DNA from: Anaerolineae bacterium | GTDB taxonomy: Bacteria; Chloroflexota; Anaerolineae; Promineifilales; Promineifilaceae | Reading direction: 5' to 3' | Assembly (NCBI GenBank): GCA_015486215.1 | Contig: WFSA01000009.1 | Location: 1 to 13,947, forward strand | DNA: 13,947 nucleotides | Notes under the pieces: model-generated | What the model was told of the DNA's origin: nothing | The model's input: the letters and a program-made list of their open reading frames with translations, nothing else | Databases searched by the model: none | Part shown: positions 1-13,947 of the stretch, in pieces | How positions within the stretch are numbered: position 1 is the first letter of the stretch | Layout of the letters: every line of letters starts with the position of its first letter | Made by a program: the position numbers and the translations under genes

Positions 1-1
1 G

Positions 2-1339
2 ATCGTCGATGAGTACAGGATGGAATTGCCCGCCGACGGCGGCTACCAGATCGAAATCGGCCTCTATTTGGCGGAAACAGGGCAGCGGCTGCAAGTTATG
101 CAGGGCGGACAGGCGACGGATCTGATTTTGATTGAGAAAACTATGGTGGAAACGGCCGTTGCCACAACAACAAGCACCCCTTCCACGCATACGCTCTCCC
201 TGCCACTCATCTTGAATATGCCGACGGTCACGCCATCTCCCACCCCGTTACCGACCGTCACCCCGCTGCCGACCGCCACTCCCAAGCCCGCCTTTCCCGT
301 TTATGAGGGTGCGCCGCTCGATTACGGGCAGATGGGGATACAGATGCACATTCAGCAGACATCGCTGCCTCCTCTTTTTGATCATATCCGCCGCTTGGGC
401 GTTGGATGGGTGAAGACGCAAGTGTCATGGAAATTGTATCAGCCGTATGCCGATCAATACGCAGAGGAACGATTTGCCGAATTGGATGAATTTGTCCGTC
501 TGGCAGAGGAAGCGGGCGTAAACGTGATGCTGGGGGTCTCGAAAGCTCCTGAATGGAGCCGCCCGACAACAGAAATGGATGGTGCGCCGACGGATTACGC
601 GCTATTTAGCGACTTTATGGGGGTGTTGGCGACGCGCTATCAAGGGCGGGTGGCGGCGTATGAGCTATGGAATGAGGCGAATTTGCAACGGGAATGGAAT
701 GGTGCGCCGTTGGGCGGAGATGAAGCGGCACGATTGATGCGGGCGGGGGCGACGGCCGTTCGCCAGGCGGATCCATCGGCACTGCTTATCAGTGGTGCAC
801 CGGCGGTGACGGGGATCAATGATGGGGTGACGGCCGTTGACGACCGCGTGTTCATGCGCCAGCTATTAAACGCAGGCACAGCCACTTTTGTAGACGGAAT
901 CGGCGTGCATCCTTACGGCTGGGCAAACCCACCTGATACAGAAGTCGGCACGCCCTCGCCCGCCACCAGCCATAATAATCATCCCAGCTTTTTCTTCCGC
1001 CAAACGCTGGATGAGTACGCCGCTCTGCTGAATGAATTCGACACGCCGCGCCCGCTCTGGCCGACAGAGTTCGGCTGGGCGACGTTTGACGGTTTAAACG
1101 CGGAGCCGCCCGCAGGGGTGGAGTATATGAATCAGGTGGACGAGTGGCAGCAGGCGGTTTATACGATGCGGGCGTTTGAGATGGGGCAGGAACGGCCGTT
1201 CGTCGCGCCGATGATCTTATGGAATTTGAATTTTGGCGCATATTTAGGGACGGAGTATGCTGAAGCGGGATATGGATTGCTGCGCGGAAATGGATCGGAG
1301 CGGCCAGTTTATTTGACGATTGAAGATAGCAAACCGTAA
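2..1339 (+). CDS. Clan GH-A (GH5-like) glycoside hydrolase, 5'-truncated by the window edge. An upstream domain is followed by a Pro/Thr-rich linker (aa ~45-90) and then a TIM-barrel catalytic domain.
   Basis: The ORF is open from position 2 with no in-frame stop, so the gene continues upstream of the window. It contains LWNEANL, an NE(P)-type acid/base motif, and PTEFGWA, a TE.G nucleophile motif; both are typical of GH5/clan GH-A. PTVTPSPTPLPTVTPLPTATPKP is a typical inter-domain PT linker. The stop codon is at 1337-1339. Confidence 0.7.
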   Translation: MVDEYRMELPADGGYQIEIGLYLAETGQRLQVMQGGQATDLILIEKTMVETAVATTTSTPSTHTLSLPLILNMPTVTPSPTPLPTVTPLPTATPKPAFPVYEGAPLDYGQMGIQMHIQQTSLPPLFDHIRRLGVGWVKTQVSWKLYQPYADQYAEERFAELDEFVRLAEEAGVNVMLGVSKAPEWSRPTTEMDGAPTDYALFSDFMGVLATRYQGRVAAYELWNEANLQREWNGAPLGGDEAARLMRAGATAVRQADPSALLISGAPAVTGINDGVTAVDDRVFMRQLLNAGTATFVDGIGVHPYGWANPPDTEVGTPSPATSHNNHPSFFFRQTLDEYAALLNEFDTPRPLWPTEFGWATFDGLNAEPPAGVEYMNQVDEWQQAVYTMRAFEMGQERPFVAPMILWNLNFGAYLGTEYAEAGYGLLRGNGSERPVYLTIEDSKP

Positions 1340-1647
1340 GGCGGCTCTTGGTGATAAATCTGTCGCGGTGTCGGTAACACCCCTTACAGACAAGTTGATA
1401 GAACTGTGGGAGTCTTGATGATGGGAATGATAGCATGGTTCAAATTAGGGTGAATCATCTTTGCCTTTATTGCGCGATTGGGCGACCATAAAGGAATAAA
1501 TTATAGGGGCGCGGCCTTATGCCCGCCCCCAAAGTATAAAGATCATCTTGCGTAAAATGAGCCATGTCGAATTTAGTATGGAAGCATAACGCGGATGGCT
1601 TCGCACGCGGATTTAGCGGATAAACGCGGATTTCCTGCTTTGATCCA

Positions 1648-1864
1648 CACTTTATTTTACACGAGTATCATGTAACTTCTCAATATTTCGGGATGACTAC
1701 AACGGATGAAAGAAATAAACGGATAGAGCAGTCGAGAAAACATCCGTTCATTTTCATGATCCGCTGTAGTCATACTAAAAACAAAATAATGTCCCCGCTT
1801 TTTTGAGAAGATACAGTATCATTAGGAAAATTTGTCAAGTCTCCCCAGAATACTAAGGGAAGGT
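1648..1864 (+). mobile_element. Composite MITE-like locus (copy A). A 5'-truncated type-1 element is interrupted by a nested 143-bp type-2 element. It consists of type-1 spacer/right half 1648..1671 + 1815..1864, with the type-2 element at 1672..1814.
   Basis: 1648-1671 (CACTTTATTTTACACGAGTATCAT) and 1815-1858 (AGTATCATTAGGAAAATTTGTCAAGTCTCCCCAGAATACTAAGG) together reconstitute the spacer and right half of the 112-bp element seen intact at 3871..3982 and 8468..8579. The intervening 1672..1814 has its own TIRs, GTAACTTCTCAATA ... TTTTTTGAGAAGATAC. It is flanked by a direct duplication AGTATCAT at 1664-1671 and 1815-1822. Confidence 0.65.
1672..1814 (+). mobile_element. Type-2 MITE-like element (143 bp) nested inside copy A, with an 8-bp target-site duplication AGTATCAT.
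   Basis: The TIR GTAaCTTCTCAATA at 1672-1685 matches the reverse complement of TATTGAGAAGATAC-like end ...TTTTTTGAGAAGATAC at 1799-1814. This is the same TIR as the type-1 element. The flanking 8-bp direct repeats sit at 1664-1671 and 1815-1822. A homologous segment (TAATACTTCGGGGTGAGTACAAC...CCCCAGTTTTTTGAGAAGATAC) occurs at 13594..13709. Confidence 0.6.
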
Positions 1865-1886
1865 TCGTTTTTAACTTTGGACTTTC

Positions 1887-1919
1887 AGGTGACAGGCACT
1901 TGGCAAGTGCCTGTCACCT
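1887..1919. repeat. Perfect 33-bp palindrome (15-bp arms, 3-nt centre GGC): AGGTGACAGGCACTT-GGC-AAGTGCCTGTCACCT. This is copy 1 of 2.
   Basis: Arms 1887-1901 and 1905-1919 are exact reverse complements. The second copy at 4027..4059 is identical except that the centre is GCG. Both are preceded by TTTC and followed by TTG, and both lie between a MITE copy and the start of a + strand gene. Confidence 0.8.
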
Positions 1920-1927
1920 TGGCCACA

Positions 1928-1957
1928 GTTATTTACGAGTTTTCCCTAAGAAGATAC
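1928..1957 (+). mobile_element. Internally deleted relic of the type-1 MITE, keeping a spacer fragment plus a solo right TIR.
   Basis: TATTTACGAGT ... TAAGAAGATAC resembles TATTTTACACGAGTA ... TGAGAAGATAC of the intact element. This is weak, eye-read similarity. Confidence 0.3.
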
Positions 1958-1967
1958 GATTCGATAT

Positions 1968-2300
1968 ATGAGCAAAGATAACGATACGCACCAGCATGAT
2001 GCAGAAAAAATAACACCCTTCCTCGCCCCTGAAAATATGGAGTATGTGATTTGCCCTGAATGTTACGGCAAAATGGCGAAGGATGCGCTCGTCTGCCCTC
2101 ATTGCGGCGGCACTCTCTCTGATGGCGTTCCTCATGATGATGCGCCAAAAAACAAGATGATCCATTATGTATGGATGGCTTTGATCGGCTTGGGGGCAAT
2201 TGTCATTATCGCGGGGCTTCTTATCGGTTTTGCTGGGCCGAGCATGATTATCGGCGGAATTTTGTTGTTAGCGGCATCGCTCACGAAACGGTTCGCTTGA
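1968..2300 (+). CDS. Small membrane protein (110 aa) with an N-terminal zinc ribbon (CPECYG...CPHCGG) and two C-terminal transmembrane helices.
   Basis: The ORF has two CxxC pairs 17 residues apart, followed by the hydrophobic stretches MIHYVWMALIGLGAIVIIAGLLIGF and MIIGGILLLAASL. It lies downstream of the MITE plus palindrome leader. I see no obvious SD, so the start assignment is tentative. Confidence 0.55.
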   Translation: MSKDNDTHQHDAEKITPFLAPENMEYVICPECYGKMAKDALVCPHCGGTLSDGVPHDDAPKNKMIHYVWMALIGLGAIVIIAGLLIGFAGPSMIIGGILLLAASLTKRFA

Positions 2301-2331
2301 TAAAAGCAAGTATTGCTCGCTATGCGTGCAT

Positions 2332-2391
2332 AAAAAACGGCCGTTTTTACTTCTCAGCCAAGATAGCATTGGGCGACCCAGCGGGTCGCCC
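2332..2391. terminator. Two palindromes in the gap between the convergent genes 1968..2300(+) and 2415..3851(-). They are AAAAAACGGCCGTTTTT (2332-2348) and a GC-rich hairpin GGGCGACCC-AGC-GGGTCGCCC (2371-2391). Together they are a candidate bidirectional terminator.
   Basis: The 9-bp GC stem with a 3-nt loop lies 20 nt past the minus-strand gene stop. The A6-CGGCCG-T5 palindrome gives a U-tail on either strand. Neither is a textbook stem plus U-tract on its own. Confidence 0.35.
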
Positions 2392-2414
2392 CTACGGGGG
2401 GGGAATATGTCCAT

Positions 2415-3851
2415 TTATTTAACGATAATGGGCAGATAGACCTCTCTTGCTTCTATGAAAAAGTGAGCCGGGCGGCTCCACGCGCCGGAGATCGTGTCAG
2501 ATTTGGCACGAATCCACCACGCGTACTCCCCTTTTGGCAGAGCGGTGGAGACGGTGTAGGAGCAGTTCTGGGTTGCGTTTTCGCAATGGGCGGCAACGGC
2601 CGTTACTTCACTTTGCCCGTAATCGTGTCCCCAATTGTACGTGCCATCGGAATTGACGGCGTATAGTTGGAATTCGTATTGAACGGCCGTTGTGATCGCC
2701 TCCCATGTCACGGCAAACGAGTCGCCATCCTGGGAAATATGCTTGCTGGGCGTAATCAACACCGAAGCGGGAAGCTCATTATCGTAATCGTCACAATGAT
2801 CTTTACGAGGATTGCCGCCTATATCGCAAGGGTAATCGGATGATTGGCCGGGGATAGGGCGAGGGTCATCAGTGGAAATGAGATCGTTTAATGCTCCCAT
2901 CTCGATCTGCTGGTCGCTGCCATCGCCTAAAGCGATGAGTCTGCCGCTTTCGCTGCCGTTAAATGTGTAATCAGCCAACGCATCAATCAAACGGAAAACG
3001 CCGTAATCATCCATAGCATCGAATGTACCATACCCGCCGTTACCAGTGGCAATCACTCTATGATCGGCGGCGTAATCATACCCGTTCGCGCTGCTGGGGC
3101 GCAGGATGACATACTCTTTTGCGGTATCGGCGATCGTGCCTACGCTCTCAAATTGGTCAATATAGGTGCGATAGTCGGTGCCACAATCATTTTCATAGGT
3201 TTGTACGATCATTTTGACATCGGATGGGTAATCGGCCAGCATCACATCGGTGCTGTCAAAATCGATCCATGGAGCCGAAAAGAAGAGGAACGCATTTTCG
3301 CCGTCTGTGCCGCCAAATCCATACTCCCGTATCATCGTATAGCTGACTGAGGTGAGCAGCCCGCCGCCAGAGGAGTGTCCGATCAGGCCGAATTTATTTT
3401 TATCAATGCGTGTTGGATAGAGGTCGGCCGTCCGCGTGAACACATTGGCAAGCTGCGAGCCAATGGTGGCGGTATTTGTGGTGTATTCGTCACAAACGGC
3501 CGTGTACCCCTTGCTGACAAGAAAGTAGAGAAGCTCATCATAAGAAGCACAAGGCATGTTCCAGCCGACAGCAAAGAATAGTACCGGCGCAGGTGACATT
3601 TGGTCACTGGGATAGTAGATGGTGACAGTATTGCTATCACCATCAACATCCATCGAGAAGGTGCTGGTCATGGTATCATGGCTGCCCCAACTGCCATACC
3701 CTGCGGCAATCGGCGCGATTGGCCCCTGATGGGGCTGCCTCAACGATATTAAGGCGAAGGTAAGTAATGTTGTCCCCATAATGAGGGGGAGGATGAGGAT
3801 AAAAATAAGTTTGGGGAAAGATTTGGAAAAAGACATTGTTATAATTTTCAT
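2415..3851 (-). CDS. Secreted or membrane-anchored alpha/beta-hydrolase. It is a GxSxG serine esterase/lipase resembling the PETase, chlorophyllase and dienelactone-hydrolase families, with a C-terminal FN3-like beta-sandwich domain.
   Basis: The N-terminal hydrophobic signal/anchor is KLIFILILPLIMGTTLLTFALISL. The nucleophile elbow is GLIGHSSGGG. The C-terminal ~100 aa (FAVTWEAITTAVQYEFQLYAVNSDGTYNWG...YTVSTALPKGEYAWWIRAKSD) resembles a fibronectin-III-type domain. The 478-aa ORF has no competing frame. Confidence 0.75.
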   Translation of the reverse strand: MKIITMSFSKSFPKLIFILILPLIMGTTLLTFALISLRQPHQGPIAPIAAGYGSWGSHDTMTSTFSMDVDGDSNTVTIYYPSDQMSPAPVLFFAVGWNMPCASYDELLYFLVSKGYTAVCDEYTTNTATIGSQLANVFTRTADLYPTRIDKNKFGLIGHSSGGGLLTSVSYTMIREYGFGGTDGENAFLFFSAPWIDFDSTDVMLADYPSDVKMIVQTYENDCGTDYRTYIDQFESVGTIADTAKEYVILRPSSANGYDYAADHRVIATGNGGYGTFDAMDDYGVFRLIDALADYTFNGSESGRLIALGDGSDQQIEMGALNDLISTDDPRPIPGQSSDYPCDIGGNPRKDHCDDYDNELPASVLITPSKHISQDGDSFAVTWEAITTAVQYEFQLYAVNSDGTYNWGHDYGQSEVTAVAAHCENATQNCSYTVSTALPKGEYAWWIRAKSDTISGAWSRPAHFFIEAREVYLPIIVK

Positions 3852-3870
3852 AGGATATTTAGTATCTTCT

Positions 3871-3982
3871 GTATCTTCTCAATAAATCGTGGACAAGACT
3901 TGACAAATTTCATCAGCACTTTATTTTACATGAGTACCATTAAGAAAATTTGTCAAGTCTCCCCCGAATACTGAGAAGATAC
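3871..3982 (+). mobile_element. Intact 112-bp type-1 MITE-like element (copy B) in the divergent promoter region between the hydrolase gene (-) and the sensor kinase gene (+).
   Basis: The TIR GTATCTTCTCAATA at 3871-3884 pairs with TATTCGG...TACTGAGAAGATAC ending at 3982. The internal 14-bp inverted repeat is GACTTGACAAATTT (3897-3910) and AAATTTGTCAAGTC (3946-3959), separated by a 35-bp spacer. A tandem partial duplicate GTATCTTCT sits immediately 5' at 3862-3870. It is the same element as 8468..8579 and 13503..13596. Confidence 0.75.
3900..3927 (+). promoter_or_regulatory. Sigma70-like promoter module inside MITE copy B. It is TTGACA-N16-TATTTT and reads toward the sensor kinase gene.
   Basis: A perfect -35 TTGACA at 3900-3905 is followed by a 16-nt spacer and TATTTT at 3922-3927, which keeps the conserved T1, A2 and T6 positions. 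The same module is present in copies C and D. In every copy it points at the adjacent gene. Confidence 0.35.
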
Positions 3983-4026
3983 CCTAATTTCGATAAAATA
4001 GATCAAATAAAGCTACAGGGGTTTTC

Positions 4027-4059
4027 AGGTGACAGGCACTTGCGAAGTGCCTGTCACCT
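4027..4059. repeat. Perfect 33-bp palindrome, copy 2 (centre GCG): AGGTGACAGGCACTT-GCG-AAGTGCCTGTCACCT.
   Basis: Arms 4027-4041 and 4045-4059 are exact reverse complements. Apart from the 3-nt centre it is identical to 1887..1919. It lies 45 bp downstream of MITE copy B and ~57 bp upstream of the kinase start codon. Confidence 0.8.
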
Positions 4060-4080
4060 TGAATTATTCGTATACCCCCC

Positions 4081-4116
4081 TCTACAAACGGCCGTCTTCA
4101 TGCTACAATGCTCCCA
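4081..4116 (+). promoter_or_regulatory. Candidate extended -10 promoter (TGcTACAAT at 4101-4109). Its predicted transcription start falls on the A of the kinase ATG, giving a leaderless mRNA.
   Basis: TG-n-TACAAT ends 7 nt before ATG 4116. The -35 region 4081-4086 (TCTACA) is weak. There is no SD before 4116. This is inference only. Confidence 0.25.
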
Positions 4117-6767
4117 TGATGCCCGCCCCCTATTTGAGCTATATTGATTTCAACCCCTACACATTCAACGCTGTCTCCCTATTTATCATCGGCTCACTCA
4201 GCGTTATCTATCTGCTGCGCCTCCAAAAGAAAACCGCCGCCTCGTGGTTCCTCATCACCAGCTTAGCCAGCTTCACGGCGGGCGTGATAGTCATGTTCTT
4301 CAGCGCCATCATCCTTTGGGGCGGTGTTTTGGATCTGTTCACGGACACCTTTGCCACCATCAGCATGGCCGCTCTGATCGGCTTTAACTACCATTATCCA
4401 CAACAAGTTACCTCCCGCGAGGCTGGTTTCGCACGTTTTTTTGCCGTCAGCATTAGCTTAACGGCCGTTATCATCAGCAGTTGGTATACGTGGCAAATTT
4501 ACAGAGTACATGCGTTTACAACGGCCGTTTCCCCCCTATTTTGGTTCCTGAATCCACTCATGTTTCTGGCCGCCCTGCTCGTCTCCATCCGCCGCGTCAT
4601 CATTATCGAACAACAAAAAACGGCAGCGGCAGGCTGGCATCATGCGTGGCTCGCCTTCTATCGGCCATCCCATCGTCAGGCGCGTTTATTGCGTAATTTC
4701 TCGTTAGCCTTATCGTTGGGATTGATACAAGGCATCGCCACTGGATTGAGCAGGACTGGACATATCTCGTCCCTGACGGCCGTTTACGCCATCAATCTCT
4801 CCCTGCTGCTGATGGTGGTTACCATCGTCTACGCCTCCTTTGAACTGACACAACAGCAGCCCGGTCTGATCATCCGTTTATTAGGACTTTCCCTGACGAC
4901 CTTATTACTGATTTTGGGCATTTTGGGCATATTTATGGTCAGTACCGCCATTGATTGGGTAAACATGCAAAACATCGCCTACACGAAAGTTGTGCAAAAA
5001 GTGGTTCGCGCTGACGAAACGGCCGCCTTGCCCGATGAAGTCGCCTACGTCGTCGCGTGGCCTAACGCGAAGACGGCGCAGTTGCTTTATGACAAACAGG
5101 GCACAATGGATATGCCATCCCTGATCGCCGAACAACAGCAAATAACGGCGAGAACGCTACCGCCCGCCGTCTGGATATCATTCATCCAGCCGCTCCTCCA
5201 CGCAGAAAACAGCACAACGGCCGTAAAATTCCGTTACGGATCAAACCCGCCCGGCTCTTGGCACCAATACGCCGCCTACACCTTTCGCCACGCTGGGATG
5301 GAGTACGAAGTCGGCTTCAAGTTGGCTGAGATGCGCCGCTTCCCCCGCGCCGTCAGCGTGGTTATGATTTGGGCGGTGATGTGCAGCACTCTCTTCATTC
5401 TCATCATTTTTCCGCTTTTTTTTAACGCTGATTTGATACGGCCATTAAACCGTTTGCTCGCTGGCGTGCAACAGGCGGATGACGGCGATCTAAACATCGC
5501 CATCCCTGTGGTACATGAAGATGAAGTCGGCTTTTTAACGGCCGCTTTCAACAAAATGGCCGCCTCATTACAAGATGAACTGACACAGCGACAACGCGCC
5601 CAAACAGAGTTACGCCATCTTGCCGATTCATTGGAGCGGCGCGTTGCCGCCCGTACCTACGAGTTGAGCGCATTATATGATGTTACCAAAGCGGCCAGCC
5701 AAGCACAAGATTTTCCCGCCTTGCTAACCGCCTCCCTCAACAGTGCCATCCGCGCCCTCAGCAGCGACGCTGGGTTTATTATTCTGACAGATGAAGAAGG
5801 GGTATCGCCGCACGCCACCTACCATCTAGCCACCCATCAAGGGATCGGCGATTGGCTGCCCCTTATTCAAAAAACGATTACCAACGGCGACTTTCTAGAA
5901 ATCATCAACCAACAAGACAAAGAACCCGTCCTCATCGCCAATACGTCCGCAGACCTACGTGCCCCGCATTTCATGCAGCTTATGCCGACGACGCTCCTCA
6001 TCGCGCCGTTATCGGCTGGAGAGCAGTTGTCGGGAGTGCTGATCGTCTACCGTGCTTTAGGACAAAGTTATAGCTTAAATGAGATTGCGCTGCTCATCTC
6101 AATCTCTGGACAACTGTCCATCGCCGCGCAAACAGACCGTCTGCGCCAACGCACCATCGTTTTGGAAGAGCGGCAGCGGCTCGCCCGCGACCTGCATGAT
6201 TCTGTCATCCAATCGCTTTATGGGCTGGCAACATTGACTGAAGTGGGAAAAATGCACGCCGCCGACGGAAATCTGGAGCCGATTGTGCCTATGTTCGCCA
6301 AAATCAGTAAGGCAGCACGGCAAGCGATTCGGGAAATGCGGCTGTTTATCCATCAATTGCGCCCGATGATTTTGGAACAGGAAGGGTTAGCCGACGCGCT
6401 GGAACTGCGGCTAACGGCCGTCGAAGGGCGTTCAGATGTGCAAGTGCGCCTGCAAGCCGATCCCGACCTGCGCCTGCCGCTGCCACTGGAAACCGCGCTC
6501 TATCAAATCGCGCAGGAAGCCCTCAACAACATTTTGCGTCACGCCCACGCGGAAACGATCATTATCACGCTGCACGGGCAAAACGGCCGTTTCATCCTAG
6601 AAATCCAAGACGACGGGCGCGGATTCGACCCGAATAAGGTTGACAACGGCCGTTTAGGGTTGAACAATATGCGGGCACGGGCGAAAGAGATTGGAGCTGA
6701 GTTTGCCATCACCTCCGCGCTCGGCATCGGAACCAAGATAAATATTGTGGTACATTATGACCCATAA
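4116..6767 (+). CDS. Sensor histidine kinase of the NarL-partner (HisKA_3) class. The N-terminal region has ~10 transmembrane helices and a ~130-aa extracytoplasmic loop, followed by HAMP, coiled-coil, GAF, HisKA_3 and HATPase_c domains.
   Basis: The H-box is ERQRLARDLHDSVIQSLYGL (HisKA_3 type). HAMP-like RPLNRLLAGVQQADDGDLNIAIP...GFLTAAFNKMAASLQDEL is present. A GAF-like segment (ALYDVTKAAS...GVLIVYRALGQ) follows. The ATPase has the N box QIAQEALNNILRHA and the G boxes DDGRGFD and GLGLNNMRARA. I prefer ATG 4116/4119 over the listed 4029, which lies inside the 33-bp palindrome. The stop codon at 6765-6767 overlaps the downstream regulator start. Confidence 0.85.
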   Translation: MMPAPYLSYIDFNPYTFNAVSLFIIGSLSVIYLLRLQKKTAASWFLITSLASFTAGVIVMFFSAIILWGGVLDLFTDTFATISMAALIGFNYHYPQQVTSREAGFARFFAVSISLTAVIISSWYTWQIYRVHAFTTAVSPLFWFLNPLMFLAALLVSIRRVIIIEQQKTAAAGWHHAWLAFYRPSHRQARLLRNFSLALSLGLIQGIATGLSRTGHISSLTAVYAINLSLLLMVVTIVYASFELTQQQPGLIIRLLGLSLTTLLLILGILGIFMVSTAIDWVNMQNIAYTKVVQKVVRADETAALPDEVAYVVAWPNAKTAQLLYDKQGTMDMPSLIAEQQQITARTLPPAVWISFIQPLLHAENSTTAVKFRYGSNPPGSWHQYAAYTFRHAGMEYEVGFKLAEMRRFPRAVSVVMIWAVMCSTLFILIIFPLFFNADLIRPLNRLLAGVQQADDGDLNIAIPVVHEDEVGFLTAAFNKMAASLQDELTQRQRAQTELRHLADSLERRVAARTYELSALYDVTKAASQAQDFPALLTASLNSAIRALSSDAGFIILTDEEGVSPHATYHLATHQGIGDWLPLIQKTITNGDFLEIINQQDKEPVLIANTSADLRAPHFMQLMPTTLLIAPLSAGEQLSGVLIVYRALGQSYSLNEIALLISISGQLSIAAQTDRLRQRTIVLEERQRLARDLHDSVIQSLYGLATLTEVGKMHAADGNLEPIVPMFAKISKAARQAIREMRLFIHQLRPMILEQEGLADALELRLTAVEGRSDVQVRLQADPDLRLPLPLETALYQIAQEALNNILRHAHAETIIITLHGQNGRFILEIQDDGRGFDPNKVDNGRLGLNNMRARAKEIGAEFAITSALGIGTKINIVVHYDP

Positions 6768-7434
6768 AACAGTCCCCTCCCCCTCCCCCACGCTGCGTAT
6801 TTTAATCGCTGACGACCACGCCATCGTCCGCGAAGGGCTGGAAGCGGTGATCGCCACCCAGCCAGATATGGCATTGGTGGGAACGGCCGTAAACGGAGTA
6901 GAAGCCGTCTCTCTAGCCGCACAGCTAAATCCCGACATGATCCTGATGGATTTGATGATGCCCCAGTTGGACGGATTAGCCGCTATTCAACAAATAACAA
7001 CCGCCAATCCAGCCGCCCGCATCCTCGTTCTCACCAGCTTCGCCGACGATGAACGGCTCTTTCCGGCCATCAAAGCGGGCGCGATGGGGTATCTGCTCAA
7101 AGACACCCTGCCCGCCGACCTGCTGCAAGCGATCCGCAATGTCGCTCAGGGAGAAACGTCCCTGCACCCGACCATCGCCCGCCGCATAATTCAAGAAATC
7201 CAACAGCCAGCCGCAAAAACGGCCGTTCCCGACCCCCTGACCGCCCGCGAAATGGAAACACTGCGCCTCATCGCTCGCGGCCTCACCAATAGGGAAATCG
7301 CCGCCGCGCTCACCATTCACCCCAAAACCGTCGCCAAATACGTCAGCACCATCCTGCAAAAACGGCACTTAGCCAACCGCACCCAAGCCGCCCTCTACGC
7401 ACTACGCGAAGGATTAGCCAGTTTAGACGAGTAA
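6757..7434 (+). CDS. NarL/FixJ-family response regulator with a REC receiver domain and a LuxR-type HTH.
   Basis: RILIADDHAIVREGL...MILMDLMMPQLDGL has the acidic pair and the phospho-acceptor Asp. LTAREMETLRLIARGLTNREIAAALTIHPKTVAKYVSTILQK is a LuxR/GerE HTH. ATG 6757 (MTHKTV...) overlaps the kinase stop, suggesting translational coupling. The alternative in-frame ATG 6745 gives MWYIMTHK. Confidence 0.85.
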   Translation: MTHKTVPSPSPTLRILIADDHAIVREGLEAVIATQPDMALVGTAVNGVEAVSLAAQLNPDMILMDLMMPQLDGLAAIQQITTANPAARILVLTSFADDERLFPAIKAGAMGYLLKDTLPADLLQAIRNVAQGETSLHPTIARRIIQEIQQPAAKTAVPDPLTAREMETLRLIARGLTNREIAAALTIHPKTVAKYVSTILQKRHLANRTQAALYALREGLASLDE

Positions 7435-7511
7435 TACACCGCTGCATACTATTTTCCTGATGGGATCAAAAGGTCAATTTCTTGAAGAAGTTGCCCTTTT
7501 TGGCGTGAGAA

Positions 7512-7553
7512 CTGGGTATAAATACCCACTCCAAAAGGCATCATTCTCCCCTA
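7512..7553 (+). promoter_or_regulatory. Conserved ~42-bp motif containing the palindrome GGGTAT-AA-ATACCC (7514-7527), followed by CACTCCAAAA...CATTCTCCCCT. This is copy 1 of 2.
   Basis: The second copy at 10185..10226 is CTGGGTAAAAATACCCACTCAAAA...TCATTCTCCCCTGTC. The palindromic core is conserved as 5-bp arms GGGTA/TACCC around 4 central A/T bases. It lies 78 bp downstream of the regulator stop and 134 bp upstream of the LamG gene ATG. Confidence 0.5.
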
Positions 7554-7653
7554 TCCATCGGGTATCGCCCCTTGTTACCATATAATGCATCCATTTATCG
7601 TACGGCAAAGTATGTGGGCAACGGCCGTAGTATCATTACAAGGAGCAGTAAGA

Positions 7654-8457
7654 ATGAAGAAAAAATGGTCAAACTCATTTTTATTATGCATATCATTAGT
7701 ACTACTCACTGGATCAAGTCTCATCAACGGGGAGTATTTCACCGCCAACATCGCCTTAGTCAACGCCAATGAGTCTGCCCAGCAAGGAGCGGTTGCATAC
7801 TGGAAGTGCGACGATGGATCGGGAACCGTCGCCAGCGACAGTTCTGGCAACGACCACGATGGAACTCTGGTCAGCACGACATGGACATCCGATGTCCCTC
7901 CCACCAGTTATGACAACCCCTCTGCCCTGCAATTTGATGGAGCAGACGATTATGTATTTGTGCCGGATGCTTCCGAATTACGCATCTCAAATAACTTTAC
8001 GTTGGCATTTTGGTTCAAATCAGGTTCGACAACGCAATCAGGTAAATATCTGTTGGCTCGGAATAGTACTGCCGCCAGCGATCAAATCGCCGTCATCTAT
8101 GAATACACAGAAGATGTGATTGAATTTTACGTGCAGGGATACAGTGGAGAGAATCCACGTTCTGGATCACAACTGCCTTTGGCAGACACAGAGTGGCATC
8201 ATATAGCGTATACCTACGATGGCACAACTTGGGCTGGGTATGTAGACGGTGTGCAAAAATTTGCAGTTTCCCGATCGTTTCTCTTGCCCACAGATGCTTT
8301 GGACGGCTGGTATATAGGTGCTGCCAGCACCATCACATCAGGACGTGTAAATGGCCGTATGGATGATGTGCGTATCTACCTCCATGCGCTCTCACCCATA
8401 GAAATCCAGATACTGACTGCATCCGACGCTGTTTACCTGCCTCTTGTCCTAAAATAG
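7654..8457 (+). CDS. Secreted LamG_3 / concanavalin-A-like lectin-fold protein (267 aa) with an N-terminal signal peptide.
   Basis: AAGGAG lies 8 nt upstream of ATG 7654, so I prefer this start over the listed 7585. The signal peptide is MKKKWSNSFLLCISLVLLTGSS. LamG_3 hallmarks are ALQFDGADDYVFVP, FTLAFWFK, WHHIAYTYDGTTWAGYVDG and MDDVRIYLHALSPIEI. Confidence 0.75.
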   Translation: MKKKWSNSFLLCISLVLLTGSSLINGEYFTANIALVNANESAQQGAVAYWKCDDGSGTVASDSSGNDHDGTLVSTTWTSDVPPTSYDNPSALQFDGADDYVFVPDASELRISNNFTLAFWFKSGSTTQSGKYLLARNSTAASDQIAVIYEYTEDVIEFYVQGYSGENPRSGSQLPLADTEWHHIAYTYDGTTWAGYVDGVQKFAVSRSFLLPTDALDGWYIGAASTITSGRVNGRMDDVRIYLHALSPIEIQILTASDAVYLPLVLK

Positions 8458-8467
8458 AAAATATGCC

Positions 8468-8579
8468 GTATCTTCTCAATAAATCGTGGACAAGAGTTGA
8501 CAAATTTCATCAGCACTTTATTTTACACGAGTATCATTAGGAAAATTTGTCAACTCTCCCCAGAATACTGAGAAGATAC
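8468..8579 (+). mobile_element. Intact 112-bp type-1 MITE-like element (copy C) between the LamG gene and the lipoprotein gene.
   Basis: The TIRs are GTATCTTCTCAATA (8468-8481) and TACTGAGAAGATAC (8566-8579). The internal inverted-repeat arms here are GAGTTGACAAATTT and AAATTTGTCAACTC. Relative to copies B and D this is a compensatory C>G / G>C pair. The flanks AAATATGCC (left) and AATACGCCC (right) look like a degenerate 8-bp target-site duplication. Confidence 0.75.
8497..8524 (+). promoter_or_regulatory. TTGACA-N16-TATTTT promoter module inside MITE copy C, reading toward the lipoprotein gene.
   Basis: TTGACA is at 8497-8502 and TATTTT at 8519-8524. This is the same module as in copies B and D. 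The lipoprotein ATG is 123 bp downstream and has a strong SD. Confidence 0.35.
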
Positions 8580-8646
8580 AATACGCCCATTAAAAAATTC
8601 GGGACTCGTTTCCCTCTAGCTCTAGCTATCAATAAAGGAGAAAACC

Positions 8647-10053
8647 ATGACTACAAGAAAAACTGTCTATATTTTTATATTTACCCTTCTTGCACTATCT
8701 ATCGCCGCTTGTAAATCAGAACAAGAAACGGACGATACGGCCGTTGCCGTTTCAGTTGCCCTGACACAAACAGCAGTTGTGCCGACAGCAGCAACGGCCG
8801 TTGCCCCAACCGTCGCCCCAGCCATAATTTCAGTTGAGCCGACAGAGCCGACAAAGCCGACAGAAGAAACGGCCGTGCCGACAGAAGCAGCCGAATCCCC
8901 AGCCGAAGAACTCGGTTTCATCACTGGCAGGGCGCATTTAATGGCTCCGCCAACACCTTCTTTAACCATCTACGCCGTCAATATCGCAACTGGCGAATGG
9001 GTTTCTGTAGACACGGCCGAAGCGGATGGCGAAGCTGCCTATACGCTGGAACTACCGTCAGGCTCCTATCATGTATTTGCTTCCTACGGCTTGGGCTACT
9101 CATCTGACAATAAAGGGTTAACTCCTGTCGTTGTCAACGCAGGGCAAACAACAACAGATATTACACTCTCTCCCCCTTCCCCATCCGATTGCGGCCCGAT
9201 GTTCGGCATTCCCGCCTCTCCAGATGGAGCGTATGCGGAAATTCCCGGCCCCTCAGAAGAATGTTCGTCATCTTCCGCCGCCCCAGCCCCAGCCGAAACC
9301 GAAGCAACGCGCATCCAATTCGCGCCCGGAGATGATTCTGCCCAGATTTTTGGCGACATCCTCCCTCATGGAGTTGACCATTACCTGATAAGCGCAGCGG
9401 CCGGGCAGGAAATGACAGTGAATGTTGATGTATTTGAAGACAACCCGATAACCCTCGCTATCGCAGGCGCAGATGGAACAATCCTCAATCAATACGATAC
9501 AGATACCACCACATGGACGGGCATACTTCCCTCTACACAAGAGTATTACATTGATATTCTCTCCAGATACGATCAAACGAGTATTGATTATGCGTTGGTA
9601 GTAATGATTCGCACGGTAGAAGAGACGAATAGCAGCTATCAGCCGCCCTCTCCATCAATCTGTCAAATTATTCAAGAGACAGCAAACGAGGCTGTCCCAG
9701 CCACCTTTACGCTGGAGTCCAGCGCACCTTTTATAGACCCCTCATCTGGAGAATCAGGGCTGGGATGCAGCTTGACGACAACTGGGAACGGGGTTGATTT
9801 TTCCAGCCCTAACGATGTAATAACCAGCTTGGTACACGCCTTTATCGGATGGGAGGAACAAGCGGCATATCAGGCGGATGGGCCGACTGGATCGGCAACG
9901 GGAATGACCCGCGATATGGGCTTGCTGTTAATTAACGCAGAGTGGGAAGCGGCACCAGAAGTACAATGTCCCTCAGATCAACCCATATCAGCTTGCAGCA
10001 TCAATCCAGAACAAAAACTATACACCATTCATATACAAGTCGCGCAAAAGTAA
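8647..10053 (+). CDS. Lipoprotein with a Pro/Thr/Ala-rich linker, a CarboxypepD_reg-like beta-sandwich domain and a PPC (pre-peptidase C-terminal)-like domain. Its function is unknown.
   Basis: AAGGAG lies 8 nt upstream of ATG 8647. The signal peptide carries a lipobox (LLALSIAAC, Cys22). The linker is low-complexity PT/A-rich (VAPTVAPAIISVEPTEPTKPTEE). ITGRAHLM...IYAVNIATGEWVSVDTAEADGEAAYTLELPSGSYHVF resembles a carboxypeptidase regulatory-like fold. ATRIQFAPGDDSAQIFGDILPHGVDHYLISAAAGQEMTVNV...YYIDILS resembles a PPC domain. Confidence 0.8.
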   Translation: MTTRKTVYIFIFTLLALSIAACKSEQETDDTAVAVSVALTQTAVVPTAATAVAPTVAPAIISVEPTEPTKPTEETAVPTEAAESPAEELGFITGRAHLMAPPTPSLTIYAVNIATGEWVSVDTAEADGEAAYTLELPSGSYHVFASYGLGYSSDNKGLTPVVVNAGQTTTDITLSPPSPSDCGPMFGIPASPDGAYAEIPGPSEECSSSSAAPAPAETEATRIQFAPGDDSAQIFGDILPHGVDHYLISAAAGQEMTVNVDVFEDNPITLAIAGADGTILNQYDTDTTTWTGILPSTQEYYIDILSRYDQTSIDYALVVMIRTVEETNSSYQPPSPSICQIIQETANEAVPATFTLESSAPFIDPSSGESGLGCSLTTTGNGVDFSSPNDVITSLVHAFIGWEEQAAYQADGPTGSATGMTRDMGLLLINAEWEAAPEVQCPSDQPISACSINPEQKLYTIHIQVAQK

Positions 10054-10115
10054 AGAGCGGCAACAGGACGATTACACTCTCGTCTTTTACAGAAAATTGA
10101 GTTGATCTTGTTTTG

Positions 10116-10176
10116 AAATTGGACACTGATCACACTGATTTCACTGATTTTTATCTGTGCAATCAGTGTCCAATTT
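10116..10176. promoter_or_regulatory. 15-bp inverted repeat (AAATTGGACACTGAT / ATCAGTGTCCAATTT) enclosing three direct CACTGAT repeats at 9-bp spacing. It is iteron-like and possibly a terminator.
   Basis: The arms are at 10116-10130 and 10162-10176. CACTGAT occurs at 10124, 10133 and 10142, with a reverse-complement copy ATCAGTG at 10162-10168. It sits 63 bp after the lipoprotein stop and ~85 bp before the receiver ORF. The RNA stem would end in AAUUU/UUUUG. Confidence 0.45.
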
Positions 10177-10184
10177 TGCAAGAG

Positions 10185-10226
10185 CTGGGTAAAAATACCC
10201 ACTCAAAACCCACTCATTCTCCCCTG
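10185..10226 (+). promoter_or_regulatory. Copy 2 of the GGGTA-N4-TACCC motif (GGGTAAAAATACCC at 10187-10200), 68 bp upstream of the ATG of the receiver ORF.
   Basis: See 7512..7553. A possible -10 TATATC lies at 10240-10245. Confidence 0.5.
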
Positions 10227-10260
10227 TCAAAGAGAGGTGTATATCTGCTAATTTTGTAGT

Positions 10261-10632
10261 ATGAACACAAAACAGATCACCATCCTCATTATCGCACCAG
10301 CAGGACGTATGGCCGACACGCTTTCTGTGTTATTGAAATCCAATACTCAGATCACGCTGCTCGGCCAAATTGCCGATCCAGATGTCGGCCTGCGTCTGAT
10401 TGTTGAACGCCAGCCCGATGCTGTGATCATAGACGCAAATTTACCCGACAATGCCGTTTGGCCGCTTTTATCACAATTAAAAACGGCCGTTCCCCACACC
10501 CGCCGCTTCGTTCTGATCCACTCATCCCAACAAAGAAAACAGGTCAAAACCACAGGTGCTGACACTATATCCGCATCTGAATGTAATGCTAAAAAATTGT
10601 TTTTAGGAATGGGAATTTTATCTTCTCAATGA
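10261..10632 (+). CDS. Atypical receiver (REC)-like single-domain protein, 123 aa. It may be a MITE-truncated response-regulator remnant or pseudo-receiver.
   Basis: ITILIIAPAGRMADTLSVLL...PDAVIIDANLPD has a REC-like fold signature and a conserved Asp at the DANLP position, but the N-terminal acidic pair (DD) is replaced by AP. The last 4 codons and the TGA (10618-10632) lie inside a decayed MITE TIR (TTATCTTCTCAATGA). I see no SD. Confidence 0.45.
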   Translation: MNTKQITILIIAPAGRMADTLSVLLKSNTQITLLGQIADPDVGLRLIVERQPDAVIIDANLPDNAVWPLLSQLKTAVPHTRRFVLIHSSQQRKQVKTTGADTISASECNAKKLFLGMGILSSQ

Positions 10633-10696
10633 AAGGGCAAAAGAGCTGATAGATTTCATCAAAGCCTCTCAATTTACACGAGTACCACAAAAAAAC
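10618..10696 (+). mobile_element. Decayed type-1 MITE relic (copy E), keeping the left TIR and part of the spacer.
   Basis: TATCTTCTCAAT...GATTTCATCA...CAATTTACACGAGTACCAC resembles GTATCTTCTCAAT...AATTTCATCA...TTATTTTACACGAGTATCAT of the intact element. The right half is missing and replaced by the 118-bp inverted-repeat element at 10697. Confidence 0.4.
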
Positions 10697-10814
10697 CTAG
10701 TTCTAGCGGATTTTGTTGCTGCCTGATTTGATGCCATTTTAAAGCAATACTCGCGTCATTTTTGGACGAAATTTACTATCAAAAACTATCAGCAACAAGA
10801 AACGCTAGAACCAG
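10697..10814. repeat. 118-bp element with ~25-bp imperfect terminal inverted repeats (CTAGTTCTAGCGGATTTTGTTGCTG / CAGCAACAAGAAACGCTAGAACCAG). It is a possible second MITE type inserted into the relic E spacer.
   Basis: The arms 10697-10721 and 10790-10814 are reverse complements at ~21 of 25 positions. The insertion point in relic E, just after CACGAGTA..CA, corresponds to the type-2 insertion point in copy A. Confidence 0.35.
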
Positions 10815-10985
10815 ATAAATTACTCCTTTATCAATACTGTTTTTGTACAGCGTACAAGGATATTATCCGCAGATTTCACAGATCGACGCAGATTAAAAAA
10901 GGTTAAAAATCTGCGCCAATCTGCGGATCGTTCTTCACCCAATTCCAAACACAGAATTGATCGGCTGGAAAACAGCCGTTCTCCT

Positions 10986-12770
10986 CTAGCTATCGCTCTT
11001 ACTCTTACTCATCTGCTCACGCAGAACCATCGCCAACAACCCATCCACCATCCCGTTCCCCCCGCCCTGTCCACTCTGGACAGCGATGTCAGGAATAATG
11101 CGGACATCCTGCTCGCCGATGATCTGCATGAGTTGAACGGCCGTATACCCATCACCCCCCAGCGCTTCCACGCCCACCCGGTACGCATCCGCCTGCGCCT
11201 GCCCCATGCTGCGAATCGCTTCCGATTCACCCATTGAGCGCAACTTGATCGCCTCAGCATCACCTTCCGCCTTCTTTACCGTAGAATGCGCTTCCAGTTC
11301 AGCGATTTGCACCCCTTTCTCAGAGCGCACCATCTCGTGCTGAATGTCAGCCATCGAAGTTGCCCGCACGAGCAATTGCCGCTGCTCTTGCGCCATCTGC
11401 TGCACCTCATACGTCTTACGCTCTTCCTCCGCGATCTTGCGGTCAGTTTGCGTAACCATCAGCTTTTCGGGCGGCGTAATGTCGCCGATCAGCGTGTCAA
11501 TCGCCTGCACATCATACGCGCTGATGGCGGTACGGATATGCGAAGCCGCTTCCGCTTGCCGCTCACTGCGTGCGCTCAAAAAGTCCAATACCGTGTATTC
11601 CTGCGCCGAGTTGCGGAAGTAGTTGCCGACAATCGGCTGCAACACATGGTCAACCAGATTTTGCACTGCACCCACGCGGGAAATCACCTTTGGCGCGTCG
11701 AGCGCACCGATATGGATGATTTGGGCGACATCCAGATTGAACGCAAAGCCATCTTGCGAACGCACCGTAATCGGGGCTAAACGGGTGTCGTATGAATGTT
11801 CTTCCGTCCGCCGCGCCCAGTTCAAGACAATATTGGTCGTCGGTACTAATTCAATTTTTAAGATGCGTGTGTTCAACGGATGCTTGCCCGGATAAAGCGG
11901 CGTAACCCACACCCCTTTGTGTCCCGGATCAACTAAATTGCCATGACGGAAGCCGGCCCCGCTCACGTCCTGATGCACTTTGCCGACGAAGGCGATGACG
12001 ATACCAACGTGACCAATCGGTATTTCAGTCATCCGTACTTGTTCCACATTAACAAACCACGGGTTCAGATTCCATGCGCCAGAGAGCAAAATCTGCTCTT
12101 GCAAGCCGCGACGGCCGTTGTTATTGAGGAACTTTTGCGGCTCTTGGAAATTCTCATGGTCAAAAACCGTCTGCCCCGCAATTTCGCCCTCATCAATAGG
12201 TGCGCCGTCTAAAGCGGTGATGATGCCAACCATGTCGGAGGCAATGGTATACACCTGCAACTGTTGCGGGGTCATGTGATATGATTCCGCATTGCTGGCG
12301 GTGATGACAGAAAACAAGGCGGTGTTAATGCGATAGATGCCAGCTGTCAGGATGTCCAATTGCCGCCCTTTTTCGCCGCCATTCAGCAGAAATTTTTCCG
12401 CATTCTGGAAGCTGTTGCATTCCACAACCTGTCCTAAAATACGGCTGGGAGGGGGCGTTCTGCCGTCAGCAGCCACAATAAGCCCAATCTGCCCTTGCGG
12501 AATGCGAATGACGGGTACTTTTTTCACCGAGAACCGCCACGGATGGAAGCCGAAGTGCCAGCCAGGAGACAAAGTTGCCGCCTGATAGCCAGCTTCCCCT
12601 TTCAGGGCAATATGCCTGCCCGCCGCCAACGCGGGGCCAAGCTTCTTAACGACGATGCCCACTTCCCGCTCACCAATGATCACCAATCCGAACAGGGATT
12701 TACTGAAGATAACAACGAATACTAAAATGATTAGGCCGACGAAAACGGCCGTTACTGCTATGTTAAACAT
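10986..12770 (-). CDS. Flotillin-like SPFH (band-7) domain membrane protein of the YqiK/FloT family, ~594 aa.
   Basis: The N-terminal TM is MFNIAVTAVFVGLIILVFVVIF. The SPFH core is GIVVKKLGP...IRIPQGQIGLIVAADG... and continues to ...FNLDVAQIIHIGALDAPKVI. The C-terminal region is Ala/Glu/Gln-rich coiled-coil (EAAS...QMAQEQRQLLVRA...ELEAHSTVKKAEGDAEAIKL). GGAG lies ~9 nt upstream of ATG 12770, so I prefer this start over the listed 12851. Confidence 0.8.
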   Translation of the reverse strand: MFNIAVTAVFVGLIILVFVVIFSKSLFGLVIIGEREVGIVVKKLGPALAAGRHIALKGEAGYQAATLSPGWHFGFHPWRFSVKKVPVIRIPQGQIGLIVAADGRTPPPSRILGQVVECNSFQNAEKFLLNGGEKGRQLDILTAGIYRINTALFSVITASNAESYHMTPQQLQVYTIASDMVGIITALDGAPIDEGEIAGQTVFDHENFQEPQKFLNNNGRRGLQEQILLSGAWNLNPWFVNVEQVRMTEIPIGHVGIVIAFVGKVHQDVSGAGFRHGNLVDPGHKGVWVTPLYPGKHPLNTRILKIELVPTTNIVLNWARRTEEHSYDTRLAPITVRSQDGFAFNLDVAQIIHIGALDAPKVISRVGAVQNLVDHVLQPIVGNYFRNSAQEYTVLDFLSARSERQAEAASHIRTAISAYDVQAIDTLIGDITPPEKLMVTQTDRKIAEEERKTYEVQQMAQEQRQLLVRATSMADIQHEMVRSEKGVQIAELEAHSTVKKAEGDAEAIKLRSMGESEAIRSMGQAQADAYRVGVEALGGDGYTAVQLMQIIGEQDVRIIPDIAVQSGQGGGNGMVDGLLAMVLREQMSKSKSDS

Positions 12771-12810
12771 AATTACTCCATATGAAAGATAACCTACTTC
12801 TAATCCCGCG

Positions 12811-13338
12811 CTATGAAAGCCTCGAGAACTGTTGTTGAATGCGTGTAACAATCATTCTTGCCTCAGCTTCTTCCACGCCGTCACCAAAGCGGTACGTTTT
12901 TGCCCCATAATCAAAAGTGATAGGGCCGTCCATCCTGTATATCATGCCTATAGAAGCACGTCCTCTACGCACTCGAGGTCTATCAACAACACGCAAATTC
13001 GATATGGACGCACAATCAAATGATCTCGTATGTCCGACACCCCATATCTGCCGCCGTATATGAAAAAGATCATAATCCACTTTGACAACCTCTTTCCCCA
13101 GCAGCATCCACAACAGTGACAGTATCGAAGAAAGGCCGACTAATCCCCATATCAATATAAACGGCCCGCCCTCAACCATTGTCGAAAACTCAAAAGTGAA
13201 GGCAAATGCCCAAAACATCAGCCATATTGGCAGAAACATCAATAATGACCACTCTTTACGGCTGGGTATGATAAATATTAGTTGATTGCCAAACTGCTCA
13301 ACATGATGTCGAGCAACTTCCGGCTGTATTACGGACAT
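12811..13338 (-). CDS. Small membrane protein (175 aa) with 2 TM helices and a C-terminal ~90-aa soluble domain. It is co-operonic and upstream of the flotillin gene and may be NfeD-like.
   Basis: GAGGAG lies ~9 nt upstream of ATG 13338. The hydrophobic segments are LLMFLPIWLMFWAFAFTF and FILIWGLVGLSSILSLLWMLL. It lies 40 bp upstream of the flotillin start. The NfeD assignment rests only on the known yuaF-floT / yqiJ-yqiK gene pairing. Confidence 0.6.
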   Translation of the reverse strand: MSVIQPEVARHHVEQFGNQLIFIIPSRKEWSLLMFLPIWLMFWAFAFTFEFSTMVEGGPFILIWGLVGLSSILSLLWMLLGKEVVKVDYDLFHIRRQIWGVGHTRSFDCASISNLRVVDRPRVRRGRASIGMIYRMDGPITFDYGAKTYRFGDGVEEAEARMIVTRIQQQFSRLS

Positions 13339-13502
13339 AAAAAAAACTCCTCTAGCTTACAGATCATATTCGTAGGCTTAACGAATATATTTGACTGTCA
13401 TTCCTGCCTTCGCTGAGCCCGCCCTCGTCGAGATGGGGGAATGACAAACCGTTAAGTTTACAACAATGCTTACAGATAGATGCACGAATAGAAGCCGCTT
13501 TG

Positions 13503-13709
13503 GTATCTTCTTAGTATTCTGGGGAGACTTGACAAATTTTCCTAATGATACTCGTATAAAATAAAGTGCTGATGAAATTTGTCAAGTCTTGTCCATAATA
13601 CTTCGGGGTGAGTACAACAAATCAAGAAAGGAATAAATTGCATCAGTCGAGTCAACCTGCTCTTTTCCAAATCTGCTGTACTCATGTCCCCAGTTTTTTG
13701 AGAAGATAC
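13503..13709 (-). mobile_element. Chimeric MITE-like element (copy D) in reverse orientation, flanked by a perfect 9-bp target-site duplication GCCGCTTTG. It is a type-1 body (13503-13596) fused to a type-2 3' portion (13597-13709).
   Basis: The left TIR is GTATCTTCTTAGTATT and the right end is TTTTTTGAGAAGATAC. The 9-bp direct repeats are at 13494-13502 and 13710-13718. The internal inverted repeat is GACTTGACAAATTT / AAATTTGTCAAGTC. The segment 13597-13709 matches the type-2 element 1690-1814 in the same way (AATACTTCGGGGTGAGTACAAC...CCCCAGTTTTTTGAGAAGATAC). Confidence 0.7.
13558..13585 (-). promoter_or_regulatory. TTGACA-N16-TATTTT promoter module of MITE copy D on the minus strand, reading toward the NfeD-like/flotillin operon.
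   Basis: On the minus strand, TTGACA is at 13585-13580 and TATTTT at 13563-13558. The predicted leader to ATG 13338 is ~210 nt and contains a 9-bp-stem hairpin (13396-13404 / 13438-13446). Confidence 0.3.
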
Positions 13710-13947
13710 GCCGCTTTGTCGTTAAGACAAAACGGCCGTTATCACGATCTCTATCCAGAGTGATATGGTTGCAGAATGGGGCTAACTGTATGCGAAGGTA
13801 CGCAGAACAGAACGGCAAAGCCGCCCAAGTCAGCAATATAGAACTCCTATTATAGGGAATACGGGGGGATGTGACAGTAACGGGTCACATCAAATAGGCA
13901 CTTTTGGTTTCATAACCAATCTATCCTCCACCGGGTCTTAGGGAAGG

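Follow-up and report, generated by a model that had tools for sequence, protein, structure and literature searches.

The 8-mer ACGGCCGT belongs to the HIP class of highly iterated palindromes, whose signature it shows completely, and fills the DNA of an entire clade of Chloroflexota (Ardenticatenia in the NCBI taxonomy; the genomes are labelled Promineifilales and Ardenticatenaceae) at about 1.5–2 copies per kb; we infer some 10^4 copies per genome. The word is the counterpart of cyanobacterial HIP1 in another phylum and, given that it is frequent both in the window (the whole 13,947-nucleotide stretch of DNA that was analysed) and in each of the related Chloroflexota fragments examined, offers a second system for the question of why HIP-type words accumulate. 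We found no earlier description of ACGGCCGT in the literature.

ACGGCCGT occurs 27 times in the window (about 2 per kb), compared with 0.24 ± 0.46 occurrences, and a maximum of 2, in 200 dinucleotide-preserving shuffles; the 10-mer AACGGCCGTT occurs 14 times, with a shuffled expectation of 0.02. Even with the motif left in the training sequence, a third-order Markov model of the window predicts no more than 1.25 and 0.14 copies, respectively. ACGGCCGT is the top 8-mer of the window by count, and no other palindromic 8-mer occurs there more than once. The over-representation that an earlier note on this DNA had reported is thus confirmed, although the note gave 26 copies, having overlooked the one at 752, and misread four positions by 10–20 (4786, 5237, 8747 and 11147 for 4776, 5217, 8737 and 11137); the other coordinates are correct, as are precisely the 14 positions implied for AACGGCCGTT.

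Of the 27 copies, 20 are read as ACG-GCC-GTn (Thr-Ala-Val), a skew that is independent of gene strand. These lie in the GH5 ORF 20–1339(+) (10-mer 151..160, with the 8-mer at 152–159, read ACG-GCC-GTT; 752..759; 830..837), ORF 2415–3851(−) (10-mers 2595..2604, T-A-V on the coding strand, and 2682..2691; 3496..3503), the HAMP-GAF-histidine kinase ORF 4029–6767(+) (10-mers 4460..4469 and 4520..4529; 4776..4783; 5217..5224; 6414..6421), the LuxR-type response regulator ORF 6745–7434(+) (6883..6890; 10-mer 7218..7227), the LamG-domain ORF 7585–8457(+) (7621..7628), ORF 8647–10053(+) (8737..8744; 10-mer 8793..8802; 8869..8876), the receiver-like ORF 10261–10632(+) (10-mer 10482..10491), and the flotillin ORF 10986–12851(−) (11137..11144, within Y-T-A-V-Q; 10-mer 12744..12753, in the N-terminal hydrophobic segment). 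Three copies are read as nAC-GGC-CGT, namely, the 10-mers 6582..6591 (AAC-GGC-CGT, N-G-R) and 6645..6654 in the kinase and the 8-mer 12111..12118 in flotillin, and two as nnA-CGG-CCG-T, the 10-mer 1191..1200 in the GH5 ORF (nnA-CGG-CCG-Tnn, R-P) and 4088..4095 in the kinase. The remaining two are intergenic: an extended copy, the 16-nt palindrome AAAAACGGCCGTTTTT (2333..2348, 8-mer 2337–2344), between the convergent ORFs 1968–2300(+) and 2415–3851(−), for which no stable hairpin was obtained when it was folded alone, and the 10-mer 13731..13740 upstream of ORF 12811–13338(−), which is kept in L001. The use of all three frames and of spacers, as proposed in the earlier note, accordingly stands, but the use is very uneven.

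The same picture emerges from 288.7 kb of pooled sequence, where coding DNA has 1.50 copies per kb and non-coding DNA 2.02, and where 209, 118 and 43 coding copies fall in the three frames alongside 86 non-coding ones. The word distorts the proteome: the observed/expected ratio (O/E) of the tripeptide TAV is 5.75 in the pooled DNA versus 1.07 and 0.85 in controls, and 209 of the 222 TAV occurrences (94%) are encoded by ACG-GCC-GTN, where codon usage predicts 13%.

Loci of 15 independent relatives, with flotillins 65–95% identical to that of the window, contain 0.6–1.9 copies per kb, and ACGGCCGT is the commonest palindromic 8-mer in each; 69 metagenome contigs are equally dense. These densities support the proposal of a genome-wide, DNA-level, HIP1-like phenomenon with a different core. 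At 146 for the five closest genomes and 63 for another eleven, O/E is far from 1, and the copies extend beyond any single repeat family or codon context, having unconserved flanks and lying in spacers as well as in every frame. In Nostoc control loci from the same run, HIP1 reaches a comparable 0.4–1.4 per kb, and HIP1 itself occurs 0–1 times per Chloroflexota locus. The HIP genomes group together in the flotillin tree.

ACGGCCGT is a short free-standing word, as opposed to a mobile element, RNA or peptide motif. Base preference disappears beyond 1–3 nt on each side of CGGCCG, and the conserved sequence extends to 10–12 nt at most, with (A)AACGGCCGTT(T) as the preferred form. The enriched unit in the clade is the 8-mer and not GGCC or CGGCCG as such. 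In the window, 5 of the 32 CGGCCG sites lie outside ACGGCCGT, and four of these differ from it by a single outer base: TCGGCCGT (3424..3431, in ORF 2415–3851), ACGGCCGC (5019..5026 and 5538..5545, both in the kinase) and ACGGCCGA (9013..9020, in ORF 8647–10053). The fifth, GCGGCCGG (9397..9404, also in ORF 8647–10053), matches at neither flank and belongs to a class that shows no enrichment across the clade. Words one change away from ACGGCCGT are over-represented at the outer positions only (O/E 1.4–3.8, against 0.5–1.7 at core positions), with no distinctive depletion of C-to-T variants. The CGGCCG core is common to the clade and its flanks are variable, given that one relative, L016, uses CCGGCCGG (41 copies, and none of ACGGCCGT) and another, L019, the bare CGGCCG (20 copies in 5.8 kb, with near-random flanks).

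The resemblance to HIP1 (GCGATCGC) is extensive. Both words are 8-nt GC-rich perfect palindromes that contain shorter ones of 4 and 6 nt; both occur inside and outside coding sequence and, in a manner that depends on the lineage, are often lengthened to 10-nt palindromes; both persist clade-wide at orthologous sites conserved above background, and in both the 6-mer core is unenriched outside the 8-mer. Density and O/E are comparable, HIP1 being found at about 0.3–2.7 per kb with O/E of tens to hundreds in Elhai 2015 (Table 2; PMC4390886) and Xu 2018 (PMC5861425), and one-off variants of HIP1 are likewise concentrated at positions 1 and 8 (Elhai, PMC4390886). The hosts differ (Cyanobacteria versus Chloroflexota), as do the flanks (G...C in HIP1, A...T here) and the unrelated cores, CGATCG/GATC in HIP1 and CGGCCG/GGCC here, so that a Dam-type GATC methylase cannot be involved. 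The cognate methyltransferases of HIP1 are DmtA and DmtC. In individual cyanobacteria, other GC-rich palindromes (GGCGCC, GCsGC, rCCGGy, TCGATCGA) replace HIP1 at similar frequency, but sporadically, in single strains rather than clades, and CGGCCG is missing from the alternate words of Elhai 2015 (PMC4390886). Outer-base variants of one core are found in both cases, GCGATCGC/TCGATCGA there and ACGGCCGT/CCGGCCGG here; however, those alternates are 5–6-mers, whereas the present 8–10-mer spans a deep clade with 16 ACGGCCGT loci and two core variants.

The copies were made in place by point substitution, not insertion, and the alignment of flotillin orthologs has no gaps in the columns checked at recurrent HIP sites. 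At 11137..11144, eight HIP genomes keep ACG-GCC-GT[T/A] for Y-T-A-V-Q, and the same residues are coded ACC-GCC-GTC/G in non-HIP relatives. At 12111..12118, seven HIP genomes have the full 8-mer at the orthologous position and the eighth, L017, has the one-off ACGGCCGG; the copy at 12744..12753 is common to the five closest genomes, with different residues elsewhere. Some conversions in flotillin are nonsynonymous: KVPVT became KTAVT twice, six genomes have LDGRP in place of LDGAP, and the CCGGCCGG genome has IPAGQ where IPQGQ is otherwise nearly invariant. The copy-making process has enough force to overrule the choice among synonymous codons and to alter amino acids. At four levels of divergence, 39%, 56%, 94% and 98% of orthologous HIP sites are retained, compared with 7%, 13%, 27% and 84% for other 8-mers. 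Opposite a HIP, the orthologous site is one-off in just 1.8–3.7% of cases, and otherwise it either matches perfectly or differs by two or more changes; for control 8-mers, one-off partners make up 22–27%. Strong orthologous conservation is equally expected under direct selection, which counts against a drive-specific reading of it.

The mechanism that we favour, tentatively and at a little short of an even chance, is a molecular drive directed at the site, probably through biased repair linked to methylation. Such a drive would act on near-cognate sites, quickly converting those one change off to the word and then holding them. The likeliest machinery would be strand-biased mismatch repair coupled to a resident DNA cytosine methyltransferase whose sequence specificity is centred on CGGCCG, a scheme that corresponds to Elhai's ratchet model for HIPs. 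Flank preferences that differ among lineages (A...T in most genomes, C...G in one and absent from another) would be set by the reader or enzyme; Elhai's model as written derives G...C flanks from a G-meC requirement and so leaves the present preference unexplained, the flanks here being A...T. On this reading, copies that have become abundant are co-opted: pairs with a separation of 17–27 nt make strong terminator-like hairpins downstream of genes, as seen behind flotillin in three genomes (−26.6 to −30.8 kcal/mol; z −5.6 to −6.7). In line with an accumulation of copies over residence time, a low-GC restriction-modification island in L188 has one copy in ~3.4 kb, compared with ~1.4 per kb in the whole locus. 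Motif scans of Chloroflexota, IMG/VR and metagenome sequence totalling ~1.1 Mb detected neither a Vsr-like gene nor a methyltransferase of CGGCCG or GGCC type, and the methyltransferases that were detected probably have other specificities because they adjoin endonucleases of the MvaI/BcnI or BsuBI/PstI families. If the methylation-linked reading is true, the Dcm/Vsr system of E. coli (CCWGG) is similar in that a repair bias raises the frequency of a methyltransferase target, but its bias affects a single position within a 5-mer, whereas here all eight positions are held. Very-short-patch repair by Dcm/Vsr yields word biases far below a 100-fold 8-mer excess, which counts against this drive, and its effect in E. 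coli is much below 60–150-fold. Spacing of the copies is near random (CV 0.98 versus 1.01 simulated, on the 0.1–5 kb scale), and the analysis gave no sign of the even spacing that a repair-signal function might favour.

An unlikely alternative to this drive is that ACGGCCGT is a DNA uptake or recombination signal analogous to Neisseria DUS and Pasteurellaceae USS, that is, a receptor-recognised word whose import and recombination are favoured and that spreads by molecular drive, the flank variants being 'dialects'. DUS and USS have densities of about 1 copy per kb, which the ~1–2 per kb of ACGGCCGT resembles, and share with ACGGCCGT frame bias, lineage-specific variants of one core and inverted pairs as terminators. 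Close pairs of ACGGCCGT, which make the terminator hairpins described above, are relatively commoner in non-coding DNA (6 of 86 copies, versus 10 of 370 coding copies). Putative mobile elements or proviruses of the clade bear the word at 1.2–3.7 per kb, and two recent preprints link HIP1 to methylation-dependent transformation efficiency and DNA-uptake machinery (bioRxiv 10.1101/2024.09.10.611283, 10.64898/2026.06.24.733823). However, DUS and USS are asymmetric 9–12-mers with a demonstrated uptake receptor, whereas the word here is a perfect palindrome with the nested 4-, 6- and 8-mer symmetry typical of restriction-modification targets. In USS genomes and drive simulations, uptake drive leaves abundant one-off copies, but here core one-offs are at or below background and orthologous one-offs are nearly absent. 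To our knowledge, natural competence has not been reported for these Chloroflexota.

It is quite improbable that natural selection at each site, rather than mechanistic bias, maintains the word as a site bound by an abundant dimeric protein that associates with the nucleoid or organises the chromosome, or as a self-DNA mark, and no candidate binding protein for ACGGCCGT is known to us. Persistence across a deep clade and retention of orthologous sites 1.2–5.6 times better than that of other 8-mers, depending on divergence, favour such selection, and a role of this kind has been proposed for HIP1, for which Xu et al. 2018 likewise argued from conservation (PMC5861425). Palindromes reaching at least 10 nt make up 71% of non-coding copies versus 46% of coding ones, which also speaks for selection and suggests a 10–12-bp symmetric recognition site. 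Nevertheless, with ~10^4 sites, each would have a minute fitness effect, yet conserved residues are overridden, which a mechanistic drive would achieve more readily; the copies are spaced at random on the 0.1–5 kb scale, and one lineage replaced the flanks wholesale with the core unchanged.

An ordinary by-product (a Thr-Ala-Val peptide motif, codon or oligonucleotide composition, a MITE/REP-type repeat or an assembly artefact) is refuted and barely worth entertaining: T-A-V does account for 20 of the 25 coding copies of the window and GC is ~50% with CG-rich codons, but 161 pooled copies use the other two frames and 86 lie in non-coding DNA, where the word is denser (so that the earlier exclusion of a protein motif holds), shuffles and Markov models expect 0.2–6 copies against 27–456 observed, TAV is unenriched in non-HIP relatives or cyanobacteria, flanks are unconserved, and copies are in frame within conserved genes of many independent NCBI, ENA, JGI and Logan assemblies. 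REP and MITE repeats also have many dispersed copies, some in hairpins after genes, but here the conserved stretch is short, most copies lie in frame inside genes, and they arose by substitution.

The palindromic 8-mer ACGGCCGT, with its CGGCCG core, occurs 27 times in the window, compared with 0.24 copies expected and a maximum of 2 among dinucleotide-preserving shuffles, and its 10-mer extension AACGGCCGTT occurs 14 times (0.02 expected from the same type of shuffles). An order-3 Markov model fitted on the window with the motif included gives expected numbers of 1.25 and 0.14, respectively. ACGGCCGT is the commonest 8-mer in the window, where every other palindromic 8-mer is present in at most one copy; CGGCCG itself is found 32 times, and of the five copies that are not within the 8-mer, four miss it by a single outer base. 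The positions in the earlier note, which had counted 26 copies, are mostly correct, except that the copy at 752 was missed and four coordinates were misread (these are now 4776, 5217, 8737, and 11137). The genes of the window are ordinary and encode a GH5 hydrolase, a HAMP-GAF-HisKA_3 kinase with a LuxR-type response regulator, a LamG-domain protein, and a flotillin, in addition to several ORFs without a Pfam match.

The nearest homologs of this flotillin come from Chloroflexota MAGs, and the relatives that are named in NCBI are Ardenticatenia, placed under either Promineifilales or Ardenticatenaceae. An exact-sequence look-up of this flotillin matched no record; the flotillin locus of the nearest genome, GCA_054008415.1, is 95% identical at the protein level and 93% identical at the nucleotide level over 2.6 kb. 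We compared the flotillin neighborhoods of 5 close relatives (81–95% protein identity) and 80 species-representative genomes, with all counts resting on loci of 1–22 kb. Beyond flotillin and its upstream gene, the loci of the relatives show no detectable nucleotide similarity to the window and thus sample largely independent genes. Both among all 8-mers and among palindromic ones, ACGGCCGT ranks first in the window and in 14 of the 15 relatives' loci (in L002, a 2.8-kb duplicate contig left out of this count, it shares the first rank). The density of the word in the 15 Chloroflexota loci is about 600–1940 per Mb (0.6–1.9 per kb), and the observed-to-expected ratio (O/E) is 146 in the five closest genomes, 63 in eleven further ones, and 78 for the pooled set. 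HIP1 (GCGATCGC), the iterated 8-mer of cyanobacteria, is represented by 0–1 copies per Chloroflexota locus; in about 60 cyanobacterial loci that served as the positive control, HIP1 is present at 0.4–1.4 per kb and ACGGCCGT is essentially nil.

Altogether, the word was detected in 16 loci of 8–22 kb, in 69 contigs from metagenomes, and in about 19 from IMG/VR, the latter two sets being picked by a pattern scan for two neighboring 10-mers. The metagenome scan yielded 120 stretches, and those 69 (414 kb, GC content 43–64%) contain the word at a density of at least one per kb, and the IMG/VR scan yielded 29, with a density of 1.2–3.7 per kb in the approximately 19 positive ones. Two 'viral' contigs from IMG/VR, L111 and L087, reach 2.7–3.7 per kb. 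L087 encodes FtsK/SpoIIIE, an SLT transglycosylase, and ParA, a gene content that resembles a conjugative or plasmid-like element more than it does a phage.

Across the genomes, CGGCCG is preceded by A at position −1 in 63–95% of the cases and by A at −2 in 35–86%, with a weak preference at −3 and background composition thereafter. Given that no base is preferred further out, this is a free-standing word of 8–12 nt rather than a MITE or REP core. What is enriched in the clade is the full 8-mer: CGGCCG with one matching flank is 1.5–4-fold over-represented in most flank combinations, and with neither flank matching, the O/E is 0–1.7. The palindrome reaches at least 10 nt in 71% of the non-coding copies compared with 46% of those in genes, and (A)AACGGCCGTT(T) is probably the preferred form of the site. 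A locus from Ardenticatenaceae HK-STAS-CHLO-36 (L016) contains 41 copies of the flank variant CCGGCCGG in 21.8 kb and none of ACGGCCGT, and in locus L019, there are 20 copies of CGGCCG in 5.8 kb, with near-random flanks, so that the core is shared and the flanks are lineage-specific. Cyanobacteria are similar in this respect, with a core that also occurs with differing flanks, in GCGATCGC and TCGATCGA. In the flotillin tree, the genomes with the dense word cluster together, and the CCGGCCGG genome lies close to the base of this cluster; the grouping is only indicative, coming from a single gene that might have been exchanged with cyanobacteria.

One-off words, those a single change away from ACGGCCGT, are in excess at the outer positions only (O/E 1.4–3.8), with values of 0.5–1.7 at the core positions. 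The copies are spaced essentially at random, at a mean of 616 nt, and regular spacing or periodicity was rejected at the examined scale, with a coefficient of variation of 0.98 compared with 1.01 in simulations and only a mild deficit of gaps shorter than 50 nt (20 vs 34).

In the window, 20 of the 27 copies encode Thr-Ala-Val, in the coding-strand frame ACG-GCC-GTn, regardless of the strand on which the gene lies; three more read nAC-GGC-CGT, two CGG-CCG, and two are intergenic. In the pooled set of 16 loci (288.7 kb, with genes approximated by the longest ORFs), there are 456 copies, at 1.50 per kb of coding and 2.02 per kb of non-coding sequence, and all three frames are used (209, 118, and 43 copies). 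The TAV tripeptide has an O/E of 5.75 in these loci, compared with 1.07 for non-HIP Chloroflexota and 0.85 for cyanobacteria; ACG-GCC-GTN encodes 209 of the 222 TAV tripeptides, with 13% predicted from codon usage, and NGR and DGR are 5.1-fold and 3.7-fold over-represented, respectively. Protein sequences are reshaped here by a DNA-level force, and such 4–6-fold excess of TAV, NGR, and DGR matters for analyses of evolutionary rates and codon usage.

How copies originate was studied in the flotillin codon alignment of 28 genomes. At the recurrent orthologous sites that were checked, the word lies in ungapped columns, and hence the copies were made by substitution, without insertion. The Y-T-A-V-Q peptide contains ACG-GCC-GTT in eight HIP genomes, compared with ACC-GCC-GTC or ACC-GCC-GTG in non-HIP relatives. 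Nonsynonymous recruitment is found as well, namely, KVPVT to KTAVT in two genomes and LDG[A/Q]P to LDGRP in six, and the nearly invariant IPQGQ is replaced by IPAGQ in the CCGGCCGG genome.

Retention was scored on orthologous 8-mers from the all-versus-all alignment of HIP-rich sequences. Copies of the word are kept in 39% of the cases at 65–72% nucleotide identity, 56% at 72–80%, 94% at 80–93%, and 98% at 93–100%, compared with 7, 13, 27, and 84%, respectively, for other 8-mers. The differences at orthologous sites are bimodal, the partner being either identical or two to five changes off, and it is one change off in 1.8–3.7% of the cases vs 22–27% for control 8-mers. This bimodality, together with the restriction of the one-off excess to the outer positions, suggests that near-cognate sites would be short-lived, being converted to the full word, which would then be held. 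Rapid conversion and holding of this kind would be predicted by a ratchet-like drive; the same all-or-none pattern would be expected from very strong selection.

Highly iterated palindromes (HIPs) are a class for which Robinson 1995 is said to be a source beside Elhai 2015. They are short, GC-rich, perfect palindromes, each the most over-represented word of its length, as is ACGGCCGT, and the shared features include abundance, dispersion, palindromic extension, the one-off spectrum, a core that is not enriched alone, and orthologous conservation; ACGGCCGT has every testable feature of the class. The known HIPs occur at about 300–2700 per Mb, with O/E in the tens to hundreds (Elhai 2015 Table 2, PMC4390886), and a further feature expected of the class is a genome-encoded methyltransferase specific for the word or for its core (Elhai 2015, PMC4390886); Xu et al. 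2018 (PMC5861425) describe orthologous HIP1 sites as conserved above background. HIP1 proper differs from ACGGCCGT in sequence, in the presence of GATC, which is absent here, and in phylum. The alternate HIPs of Elhai 2015 (PMC4390886) are 5–6-mers that appear sporadically and not in clades, whereas ACGGCCGT is kept throughout a deep clade. REPs and MITEs are units of tens of nt with an imperfect hairpin, intergenic and inserted, and ACGGCCGT does not fit this description. In the full-text literature, which leaves most subscription journals outside, we found no account of ACGGCCGT as an iterated word and no link of HIPs to Chloroflexota, Anaerolineae, or Ardenticatenia; an earlier mention elsewhere is possible.

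A methyltransferase-centered process would be the most economical explanation of the word, given the nested symmetry, the opposite pressure on GGCC, the avoidance of palindromes, and the HIP1-like one-off spectrum. GGCC, CGGCCG, and ACGGCCGT are symmetrically nested in the manner of restriction-modification targets, as in the sites of HaeIII and EagI. In 702 kb of HIP-clade DNA, CGGCCG alone among the 6-mer palindromes is clearly above expectation (O/E 3.17, the next being 1.19), and 14 are avoided (0.05–0.27), including GGGCCC (0.05), CCCGGG (0.12), GAGCTC (0.16), TTCGAA (0.17), and ten more at 0.27 or below; the O/E of AGGCCT is 0.07–0.2 in the 16-locus set. Such pervasive avoidance suggests that the clade is under heavy restriction pressure. 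GGCC is almost gone from three loci of non-HIP Chloroflexota, L018, L042, and L079 (1, 3, and 0 copies vs 41–144 expected), which group together on the flotillin tree, apart from the HIP clade; this loss is an opposite pressure and suggests long-standing HaeIII-type restriction. In the model of Elhai 2015 (PMC4390886), when an error of replication happens to complete a site that can be methylated, mismatch repair is misdirected and leaves the error in place. Misdirected repair would act at every position of the recognized word and give an all-or-none pattern like the observed one.

Our confidence in the methyltransferase-centered process nevertheless falls a little short of even, because the cognate enzyme was not found in the scanned loci and stretches, the A...T flanks lie outside the G-meC feature of the Elhai model, the spacing lacks regularity, and conservation cannot tell drive from selection. 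The motif scan, which looked for motifs I, IV, and ENV of C5 enzymes and for xPPx of N4/N6 enzymes, covered all Chloroflexota loci (each extending at most 10 kb to either side of the looked-up protein), the 29 IMG/VR stretches, and the 120 metagenome stretches and revealed no word- or core-specific methyltransferase. The marks of Vsr-type repair bias are depletion of C-to-T variants and a vsr gene beside a C5 methyltransferase. The C-to-T deamination variants ATGGCCGT, ACAGCCGT, and ACGACCGT have O/E of 0.6, 0.9, and 1.1, not distinct among the core variants, and no vsr-like neighbor gene was seen in the scanned loci and stretches.

None of the methyltransferases detected by the scan is a credible cognate enzyme. 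Contig L188 carries, at 10143–12251, a low-GC island (45% vs 55%) with a C5 cytosine methyltransferase, which aligns over its full length with M.HaeIII (E 7e-35), and a BsuBI/PstI-family endonuclease, and we take the methyltransferase to be of the CTGCAG type. In L111 (8314–10738), an N4/N6 methyltransferase adjoins an MvaI/BcnI-family endonuclease and an IS1595 transposase; the remaining matches were a Dam-like enzyme, two isolated candidates (in L095 and L129), and spurious ones. About 3.4 kb around this restriction-modification island of L188 contain a single copy of the word vs about 1.4 per kb for the whole locus, which is consistent with accumulation during residence. Lack of the word in an integrase-bearing island was rejected for locus L004, where 12.7–17.8 kb has normal density; the L188 island alone is depleted.

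The word could instead be a signal for DNA uptake or recombination, which we consider unlikely. In its favor are the dialect-like variants of the word, its presence on mobile elements, the pairs of copies that resemble terminators, and recent work on HIP1 and transformation (bioRxiv 10.1101/2024.09.10.611283, 10.64898/2026.06.24.733823); the palindromic symmetry of the word and the scarcity of one-off copies argue against it. DUS and USS are asymmetric words of 9–12 nt with an uptake receptor and demonstrated uptake, whereas ACGGCCGT, as its sequence shows, is a perfect palindrome. The inverted terminator pairs that follow genes in DUS/USS systems are shared by the word in four relatives' loci but not in the window. 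In these four genomes, pairs 18–27 nt apart, with differing loops, lie directly after the flotillin stop codon (L001 11805–11831, L003 11785–11811, L005 11854–11888, and L011 11805–11830), and further intergenic pairs form strong terminator-like hairpins (L001 3820–3844 and L003 8462–8488), the spacing over all these pairs being 17–27 nt. For the three post-flotillin pairs that were folded, the hairpins have 15–18 bp and energies between −26.6 and −30.8 kcal/mol (z between −5.6 and −6.7); the one in L001 is followed by a T-run. Because the word is self-complementary, any two neighboring copies make up an inverted repeat. The window itself has no terminator-type close pair of copies, and its terminator-like sites are no commoner than in shuffles. 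A single copy was rejected as a hairpin or terminator (window 2322–2356 folds at −2.7 kcal/mol, z +0.66, and an extended copy at 2333–2348 has no stable fold), as was an RNA family, with no Rfam match in the window.

It is likewise improbable that the word is the site of a dedicated system of 8–10-bp specificity in filamentous Chloroflexota, be it a palindromic, DUS/USS-like signal for uptake or recombination of self-DNA or an orphan methyltransferase acting with a nicking 'reader' by which mismatch repair would be directed. If such a system existed, words of the HIP type would have evolved convergently as a general device of bacteria, not of cyanobacteria alone. The switch from ACGGCCGT to CCGGCCGG would then reflect an altered specificity of the responsible protein, and a comparison of the ACGGCCGT and CCGGCCGG genomes could identify it. 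Less probable again is that the word is a binding site of an abundant chromosomal protein. A peptide motif, composition, a repeat element, and an assembly artefact are all excluded.

Some three decades after it became known, HIP1 still lacks, to our knowledge, an agreed function or origin. It correlates with Dam and CGATCG methylases, OpcA, pili, and type IV machinery; part of the puzzle is that, as a single case in one phylum, its correlations are confounded with cyanobacterial phylogeny. As an independent word of different sequence, ACGGCCGT provides a natural replicate that shares the statistical anatomy of HIP1, persists across its clade, and has flank variants within it. The cause of HIPs should occur in both systems and differ among the ACGGCCGT, CCGGCCGG, and GGCC-free lineages of Chloroflexota. 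Given that long-read metagenomes of activated-sludge and sediment hosts exist, the question is now tractable by comparative genomics and methylomes. The word is also a sharp taxonomic marker by which contigs and mobile elements can be binned to the clade, and it is worth heeding in DNA design for Chloroflexota transformation.

Several other repeats were observed. An intergenic family of about 95–120 nt, which does not contain the word, has copies 92–96% identical to each other at window 3864–3982, 8461–8579, and 13502–13595 (minus strand), with a partial match at 1639–1857. Each full copy carries a promoter-like TTGACA-16-TATTTT site upstream of a gene (the kinase, the plus-strand ORF at 8647, and the minus-strand ORF at 13338); there is an 81–85% match in another HIP genome (L010 3266–3360) and no match in Rfam. 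This repeat may be a shared promoter/leader cassette or a MITE. The 33-nt near-perfect hairpin palindrome AGGTGACAGGCACTTGGCAAGTGCCTGTCACCT is present at 1887–1919 and 4027–4059, where it overlaps the mechanically called GTG start at 4029, so that the true kinase start is probably further downstream. A 48-nt direct repeat (7508–7555 and 10181–10228, 81% identical) lies directly upstream of the LamG ORF (7585) and a receiver-like ORF (10261).

Among palindromes elsewhere, GCCGGC, with 29 copies in 14.7 kb, is the top 6-mer palindrome by raw count in L026, a locus from a Caldilineaceae MAG. The 20 kb of L051, from Sphaerospermopsis aphanizomenoides BCCUSP55, contain 23 copies of ATTGCAAT and only 7 of HIP1; ATTGCAAT, of which there is no mention in Elhai 2015 (PMC4390886), may be another alternate iterated palindrome. 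In the roughly 60 cyanobacterial loci (among L020–L085; 1.17 Mb of Nostocales and other cyanobacterial DNA), CGGCCG is about 7–8-fold under-represented (14 copies vs 92–116 expected) and GGCC about 3-fold (988 vs 2799). The Chloroflexota flotillin (window 10986–12851, minus strand) is 65–69% identical to the Nostocales flotillins from these loci, and the cyanobacterial flotillins nest among the Chloroflexota ones in the tree, which suggests inter-phylum gene transfer.

Follow-up and report, generated by a model that had tools for sequence, protein, structure and literature searches.

Intergenic repeats in a 13,947-nt stretch of an Anaerolineae genome (contig WFSA01000009.1; hereafter the window) are MITEs with the ends of single-ORF IS66-family ISs. 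We put at roughly 85% the probability that two of their types, T1 (112 bp) and T2 (143 bp), are MITE subfamilies that derive from or mimic such an IS, of the ISBst12-like kind, and are probably moved in trans by its transposase, an enzyme that we assume the host to supply. One T1 element (copy A) carries two independent nested insertions, and another locus (copy D) is a 207-bp fusion of T2 and T1 that most likely integrated as one unit. These elements explain the patchwork of hairpin repeats in the intergenic regions of the window (Table 1).

A family of short elements in the window

The palindromic repeats of the window have a terminus in common, GTATCTTCTCA...TGAGAAGATAC, within terminal inverted repeats (TIRs) of about 22–25 nt. 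The window contains nine occurrences of the 16-mer GTAWCTTCTCARWAWW when up to two mismatches are allowed, compared with 0.13 expected. T1, T2, and copy D are without an ORF of their own, every element copy in the window is intergenic, and T1 and T2 share a bipartite TIR, GTATCTTCTCAA..A..GGGG. The two intact T1 elements, copies B and C, are 95% identical to each other.

Target-site duplications were recognised for three of the copies, with 8/8 matching positions for A, 7/8 for C, and 9/9 for D. The flanks of copy C, AATATGCC (8460–8467) and AATACGCC (8580–8587), form an 8-bp duplication with one mismatch, and no recognisable target duplication was found around copy B (3871–3982). Directly upstream of copy B, at 3862–3870, part of the terminus is repeated over 9 nt (GTATCTTCT).

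Related contigs were recovered from the same strain (L172, which starts inside copy C) and from a relative at 91%–95% identity (L173 and L174). At the loci of B and C, L173 differs by larger rearrangements, and neither locus offers a clean empty site. No T1 or T2 was found in the more distant relatives L175 and L176. One protein of the window has named homologues in Chloroflexi/Anaerolineae MAGs, in keeping with a Chloroflexota host.

Table 1. Positions of the elements and their parts in the window, and of one autonomous element from another genome
Feature	Position	Strand	Length	Remarks
Copy A, surviving left part of T1 (T1 positions 38–70)	1639–1671	+		30/33 identical to copy C by local alignment
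T2, MITE inside T1 of copy A	1672–1814	+	143 bp	Own TIRs GTAACTTCTCAATATTTCGGG / reverse-complemented GTATCTTCTCAAAAAAGCGGGG; long internal hairpin
Copy A, T1 resumed (T1 positions 63–104)	1815–1856	+		43/43 identical to D, 41/43 to C
Third element of copy A, unrelated MITE in the T1 right TIR	1857–1945	+	89 bp	TIRs GG(G)AAGGTTCGTTTTTAACTTTGG / reverse-complemented GGAAAACTCGTAAATAACTGTGG
Copy A, final part of the T1 right terminus (GAAGATAC)	1950–1957	+	8 nt	Displaced by the 89-bp MITE
T1 copy B	3871–3982	+	112 bp	Intact; fold z = -7.2
T1 copy C	8468–8579	+	112 bp	Intact; fold z = -6.3
Relic E, an old, degenerate T1-like element	10618–10705	+		From alignment to T1; full-length orthologue in L173
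Copy D, whole T2/T1 fusion	13503–13709	-	207 bp	
Copy D, T1-derived part (T1 positions 20–112)	13503–13595	-		Outer terminus intact; 96% identical to C over 93 nt
Copy D, T2-derived part	13596–13709	-		Intact outer terminus GTATCTTCTCAAAAAACTGGGGACAT, T2 interior, inner part of the other T2 TIR CCCCGAAGTATT
Copy D, target-site duplication CAAAGCGGC	13494–13502 and 13710–13718	.	9 bp	Exact; flush with both ends
Caballeronia sp. SBC1 pSBC1_3 element	L090:4001–6027		2,027 bp	TIR GTAACTTCTCAATAAC(T/C)CGGGGC at both ends

Two nested insertions in copy A

Copy A is a T1 element with two independent nested insertions, because excising both of them restores T1. When each insert is removed in silico together with one copy of its duplication, 75 nt remain, of which 71 are identical to D and 70 to C. 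The insert-free T1 copies serve as "empty sites" for both insertions. The left 37 nt of T1 (positions 1–37) are absent from copy A, and CGCGGATT repeats in its left flank are not significantly similar to the palindromic CGCAGATTT repeat (10861–10925).

The first insert is T2, which the sequence-only reading had already placed in the T1 spacer, and our results bear this out: T2 is bounded by TIRs that belong to it alone and lies between two exact copies of the octamer AGTATCAT, an 8-bp duplication (1664–1671 and 1815–1822). The same octamer is single in C and in the T1 part of D, and is likewise single, as AGTACCAT, in B. T2 folds as DNA at -24.7 kcal/mol (z = -5.8).

We considered the possibility that T2 is no separate element at all, being an internal expansion or a longer variant of T1 with AGTATCAT within its consensus. 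T2 has been seen twice, each time touching T1, and no solo copy was found in the related contigs, as such a variant would have it. We nevertheless regard this explanation as very improbable. The two TIRs of T2 are complete and follow the consensus of the family up to and including the GGGG box, the duplication around T2 is exactly the 8 bp of the family, and the octamer occurs only once in each of B, C, and D. Moreover, the outer T2 end in D adjoins CAAAGCGGC and not AGTATCAT, and at least 85 elements elsewhere combine the same termini with unrelated interiors. The earlier view of T2 as an independent element, with AGTATCAT outside its consensus, is thereby upheld.

The right boundary of copy A had to be corrected. 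It had been drawn near 1864, but the T1 terminus is split by an overlooked 89-bp MITE and its true end lies at 1957. The T1 segment that resumes after T2 starts with the second AGTATCAT and finishes with CTAA (1853–1856); at this point the terminus, ...AATACTAA / GAAGATAC (...ACTAA / GAAGATAC, the slash marking the split), is interrupted. CTAA (or CTAAG) is duplicated around the insert, at 1853–1856 and 1946–1949. The 89-bp MITE, whose ends can also be written GGAAGGTTCG.../...CGAGTTTTCC, has a central 33-nt hairpin (1887–1919) and folds at -22.9 kcal/mol (z = -7.1). Removing it in silico yields the terminus ACTAAGAAGATAC, the same as that of copy D.

A T2/T1 fusion in copy D

Read along the minus strand from 13709 to 13503, copy D consists of GTATCTTCTCAAAAAACTGGGGACAT, the T2 interior, CCCCGAAGTATT, a single unassigned A, and the part of T1 that runs from position 20 through the intact right end. 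The two elements meet head to head. At the junction a T2 terminus lacks ∼10 nt and a T1 terminus 19 nt; nearly the entire interiors of both are retained. As the sequence-only reading had described, the 207-bp chimera is bracketed by a single 9-bp duplication, with exact CAAAGCGGC on both sides.

A global alignment of the T2 part of D with the reverse-complemented T2 of copy A gave only ∼70% identity with indels, and the T2 part of D therefore stems from a diverged T2 subfamily. The relative orientation of T2 and T1 is opposite in D and A, and D was therefore not derived, for example by deletion, from a nest of the A type.

The proposal that D moved as one unit is most likely correct, because an exact 9-bp duplication stands directly outside two outer termini that come from different elements. 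We weighed this against a stepwise origin in place, in which a resident T1 received T2 into or beside its terminus and then suffered deletions, the 9-bp repeat being an old T1 duplication or a coincidence. Only one D-type fusion is known, duplications in the family are normally of 8 and not 9 bp, and deletions at abutted inverted termini are plausible, all of which would suit such a history. The repeat is, on the other hand, flush with the T2 terminus on one side and with the T1 terminus on the other, so that a deletion would have had to remove precisely the T1 remnant and leave the duplication flush with the T2 end. An exact 9-mer at both fixed positions has a probability of ∼4e-6 by chance, and 9-bp duplications do occur elsewhere in the family (L057 and L062). 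We consider assembly of D in place improbable and favour its integration as a unit.

How the two elements became joined is a separate matter. Recombination at the shared TIR, as had been suggested, does not fit a fusion that keeps almost all of both interiors and whose losses are confined to the two abutted ends. The junction looks like a deletion of two abutted ends, which form a TIR-TIR palindrome, or like decay that followed use of the outer ends of two neighbouring elements, and not like homologous exchange. It is conceivable, though we would not bet on it, that the transposase itself joined the ends, through synapsis of the ends of neighbouring elements or through a circle- or dimer-type intermediate, and that what remains is a decayed form of this abutted-ends junction. 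If this were true, fusion of elements by IS66-type enzymes would be a routine source of new MITE subfamilies, and D would be a natural footprint of a poorly characterised IS66 transposition pathway.

Nested and fused structures might also arise in short-read metagenome assembly through repeat collapse, and assemblers do break at these repeats, as the start of L172 inside copy C illustrates. For D, an artefact is unlikely because an independently deposited ENA contig, L172, reproduces it with 99.96% identity over 5421 bp. Furthermore, the junctions of both copies, A and D, fall within unique sequence or within 8-bp repeats, which are too short to mislead a k-mer assembler, and exact duplications are the expected trace of real insertion. 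We therefore attach hardly any weight to assembly error as the source of these structures, and treat them as genuine insertions.

Relic E and the choice of target

The sequence-only reading had taken relic E to be a T1-like element interrupted at the equivalent spacer position, and had suggested an insertion hotspot there. E is a real element: Positions 10618–10696 align with T1 positions 1–69, and an orthologue is carried by the relative L173 (GCA_054008415.1; 91%–95% nucleotide identity over shared genes). The supposed interruption did not hold up. The orthologue runs without a break into a recognisable T1 right half, ...AAAAAATCTATCAGTTCTCTCCCCAAAAATAGGATGAT, and in the window the break lies further in: Homology with L173 extends to 10694–10705, around T1 position 80–86, and then similarity and gene order both stop. 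The apparent end of homology at the E "spacer" thus reflects divergence between E and T1 and not a point of insertion.

Beyond the 118-bp inverted repeat (10697–10814) we found no T1 right half (alignment score of 19, compared with a shuffle mean of 19.1). This absence, together with the joint loss of homology and gene order relative to L173, argues that E was truncated at a rearrangement (synteny) breakpoint, and it leaves the hotspot without support. Nor did a preferred target emerge across the family. The 58 distinct exact duplications collected from other genomes yielded no target-site consensus and only a mild A+T bias (43.5% G+C vs. 53.8% for the loci).

The same ends in other genomes

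We scanned one genome per species for two termini 85–145 nt apart. Among the matches listed, at least 85 loci carry the terminus pair GTATCTTCTCAATAA...GGGG, nearly all of them in Chloroflexota MAGs (Anaerolineae, Thermoflexia, Caldilineaceae, and Ardenticatenales), with a few in MAGs that bear labels such as Cellvibrionaceae and Desulfobacterales. The listed elements are 92–224 bp long and have only the terminal 19–26 nt in common with T1 and T2; their interiors are unrelated. T1 and T2 are therefore just two of the many interiors found between these ends.

An exact 8-bp duplication flanks 58 of the 93 listed elements, another 11 have an 8-bp duplication with one mismatch, and two have an exact 9-bp duplication. 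The 8 bp of copy A and the 9 bp of copy D are both inside the range of the family. A pattern built on the T1 core had no match in metagenome contigs, and no recurrent transposase was encoded among the at least 85 loci. Long TIR pairs (e.g., in L080) and recurrent ORFs near the MITEs were considered as candidates for the transposase and proved to be housekeeping genes, and a "solo" TIR in L012 turned out to be another MITE with a degenerate end.

Autonomous IS66-type elements with the same ends

When plasmids were searched for a consensus terminus, the same sequence turned up adjoining "transposase" genes. On the Caballeronia plasmid (L090), the termini enclose one 539-aa ORF, and the element is flanked by an exact 8-bp duplication, CATCAGCT. 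The protein scores 55.9 bits against PF03050 (DDE_Tnp_IS66; cutoff of 23.1) and 123.9 bits against the NCBIfam IS66 equivalog NF033517, under its cutoff of 180, a naming threshold that does not define the IS family. Scores above the Pfam threshold and below the equivalog cutoff mark the matching transposases as a divergent branch. A frameshifted relative, 29% identical, was found on a Nostoc flagelliforme plasmid, with ends GTATC..CTCAATAATTCGGGG.

The Caballeronia and Nostoc proteins have thousands of relatives, those with names being called "IS66 family transposase," and each search returned at least 7000–8000 clusters of single-ORF IS66-family transposases. Many relatives sit alone on ∼2-kb contigs, as repeated ISs do in assemblies. 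We examined 80 metagenome loci encoding such relatives. Where the ends could be paired, most elements were 1.76–2.06 kb long and bounded by GTATCnnCTCAATAA..GGGG, and 13 elements had exact GTATCTTCTCAA at one or both ends. One of these, L138:816–2591, has one 552-aa ORF with a PF03050 score of 38.7 bits. Exact 8-bp duplications were present where the flanks were genomic (L096, L106, L111, L129, and L140). PF03050 scores for ORFs of elements with the same TIR were 55.9, 38.7, 49.3, and 49.4 bits.

The autonomous elements (L090, L138, L113, L124, and others) have a single sense ORF of ∼550 aa and are without tnpA/tnpB-like accessory genes. Their termini start with 5'-GTA, as is usual for the IS66 type, and the single transposase ORF is the mark of the ISBst12 group. 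The terminus is kept even between transposases with mutual identity down to ∼30%, and it also occurs on cyanobacterial plasmids, in short elements as well as in IS66-type ISs. Its agreement with the MITEs extends to positions 13–22 of the MITE consensus, which the search pattern had left unconstrained and which match the IS consensus (AATAA, three variable bases, and GGGG). All of these elements were found in genomes other than the host, and neither the window nor contigs L172–L174 encode a transposase of the IS66 kind. That T1 and T2 share one TIR and apparently one transposition machinery had been the central claim of the earlier reading; the TIR is indeed that of single-ORF IS66-family ISs, and a shared machinery is the natural reading.

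The identity of the termini also bears on whether the repeats are mobile. Single-strand folding gives a long hairpin in all copies (z = -5.8 to -7.2), and the main T2 stem differs between A and D by two compensatory changes, from GACTACAGCGGAT/ATCCGTTGTAGTC to GAGTACAGCAGAT/ATTTGTTGTACTC. Given in addition that every copy is intergenic, one might think of a structured host repeat, either REP/BIME-like or a family of small RNA genes, that spread by other means. Stem compensation is, however, expected in palindromic MITEs without any RNA function, and target duplications of fixed length accompany 58–69 of the 93 listed copies, whose termini are the same as those of transposase-encoding elements. 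A search of Rfam at gathering and at permissive thresholds returned only chance matches to microRNA hairpins, and no family was matched. A host repeat of this kind is thus a most unlikely identity for these sequences, and we retain transposition as the explanation.

A possible history

The anatomy of the copies can be accommodated as follows. T1 and T2 would be non-coding, hairpin-forming deletion derivatives, or else mimics, of a single-ORF IS66-family IS, with ends made up of an outer GTATCTTCTCAA, an A/T-rich stretch, and the GGGG box at positions 19–22. The transposase, a DDE enzyme with its gene at another place in the genome, would bind the ends in trans and move T1, T2, and the D fusion alike, with integration at a staggered cut of 8 bp (occasionally 9 bp) giving rise to the flanking duplication.

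At copy A, T1 would have entered an intergenic region; T2 would then have entered its loop region, duplicating AGTATCAT, and the unrelated 89-bp MITE its right TIR, duplicating CTAA. The left end of T1 was lost along the way, and this loss and the two insertions into T1 may have come in any order. At copy D, a T2 variant and T1 would have come to lie end to end, with their abutting inner termini largely deleted either before or after the move. The transposase would have used the two remaining outer termini, so that the fusion integrated as a unit and a 9-bp duplication was made.

Significance and comparison with known systems

The elements of the window are MITEs in the ordinary sense, and what they display is clear but ordinary transposon biology; nesting and fusion are expected MITE behaviour and answer no open question. 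The added value is modest and lies in tying a very abundant MITE superfamily of Chloroflexota and cyanobacteria to an IS66 lineage whose terminus is strikingly conserved: The bipartite GTATCnnCTCAATAA..GGGG links a very large set of single-ORF IS66-family transposases with abundant, sequence-diverse MITEs. Annotators gain a simple signature with which to mask these repeats, as well as the corrected boundaries of copy A. For experimenters, T1, T2, and the D fusion are defined substrates for work on an IS family with a poorly understood mechanism.

Both MITE nesting and fusions that move by their outer ends are familiar phenomena, above all in plants, where Tourist and Stowaway elements insert into one another and fused MITEs transpose by their outer ends. 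The likeness is close: Here too a MITE lies within a MITE with its own duplication, and a two-element fusion lies inside a single duplication. The differences are the prokaryotic host, the IS66-type transposase, and the scale, with one nest and one fusion documented here.

The 89-bp MITE of copy A recalls a different group. IS5 has a TIR beginning GGAAGGTGCG... and makes a 4-bp duplication of a YTAR target. The 89-bp MITE, with its start GGAAGGTTCG and its CTAA duplication, shows a resemblance to the IS5 group and nothing beyond that. A 4-bp direct repeat is on record for the IS5/IS5 group (PMC3281130).

Among bacterial MITEs, Correia, RUP, Chunjie, and Nezha have been reviewed (PMC3184786, PMC10969869). 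Like them, the window elements are small and intergenic, have an A+T-rich non-coding interior, share TIRs with ISs, are flanked by direct repeats, and form a stable hairpin; unlike them, they belong with another transposase family and have another TIR. A 9-bp direct repeat is reported for Chunjie, compared with 8 bp here. An example copy of Nezha has a 10-bp direct repeat, CATTATCTAC (PMC6042816), and we dropped the idea of equating the window elements with Nezha because of this difference from 8 bp. Cyanobacterial Nezha may or may not be related to them, the comparison being one of direct-repeat length alone.

The closest known counterparts of the presumed parent are in the ISBst12 group of IS66. 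ISDge4 of Deinococcus geothermalis, a member of this group, has a single ORF of 449 aa, the TIR GTAACTGCTCAGCA, and an 8-bp direct repeat (PMC12898284); 8-bp direct repeats are also found in the IS66 members ISPpa5a and ISPpa7 (PMC3281130). Our elements agree with ISDge4 and its group in the 8-bp duplication and in termini of the form GTA(A/T)C..CTCA (GTAACTGCTCAGCA in ISDge4 vs. GTAACTTCTCAATA here), and the autonomous elements with the same terminus agree in having one DDE_Tnp_IS66 ORF and no accessory genes of the tnpA/tnpB kind. They differ in that the window holds only non-coding derivatives of 112–207 bp, and in that the matching transposases have ∼540–570 aa in place of 449 aa and miss the NCBIfam IS66 equivalog cutoff. 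The label ISBst12-like refers to the single-ORF layout, the termini, and the 8-bp repeat.

Spread and nesting of the MITE family

The MITE termini in the window recur in other genomes, including MAGs labelled Cellvibrionaceae, Desulfobacterales/Desulfobulbaceae, Chromatiales and "Deltaproteobacteria" (loci in the table), and seven such loci were found in a single Cellvibrionaceae isolate, 3300053785_73. GTTAC is frequent at one end of the termini in MAGs with these labels. Either some bins carry wrong labels, or the MITE family crosses phylum boundaries, a possibility suggested by the ISs of Caballeronia and Nostoc. At another genome locus (L023), a 109-bp MITE is flanked by what seem to be the degraded termini of an older MITE from a different subfamily (...TCTCAATAACTTGGGGTG, insert, TTTCGGGGTTTGGTTTATTTGAG...), which suggests that one MITE can insert into another in other Chloroflexota genomes as well. 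Opposite the 552-aa transposase gene of the IS66-type element at metagenome locus L138, a 553-aa antisense open frame covers nearly the full length of the gene; this frame is probably a codon-bias artefact of G+C-rich DNA.

Within the window, copy A, a truncated copy of the 112-bp MITE (T1), has its right TIR split by a nested 89-bp MITE-like element. The ends and target of this insert appear similar to those of IS5-group elements. The 33-nt G+C-rich hairpin of the insert, together with short flanks, occurs a second time shortly after copy B, an intact T1, and upstream of a histidine-kinase gene. Immediately to the left of copy A are three CGCGGAT(T) units, which occupy the place expected for T1 nucleotides 1–37 and whose similarity to other repeat families was not significant. 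Copy B lacks a target duplication, and 9 nt of its terminus are directly repeated just ahead of it (GTATCTTCT GTATCTTCT...); this repeat could be the remnant of an older element or a product of slippage.

Coordinates of repeats and associated features in the window and at other loci
Feature	Window	Other loci	Details
CGCGGAT(T) units	1590-1636		
89-bp MITE-like element	1857-1945		TIR GGAAGGTTCG...; CTAA duplicated
Terminus repeat at copy B	3862-3879		
Second hairpin occurrence	4023-4061		
48-nt direct repeat	7508-7555, 10181-10228	L173 4468-4515, 6353-6400	AGAACTGGGTATAAATACCCAC...TCATTCTCCCCT
Repeat family	10062-10181	L173 1-244, 940-1020, 6277-6348, 6888-7102	core ...TTGGACACTGAT...ATCTGTGCAATCAGTGTCCAA...; inverted repeat 10116-10176
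118-bp inverted-repeat element	10697-10814		arms CTAGTTCTAGCGGATTTTGTTGCTG / CAGCAACAAGAAACGCTAGAACCAG; fold z = -4.2
Palindromic repeat	10861-10925	L173 4606-4687	CGCAGATT(T) units
Iterated palindrome (examples of 14)	151-160, 1191-1200, 4460-4469, 13731-13740		AACGGCCGTT
MITE loci in MAGs with the four labels		L010, L022, L024, L037, L041, L056, L060, L062, L064, L070, L077, L080	
Nested MITE		L023 560-730	
Antisense frame		L138 824-2485	minus strand

Repeats and collinearity with a related contig

Homology and synteny with the 8-kb contig of a related genome (L173) end exactly at the 118-bp inverted-repeat element, of which no second copy was found in any sequence retrieved. The TTGGACACTGAT...ATCTGTGCAATCAGTGTCCAA repeat family, present once in the window versus at least five times in L173, often coincides in L173 with sites at which collinearity between the two genomes is lost. 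Where L173 has the repeat of CGCAGATT(T) units, the window instead carries a Laminin_G_3 gene and T1 copy C. The 48-nt direct repeat lies upstream of two genes in each genome and is a possible regulatory or promoter-region motif common to both.

An iterated palindrome

The 13.9-kb window contains 14 copies of the palindrome AACGGCCGTT, versus 0.02 expected, at both intragenic and intergenic sites. Six copies were found in the close relative L173, and none in L175 or L176, which are more distantly related. The palindrome resembles HIP1 in being, apparently, highly iterated and specific to its lineage.

Follow-up and report, generated by a model that had tools for sequence, protein, structure and literature searches.

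The two palindromes that precede the zinc-ribbon gene and the sensor kinase gene in the window (the whole stretch of 13,947 nucleotides analyzed in this study) very probably belong to a dispersed, REP-like hairpin family and are not control elements of either gene. Our reading of this family, to which we assign a probability of about 0.65, is that it is an untagged, REP/REPIN-like family with a single-strand intermediate handled by a RAYT-like enzyme, and with a role at RNA 3' ends where the hairpins are transcribed. Taken by themselves, RAYT-type maintenance and the 3'-end role are tentative, with odds at or slightly short of even.

The two palindromes of the window

Both palindromes have exact 15-bp arms that are identical between the copies, as the first-pass annotation had reported, and each stands, as it also stated, between a MITE copy and a start codon on the + strand (Table 1). 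The distance to the ATG is 48 nt from the end of copy 1 (ATG 1968) and 56 nt from the end of copy 2 (ATG 4116). The likeness extends slightly past the arms: positions 1883–1921 and 4023–4061 are alike over 39 nt (TTTC…TG) with two differences, both of them central, and with its center GGC all 33 nt of copy 1 form a perfect odd palindrome. At up to three mismatches, the arm has four matches in the window compared with 0.21 expected, and a count of four was reached in 0 of 200 shuffles. The great stability predicted for the stem-loop as RNA or DNA was borne out by folding (about −30 kcal/mol), with both copies forming a 15-bp stem and a 3-nt loop in RNA; pieces of 66 nt gave free energies between −29 and −35 kcal/mol, at a z score near −7. 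Against a covariance model derived from hairpin copies (model R1), copy 1 scored 57 bits on both strands and copy 2 scored 60.6 bits. Rfam covariance models gave no match in the window at gathering thresholds and, at E ≤ 10, only sub-threshold generic microRNA-precursor hairpins, and a terminator scan of the window called neither copy.

Table 1 Features of the window and of other loci that carry the hairpin
Feature	Locus	Position	Strand	Remarks
GH5 glycosidase gene	window	20–1339	+	
MITE copy 1, right part	window	1815–1857	+	remaining right end AAGATAC at 1951–1957, past the 88-nt insert
88-nt segment	window	1858–1945		hairpin copy 1 at its center; splits the MITE right end (MITE alignment)
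Hairpin copy 1	window	1887–1919		AGGTGACAGGCACTT-GGC-AAGTGCCTGTCACCT, 15-bp arms
Zinc-ribbon membrane protein gene	window	1968–2300	+	start 10 nt past the MITE end
Gene for a 478-aa protein	window	2415–3851	−	no Pfam match
MITE copy 2	window	3864–3982	+	carries a promoter-like site facing hairpin copy 2
Promoter-like site TTGACA-16-TATTTT	window	3900–3927	+	in MITE copy 2, directed at hairpin copy 2
Hairpin copy 2	window	4027–4059		same arms as copy 1, center GCG
Promoter-like site TCTACA-17-TACAAT	window	4081–4109	+	TG-extended −10; ends 7 nt before ATG 4116; downstream of hairpin copy 2
HAMP-GAF-HisKA_3 sensor kinase gene	window	4116–6767	+	probable start ATG 4116
NarL-type response regulator gene	window	6745–7434	+	
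RAYT-like ORF	L004	5588–6391		NCBIfam ‘REP-associated tyrosine transposase’, E 3e-18, below curated cut-off
RAYT-like ORF	L061	3700–4359		NCBIfam ‘REP-associated tyrosine transposase’, E 2e-13, below curated cut-off
RAYT-like ORF	L028	6282–6890		NCBIfam ‘REP-associated tyrosine transposase’, E 8e-8, below curated cut-off
Hairpin in lysA (diaminopimelate decarboxylase)	L030, L049			same codon position, two genera
Hairpin in hsdR (type I restriction R subunit)	L046			between helicase and C-terminal domains
Hairpin in ApbE gene	L006			within the ApbE domain
Hairpin in gene for endonuclease-domain protein	L041			between its two matched domains

Two details of the loops had to be revised. The centers of the window pair had been described as flipped, but on the opposite strand GGC reads GCC, not GCG; the two centers lie two adjacent substitutions apart, or a flip plus one substitution. 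The sequence GCGA in copy 2 had been taken for a GNRA tetraloop, but its A pairs in the 15-bp stem, which leaves a predicted triloop GCG, and the loops of the family vary in sequence and length without a bias toward the sense strand. We regard two further resemblances as probably coincidental, arguing from the variable outer stem and the paired state of the sequence: a 10-nt identity of the 3' arm with the anticodon arm of tRNA-Asp, and a partial Shine-Dalgarno complementarity of AGGTGA.

Structure and covariation of the hairpin

The usual unit of the family is a 15-bp stem with a loop of 3–4 nt, i.e. 33 nt or 11 codons. Of 68 copies, 42 have a stem of exactly 15 bp, the loop has 3 nt in 47 and 4 nt in 12 of the 73 unique copies, and the spacer between the arms ranges from 1 to 6 nt. 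In the Chloroflexota copies, pairing beyond 15 bp was no better than in mismatched controls and the flanks were not conserved; an insertion of the element into pre-existing terminator stems was rejected because such additional pairing did not exceed the controls. Flank bias is limited to the adjacent base and is symmetric (5' A/C, 3' T/G). The tags of REP elements are absent from the half-flanks, with GTAG/CTAC in 7 and CGTC/GACG in 0 of 146, and target duplications of 1–8 bp at the 33-nt boundary were not above expectation among the 73 unique copies.

Changes in the stem were always compensated, and conservation is greatest beside the loop and decays outwards. At the stem pairs 8/38 and 9/37 of the 47 triloop copies, we counted 14 double changes and no single-sided one. 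Model R1 retrieves diverged members with fully compensated changes, such as AGGTGCGACGCACTT-CCA-AAGTGCGTCGCACCT with four compensated pairs, and the members of a GACAGTCAC subfamily, two of which have loops of 27 and 56 nt. The arm is itself self-complementary at 10 of its 15 positions, the variant arm GACAGTCACC is perfectly palindromic over its 15 nt and likewise has the AG…CT form, and lone arms are rare.

Relative to the upstream gene, the loop sequence showed neither a sense bias nor an enrichment of GNRA. At one orthologous locus, sampled in one genome bin and two metagenome assemblies, the loop reads CAA in two assemblies and TTG in the third, with flanks that are 99–100% identical. The loop inversion proposed for the window pair thus holds for the family but not for the window's own centers. 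Such a flip was seen in one of four orthologous comparisons and is, we reason, unlikely to be an assembly artifact, given arms of 15 bp and typical assembly word sizes.

Distribution of the family

Scanning one genome per species recovered the core GACAGGCACTT-N1-7-AAGTGCCTGTC at no fewer than 64 loci in at least 32 assemblies. Together with the placement at gene ends, this upholds the earlier suggestion of a separate small REP-like repeat family. The matches listed are mostly from Chloroflexota of the Anaerolineae type (Ardenticatenaceae, Promineifilaceae, Ca. Leptofilum, Caldilineaceae, Thermoflexales, and Anaerolineales), and several genomes contribute 5–7 loci each among them. Second copies inside the 8-kb loci amount to about 2 per 64, which translates into tens of exact-core copies per genome as a rough estimate from a sample that is biased to such copies. 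In the variants from Saprospiraceae/Lewinellaceae the outer stem is AGAT/ATCT in every case. Those from Clostridium sp. Marseille-P3244 and a Eubacteriales bin have a GGG/CCC outer stem, a palindromic 6-nt center and longer arms, and the clostridial variants carry A/T runs that resemble intrinsic terminators. Phage records, plasmid records and viral contigs contained no copies.

A metagenome scan in which the outer 10 bp alone were kept constant showed that stems of 10–11 bp recur by chance among millions of terminator hairpins. Most of what it matched was not the hairpin family but inverted (GACAGGT)n arrays, chance terminators and a family whose loop GGGACGTTTCT is conserved. Having 10 bp of stem in common is, by itself, poor evidence that two hairpins are related. 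Single matches in a Bacillota bin and a Deltaproteobacteria bin carry little weight because stems of this length recur by chance, and the single-copy matches outside Chloroflexota (L010, L012) may reflect chance or mis-binning. The contig labeled ‘Hadersleviella’ (L031) is probably mis-binned, judging by its Chloroflexota-like composition and density of ACGGCCGT.

An all-against-all ORF comparison of the 64 listed loci revealed no recurrent neighbor gene, and Pfam searches with representatives of the ORF clusters beside the hairpins returned ABC ATPases, epimerases and similar families. In literature full text the arm sequences matched unrelated primers only, and the REP literature yielded family definitions and nothing on this hairpin sequence. 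To our knowledge, small palindromic repeats have hardly been described in Chloroflexota.

Placement relative to genes

The hairpins are concentrated at gene ends. A stop codon of an ORF ≥100 aa lies within 30 nt of 40 of 68 copies (59%), with a peak at 2–14 nt, compared with 21.6% of random intergenic 33-nt windows from the same loci (binomial p = 3e-11 for the excess). In the first-pass annotation, many copies scattered at random, including in coding regions, were to count against a link to these genes; the link fails on this count, copies being numerous and some of them lying in coding regions, although their scatter is biased. Seventeen hairpins are located between convergent and eight between divergent genes. 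Where genes run in tandem, the start codon of the second gene often follows just 12–45 nt past the hairpin, which thus nearly fills the intercistronic gap, with the reservation that gene boundaries were set by a crude ORF rule and that distances on the start side cannot be relied on, as the ORF finder is given stop and start codons by the hairpin. A downstream T-run or U-tract was not enriched in the Chloroflexota copies. One leader position is reliable: in two Leptofilum species (L014 and L036), the hairpin is framed by a conserved GGTATAAT and the start codon (ATG) of an IclR-type gene, and between these two leaders the stem agrees in full and the flanks at about 80% of positions.

Five copies lie inside genes (Table 1), all of them with a 3-nt loop, so that 11 codons are added or replaced in frame. 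Two of the three reading frames of the hairpin are free of stop codons, and four of the five genic copies use the frame VTGTx(K/E)VPVT. The segment encoded by the hairpin in lysA maps to a variable loop of solved structures, immediately ahead of the conserved YDVVGPICE. Between the two lysA genes (L030 and L049), the protein is 60% identical and the DNA around the hairpin about 70%, and the arms agree at 30 of 30 positions, third codon positions included. From these sequences we estimate that such identity would be very unlikely without a constraint on the nucleic acid (0.72^30, about 5e-5), unless the element was repeatedly acquired at the same site.

RAYT-like genes and sister hairpins

A search of the loci examined with RAYT and IS200 sequences gave three candidates, all of which Pfam and NCBIfam supported; these RAYT-like ORFs are listed in Table 1. 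The RAYT-like gene of L028 is bracketed by AGGACTGSCAGTCCT doublets. In L061, the doublet AGATTGGGCCAATCT-CGGA-AGATTGGCCCAATCT lies 26 nt before the ATG of the RAYT-like gene, and a second doublet of 33 nt (16+1+16) is situated in frame within this gene, past the HFH motif. Such AGATTGGNCCAATCT doublets, to which those of L061 belong, have a 15+3/4+15 build, as in the hairpin family, and recur in several of the same genomes; in L003, one of them directly abuts the hairpin, after a stop codon. The end of a RayT-like gene of Clostridium, which lies in conserved synteny, is formed by a degenerate relative of the hairpin element found in clostridia, and the matching site in a related genome, after transketolase, holds a long palindrome with the same outer arms and without the GACAGGCAC core. 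Within the hairpin loci, we found no RAYT-like gene flanked by the exact hairpin, and the two Chloroflexota ones carry other palindromes. An IS200 copy in L001 was rejected as partner, since its own hairpin is unrelated and the copy lies 6 kb from the family hairpin.

Comparison with known systems

REP elements are short palindromic stem-loops that are located near or overlap stop codons and occasionally lie within ORFs (PMC3733652). Their superfamilies are tagged by GTAG or CGTC (Di Nocera 2013, PMC3733652), and REP/REPIN elements are mobilized by RAYT (Y1/HUH) transposases (Nunvar 2010, PMC2817692; Di Nocera 2013, PMC3733652). The hairpins studied here resemble REPs as palindromic stem-loops of 20–40 nt that are multi-copy, mostly extragenic, near stop codons and sometimes in ORFs. 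As in REPINs, each hairpin is an inverted doublet of a 15-nt quasi-palindromic unit, and the sister AGATTGGNCCAATCT doublets have the same build. The likeness extends to the REP/REPIN-RAYT system that Bertels and Rainey reportedly described in 2011, in that RAYT-like genes occur in the same genomes and the sister family abuts one of them, but a hairpin-flanked RAYT-like gene was not found within the hairpin loci. Furthermore, the hairpin has no unpaired GTAG or CGTC tag, its stem is perfect and bulge-free, and the stem sequence, unlike what is usual for REPs, is not confined to a species or genus but common to several orders and phyla.

Rickettsia palindromic elements (RPEs), attributed to Ogata in 2000, are said to be selfish DNA residing in frame within protein-coding genes. 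They are also mentioned in PMC3733652. Our genic copies share with them the in-frame insertion into surface or linker regions of functional proteins (lysA, hsdR, ApbE), the frame being preserved by a length of 33 nt. In contrast to the hairpin, of which the majority of copies is extragenic, RPEs have about 100–150 bp, are CGTC-tagged and occur only in Rickettsia. Stabilization of mRNA 3' ends by REP-type elements was reportedly described by Newbury in 1987, and Liang, Rudd and Deutscher are said to have reported in 2015 that REPs at most 15 nt from the stop codon stall ribosomes. The hairpins resemble such stabilizers and intrinsic terminators in position, as stable hairpins a few nt past the stop codon that are frequent between convergent genes. 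They differ from intrinsic terminators in that the U-tract is missing in the Chloroflexota copies and one identical sequence is reused genome-wide.

Flip/flop hairpins are found in the terminal repeats of parvoviruses and AAV, and short spacers of inverted repeats also invert by template switching. The inverted loop described above is similar to AAV flip/flop in that both orientations occur at one orthologous locus with identical flanks, but it is a polymorphism of a chromosomal repeat and not a mechanism of linear-genome replication. In our analysis, the element appears to fit the workings of REP/REPIN elements and its genic copies those of Rickettsia RPEs, with the tag lacking and the RAYT partner being a candidate. 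The classes of classical MITE, intrinsic terminator and Rfam family were ruled out by the absence of a target duplication, a U-tract and an Rfam match, respectively.

Relation to the neighboring genes and MITEs

Orthologues of the two genes do not share the palindromes. Upstream of the closest kinase orthologue (93% identity, L187) there are toxin-antitoxin genes and neither a MITE nor the hairpin; its homology to the window starts about 12 nt past the hairpin and takes in the TGCTACAAT box. Hairpin and MITE are also missing upstream of a 53% kinase orthologue (L188), and a 56% orthologue (L189) with about 50 nt of upstream DNA is uninformative. The 61% zinc-ribbon orthologues are located after an ABC-F gene and before a Bax1-I gene and have no hairpin. 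A role of the palindromes that is tied to the zinc-ribbon and kinase genes or to the adjacent NarL-type regulator, as the first reading of the window had proposed, thus found no support in the 93% and 53% kinase orthologues or the 61% zinc-ribbon orthologues. The promoter with an extended −10 that this reading had assigned to the kinase itself, downstream of the palindrome, was recovered at the TCTACA-17-TACAAT site and is conserved in the hairpin-less orthologue L187.

The MITE is about 117 nt long with the terminal inverted repeat GTATCTTCTCA(A/G)TA and has four copies in the window. Its core was absent from all 184 other loci examined, and because of this absence the pairing of MITE and hairpin is, as far as these sequences indicate, peculiar to this genome. 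A composite unit of MITE and hairpin was rejected, since the MITE core is missing at all the other loci examined and the two window copies have unrelated sequence between MITE and hairpin. Next to hairpin copy 1, the canonical MITE end …GAATACTAAGAAGATAC is interrupted: MITE copy 1 reads …GAATACTAAG, then the 88 nt, then AAGATAC. This 88-nt segment is bracketed by a direct repeat of CTAAG (1853–1857 and 1946–1950) and forms an imperfect end-to-end hairpin with GGAA…TTCC termini (DNA fold −22.5 kcal/mol, z −8.2). Its insertion into the MITE is a single instance, and its flanks had no further match in the window or in the other loci examined.

A gene-specific cis-element, whether a leader attenuator, a processing site or an operator for the NarL-type regulator or the zinc-ribbon protein, would suit the window copies, which precede start codons by 48–56 nt and follow promoter-like sites in MITEs, and also the Leptofilum hairpin that is kept in the 5' leader, 4–6 nt before the IclR-type gene. 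We consider this explanation barely tenable and, on the sequence comparisons, largely refuted: neither the kinase orthologues of 93% and 53% identity nor those of the zinc-ribbon gene have the hairpin upstream, the same hairpin stands beside unrelated housekeeping genes in at least 32 assemblies, and copy 2 precedes the kinase promoter that is conserved and hence lies outside that transcript. As members of a dispersed family, the window copies would be secondary, late arrivals in intergenic regions that MITEs had already colonized, with copy 1 brought in on the 88-nt insert into the MITE end. With a transcription start in the MITE, copy 1 could be part of the leader of the zinc-ribbon gene, an arrangement that is not ancestral, and copy 2, being upstream of the kinase's own promoter, could act only on read-through from the promoter-like site of the MITE. 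At most, the window hairpins may block or structure read-through from MITE-borne promoters, and they are not to be taken for regulators of the two-component system.

Possible origin and function

A REP/REPIN-like family would spread, or be kept up, via a single-strand DNA hairpin intermediate handled by a candidate RAYT-like (Y1/HUH) enzyme. We infer such handling because a sister family of 33-nt hairpins with like architecture abuts and interrupts a RAYT-like gene. Where transcribed, the stem-loop of about −30 kcal/mol would be a 3'-end barrier or a U-tract-less terminator of the upstream gene; termination by the Chloroflexota copies, in which the U-tract is missing, is a conjecture. The stem-loop might instead be a host-selected, factor-dependent RNA signal, either a standardized bidirectional terminator or a hairpin protecting mRNA 3' ends, which a conserved RNA-binding protein or nuclease would recognize and which was copied because it is useful. 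Such a signal would account for the enrichment 2–14 nt past stop codons and between convergent genes, its perfect two-fold symmetry would work for either strand, and the nucleotide-level conservation at orthologous sites and the clostridial A/T runs speak for it as well. We nevertheless regard it as doubtful, as the Chloroflexota copies have neither a U-tract nor a loop or strand bias, full termination would cut operons in those tandem pairs where the next start codon is 12–45 nt away, and in-frame copies in essential genes such as lysA would be harmful if they were terminators.

Conservation of the stem sequence itself, beyond pairing, across orders and in lysA would also be expected of a duplex-DNA site for a dimeric global regulator or a nucleoid- or chromosome-organizing protein (cf. 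parS, matS, CIRCE), with the arm as half-site. The symmetric preference for the flanking base (5' A/C, 3' T/G) agrees with such a site, and a perfect RNA helix is hard to read sequence-specifically. However, the half-sites are spaced 1–6 nt apart, and 27–56 nt in variants, which rigid dimers rarely tolerate; compensated variants retain the pairing and alter the half-site, lone arms are rare and the placement hugs stop codons, all of which makes a duplex site improbable. An operator of a dimeric transcription factor was rejected in view of the 1–6 nt spacer, the diverse neighbors and the absence of the hairpin from orthologous promoters. The hairpin might also be a miniature cut-and-paste transposon (MITE) with the arms as terminal inverted repeats of a DDE transposase, and the 88-nt palindromic insert with copy 1, bounded by the 5-bp direct repeat CTAAG inside another MITE, would be in line with this. 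Target duplications are, however, absent at the 33-nt boundary among 73 unique copies, conservation peaks beside the loop and falls outwards, which is the opposite of transposon ends, the 88-nt flanks are unrepeated in the loci examined and no transposase is recurrent nearby, so that this origin is very improbable.

Beyond a REP/REPIN-like origin, the uniformity of the stem across orders, phyla and orthologous sites is not usual for decaying selfish repeats and points to a sequence-specific factor. The hairpin could be a sequence-constrained signal for a putative trans-acting factor (a Y1/HUH enzyme or an RNA- or DNA-binding protein) common to Chloroflexota, Saprospiraceae and some Clostridia. 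This would explain the stem identity of 30/30 against a flank divergence of 20–30% as well as the exclusively compensated variants, and we nonetheless consider it unlikely. If true, a cross-phylum class of frame-preserving 33-nt hairpins, including the AGATTGGNCCAATCT doublets, would exist that enter after stop codons and into protein loops. The family is in any case unusually uniform, with a strict 15-bp stem, a frame-keeping length of 33 nt, an occurrence beyond one phylum and conservation within an essential gene, and it offers a tractable case for distinguishing REP-like upkeep by a dedicated enzyme from host selection.

Gene starts and annotation

The zinc-ribbon gene is a real gene, with 61% homologues beside Bax1-I genes elsewhere. 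Gene callers placed the start of the kinase at GTG 4029, within hairpin copy 2 (912 aa). This start is probably wrong and ATG 4116 the true one, because the 93%-identical orthologue begins at the ATG equivalent to 4116 (883 aa). The hairpin can serve as an annotation marker for false start codons and false ORF extensions, and it is useful for recognizing mis-binned contigs.

An iterated palindromic octamer

The octamer ACGGCCGT, which is palindromic and forms the core of AACGGCCGTT, occurs at 27 sites in the 13.9 kb of the window, compared with an expected number of 0.24, and these sites are both genic and intergenic. Its density was 1–2.75 per kb in most of the Ardenticatenales/Promineifilales-type loci, and no site was found in the Clostridia or Saprospiraceae loci of the comparison set. 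This octamer is a HIP1-like sequence of the Ardenticatenales/Promineifilales-type clade, resembling HIP1 in that it is also a highly iterated palindrome.

The octamer also underlies AAAAACGGCCGTTTTT, one of two ordinary hairpins that separate the convergent zinc-ribbon and 478-aa genes. This hairpin is flanked on both sides by A and T runs, and the second one has the form GGGCGACCC-AGC-GGGTCGCCC. This pair shows that the window contains conventional terminator-like hairpins as well.

Positions of repeats and hairpins in the window and in loci from other genomes and metagenomes
Feature	Locus	Positions
ACGGCCGT, example sites	window	152-159, 2337-2344, 4088-4095, 13732-13739
MITE copies	window	1639-1857 (interrupted), 3864-3982, 8461-8579, 13502-13595 (- strand)
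Element nested in MITE copy 1	window	about 1672-1814
Hairpins between zinc-ribbon and 478-aa genes	window	2325-2350, 2370-2395
48-nt repeat	window	7508-7555, 10181-10228
Separate palindrome, 24-nt arms	window	10116-10176
Small-palindrome doublets (AGGACTGSCAGTCCT, AGATTGGNCCAATCT families)	L028	6190-6249, 6893-6953
	L061	3640-3673, 3929-3961
	L003	1800-1832
11-nt-loop hairpins	L114	3543, 4576, 5837, 8064
Adapter-like string CGTGTGCTCTTCCGATCT	L020	3179-3197

MITEs, other repeats and the kinase start

Members of the MITE family are ~117 nt long, with the terminal repeat GTATCTTCTCA(A/G)TA and a promoter-like TTGACA-16-TATTTT in the interior. The first copy harbours a second element with identical ends, which is bordered on both sides by the 8-bp direct repeat AGTATCAT. 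The two copies of the 48-nt repeat (81% identical) are located upstream of a LamG-domain gene and of a small receiver-like gene, respectively. In public gene calls the sensor kinase starts at GTG 4029, within the REP-like hairpin (912 aa); comparison with an orthologue and a conserved -10 box indicate ATG 4116 as its predicted start (883 aa).

Related palindromes and assembly quality in other loci

Two more small palindrome families, AGGACTGSCAGTCCT and AGATTGGNCCAATCT, form doublets around genes resembling REP-associated tyrosine transposases (RAYT) in Promineifilaceae, and the RAYT-like gene itself carries one 33-nt doublet as an in-frame insert. The L031 contig, binned as the Saprospiraceae member Ca. 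Hadersleviella danica, is probably mis-binned: with eight ACGGCCGT sites in 8 kb and 55% G+C, it resembles the Chloroflexota loci and differs from the Saprospiraceae loci, which have 35–37% G+C. In Clostridium sp. Marseille-P3244 (L020), two hairpin copies are separated by the string CGTGTGCTCTTCCGATCT, which we take to match an Illumina adapter; this points to contaminating adapter sequence or to chimeric joining within the assembly.

A metagenomic hairpin family, AGGTGACAGG-GGGACGTTTCT-CCTGTCACCT, has the outer stem of the window hairpin and a conserved 11-nt loop. Four copies reside on one 8.5-kb contig (L114), and further loci include L066, L067, L069 and L080. In soil metagenomes, the heptad GACAGGT occurs in inverted arrays.

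Follow-up and report, generated by a model that had tools for sequence, protein, structure and literature searches.

What is the 112-bp repeat that recurs between the genes of this Anaerolineae contig, and what could have moved a piece of DNA that has no gene of its own? We refer to the whole stretch of DNA that was analysed (13,947 nt, about 14 kb) as the window; a preliminary description of it, made from the letters alone, had recognised a MITE-like family in promoter or intergenic positions and had left its autonomous partner to be found elsewhere. Here we conclude that the elements are very probably MITEs that have the ends of a single-ORF, ISBst12-like clade of the IS66 family, whose transposase would act on them in trans. 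That they are MITEs is borne out by shared termini, site-specific duplications, the filled and the empty state of one site, the nesting of one element in another, and copies in three related lineages.

Two short element types, in the window and beyond

Two 112-bp copies of the first element type (type 1) lie on the forward strand exactly where they had been placed: copy B at 3871..3982, with both termini complete, and copy C at 8468..8579, 92% identical to B. The first 9 nt of the terminus of copy B are repeated immediately upstream of it (3862-3870), and copy C lies between two genes, 10 nt beyond the stop codon of 7585-8457 and 67 nt ahead of 8647. Copy D had been assigned to 13503..13596 on the reverse strand; a type-1 part is indeed present there (13503..13595, reverse strand; 94-96% complementary to B and C by repeat finding), which has lost 19 nt on its left side and with them the left terminus, but the unit that is bounded by a duplication is larger. 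It is a 207-bp composite (13503-13709) in which the type-1 part is fused to a 114-bp part of a second element type (type 2; 13596..13709, reverse strand) that is without its inner terminus and gives the composite its second outer terminus.

Copy A, on the forward strand, had been described as a truncated copy with a nested insertion. The copy is present, but its homology begins at about 1639 rather than at 1648. It is split into a left fragment (1639..1671), which comprises the central part only, the left terminus and left arm being gone, and a right fragment (1815..1857), which is 100% complementary to 13510-13552 and ends ...ACTAAG, the last 7 nt of the terminus being missing. The nested insertion and its 8-bp duplication proved exact, and the inserted piece is a second element type with the same termini: a 143-bp type-2 MITE at 1672..1814 on the forward strand (GTAACTTCTCAATA...TTGAGAAGATAC). 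The two type-2 copies are homologous and each has a long inner stem, the arms of which differ between the copies on both sides (GACTAC...GTAGTC versus GAGTAC...GTACTC).

Two relics, both on the forward strand, were also located at the positions claimed for them. One is a degenerate right end at 1928..1957 (...TTATTTACGAGTTTTCCCTAAGAAGATAC) that ends 10 nt before the ATG at 1968; to judge from the sequence, this may once have been the tip of copy A, since displaced, with about 88 bp and a hairpin repeat between the two and CTAAG on both sides. The other, at 10618..10696 (TTATCTTCTCAATG...TTTACACGAGTACCAC), has diverged and corresponds to the left two-thirds of a type-1 element. The claim that no footprint falls inside a gene body holds, but ORF 10261-10632 runs into this second relic, from which it takes its final codons and, within the terminus, its stop codon. 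Altogether, type 1 is represented in the 14 kb by four copies or fragments and type 2 by two units, and there are two relics; the elements measure 112, 143 and 207 bp, and a complete ORF is found in none of them.

What unites these pieces is the terminus. With at most one mismatch, GTATCTTCTCARWA occurs eight times in the window against 0.01 expected, a number reached in 0 of 200 shuffles, and the eight matches form four inward-facing pairs (1672/1814, 3871/3982, 8468/8579 and 13503/13709). The terminal inverted repeats are thus present in four pairs as proposed, but across the wider family they extend over about 22 bp (GTATCTTCTCAATAAWYCGGGG) and not 14. Similarly, the inner inverted arms of type 1 have the 35-nt spacer ascribed to them but are 15 bp long and not 14 (AGACTTGACAAATTT and its complement, the arm sequence also being given as GACTTGACAAATTT); as read from the sequence of copy B, they occupy 3896-3910 and 3946-3960.

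The window itself offers no source of a mobilising enzyme: as had been stated, none of its 10 main ORFs has a transposase domain. These ORFs include a GH5-like hydrolase, a zinc-ribbon protein, a secreted protein, a GAF/HAMP histidine kinase, a LuxR-type regulator, a LamG protein, a receiver domain and a flotillin, among others. Rfam returned no match to the elements, only sub-threshold microRNA noise at other coordinates.

The search for further copies, which the preliminary description had proposed, was productive. A scan of species-representative genomes with both inner arms detected at least six relatives of the 112-bp element in Anaerolineae bacterium bin30017 (JANTHP01), distributed over six contigs and with 81-91% identity to B or C, and a metagenome scan yielded seven more in sample Ga0164318 at 75-77% identity. 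All of the copies in bin30017 and Ga0164318 lie between ordinary genes, with no transposase close by. The left terminus is absent in four of the six bin30017 copies, and when 20 of the 27 longest ORFs in their flanks, chosen for a size typical of transposases, were searched against Pfam, no transposase was found. The restriction of the copies to the spaces between genes presumably reflects the removal of genic insertions by selection. A distant search of a plasmid collection for the 112-bp element turned up nothing beyond chance matches of 34 nt (E = 1), and the terminus pattern was without match among viral contigs.

The flotillin gene of the window was additionally found at 99.9% identity on ENA scaffold ERZ23495180 and in NCBI MAG GCA_027076705.1. 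The former scaffold ends inside copy C and the contig of the latter begins exactly at the edge of copy D, breaks in two independent assemblies that we attribute to the behaviour of assemblers at multi-copy repeats. The nearest named homologues of the flotillin come from Anaerolineales and Chloroflexota MAGs.

Target-site duplications, nesting and an empty site

The duplications that flank the elements had been read correctly at the outset, both the perfect one at D and the degenerate one at C. Copy D stands between two copies of GCCGCTTTG (9/9; 13494-13502 and 13710-13718), and copy C between AATATGCC (8460-8467) and AATACGCC (8580-8587), which agree at 7 of 8 positions; the flanks of copy B are without a target-site duplication. 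For the type-2 insert in copy A, the target AGTATCAT is duplicated 8/8 (1664-1671 and 1815-1822). Copies C and D, which are uninterrupted, read ...ACGAGTATCATTAGG... at the position of this insertion and so act as an empty site for it.

The same holds on a larger scale. We compiled 67 inward-facing terminus pairs with both flanks from the window, the related MAG and metagenome loci; a perfect 8-bp flanking repeat is found in 31, an 8-bp repeat with one mismatch in 13, and a perfect 9-bp repeat in 2, compared with 0 of 65 with one mismatch or fewer when the flanks were shifted by 15 nt as a control. It had been recognised early on that flanking repeats belonging to the element itself would speak against mobility. 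The repeats vary by copy, also where the 8-mers are perfect (31 of 67), and since they all differ in sequence they are not part of the element but a property of the insertion sites.

Comparison of related loci for presence or absence of the element, likewise suggested in the preliminary description, gave a precise empty site for copy D. A relative in which the two-gene flotillin operon is also present, with 93-94% nucleotide identity, is represented by contig JBPNDF010000291 of GCA_054008415.1 and by a Logan contig, and positions 10996-13364 and 13711-13941 of the window align to it. Where the window reads GCCGCTTTG, the 207-bp element and GCCGCTTTG again, the relative reads ...AGATGCACGAATCGAA ACCGCTTTG TCCTCAAGG..., with a single copy of the target and the element absent (in short form, the junction is ...GAATCGAA ACCGCTTTG TCC...). 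The identity of 93-94% applies to both flanks of the site. We infer that composite D moved as one unit, with one outer terminus from each of its two parents. For copies A, B and C no empty site was recovered: exact-protein look-ups of the neighbours of B and C found nothing, and the 478-aa neighbour protein has a close orthologue only in the same strain, whose contig also has copy B.

A single-ORF IS66 branch with the same ends

The preliminary description had suggested, correctly, that duplications of 8-9 bp would narrow the choice of insertion sequence families and that a full-length element with the same termini should be sought. Such elements were found in metagenomes, and they encode an IS66-family DDE transposase. 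The terminus pattern GTATCTTCTCAADWWWBCGKGG occurs at 120 or more metagenome loci from many environments. The loci listed hold dozens of inverted pairs of 74-270 bp whose cores are unrelated. They also hold thirteen full-length elements with the 22-bp terminus GTATCTTCTCAATAAWYCGGGG at either end: twelve are intact, measure 1760-2342 bp and contain a single ORF of 546-590 aa each, and one (L134) has a disrupted ORF. Dozens of unrelated 74-270-bp cores have one 22-bp terminus in common, an observation that concerns the superfamily reading taken up below. Full-length copies are flanked by duplications of 8-9 bp of their own (TGGAAATC, GCATTTTC and ATATGCAGG), as is an interrupted copy of about 3 kb (L078; CGAAAAAAG).

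The full-length ORFs match PF03050 (DDE_Tnp_IS66) above the gathering score, with E values of 2.6e-14 and 5.8e-13 (best match 53.7 bits, E 2.6e-14, against a cut-off of 23.1), and the alignment to this DDE profile is good for the C-terminal part only. Against the NCBIfam IS66 model (NF033517), the transposase scores 119 bits where the cut-off is 180 bits, which places it on a distant branch of IS66. The twelve transposases are 47-88% identical to each other and have invariant D, D and E-containing motifs (WQ..D.T..RV.G.N, D.A, LCW.H..RH and PLHNN.AEL..R.R.RKR). At E < 1e-20, the transposase has more than 7,700 matches among database proteins, with PF03050 in all of the matches listed; they lie mostly on contigs of 1.8-2.5 kb, and their labels are often 'hypothetical' or 'ZapB'.

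The full-length elements are typically 1.76-1.95 kb long and are filled by the ORF of about 1.65 kb, any other ORFs being antisense and overlapping it, so that there is no room for tnpA or tnpB; this is the single-ORF organisation of the ISBst12 group. The canonical three-gene form of IS66 is not matched, as no accessory tnpA and tnpB stand upstream of the DDE gene. At their ends, the left terminus of the window elements, GTATCTTCTCAATAAATCGTGG, is one position off the termini of the metagenome loci L030 and L138. The type-2 left end (1672) starts with GTAAC, as do the left ends of the copies in the related MAG and in Ga0164318, and the remaining window termini and the full-length elements start with GTATC; IS66 termini are usually quoted as beginning 5'-GTAA. 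No full-length element was recovered from the genome of the window or from bin30017 (window ORFs and bin30017 flanks), and the type-1 inner-arm sequence is absent from the subterminal regions of the sampled full-length elements.

Among described elements, ISDge4 of Deinococcus geothermalis, a member of the ISBst12 group, has the termini GTGACTACTCAGCA and GTAACTGCTCAGCA, an 8-bp repeat and a single ORF of 449 aa, and its transposition has been shown experimentally (PMC12898284). It resembles the elements found here in its one IS66 DDE ORF without tnpA or tnpB, in its 8-bp direct repeats and, at some ends, in termini of the form GTAAC-N-CTCA, and its GTAACTGCTCAGCA is identical to GTAACTTCTCAATA of the window at 11 of 14 positions. 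In contrast, the full-length transposase here has about 550 aa rather than 449 and falls below the NCBI IS66 cut-off, most termini here begin with GTATC and belong to a well-conserved 22-mer ending in CGGGG, and the window has only gene-less derivatives of 112-207 bp.

Read together, the sequences suggest mobilisation in trans by an IS66-type enzyme. Type 1, of 112 bp, and type 2, of 143 bp, have no gene and would have kept only the terminal inverted repeat of about 22 bp (GTATCTTCTCAATAWWYCGGGG) that ends a large environmental clade of single-ORF IS66-family elements, and their autonomous partner, an element of about 1.8 kb with GTATCTTCTCAATAA... ends, would reside elsewhere. The transposase of a full-length copy would bind both termini and then excise or copy the short element; insertion would take place at a staggered cut, the repair of which would leave a target-site duplication of 8 bp or, occasionally, 9 bp.

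Other transposases leave duplications of similar length, and it could be asked whether a member of the IS903 group of IS5, of ISL3 or of IS256 moved these MITEs instead. IS903 makes 9-bp duplications, as copy D has, and the ISL3 and IS256 families make duplications of 8-9 bp; furthermore, the left terminus GTATCTTCTCAATAAATCG agrees at 13 of 19 positions with the IS903 terminus GGCTTTGTTGAATAAATCG, a sequence that plasmid copies annotated as IS903 confirmed at 100%, and the type-1 left end and IS903 have AATAAATCG in common. We nevertheless regard such an origin as very improbable. The commonest duplication is 8 bp and not 9, the invariant first 12 nt of the terminus differ from IS903 at 6 positions, the terminal trinucleotide of IS903 is a different one and its transposase is of a different family, with no IS5-type gene linked to the window terminus. 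Among the intact full-length elements that end in this terminus, the enzyme is an IS66-type DDE protein in 12 of 12 and of the IS5, ISL3 or IS256 type in none, on which ground IS903 (IS5), ISL3 and IS256 were each ruled out as the source; the resemblance to the IS903 terminus is treated as coincidental.

Still harder to credit is the proposal that the small units are not mobile at all, being either extragenic palindromes selected by the host (REP, BIME or ERIC-like) or remnants of insertion sequences deleted in situ. The precise empty site for copy D contradicts it, as do the recurrence of the same 112-bp structure at unrelated loci, each with its own duplication, the nesting of one small element in another, and a composite that has its own 9-bp duplication, even if exclusively intergenic positions, near-perfect palindromes and a conserved stem all speak in its favour. 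The lack of an Rfam match does not favour it either, and REP elements have no terminal repeats in common with a DDE element and make no duplication. REP/BIME palindromes, which are RAYT-associated and 20-40 bp long, were accordingly set aside as an identity for window elements of 112-207 bp with terminal repeats and duplications of 8-9 bp.

In all tested respects, then, the window elements are textbook MITEs, a well-understood kind of selfish DNA. We compared them with the bacterial MITEs Correia/NEMIS of Neisseria, RUP of Streptococcus pneumoniae, MITEPsy1 of Pseudomonas syringae (PMC3189936) and the Cardinium MITE (PMC9769881). Like these, they are short, non-coding, multi-copy and intergenic, with terminal inverted repeats, duplications of fixed length, a transposase that would act in trans, a long hairpin fold and, possibly, promoter-like sequences. 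They differ in their parent family, IS66, and have no sequence similarity to any of the elements compared. Correia elements, for example, duplicate TA, whereas the window elements duplicate 8-9 bp. What is new is the family itself, its uncultured Anaerolineae host and the link to a distant single-ORF branch of IS66. Our literature searches met IS66 only in lists of insertion sequences and never as a MITE parent, an absence that is not proof of novelty, and found no description of MITEs in Chloroflexota.

The inner stem and a promoter-like site

The 112-bp element folds as a single long hairpin, at -20 to -22 kcal/mol as DNA (z of -6.3 to -7.2) and at -36 to -50 kcal/mol as RNA, and the outer 11 bp are paired in the folds. 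When 16 copies from the three lineages were aligned, pairing in the 15-bp inner helix came to 99.2%, compared with 27-45% when the helix partner was slid by 1-3 columns as a control. Four of its pairs have changed on both sides (C-G to G-C, T-A to C-G, and A-T to G-C twice), compensatory changes that represent few evolutionary events. The long inner stem would be either an extended transposase-binding end or a hairpin that the element requires. Possible explanations of its compensated pairs include the co-evolution of the two arms of a long transposase-binding end, a required DNA or RNA hairpin, and the correction of the palindrome by template switching.

It is conceivable, if unlikely, that the type-1 subfamily of the window has taken on a role as a portable promoter or a regulatory hairpin, with a sigma-70-like promoter in the left arm firing rightwards into the downstream gene; that the conserved stem would then act at the DNA or RNA level is a similarly doubtful part of this proposal. 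All three complete copies in the window contain TTGACA-N16-TATTTT (10/12; 3900-3927 in copy B), one of the best promoter-like sites of the window, aimed at the next gene each time. Of the copies in the window and the related MAG, 9 of 10 have the right end turned toward a gene start and 3 of 9 the left end, in a count for which the neighbours of loci L019 and L012 were assigned by hand, and the inner helix, 99.2% paired over 16 copies with four pairs changed on both sides, would suit a hairpin with a function. However, the -10-like hexamer is not kept, reading CGTCTT or CGTTTT in the related MAG and being changed in Ga0164318 as well, where the -35 hexamer of the copies is CTGACA. The orientation bias is also gone in Ga0164318, with the right end toward a gene start in 1 of 5 copies (small numbers). 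The promoter consensus scan found 26 sites against 16.7 expected, which is not evidence of function, and the compensatory changes in the palindrome are explicable by co-evolving transposase-binding ends or by template-switch correction too. A promoter common to the whole family was rejected; it is unsupported because the -10-like hexamer is confined to the subfamily of the window.

A broader proposal, which we consider slightly less probable again, combines an undescribed, environment-wide superfamily of IS66-derived MITEs with a type-1 branch in Anaerolineae that would have ceased to be purely selfish: through its compensated 15-bp stem and its outward promoter-like site, it would be a mobile cassette, promoter or hairpin, able to rewire the genes next to it.

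As probable derivatives of a single-ORF IS66-type clade, the elements described here tie a family of MITEs to a very abundant and poorly annotated branch of transposases, many members of which go under the label 'hypothetical' or 'ZapB' in public metagenomes. Short-read contigs of Anaerolineae end at such repeats, so that a known terminus helps both scaffolding and annotation, and effects of the insertions on neighbouring genes are possible. The mechanism by which the IS66 family transposes is still poorly characterised (PMC12898284), and a 112-bp substrate with a defined 22-bp end provides experimental material for the family.

Left termini and insertion sites of type-1 copies

Loss of the left terminus recurs among copies of the 112-bp type-1 MITE, with four of the six copies listed for the related MAG, Anaerolineae bin30017 (those at its loci L008, L012, L015 and L019), as well as composite copy D of the window, lacking this end. 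The breakpoint lies at the same or nearly the same point, directly before TGGAYAAG (13595/13596 in copy D); in the L019 copy it is found seven bases further out, before AATCG. This last copy (L019:5547-5644) shows a "one-ended" duplication: a perfect 9-bp repeat, ATCAAGCGG, stands on either side of it despite the loss of its first 12 terminal bases.

Regarding insertion sites, copy B (3871-3982), alone among the complete copies, lacks a target-site duplication; a tandem duplicate of the initial 9 nt of its terminus (GTATCTTCT) is present directly upstream, at 3862-3870. The target of copy D (13503-13709, minus strand) sits within the stem of a terminator-like hairpin at 13710-13736 on the minus strand (GCCGTTTTGTC-TTAAC-GACAAAGCGGC), and the L019 copy likewise adjoins a terminator-like hairpin. 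The 31 perfect 8-bp duplications show no evident target consensus.

Further short elements and an empty site

A third short variant, at L019:7442-7560, carries the shared terminus (GTATCTTCTCAAGTTTTCGGGG) and, after it, two hairpins that differ from each other; its far end is degenerate. Among the metagenome loci listed, the same terminus is common to many unrelated cores of 74-270 bp; for example, it is carried by a 91-92-bp family in Ga0194xxx samples. Close to copy D, we additionally observe a 104-bp insertion (13365-13468) unrelated to the type-1/type-2 family, bounded by a perfect 9-bp repeat, CTTACAGAT, at 13356-13364 and 13469-13477, whose ends form imperfect terminal repeats (CATATTCGTAGGCTTAACG / CATTGTTGTAAACTTAACGG). 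Two contigs of a close relative (L141 and L142) harbor one CTTACAGAT without the 104-bp insertion: here a further MITE-like family has its precise empty site. Among the sequences examined, the window copy is the only one found of this insertion.

Hairpins and repeats near genes

Shortly downstream of type-1 copies A and B, respectively, and at differing spacing, lie two copies of a 33-nt perfect hairpin, GGTGACAGGCACTTG(GC/CG)AAGTGCCTGTCACC (1887-1919 and 4027-4059; 95-97% identity). Lacking a T-run, the hairpin is not a typical terminator, and it may represent a separate small repeat family. A 48-nt direct repeat with 81% identity and the core CTGGGTAwAAATACCCACTC is located at 7508-7555 and 10181-10228, upstream of genes beginning near 7654 and 10261; the second copy is directly preceded by a 24-bp inverted repeat (arms 10116-10139 and 10153-10176), and a LuxR-type regulator gene adjoins this region. 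The 48-nt and 24-bp repeats could serve as shared regulatory sites.

An iterated palindrome across the window

Across the 13.9-kb window there are 27 copies of the palindrome ACGGCCGT, approximately one per 516 bp, and the decamer AACGGCCGTT is observed 14 times versus an expected 0.02; example sites are 151-160, 1191-1200, 2336-2345, 4460-4469, 6582-6591 and 12744-12753. The majority of copies are located within genes. A search of the literature for the palindrome string returned nothing relevant. The related MAG, at 1.1-1.9 octamers per kb, is about as dense as the window, and so are the Ga0164318 metagenome loci bearing type-1 relatives; across 605 kb of other metagenome loci the density is only 0.08 per kb. 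The octamer looks like a highly iterated palindrome of HIP1-like type that is specific to the lineage.

Follow-up and report, generated by a model that had tools for sequence, protein, structure and literature searches.

The promoter-like sequence TTGACA-N16-TATTTT found in an uncultured Anaerolineae (Chloroflexota) lineage is part of a recently multiplied MITE and is probably neither kept nor oriented for the neighbouring genes. The window, by which we mean the whole 13,947-nt stretch of DNA that was analysed, contained three matches in a pattern search, and all three were one identical 28-mer, TTGACAAATTTCATCAGCACTTTATTTT, located at 3900-3927 on the plus strand (copy B), 8497-8524 on the plus strand (copy C) and 13558-13585 on the minus strand (copy D). 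Dinucleotide shuffles of the window produced no occurrences of the pattern. The excess over chance arises because one repeat was copied three times and does not represent three independent events. Each 28-mer occupies the same position inside near-identical MITE copies of approximately 112 bp. In a generic promoter scan, the three modules displayed 10 of 12 consensus matches with a 16-nt spacer. Their hexamers are sigma-70-like, keep the critical T-12, A-11 and T-7, and read in a single direction only; the weak points are the 16-nt spacer, the absence of a TG extension and two positions where T replaces A.

We refer to the 112-bp element as MITE-1. Copy B (3871-3982, plus strand, 112 bp) lies between a divergent 478-aa gene and a sensor kinase gene, and copy C (8468-8579, plus strand) is found in a tandem context between a LamG-domain gene and a lipoprotein gene, starting 10 nt past the upstream stop codon. 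Copy D (13503-13709, minus strand) is a composite, with a MITE-1 part at 13503-13598 and a segment resembling a second element, MITE-2, at 13599-13709 that replaces the outer left arm of MITE-1. Copy A, on the plus strand, is split by a nested MITE-2 of 143 bp (1672-1814) into an interior part (1639-1671) and a right half (1815-1862), and its TTGACA left arm is missing; between its TATTTT and the zinc-ribbon gene lie the nested element, the right arm and a strong hairpin. A short possible relic at 1928-1957 on the plus strand, TTATTTACGAGT...CTAAGAAGATAC, lacks both hexamers and does not reach the nhmmer threshold. An old relic, E (10619-10693, plus strand), lies between convergent genes with its boxes decayed to CTGATA and CAATTT; it had not been listed before, was found by a profile search and is orthologous to positions 6791-6897 of L104, a locus of a close relative. 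Thus, the module was recovered at three exact sites, each inside a MITE copy, but it is not present in every copy, as the original prediction had it: copy A is without the left-arm TTGACA, and the relics at 1928-1957 and 10619-10693 are without both boxes.

Two further features of these copies were noted. The last codons and the stop of a 123-aa receiver-domain ORF (10261-10632) come from relic E, at 10619-10632, and the L104 gene at 6433-6804 likewise ends in relic E. At copy B, the first 9 nt of the terminus (GTATCTTCT) are tandemly duplicated just outside the element (3861-3879), and the duplicate may be what is left of the end of an adjoining element.

MITE-1 ends in GTATCTTCTCAA...TTGAGAAGATAC, and its inverted arms, of approximately 40 bp, are imperfect. 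Its terminal inverted repeats, GTATCTTCTCA...TGAGAAGATAC, are those of a MITE, and the stop codons found in six of six reading frames make it non-coding. Target-site duplications of 8-9 bp flank seven insertions: copies C and D, the nested element in copy A, and the copies L107a, L005, L003 and L004 in other genomes. The duplication at copy C (AATATGCC at 8460-8467 and AATACGCC at 8580-8587) is identical at 7 of 8 positions, and that at copy D (GCCGCTTTG at 13494-13502 and 13710-13718) at 9 of 9. The nested element in copy A (AGTATCAT), L107a (TCGAAAAT) and L005 (ATCTCCAC) each display 8 of 8 matches, L003 has 7 of 8 and L004 has 9 of 9. No recognisable duplication was found at B, L106 and L107b. 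A duplication of this length is compatible with several insertion-sequence families.

The empty site of copy D was found in L100 and L101, two contigs of the relative GCA_054008415.1, whose flotillin is 95% identical. Both lack exactly 13503-13709 and contain a single CAAAGCGGT 42 nt before the ATG, and their flanks upstream of the 175-aa gene align to the window at 92-94% identity. The short non-coding length (below the limit of about 300 bp for such elements), the inverted repeats, the fixed duplications, the presence at many unrelated loci and the presence/absence polymorphism together give the element its MITE status. MITE-1 is a mobile non-coding transposon with inverted arms, and the module is inherited with the element. 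It constitutes an undescribed MITE family of the uncultured Anaerolineae lineage, although the kind itself is already known.

We next turn to copies outside the window. A search of a genome collection with a right-arm 20-mer returned at least six loci, two of which (L002 and L006) were chance 20-mers. The MAG "Anaerolineae bacterium bin30017" contains at least four copies, 82-91% identical (L001, L003, L004 and L005). Six-frame MITE peptides, compared with a protein database, matched eight spurious ORFs over further copies; two contigs of GCA_027076705.1 contain three copies (L106, L107a and L107b), 94-99% identical to those of the window. A search of JGI metagenomes for both arms (TTGACAAATTT-N25-50-AAATTTGTCAA) gave 92 loci, all of them unrelated palindromes or other families, and two viral-contig searches gave no family member. 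Among the matches listed, family members occur in a small number of Anaerolineae assemblies that are close relatives of one another. The family thus looks restricted to a narrow clade of this class, and the description of the module as horizontally spread is at odds with the negative searches of viral contigs and JGI metagenomes and with the few related assemblies among the matches listed. The sample analysed below consists of ten intact copies from three genomes: B, C, D, L106, L107a, L107b, L001, L003, L004 and L005.

If the module were a mobile promoter, copies would persist where, and in the orientation in which, it drives the downstream gene. The 10/12 consensus match and the single direction of reading are what such a promoter would display, and there are precedents in the literature (PMC10969869, PMC6382973). 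The pattern of conservation, however, argues against it, and we consider it unlikely. In the ten-copy alignment, the right-arm AAATTTGTCAA is identical in all ten intact copies and the left-arm TTGACAAATTT in nine, the exception being L107a with two changes. TATTTT, on the other hand, is found only in the young copies (6/6), whereas all four bin30017 copies read CGTTTT or CGTCTT; relic E in L104 reads CGTTTC at the -10 position. A -35/-10 pair at functional spacing is therefore found in the six young copies and absent from the four of bin30017, and the -10 is missing from both the sister subfamily and the old relic. Within the six young copies, the module contains 2 differences per 168 positions as opposed to 15 per 484 in the rest of the element, a difference that is not significant. 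Thus, the module is no more conserved than the remaining element, and its hexamers are not conserved beyond the neutral background across subfamilies, as those of a promoter-bearing MITE would be. TATTTT looks like the derived state of one recently amplified subfamily.

The structure of the arms bears on the -35 resemblance. Seven occurrences of the 11-mer TTGACAAATTT were found in the window, all of them in inverted arm pairs around the loop apart from the right arm that remains of copy A. Because it occurs as arm pairs, the "-35" is part of both inverted arms; a -10-like partner exists for the left arm's TTGACA only. Within copy B, TTGACAAATTT forms the inner part of the left inverted arm, and TATTTT lies in the AT-rich loop. 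When the arms were fixed and the 35-nt loop was shuffled, a -10-like hexamer appeared at a 16-18-nt spacing from either arm in 23% of trials. Thus, the promoter resemblance is statistically unremarkable. The alternative raised in the original prediction, in which the arms are a recognition site for a transposase or host factor and the promoter resemblance is incidental, fits best, the arms being kept and the -10 being subfamily-specific.

According to the explanation that we favour, MITE-1 would be a non-autonomous transposon of approximately 112 bp that makes 8-9-bp duplications and has recently multiplied in one Anaerolineae lineage. The TTGACAAATTT blocks of its arms would most likely serve as a transposase-binding or synapsis signal, and TATTTT would be a lineage-specific state of the AT-rich loop, so that TTGACA-N16-TATTTT would be found in every young copy by descent. 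The module may have at most weak sigma-70-type promoter activity, as a by-product. The -35 resemblance would be fortuitous, or else left over from a transposase promoter within the left repeat of the parent.

The latter possibility bears on where the module came from and can be combined with our favoured explanation. In many insertion sequences, part of the transposase promoter falls within the left inverted repeat, and the promoter points into the element. If the module is a relic of such a promoter, loss of the interior would have left it to traverse the short element and exit at the other end. Such an origin would agree with the location of the -35 inside the left arm, with a module that reads inward and through the element, and with a usable -10 partner at one arm only. 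Yet no autonomous parent with MITE-1 termini was found in any fetched locus, and the -10, which the sister subfamily lacks, seems to have arisen from CTCGTTTT by GC-to-AT changes. We consider this origin tenable but doubtful.

We then evaluated the orientation of the module relative to the neighbouring genes. That three of three intact copies in the window read into the adjacent start codon had been taken as non-random. The directions given for the module at the kinase gene, at the lipoprotein gene and at the gene that precedes flotillin were correct (the "NfeD-like" label has no support from Pfam), but B is in a divergent context and D probably so, which leaves C as the only scorable copy in the window. 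Contexts were judged by ORF length, Pfam, a tRNA scan and direct reading. The divergent ones comprise B, with the ATG of a hydrolase-like gene at 3851, 19 nt from the left end of the element, and the kinase on the right; D (probable), where a relative has a divergent 73-aa gene upstream; L107b, between efp on the minus strand and tRNA-Asn on the plus strand; L106; and L003 and L005, both scored from ORFs running off the locus ends. Copies C, L001 and L004 are in tandem contexts and point in the same direction as the genes. L107a is in a tandem context and points in the opposite direction, entering a CHAT-domain gene in antisense at the 3' end; the -35 of L107a reads TTGATA. L107b was considered as an antisense counter-example and ruled out by the plus-strand tRNA-Asn downstream. 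No intact copy is convergent; only relic E is.

The ten intact copies thus comprise six divergent and four tandem contexts, the latter with a 3:1 ratio of same to opposite direction (one-sided binomial p = 0.31). Nine of the ten read toward a gene start, none is convergent and the sole antisense copy has a mutated -35, as might be expected of a mobile promoter. Orientation, however, is uninformative in six of the ten, because a divergent context meets a start codon either way. Thus, the tabulation does not bear out non-random orientation as a sign of retention, and a count of three of three means little for insertions between divergent genes. What stands of the original prediction is that there are MITE copies with a sigma-70-like pair reading out in one direction; their retention for promoter supply finds no support in the wider sample. 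In the explanation that we favour, the element would insert in 5' intergenic DNA, often between divergent genes, and for this reason the module would usually face some start codon whichever its orientation. The counts of six divergent and no convergent contexts are uncontrolled for intergenic length and composition; they are suggestive of a preference for divergent 5' regions, which fits target preference as well as selection. The predicted start-to-gene distances vary from 84 to 213 nt, which also speaks against a mobile promoter.

The individual loci were examined for promoter-like sites of their own. The sensor kinase starts at ATG 4116 and is 883 aa long, equal in length to a 93% identical orthologue. 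A kinase-proximal promoter-like site, TCTACA-17-TGcTACAAT, is located at 4081-4109 on the plus strand and ends 6 nt before the ATG. The 45 bp before this ATG, including TGcTACAAT, are identical in L104, which is collinear with the window from 4071 on; its upstream DNA is unrelated and contains a PemK-type toxin gene, no MITE and no hairpin. The kinase has no Shine-Dalgarno sequence (window 4104-4118), its extended -10 is perfectly conserved in L104, and it looks leaderless. The tRNA-Asn downstream of L107b likewise has its own TTGCCT-17-TATAAT between the copy and the gene. Both loci count against a mobile promoter, as does the setting of copy B, with its module pointing away from the hydrolase-like gene (478 aa, GxSxG, minus strand) only 19 nt from the element and a strong hairpin standing before the kinase.

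This hairpin repeat (4027-4059), located between copy B and the kinase, has a perfect 15-bp stem and a predicted energy of -30 kcal/mol. A terminator role was rejected, there being no U-tract. A second copy of the repeat lies at 1887-1919; the sequence is GGTGACAGGCACTTG-loop-CAAGTGCCTGTCACC, and each copy follows the right end of a MITE by 30-45 nt and precedes a gene. Since the homology with L104 starts just after the hairpin, at 4071, the hairpin at 4027-4059 marks a rearrangement breakpoint.

For the lipoprotein gene, no obvious promoter was found in the conserved 50 bp. The 1,007-bp segment that comprises the LamG-domain gene and copy C (7585-8591) is absent from L104 and represents an insertion or replacement. 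In its place, L104, which is 91-95% identical to the window, contains 207 bp of unrelated palindromic repeats (4545-4751), and these resemble window 10856-10925.

The strongest case for a mobile promoter is copy D, located 42 nt before the operon ATG in the window and absent from relatives. A third, unrelated MITE of 103 bp (13365-13467, minus strand), flanked by a 10-bp duplication, GCTTACAGAT, at 13355-13364 and 13468-13477, separates D from the ribosome-binding site of the 175-aa gene; its insertion point is 16 nt before the ATG. It too is absent from L100 and L101. Together, D and the third MITE displace the upstream DNA by approximately 330 bp from the ATG of the 175-aa gene, so that the operon is separated from it. 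A candidate native promoter of the 175-aa/flotillin operon, CTGTCA-17-TATAAT, is located at 13849-13877 on the minus strand, upstream of the D insertion site; the L100 counterpart of its TATAAT reads TGTAAT. This operon is the sole locus where an element-borne promoter could matter. By analogy with Correia elements or MITEAba12, promoter activity of the module is possible, most plausibly at copy D. Going further, a master copy of the young subfamily might have turned the arm TTGACA into a real mobile promoter through four GC-to-AT changes (CTCGTTTT to TTTATTTT), with D supplying the transcription of the 175-aa/flotillin operon. We consider this scenario quite unlikely; if true, MITE-1 would spread promoters in the manner of Correia elements and be the first such element in Chloroflexota.

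A role in RNA or DNA structure was also weighed. The hairpin with arms of approximately 40 bp might be cleaved, or might stabilise or attenuate the message, when co-transcribed, in which case strand-specific effects of the hairpin, and not a promoter, would account for any preference in orientation. Either strand of MITE-1 indeed folds to a long and very stable hairpin, the antisense fold being the stronger (-43 vs -36 kcal/mol, z about -7), and the start of copy C so close to the upstream stop codon would place it in a suitable position. For Correia hairpins, processing by RNase III has been described (PMC10969869). However, neither strand has a U-tract after the fold and the scan calls no terminator, by which a role as an intrinsic terminator or REP-like hairpin was rejected. 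The Rfam search of MITE-1 returned only noise and no family match, and there is no established orientation bias that such a role would need to explain. We consider it very unlikely that structure accounts for the pattern.

In Correia elements the target duplication is a TA dinucleotide, the repeats are 26 bp long and an IHF site is often present. MITE-1, with its 8-9-bp duplications and unrelated termini, was accordingly rejected as a member of this group and is regarded as an analogue. Correia elements (CREE/NEMIS) of Neisseria resemble it in their length of approximately 100-150 bp, their inverted arms and their common location just upstream of genes; their sigma-70-like promoters can transcribe neighbours, and their hairpin RNA can be processed (PMC10969869). 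Correia promoters were experimentally tested, whereas the promoter of MITE-1 is a predicted one. Sigma-70-like promoters inside MITEs are documented for Correia, MITEAba12, BrickBuilt, QMITE1 and SonMITE_1 (PMC10969869).

The closest analogue is MITEAba12 of Acinetobacter. It is 113 bp long, as opposed to 112 bp here, makes 9-bp duplications, and is non-coding, hairpin-forming and intergenic; its outward sigma-70-like hexamers are intact in some subgroups only (PMC6382973). It differs in having 16-bp terminal repeats, a parent in ISAba12 and RNA-seq transcripts from one promoter (PMC6382973). MITE-1, for its part, has arms of approximately 40 bp with the -35 inside the arm, belongs to Chloroflexota, has no sequence similarity to MITEAba12, and its promoter is a prediction from the DNA sequence. 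There is also a likeness to insertion-sequence hybrid promoters: the MITE-1 termini TTGAGAAGATAC contain an outward -35-like TTGAGA 6 nt from the tip, which together with the flanks gives promoter-like matches at 3971-3999, 1803-1831, 1683-1654 and 8479-8451. These predicted matches are distinct from the TTGACA-N16-TATTTT module, with a weaker consensus (9-10 of 12) and a dependence on the flank.

If the module is active, the known mobile-promoter phenomenon extends to Chloroflexota, which would be incremental and involve no new principle. A perfect -35 before several genes can be transposon inverted-arm sequence, and this calls for caution. MITE-1 also breaks assemblies, creates spurious ORF calls and marks rearrangement breakpoints between close relatives. 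A public contig of the same DNA (L007) ends inside copy C, and at least eight database "proteins" (P0150-P0157) are spurious ORFs through MITE copies, such as L106 470-793 and L107 3693-3938.

The second MITE type has the termini GTAWCTTCTCAA...TTGAGAAGATAC and a different interior with its own internal hairpin. Its copies are located at 1672-1814 (nested in A), at 13599-13709 (fused to D) and at 7441-7560 of L004. The termini shared by MITE-1 and MITE-2 suggest that one transposase mobilises several MITE types.

The window is also rich in a palindromic octamer, ACGGCCGT, usually found as AACGGCCGTT, with 27 occurrences in 13.9 kb vs 0.24 expected. The sites include 152, 2337, 4088, 6583, 8794 and 13732, and 23 of the 27 are inside genes. 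Its frequency is approximately 2 per kb in related Anaerolineae loci (L001, L003-L005, L100-L104, L106 and L107) and zero in the unrelated loci L002, L006 and L105. A literature search on the octamer returned no description, only primer sequences. Its behaviour is that of a highly iterated palindrome, similar to HIP1 of cyanobacteria. Other repeats in the intergenic DNA of the window comprise a 48-nt direct repeat (AGARCTGGGTAWAAATACCCACTC...) upstream of two genes, at 7508-7555 and 10181-10228, and two further features, a palindrome with 24-bp arms at 10116-10176 and an inverted repeat with 25-bp arms at 10697-10814.

Follow-up and report, generated by a model that had tools for sequence, protein, structure and literature searches.

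Control of neighbouring genes by a NarL/LuxR-family response regulator that binds, as a dimer, a palindrome upstream of them is a textbook mechanism, and three site families have been defined with which a new site of this kind can be compared. In Escherichia coli the NarL 7-2-7 site is TACCCCTAAAGGGGTA (TACCCCT-AA-AGGGGTA), with TAC at its outer ends (PMC4549865). The DevR/DosR box of Mycobacterium tuberculosis is a palindrome with GGGACT halves and GGG-N8-CCC geometry (PMC3177182), and the LiaR/VraR operators of Firmicutes follow T(X)4C(X)4G(X)4A, with adjoining secondary sites (PMC4482077). DosR K182, NarL K188 and LiaR K177 are equivalent DNA-contacting lysines, and in LiaR-DNA structures a further residue, Lys174, hydrogen-bonds guanines (PMC4482077).

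The window considered here, that is, the whole stretch of DNA that was analysed, is one complete MAG contig of 13,947 bp. It encodes a two-component system with a NarL/LuxR-family regulator, downstream of which a 16-bp palindrome occurs twice (sites 1 and 2 below). Our reading of the sequence, to which we give an even chance of being right, is that the two copies belong to a duplicated promoter-upstream module and that the palindrome is a candidate operator of the adjacent regulator.

Results

Genes of the window

The gene context given in a preliminary description of this DNA (a kinase, a regulator, a LamG protein, a lipoprotein and a receiver-only ORF) was borne out by Pfam, which also placed a GH5 enzyme at 20-1339 and, in the same survey, an unknown 478-aa protein and an SPFH protein, both on the minus strand. 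The sensor histidine kinase (4029..6767, plus strand) has the domain order HAMP-GAF-HisKA_3-HATPase_c, preceded by a large N-terminal region without a Pfam match, and its ~40 orthologues all come from Anaerolineae/Chloroflexota metagenomes. The response regulator (6745..7434, plus strand; REC and GerE domains) probably starts at 6757, which gives the 225-aa form found on the contig. Its nearest solved relatives are VraR/LiaR (E 2e-46), followed by NarL and DevR, more than 7,600 regulators match it at E below 1e-60, and it is the only protein encoded in the window with a Pfam DNA-binding domain, hence the candidate binder. No LiaF-like partner is present beside the two-component system.

Downstream, all on the plus strand, are a secreted Laminin_G_3 (LamG) protein (7654..8457), a predicted 468-aa lipoprotein with the lipobox IAAC and no Pfam match (8647..10053, called from its lipoprotein signal), which is a conserved neighbour of the two-component system, and a receiver-only protein with a weak Pfam match (10261..10632). 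The last of these keeps the phospho-acceptor Asp (D58); it has no N-terminal acidic pair, with IIAPAGR in place of IADD, and the orthologues do not consistently retain the conserved Lys, so that it looks like a degenerate receiver. Searches for identical copies of the LamG and receiver-only proteins gave no match.

Anatomy of the palindrome and its flank

The palindrome had been noticed as GGGTA-N4-TACCC with a conserved flank, present twice and upstream of two genes. Both the number and the placement held, and the palindrome proved longer, with 6-4-6 arms (TGGGTA-N4-TACCCA) in both copies, exactly two of which occur in the window (7513-7528 and 10186-10201). A pattern search of the whole window matched GGGTAWWWWTACCC exactly only at 7514-7527 and 10187-10200, and allowing up to two mismatches added a single match, at 3070. 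Base composition by itself predicts about 0.001 exact matches in 13.9 kb, and none of 200 shuffled windows reached three or more matches at up to two mismatches; two exact copies are thus far above chance and count in favour of the promoter-module reading.

The repeat search showed that each palindrome is part of a 48-nt direct repeat (7508-7555 and 10181-10228) with 39/48 positions (81%) identical. Over 7512-7553 and 10185-10226, the span for which some 40 of 45 shared positions had been claimed, the actual ungapped identity is lower, 34/42, and six of the eight mismatches are concentrated in one 10-nt stretch. When the copies are compared by block, CTGGGTAWAAATACCCACTC (block A), which includes the palindrome, is identical at 19/20 positions, the next 10 nt at 4/10 and TCATTCTCCCCT (block B) at 12/12. 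In the 20 nt beyond the 48-nt repeat the similarity of the two sites is about random, and after this diverged segment TGnTAnnnT, an extended -10, stands in the same register in both. Block B starts 20.5 nt and the extended -10 lies 52.5 nt from the palindrome centre at either site. The two copies are therefore more than a plain repeat, as they share three conserved blocks (palindrome, TCATTCTCCCCT and extended -10) at identical spacing with diverged DNA in between, a pattern that points to purifying selection on a promoter with upstream sites and not to neutral decay.

At site 1 the palindrome is TGGGTATAAATACCCA (7513..7528, centre 7520.5), a perfect 16-mer which also admits a 7-2-7 reading (TGGGTAT-AA-ATACCCA). 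It is followed on the plus strand by block B (7541..7552) and by the predicted extended -10 TGTTACCAT (7573..7581, read from the sequence), which a perfect TATAAT (7581-7586) abuts. Site 2 consists of the palindrome TGGGTAAAAATACCCA (10186..10201, centre 10193.5), block B (10214..10225, plus strand) and the predicted extended -10 TGCTAATTT (10246..10254, plus strand), which ends 6 nt short of the receiver-only ATG at 10261.

Predicted promoter features

In all seven loci compared, the -10 hexamer ends 6-7 nt before the start codon of the receiver-only gene, which fixes the position of the promoter. The TGn extension is found in every locus compared (the distant L031, L026, L027 and L153 included) except L030, which has TAAAAT without TG. 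A sigma-70 scan returned no -35/-10 pair at site 1 or site 2, no -35 hexamer was recognisable at either, and there is no Shine-Dalgarno sequence in the short gap between the site 2 -10 and the ATG. With the -10 only 6 nt before the ATG and no ribosome-binding sequence in the gap, a leaderless mRNA from 10261 is predicted, and the receiver-only transcripts of all seven loci appear to lack a leader. By analogy with site 2, we predict the start at site 1 at about 7588. These predicted starts would put both palindrome centres at about -67.5 and both second blocks at about -41.5, and the lack of a -35 suggests that the promoter needs an activator.

Conservation in close relatives

The sister strain L025 (GCA_054008415.1), whose kinase and regulator are 93% and 98% identical to those of the window, has both copies. 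Its site 1 is identical to that of the window and its site 2 differs at two positions, neither of them in the palindrome or block B. Around site 1 (~7495-7581) the two strains differ at 1 position in 87 nt, as against 6 in the preceding 60 nt, and the predicted -10 is kept in L025 up to the breakpoint of an indel at 7581. In L030 (kinase 73%, regulator 85% identical) the receiver-only gene follows the regulator, and TAGGTAAAAATACCCA begins at the regulator stop codon, at the same distance from the receiver-only start as in the window, with TCTTTTTACCCT in the register of block B. An ungapped comparison of this spacer with that of the window gave 15/16 identical positions in the palindrome, 16/24 in the middle stretch and 16/35 in the proximal stretch, the palindrome thus being the best-conserved part of the regulator-to-receiver spacer. 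Finally, L152 (regulator 79% identical) has TGGGTATTTTTAACC five nt past the regulator stop codon, at the end of its contig. The copy before the receiver-only gene is therefore conserved in place in L025, L030 and, in part, L152, and this retention at an orthologous position identifies site 2 as the ancestral copy on sequence grounds, and site 1 as the later one.

Gene order, proposed targets and the probable origin of site 1

The preliminary description had proposed that the kinase and regulator control the LamG protein, the lipoprotein and the receiver-only ORF. The LamG part of this wiring did not survive comparison with L025, which keeps site 1 and has no LamG gene, so that its site 1 faces the lipoprotein gene. 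Where the window has the LamG gene and a 119-nt repeat (7582-8594), L025 has ~210 nt with a different hairpin repeat (4552-4760), and the left breakpoint of this indel falls directly behind the -10 predicted for site 1, at the TATAAT of the window. As judged from these sequences, the conserved targets of the candidate operator are the receiver-only and lipoprotein genes, LamG being strain-variable cargo.

The receiver-only gene directly follows the regulator gene in L026, L027, L030, L031 and L154, and in L153 a small called ORF on the opposite strand lies between them; in the regulator/receiver-only spacer of L153 we also observed a ~200-nt palindromic insert with terminal inverted repeats (..ACGCAATACCGCAAAA.., 10655-10875). 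In L154, which belongs to the same species as L031, a 68%-identical lipoprotein homologue lies a few bases after the receiver-only gene, and given this short gap it is probably co-transcribed from the receiver-only promoter. In the lineage of the window the lipoprotein gene precedes the receiver-only gene, and a separate copy of the promoter module stands before each of them. The lipoprotein gene is thus linked to the two-component system in two different gene orders, and its orthologue in L155/L156 is away from the system, with no such motif upstream, which speaks against the promoter-module reading. The move of the lipoprotein gene to a place between the regulator and receiver-only genes probably gave rise to site 1, and since the lipoprotein and receiver-only genes would be co-transcribed in the L154 lineage, duplication of the module would have held both under one control. 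The simplest reading is that the duplication preserved this joint control. Remnants of a tandem duplication, in the form of pseudo-copies of the receiver-only or lipoprotein genes, were looked for and none was found.

Distant orthologues

In L031/L154, L026, L027 and L153, with regulators 70-75% and kinases 45-56% identical to those of the window, the order kinase, regulator, receiver-only gene is kept and the GGGTA-type palindrome is not. The expected co-conservation of motif and regulator therefore holds within the clade whose regulators are 79-98% identical, and fails among orthologues at 70-75%. The latter have a two-box layout upstream of the same conserved -10 with a different sequence, mostly of the AAAAC-N3-5-GTTTT type. 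The distal box, at about -70 to -80, is represented by AAAACGAAGTTTT and AAAACCAAGTTTT in L031 and by AAAACGCGAAGTTTT in L153, and is degenerate in L026 and L027; the proximal box, at about -45, is AGTTT(T)CTTG-like. Within ~60 kb of these loci, AAAAC-N2-6-GTTTT is confined to the regulator/receiver-only spacer. L031 (3378-3436, equivalent to 5525-5583 of L154) contains three tandem boxes of the form CCCCAAAA(A)C-NAA-GTTT(T)C at 23-bp spacing, located at about -93, -70 and -47 upstream of the receiver-only promoter and followed by AGGTATACC at about -35. The GGTA/TACC pairs in the spacers of L031 (AGGTATACC) and L026 (TTACC-N5-GGTAA) were considered and rejected as the same site, since both spacing and position differ. 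As for autoregulation, neither palindrome type is convincing upstream of the kinase genes, where L027 has one TACC-TG-GGTA.

The recognition helix of the regulator is almost invariant across orthologues (TVAKYVS). The residue preceding TVA is Lys (KTVA) in the window, L025, L030 and L152 and Asn (NTVA) in L031, L026, L027 and L153, and across these eight loci the palindrome type follows it. This position aligns with LiaR Lys174, and the pairing of Lys with a GGG-containing palindrome is suggestive, with the limit that the covariation is a single phylogenetic split and so counts as one event only.

Dispersal of the motif

According to the preliminary description, a motif dispersed over many unrelated loci, like another repeat family, would speak against an operator. 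We looked for such dispersal in the window, in the related loci and in genome, metagenome and viral collections, the host genome being outside the collections, and found no dispersed copies among the matches listed. The window and the related loci contained orthologous copies only (two each in the window and L025, a single one in L030). The scan for TGGGTAWWWWTACCCACTC in 596 Gb of representative genomes, a collection that holds neither the host genome nor the sister strain L025, gave 24 scattered matches, each in another unrelated genome, and one match per genome fits chance. Of the 120 metagenome matches listed for RGGTAWAAATACCCASTC, none had the TCATTCTCCCC flank or a related gene context, and none of the four viral matches, three of which are copies of one sequence, had the conserved flank or a related gene. 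Taken together, these searches of the window, the related loci and collections without the host genome argue against a widespread repeat, and the distribution inside the host genome may be wider.

Several matches were examined and set aside. The metagenome loci L042, L089 and L109 at first resembled L030 and turned out to be non-coding and rich in repeated GGGGTAA/TTACCCC words, with no related genes; positions 6000-6700 of L089 (metagenome Ga0058701), for instance, have no ORFs and are packed with GGGGTAAAAATACCC, TTTTTACCGGGGGTAA and CCCTAGGGAA, so that the pattern is matched by composition. The matches in L144/L097 and L114 lie near unrelated NarL-type or LamG genes and their flanks show no similarity.

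Other repeats on the contig

The contig carries several repeats of other kinds. The octamer palindrome ACGGCCGT, mostly in the form AACGGCCGTT, occurs 27 times in 13.9 kb (0.24 expected; ~1.9 per kb), both in and between genes, at sites that include 152, 752, 2337, 4461, 7621, 10483 and 13732. Its density is 1.4-2.0 per kb in L025, L030 and L152, with 0-1 copies each in L031, L154, L026, L027, L153, L155 and L156. It is thus a clade-specific, highly iterated octamer reminiscent of cyanobacterial HIP1. A family of ~119-nt intergenic repeats, 92-96% identical, is found at 3864-3982, 8461-8579 and 13502-13595 (inverted), with partial copies at 1815-1857 and 1639-1671; it has an internal inverted repeat (GAGTTGACAAATTT...AAATTTGTCAACTC) containing a TTGACA hexamer and resembles a MITE or REP element. 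A near-perfect palindrome of 33 nt, AGGTGACAGGCACTTG..CAAGTGCCTGTCACCT, occurs twice (1887-1919 and 4027-4059), one copy being just upstream of the kinase gene, and the equivalent place in L025 has none. Just upstream of site 2 there is a hairpin element with 24-nt arms (AAATTGGACACTGAT..., 10116-10176). In L025 (~6285-6350) it is present as the reverse complement with a 10-nt insert, an indication that it was inverted or re-inserted, and a related copy lies upstream of the L025 kinase gene.

Discussion

A candidate operator and its possible binders

From the observed anatomy, shared register, conservation and gene order, we infer the start sites, the activation and the identity of the binder as follows. 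In the module, a 16-bp palindromic operator would be centred at about -67.5, the second block would follow at about -41.5, and the extended -10 would stand without a -35. The phosphorylated LiaR/VraR-like NarL-family regulator encoded just upstream would bind the palindrome as a dimer, may occupy the proximal block as well, and would then recruit RNA polymerase. Transcription from site 2 would yield a leaderless mRNA encoding the receiver-only protein, whose role is probably that of a phosphate sink or feedback partner, and site 1 would drive the lipoprotein gene, together with the LamG gene in the window strain. That the adjacent LiaR/VraR-like regulator is the protein that binds the palindrome is plausible, and we hold it about equally probable that it is and that it is not.

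The main rival to this explanation is binding by another regulator, in which case the module would be real and would be read by a different dimeric regulator encoded elsewhere, the adjacent one acting at other sites. The near-invariance of the adjacent regulator's helix while the palindrome changes between clades speaks for such a binder, and so does the kinase-regulator operon, which has no copy of the palindrome upstream, an absence that counts against the adjacent regulator. However, the element stays in the regulator/receiver-only spacer of four close-clade genomes, the window encodes no second DNA-binding protein, and the K or N residue of the helix tracks the palindrome type, so that we regard a different binder as unlikely, if well worth keeping in mind. 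The two conserved blocks with a variable spacer between them, and the absence of a canonical sigma-70 -35/-10 pair at both sites, could also be accommodated by a promoter for an alternative (ECF-type) sigma factor, with the right half of the palindrome as -35 and the CATTCT of block B as -10. This we consider improbable, since TACCCA and CATTCT are merely 13 nt apart, the dyad symmetry of block A would be left without a role, and the -10, which in every orthologue keeps its distance of 6-7 nt from the start codon, already explains the promoter.

Other explanations would deny the repeat a role as a promoter element. The stretch between the two copies holds just those genes that separate the regulator gene from the receiver-only gene, an arrangement absent in other lineages, and the region differs between strains, as might be expected of a functionless leftover from a segmental rearrangement that inserted the lipoprotein and LamG genes there. 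Neutral decay would nevertheless be even, and here the mismatches cluster between blocks that are 97-100% identical, the -10 register is kept and no part of the spacer is better conserved relative to L030 than the ancestral copy, which leaves this origin a low probability. An att-like recombination site, or a member of a small family of mobile repeats such as others on the contig, is in our view about as improbable: although a 48-nt direct repeat flanks a variable gene block on a contig full of repeat families and of a highly iterated octamer, all copies (two in the window, two in L025, one in L030) sit at orthologous promoter positions, the genome matches fit chance, neither the viral matches nor the metagenome matches listed have the conserved flank, no integrase or transposase gene is nearby, and the neighbouring hairpin repeat, where found elsewhere, is not accompanied by the palindrome. 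The lowest probability goes to an RNA hairpin, whether as terminator or attenuator of the regulator gene or as a processing/stability element. Both sites can form a 6-bp stem with a 4-nt loop (-8.7 kcal/mol at site 1 and -11.3 kcal/mol at site 2), the z-score of site 2 is -2.5, and in L030 the palindrome comes directly after the regulator stop codon. On the other hand, the z-score of site 1 is just -0.9, the hairpin is weak and has a U tract on neither strand, as an intrinsic terminator would require, Rfam gave no match, the terminator scan reported nothing at the sites, and the stems are almost invariant and so offer no compensatory changes to score.

Specificity of the regulator and significance

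Under the promoter-module reading with the adjacent regulator as binder, the behaviour of the distant orthologues calls for an explanation, since a near-invariant helix combined with a palindrome restricted to the close clade implies either a shift in specificity or a palindrome that is not the site of this regulator. For the former, we put forward only tentatively, as a rather unlikely scenario, that regulator and operator changed specificity together, the Lys clade using GGGTA-N4-TACCC and the Asn clade AAAAC-N3-5-GTTTT. With similar reserve, both clades would then have in common a layout in which the distal box lies at about -70 and the proximal box at about -45, ahead of an extended -10 and a receiver-only gene whose mRNA is leaderless. 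If true, this would be a natural case of co-evolution between operator and recognition helix inside one widespread Anaerolineae two-component family.

If the promoter-module reading is confirmed, it would provide the first operator for a two-component system of a kind that is very common in uncultured Anaerolineae, together with a minimal regulon made up of the receiver-only partner, the lipoprotein and the strain-variable LamG protein, and would illustrate how duplication of a promoter module keeps a gene under the same control after rearrangement.

Comparison with known operator families

Among the described systems, LiaR/VraR is the closest to the window regulator by sequence, closer than DevR. 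The two-block layout seen here recalls the arrangement of a primary site and an adjoining secondary one ahead of LiaR/VraR target operons, and since LiaR systems control cell-envelope genes, a lipoprotein and a secreted LamG protein would be fitting cargo. Compared by eye over 7509-7531, however, AACTGGGTATAAATACCCACTCC does not match T(X)4C(X)4G(X)4A in any register. Two of the three base-contacting residues of LiaR differ in the window regulator (K177 to A and T178 to K): it has Ala at the position of LiaR K177, NarL K188 and DosR K182 and Lys one residue later (helix KTVAKYVS), and all 10 of the orthologues aligned have this Ala. The window system also differs in having no LiaF-like partner and in its kinase, with a large Pfam-less N-terminal region, HAMP and GAF.

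The DevR/DosR system likewise pairs a NarL-family regulator and a 16-20-bp dyad with kinases that, like the window kinase, carry GAF and HisKA_3. The GGG-N8-CCC geometry of its box is found at both sites (7514-7516/7525-7527 and 10187-10189/10198-10200), and DevR promoters have two or more boxes upstream of the promoter. The half-site here, though, is GGGTAT or GGGTAA and not GGGACT, that is, the inner triplet is TAT/TAA and not ACT, and the two blocks, 26 bp apart, do not form an obvious helical-phase tandem.

With NarL sites the palindrome shares its total length of 16 bp, the regulator family and, at site 1, the possible 7-2-7 reading. The likeness to the NarL heptamer that had been proposed stands as far as the letters are concerned, the right half (TACCCAC) and the left half on the other strand (TACCCAG) fitting six of the seven positions of TACYYMT (TACYYM), and breaks down in the orientation, which is the reverse of that in the 7-2-7 site (PMC4549865). 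TAC lies beside the centre here (..GGGTA-N4-TACCC..) and at the outer ends in NarL, so that a NarL-like dimer could not read these sites in the same manner. With the LiaR consensus, the NarL orientation and the DevR inner triplet all mismatched, the candidate operator, as its sequence stands, is NarL/LuxR-family-like and yet belongs to none of the three defined site families.

Follow-up and report, generated by a model that had tools for sequence, protein, structure and literature searches.

Paired changes in the inner stem of a miniature foldback transposon family from an Anaerolineae bacterium

The Correia elements of Neisseria are distinguished by a TA duplication, 26-bp terminal repeats and an IHF site, and Correia/NEMIS elements, which can carry promoter-like boxes, are transcribed as hairpins. 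They belong to the foldback MITEs found beside genes, and the bacterial MITEs with terminal inverted repeats (TIRs) also include Chunjie from Geobacter, with direct repeats of 9 bp, and Nezha from cyanobacteria (reviewed in PMC3184786). The bcr1 elements of the Bacillus cereus group are mobile repeats of approximately 155 bp in which compensatory changes maintain a double-stranded structure (PMC3184786). Compensatory changes in the hairpin have also been reported for REPINs, doublets of REP sequences that are moved by RAYT transposases (PMC3116915). Compensatory hairpin changes in miniature mobile DNA are thus already known, from both REPINs and bcr1.

The DNA analysed here, referred to as the window, is a stretch of 13,947 nucleotides (positions 1–13,947, forward strand, of contig WFSA01000009.1 in the Anaerolineae bacterium assembly GCA_015486215.1). 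A preliminary description of this DNA had assigned a repeat in it, here called family F1, to the MITEs, and this identity is borne out by terminal inverted repeats, target duplications of 7–9 bp and many dispersed copies. Like Chunjie and Nezha (PMC3184786), F1 is small, A+T-rich and intergenic, has TIRs, flanking direct repeats and a very stable predicted foldback, and lacks a transposase. It differs from them in sequence, in the phylum of the host and in its duplications, which are 7–9 bp and mostly 8 bp long. Duplications of 7–9 bp also set F1 apart from Correia/NEMIS with their TA duplication. With bcr1 it shares compensatory changes in the hairpin of a mobile repeat; transcription has been shown for bcr1, whereas F1 is known from sequence only. 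REPINs resemble F1 as small mobile DNA in which two conserved inverted ends enclose a variable spacer and which can form a hairpin, in the case of REPINs in ssDNA or mRNA (PMC3116915). REPINs, however, are built of G+C-rich REP palindromes and are moved by a tyrosine (HUH) transposase with no duplication of the target, whereas F1 has plain TIRs and duplications. A REP or REPIN identity was ruled out by the G+C content of the element (35%), its plain terminal repeats and its 7–9-bp duplications, and an origin as an IS200/IS605-derived palindromic element by the combination of terminal inverted repeats and target duplications. A known structured RNA family was ruled out as well, as the window held no Rfam 15 match. 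F1 is an ordinary bacterial MITE of an undescribed family, and within limited literature coverage no description of an Anaerolineae MITE was found.

The change that drew attention to the family lies in copy C, which has the second-best score with nhmmer and the covariance model alike. Its parts in the window are as follows.

8460–8467, no strand: left target-site duplication of copy C, AATATGCC, matching the right flank AATACGCC at 7/8 positions
8468–8579, plus strand: MITE copy C (family F1), complete, 112 nt, from GTATCTTCTCA to TGAGAAGATAC
8468–8478, plus strand: left terminal inverted repeat (outer stem), GTATCTTCTCA, common to the families F2 and F3
8493–8507, plus strand: left arm of the 15-bp inner stem, with the variant G at 8496
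8497–8524, plus strand: promoter-like match TTGACA-16-TATTTT reading toward the downstream gene, 10/12 consensus positions
8508–8542, plus strand: spacer of 35 nt, the loop of the foldback and the most variable region between subfamilies
8543–8557, plus strand: right arm of the inner stem, with the variant C at 8554
8569–8579, plus strand: right terminal inverted repeat, TGAGAAGATAC
8580–8587, no strand: right target-site duplication of copy C, AATACGCC

The 14-nt arms of copy C are GAGTTGACAAATTT (8494–8507) and AAATTTGTCAACTC (8543–8556), against GACTTGACAAATTT and AAATTTGTCAAGTC in copies B and D. The mirrored change is thus real: a C-G pair has become G-C, and palindromy is kept across the 35-nt spacer. 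The preliminary description had placed the right-arm variant correctly at 8554, but the left-arm variant, given as 8495, is G8496 and was off by one; likewise, its range of 8491–8556 ends correctly but starts 3 nt ahead of the left arm at 8494. The 14-bp inverted repeat that it described stands and can be extended by a 15th pair, A8493 with T8557, to the 15-bp central stem of a foldback comprising the whole element. ENA contig L002, an independent assembly whose start falls inside copy C and which disagrees with the window at only 2 of 5421 positions, has the same right-arm C; an assembly error is therefore excluded as the source of this right-arm variant. The left-arm G is present in other F1 copies too.

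Just upstream of copy C lies a gene with a Laminin_G_3 domain (7585–8457), which is missing from the otherwise syntenic region of L003, a relative of 92% protein identity; this places copy C at the border of a strain-specific segment. A 48-nt direct repeat, AGAACTGGGTATAAATACCCACTC...CATTCTCCCCT, is found approximately 30 nt upstream of this gene and of a second one (starts at 7585 and 10261; repeats at 7508–7555 and 10181–10228). It contains a small palindrome, GGGTATAAATACCC, is conserved in L003 (4470–4515) and may be a shared promoter or operator.

The other copies in the window, together with the further members of the sister families F2 and F3 at locus L033, are listed below.

1639–1671, plus strand: copy A, spacer fragment, left arm lost
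1672–1814, plus strand: F2 MITE of 143 nt, inserted within the copy A spacer and flanked by the 8-bp duplication AGTATCAT
1815–1857, plus strand: right half of copy A, including right arm AAATTTGTCAAGTC; another insertion interrupts the terminal repeat, the end of which continues at 1947–1957
3871–3982, plus strand: F1 copy B, whose arms at 3897–3910 and 3946–3959 are of the consensus type C...G
10618–10694, plus strand: old, diverged F1-like copy with the left arm GAGCTGATAGATTT, truncated on the right, orthologous to L003:6790–6896
13503–13709, minus strand: copy D, a 207-nt chimera with an F3-type left part fused to an F1 inner and right part
L033, 1704–1845: second copy of F2
L033, 5351–5473: F3 element

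Copy A thus retains the right arm only. In copy D the arms, on the minus strand, are GACTTGACAAATTT (13588–13575) and AAATTTGTCAAGTC (13539–13526). This copy joins an F3 element that lacks its right terminus to an F1 element that lacks its left one, and it is flanked by a perfect 9-bp duplication, CAAAGCGGC (13710–13718 and 13494–13502); the fusion has therefore transposed as one unit. The homology of the old copy with L003 ends at approximately 10694, where another palindromic element starts.

The genome is crowded with several small foldback repeat families. The insertion that splits the right terminal repeat of copy A (1858–1946) bears a perfect 33-nt palindrome, AGGTGACAGGCACTTGGCAAGTGCCTGTCACCT (1887–1919), which recurs just after copy B at 4027–4059 (within 4023–4061), where it overlaps the predicted GTG start of a histidine kinase ORF. 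An end related to this insertion, GGGAAGGTTCG..., is also found at the end of L002. Other, unrelated palindromic repeats are located at 10697–10814 and 10116–10176 in the window and at 4599–4700 and 970–1010 in L003, examples being CTAGTTCTAGCGGATTTTGTTGCTG with its inverted partner and AAATTGGACACTGATCACACTGAT / ATCTGTGCAATCAGTGTCCAATTT. A palindromic octamer, ACGGCCGT, often present as AACGGCCGTT, occurs 27 times in the 13.9 kb against 0.24 expected, in genes and spacers alike (for instance at 152–159, 4088–4095 and 13732–13739). Its density is 0.6–2.7 per kb in L002–L004, which include the 92% relative L003, and in L030–L033, and zero in 17.5 kb of L034. This overrepresentation resembles the HIP1 phenomenon of cyanobacteria, and no description of the octamer was found in the literature.

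More distant F1 copies were sought through element peptides, one frame being open through the element, which were queried against a protein collection. This retrieved seven miscalled ORFs, four of which yielded DNA: loci L030 and L031 from the NCBI MAG GCA_027076705.1, and L032 and L033 from the ENA assembly ERZ23495180. Copies were then located in the window, in L030–L033 and in L003 by nhmmer and a covariance model. Altogether 14 copies were aligned, from approximately 74 kb of related sequence in the window, L003 (the 92%-identity relative), the MAG and the ENA assembly; further fragments exist outside the alignment, and the peptides reveal at least three more F1 loci. The sample is small, with only about five independent arm events among the 14 copies. 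The public gene calls in question, P0092–P0098, are 96–125 aa long, run through MITE copies and are almost certainly spurious.

Other searches added no copies. The covariance-model search gave no further F1 copy, its extra matches being other palindromic elements, and a peptide search with the frames of divergent subfamilies gave none either. Among the matches listed from a search of genome contigs with a spacer-only seed there was one chance match, to a cyanobacterium, and no further copy; the 23 loci that a different spacer seed matched in metagenome contigs all lacked the F1 element. Viral DNA searches returned unrelated phage operators or no match, and not the F1 element. The operator-like matches are a paired 16-bp palindrome, TTGACAAATTTGTCAA, with its two copies approximately 40 nt apart, in the viral contigs L005 (8460–8514) and L006 (7754–7806); they share only that word with the MITE and are otherwise unrelated to it.

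The anatomy of F1 is that of a non-coding transposable unit. The longest open frame through its 112 nt is approximately 40 codons and matches no family, and there is no transposase gene. The 11-bp terminal inverted repeats, GTATCTTCTCA and TGAGAAGATAC, are perfect in most F1 copies, and the same termini enclose different inner palindromes in F2 and F3. Perfect target duplications flank the F2 elements of the window and of L033 (8/8 each), copy D (9/9) and the F3 element of L033 (7/7); two F1 copies, copy C and L031a, have near-perfect ones (7/8), and none was seen in six F1 copies. The flanks of the 14 aligned copies are unrelated to one another. L003 has no F1 copy at sites B and C, where the flanking DNA is rearranged as well, and no F1 copy was found in L034, a 68% relative. 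In the loci examined, no pair of termini lay 1–2 kb apart as in an autonomous element, and no cognate transposase was found. Rearranged F1 copies occur at L031 952–1191 and at L033 54–144 and 2033–2088; such forms include a head-to-tail pair separated by AATAAAT, a copy in which a right-end fragment, directly repeated, stands in place of the left end, and copies that are truncated or nested.

The element can fold back as one long interrupted hairpin, in which an asymmetric middle part separates the 11-bp outer stem from the 15-bp inner stem. Folding as ssDNA and as RNA had been proposed as a check in the preliminary description, and on either strand it gave a whole-element hairpin with z-scores of −4 to −11 that no shuffle reached. 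Minimum free energies were −29 to −54 kcal/mol for RNA and −14 to −30 kcal/mol for DNA.

Among the 14 copies, 97.4% of the cells of the inner helix are paired, which was reached by none of 500 shuffles. Four of the 15 pairs have changed on both sides (2/500 shuffles), as have five cells (0/500), and the covariation score of the inner helix is 0.095 against a shuffled mean of 0.046 (0/500). Controls in which the partner columns were slid gave at most one pair changed on both sides. On the strength of these four measures, the palindromy of the inner stem is maintained and not accidental. Within the young F1 family no other part of the element is as conserved as the arms. That they remain paired where the spacer diverges heavily, and that F2 and F3 enclose other inner palindromes between the same termini, speaks for conservation of structure and not of sequence. 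In L033c (L033:1924–2037), with the arms GACTTGACAGGTTT/AAACCTGTCAAGTC, two adjacent A-T pairs have become G-C (conditional null, p about 0.001), and its spacer differs from the consensus in 15 of 37 columns. In the old copy of L003 (6790–6896) one T-A pair of the consensus is replaced by C-G, and the position that varies in copy C holds G.T. The T, G and A in the left arm of its orthologue in the window (10618–10694) complement the right arm in L003 exactly at the three mismatches of the latter, and judging from the two orthologues the ancestral old copy probably read GAGCTGATAGATTT / AAATCTATCAGTTC.

Two independent point mutations that happened to fall at mirrored positions of copy C would leave the same arms behind. 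The F1 copies differ by 1–5%, and single uncompensated arm changes do occur (L030a, L032b and L033a), in keeping with such a coincidence. A mirrored complementary pair has, however, a probability of p = 0.022 in copy C alone, given one change per 15-nt arm, and the covariation across the family exceeds that of the shuffles; moreover, copy C and its sister copy at L030 differ at the mirrored base and nowhere else. Coincidence is therefore highly improbable, in agreement with the preliminary description, which had considered chance parallel mutation unlikely.

That sister copy (L030:721–832) differs from copy C at 1 of 112 positions, the mirrored right-arm base, and is in the uncompensated state G.G. 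By simple arithmetic, a lone difference would fall on this base by chance in approximately 1/112 of cases, or 1/336 with the base specified. The left-arm G is encoded at two further loci, as judged from peptides P0095 and P0096, so that this variant (G31) is present at no fewer than four loci, with the G.G mismatch at one or more of them (L030). L030 could have reverted or been converted by a consensus copy, and the derived state could be that of L030 or that of copy C.

A second uncompensated change, C to T in the left arm, gives T.G (T36.G86) at two separate loci, in L032b and L033a. Perfect pairing is therefore not required for spread, given that G.G and T.G copies are found at several loci. 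The covariation check asked for in the preliminary description thus gave a divided answer: the arms co-vary beyond shuffles, but uncompensated arm changes are found as well. The observation that it had named as counting against a maintained hairpin, arm changes that are usually uncompensated, applies in part for young copies, with G.G in L030 and T.G at two loci. As for the resident old copy, the sequences of the window and L003 are approximately 83% identical over it and 95.8% identical over the adjacent gene; pairing is lost at three stem positions in L003, and the copy in the window is truncated. The old copy has thus decayed at a roughly neutral rate, and no sign was seen of the host selecting for the hairpin at any one locus.

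Compensation may also arise by a mutational route. Quasipalindrome template switching, documented in E. coli, turns an imperfect inverted repeat into a perfect or more perfect one in a single replication event (PMC7202029). In L032c (L032:5835–5944) the left middle part reads CAGTATTCTGG in place of CAATAAATCGTGG and so mirrors exactly the right end of the same copy. This involves several substitutions and a 2-nt deletion, all of which create complementarity, and is therefore a single templated event. Such a multi-base mirrored conversion points to intrastrand template switching, which would restore symmetry without selection. The outcome in L032c is the same as that of the E. coli mutations (PMC7202029), and copy C may have reached its state by this route too. 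Template switching is a process of mutation known from E. coli reporters and not an element family, and its action in F1 is deduced from the sequences. Starting from a G.G copy, it would produce the arms of copy C or those of the consensus. The asymmetric middle segment is unconverted in most copies; templated correction is therefore not frequent. The preliminary description had interpreted the pattern as that of a selected hairpin, which agrees with the covariation of the arms and the foldback, but in view of the conversion in L032c selection is not the only route to compensation.

The hairpin might instead act at the RNA level, in processing, stability or translation, or the element might serve the host as a promoter module for the downstream gene. 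In keeping with this, all six copies located between two genes on the same strand (copy C, L031a, L032b, L032c, L033a and L033c) are co-oriented with them (two-sided binomial, about 0.03). The right ends of the F1 copies are mostly 17–165 nt upstream of a start codon, with one approximately 510 nt away, and the sigma-70-like match TTGACA-16-TATTTT is present in copies B, C and D, each with 10/12 consensus positions. The stable RNA fold and two wobble intermediates (T.G and G.T) are compatible with pairing in RNA as well. The wobble-type mismatches, however, have no strand bias, and strand-specific wobble was rejected as evidence for RNA. A transcript from TTGACA-16-TATTTT would begin in the spacer and lack the left arm, and the divergent copies L033c and L003x have kept the stem but not the promoter-like −10. 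Further points against this reading are the four copies that are upstream of no gene, the absence of Rfam 15 matches in the window at the family gathering score, and the decay of the old copy relative to its adjacent gene, with the truncation and the loss of three stem pairs described above. An action in RNA or as a host promoter is accordingly possible but unlikely. A more far-reaching version, in which the Anaerolineae-like lineage has recruited F1 as a promoter and 5'-leader module, inserted one way 17–165 nt before start codons and bringing along the TTGACA-16-TATTTT promoter and a hairpin that stays paired because its RNA or DNA structure tunes many genes, is rather doubtful; if it were true, the tuned genes would include several two-component systems. 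The 6/6 co-orientation hints at a transcription-related constraint that lies outside the best explanation.

The arms could also be half-sites for a protein, either a subterminal transposase site at each end or the target of a dimeric regulator, with co-evolution of site and protein. The inverted repeats of insertion sequences usually contain an inner binding domain, and the conservation of the arms above all other parts of the element in the young family would suit a binding site; palindromic TTGACAAATTTGTCAA operators do exist in phage contigs, though in unrelated elements. A change in one half-site would, however, not be repaired by a mirrored change unless the protein changed too, and yet copy C, L033c and consensus copies, all with the same outer termini, are found together in a single genome or sample. 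F2 and F3 share these termini without the arm sequence of F1, and their inner stems are unrelated to it. With arm centres 49 bp apart and a spacer of 35–37 nt, the arrangement is a poor fit to a rigid dimer. The dimeric binder suggested in the preliminary description thus fits poorly, with half-sites that vary between subfamilies, and recognition of the arms by a protein seems improbable.

The explanation that we favour, with a probability of roughly 0.55, is that F1 is a MITE mobilised in trans whose arms pair when the element is single-stranded, and whose symmetry is kept by template switching and by propagation of paired lineages. It starts from the observed MITE anatomy, covariation and foldback potential, the uncompensated sister copy and the one templated multi-base conversion; what we infer is that the single strand in question is DNA and not RNA, and how much weight falls to templated correction as opposed to selection. 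Copy C is one copy of a 112-bp non-autonomous TIR transposon in an uncultured Chloroflexota or Anaerolineae-like bacterium, a host placement to which the names carried by homologous proteins also point. A transposase supplied in trans would move F1 and generate the 7–9-bp target duplications, and it probably recognises the outer 11–20 bp or so (GTATCTTCTCAA...) that are common to F1, F2 and F3 of this genome. The arms would matter by pairing with each other in the single-stranded element, which may be the lagging-strand template or an intermediate of transposition or repair. Symmetry may be kept up in two ways: intrastrand template switching (quasipalindrome correction) would copy one arm onto the other, and well-paired lineages would leave more descendants. 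For copy C itself this suggests that G8496 was inherited from the G subfamily and that C8554 is a secondary change which restored pairing.

The current understanding of MITEs is unchanged by the findings on F1. On a practical level, F1 repeats break metagenome assemblies, as in contig L002 with its start inside copy C, and result in spurious short protein calls. What the analysis adds to a poorly studied, uncultured lineage of the Chloroflexota is an undescribed MITE superfamily, in which F1, F2 and F3 share one set of termini. Furthermore, a single family shows all the steps in the evolution of a hairpin stem, from a mismatched intermediate and its compensated sister to deeper compensated subfamilies and a templated multi-base conversion.
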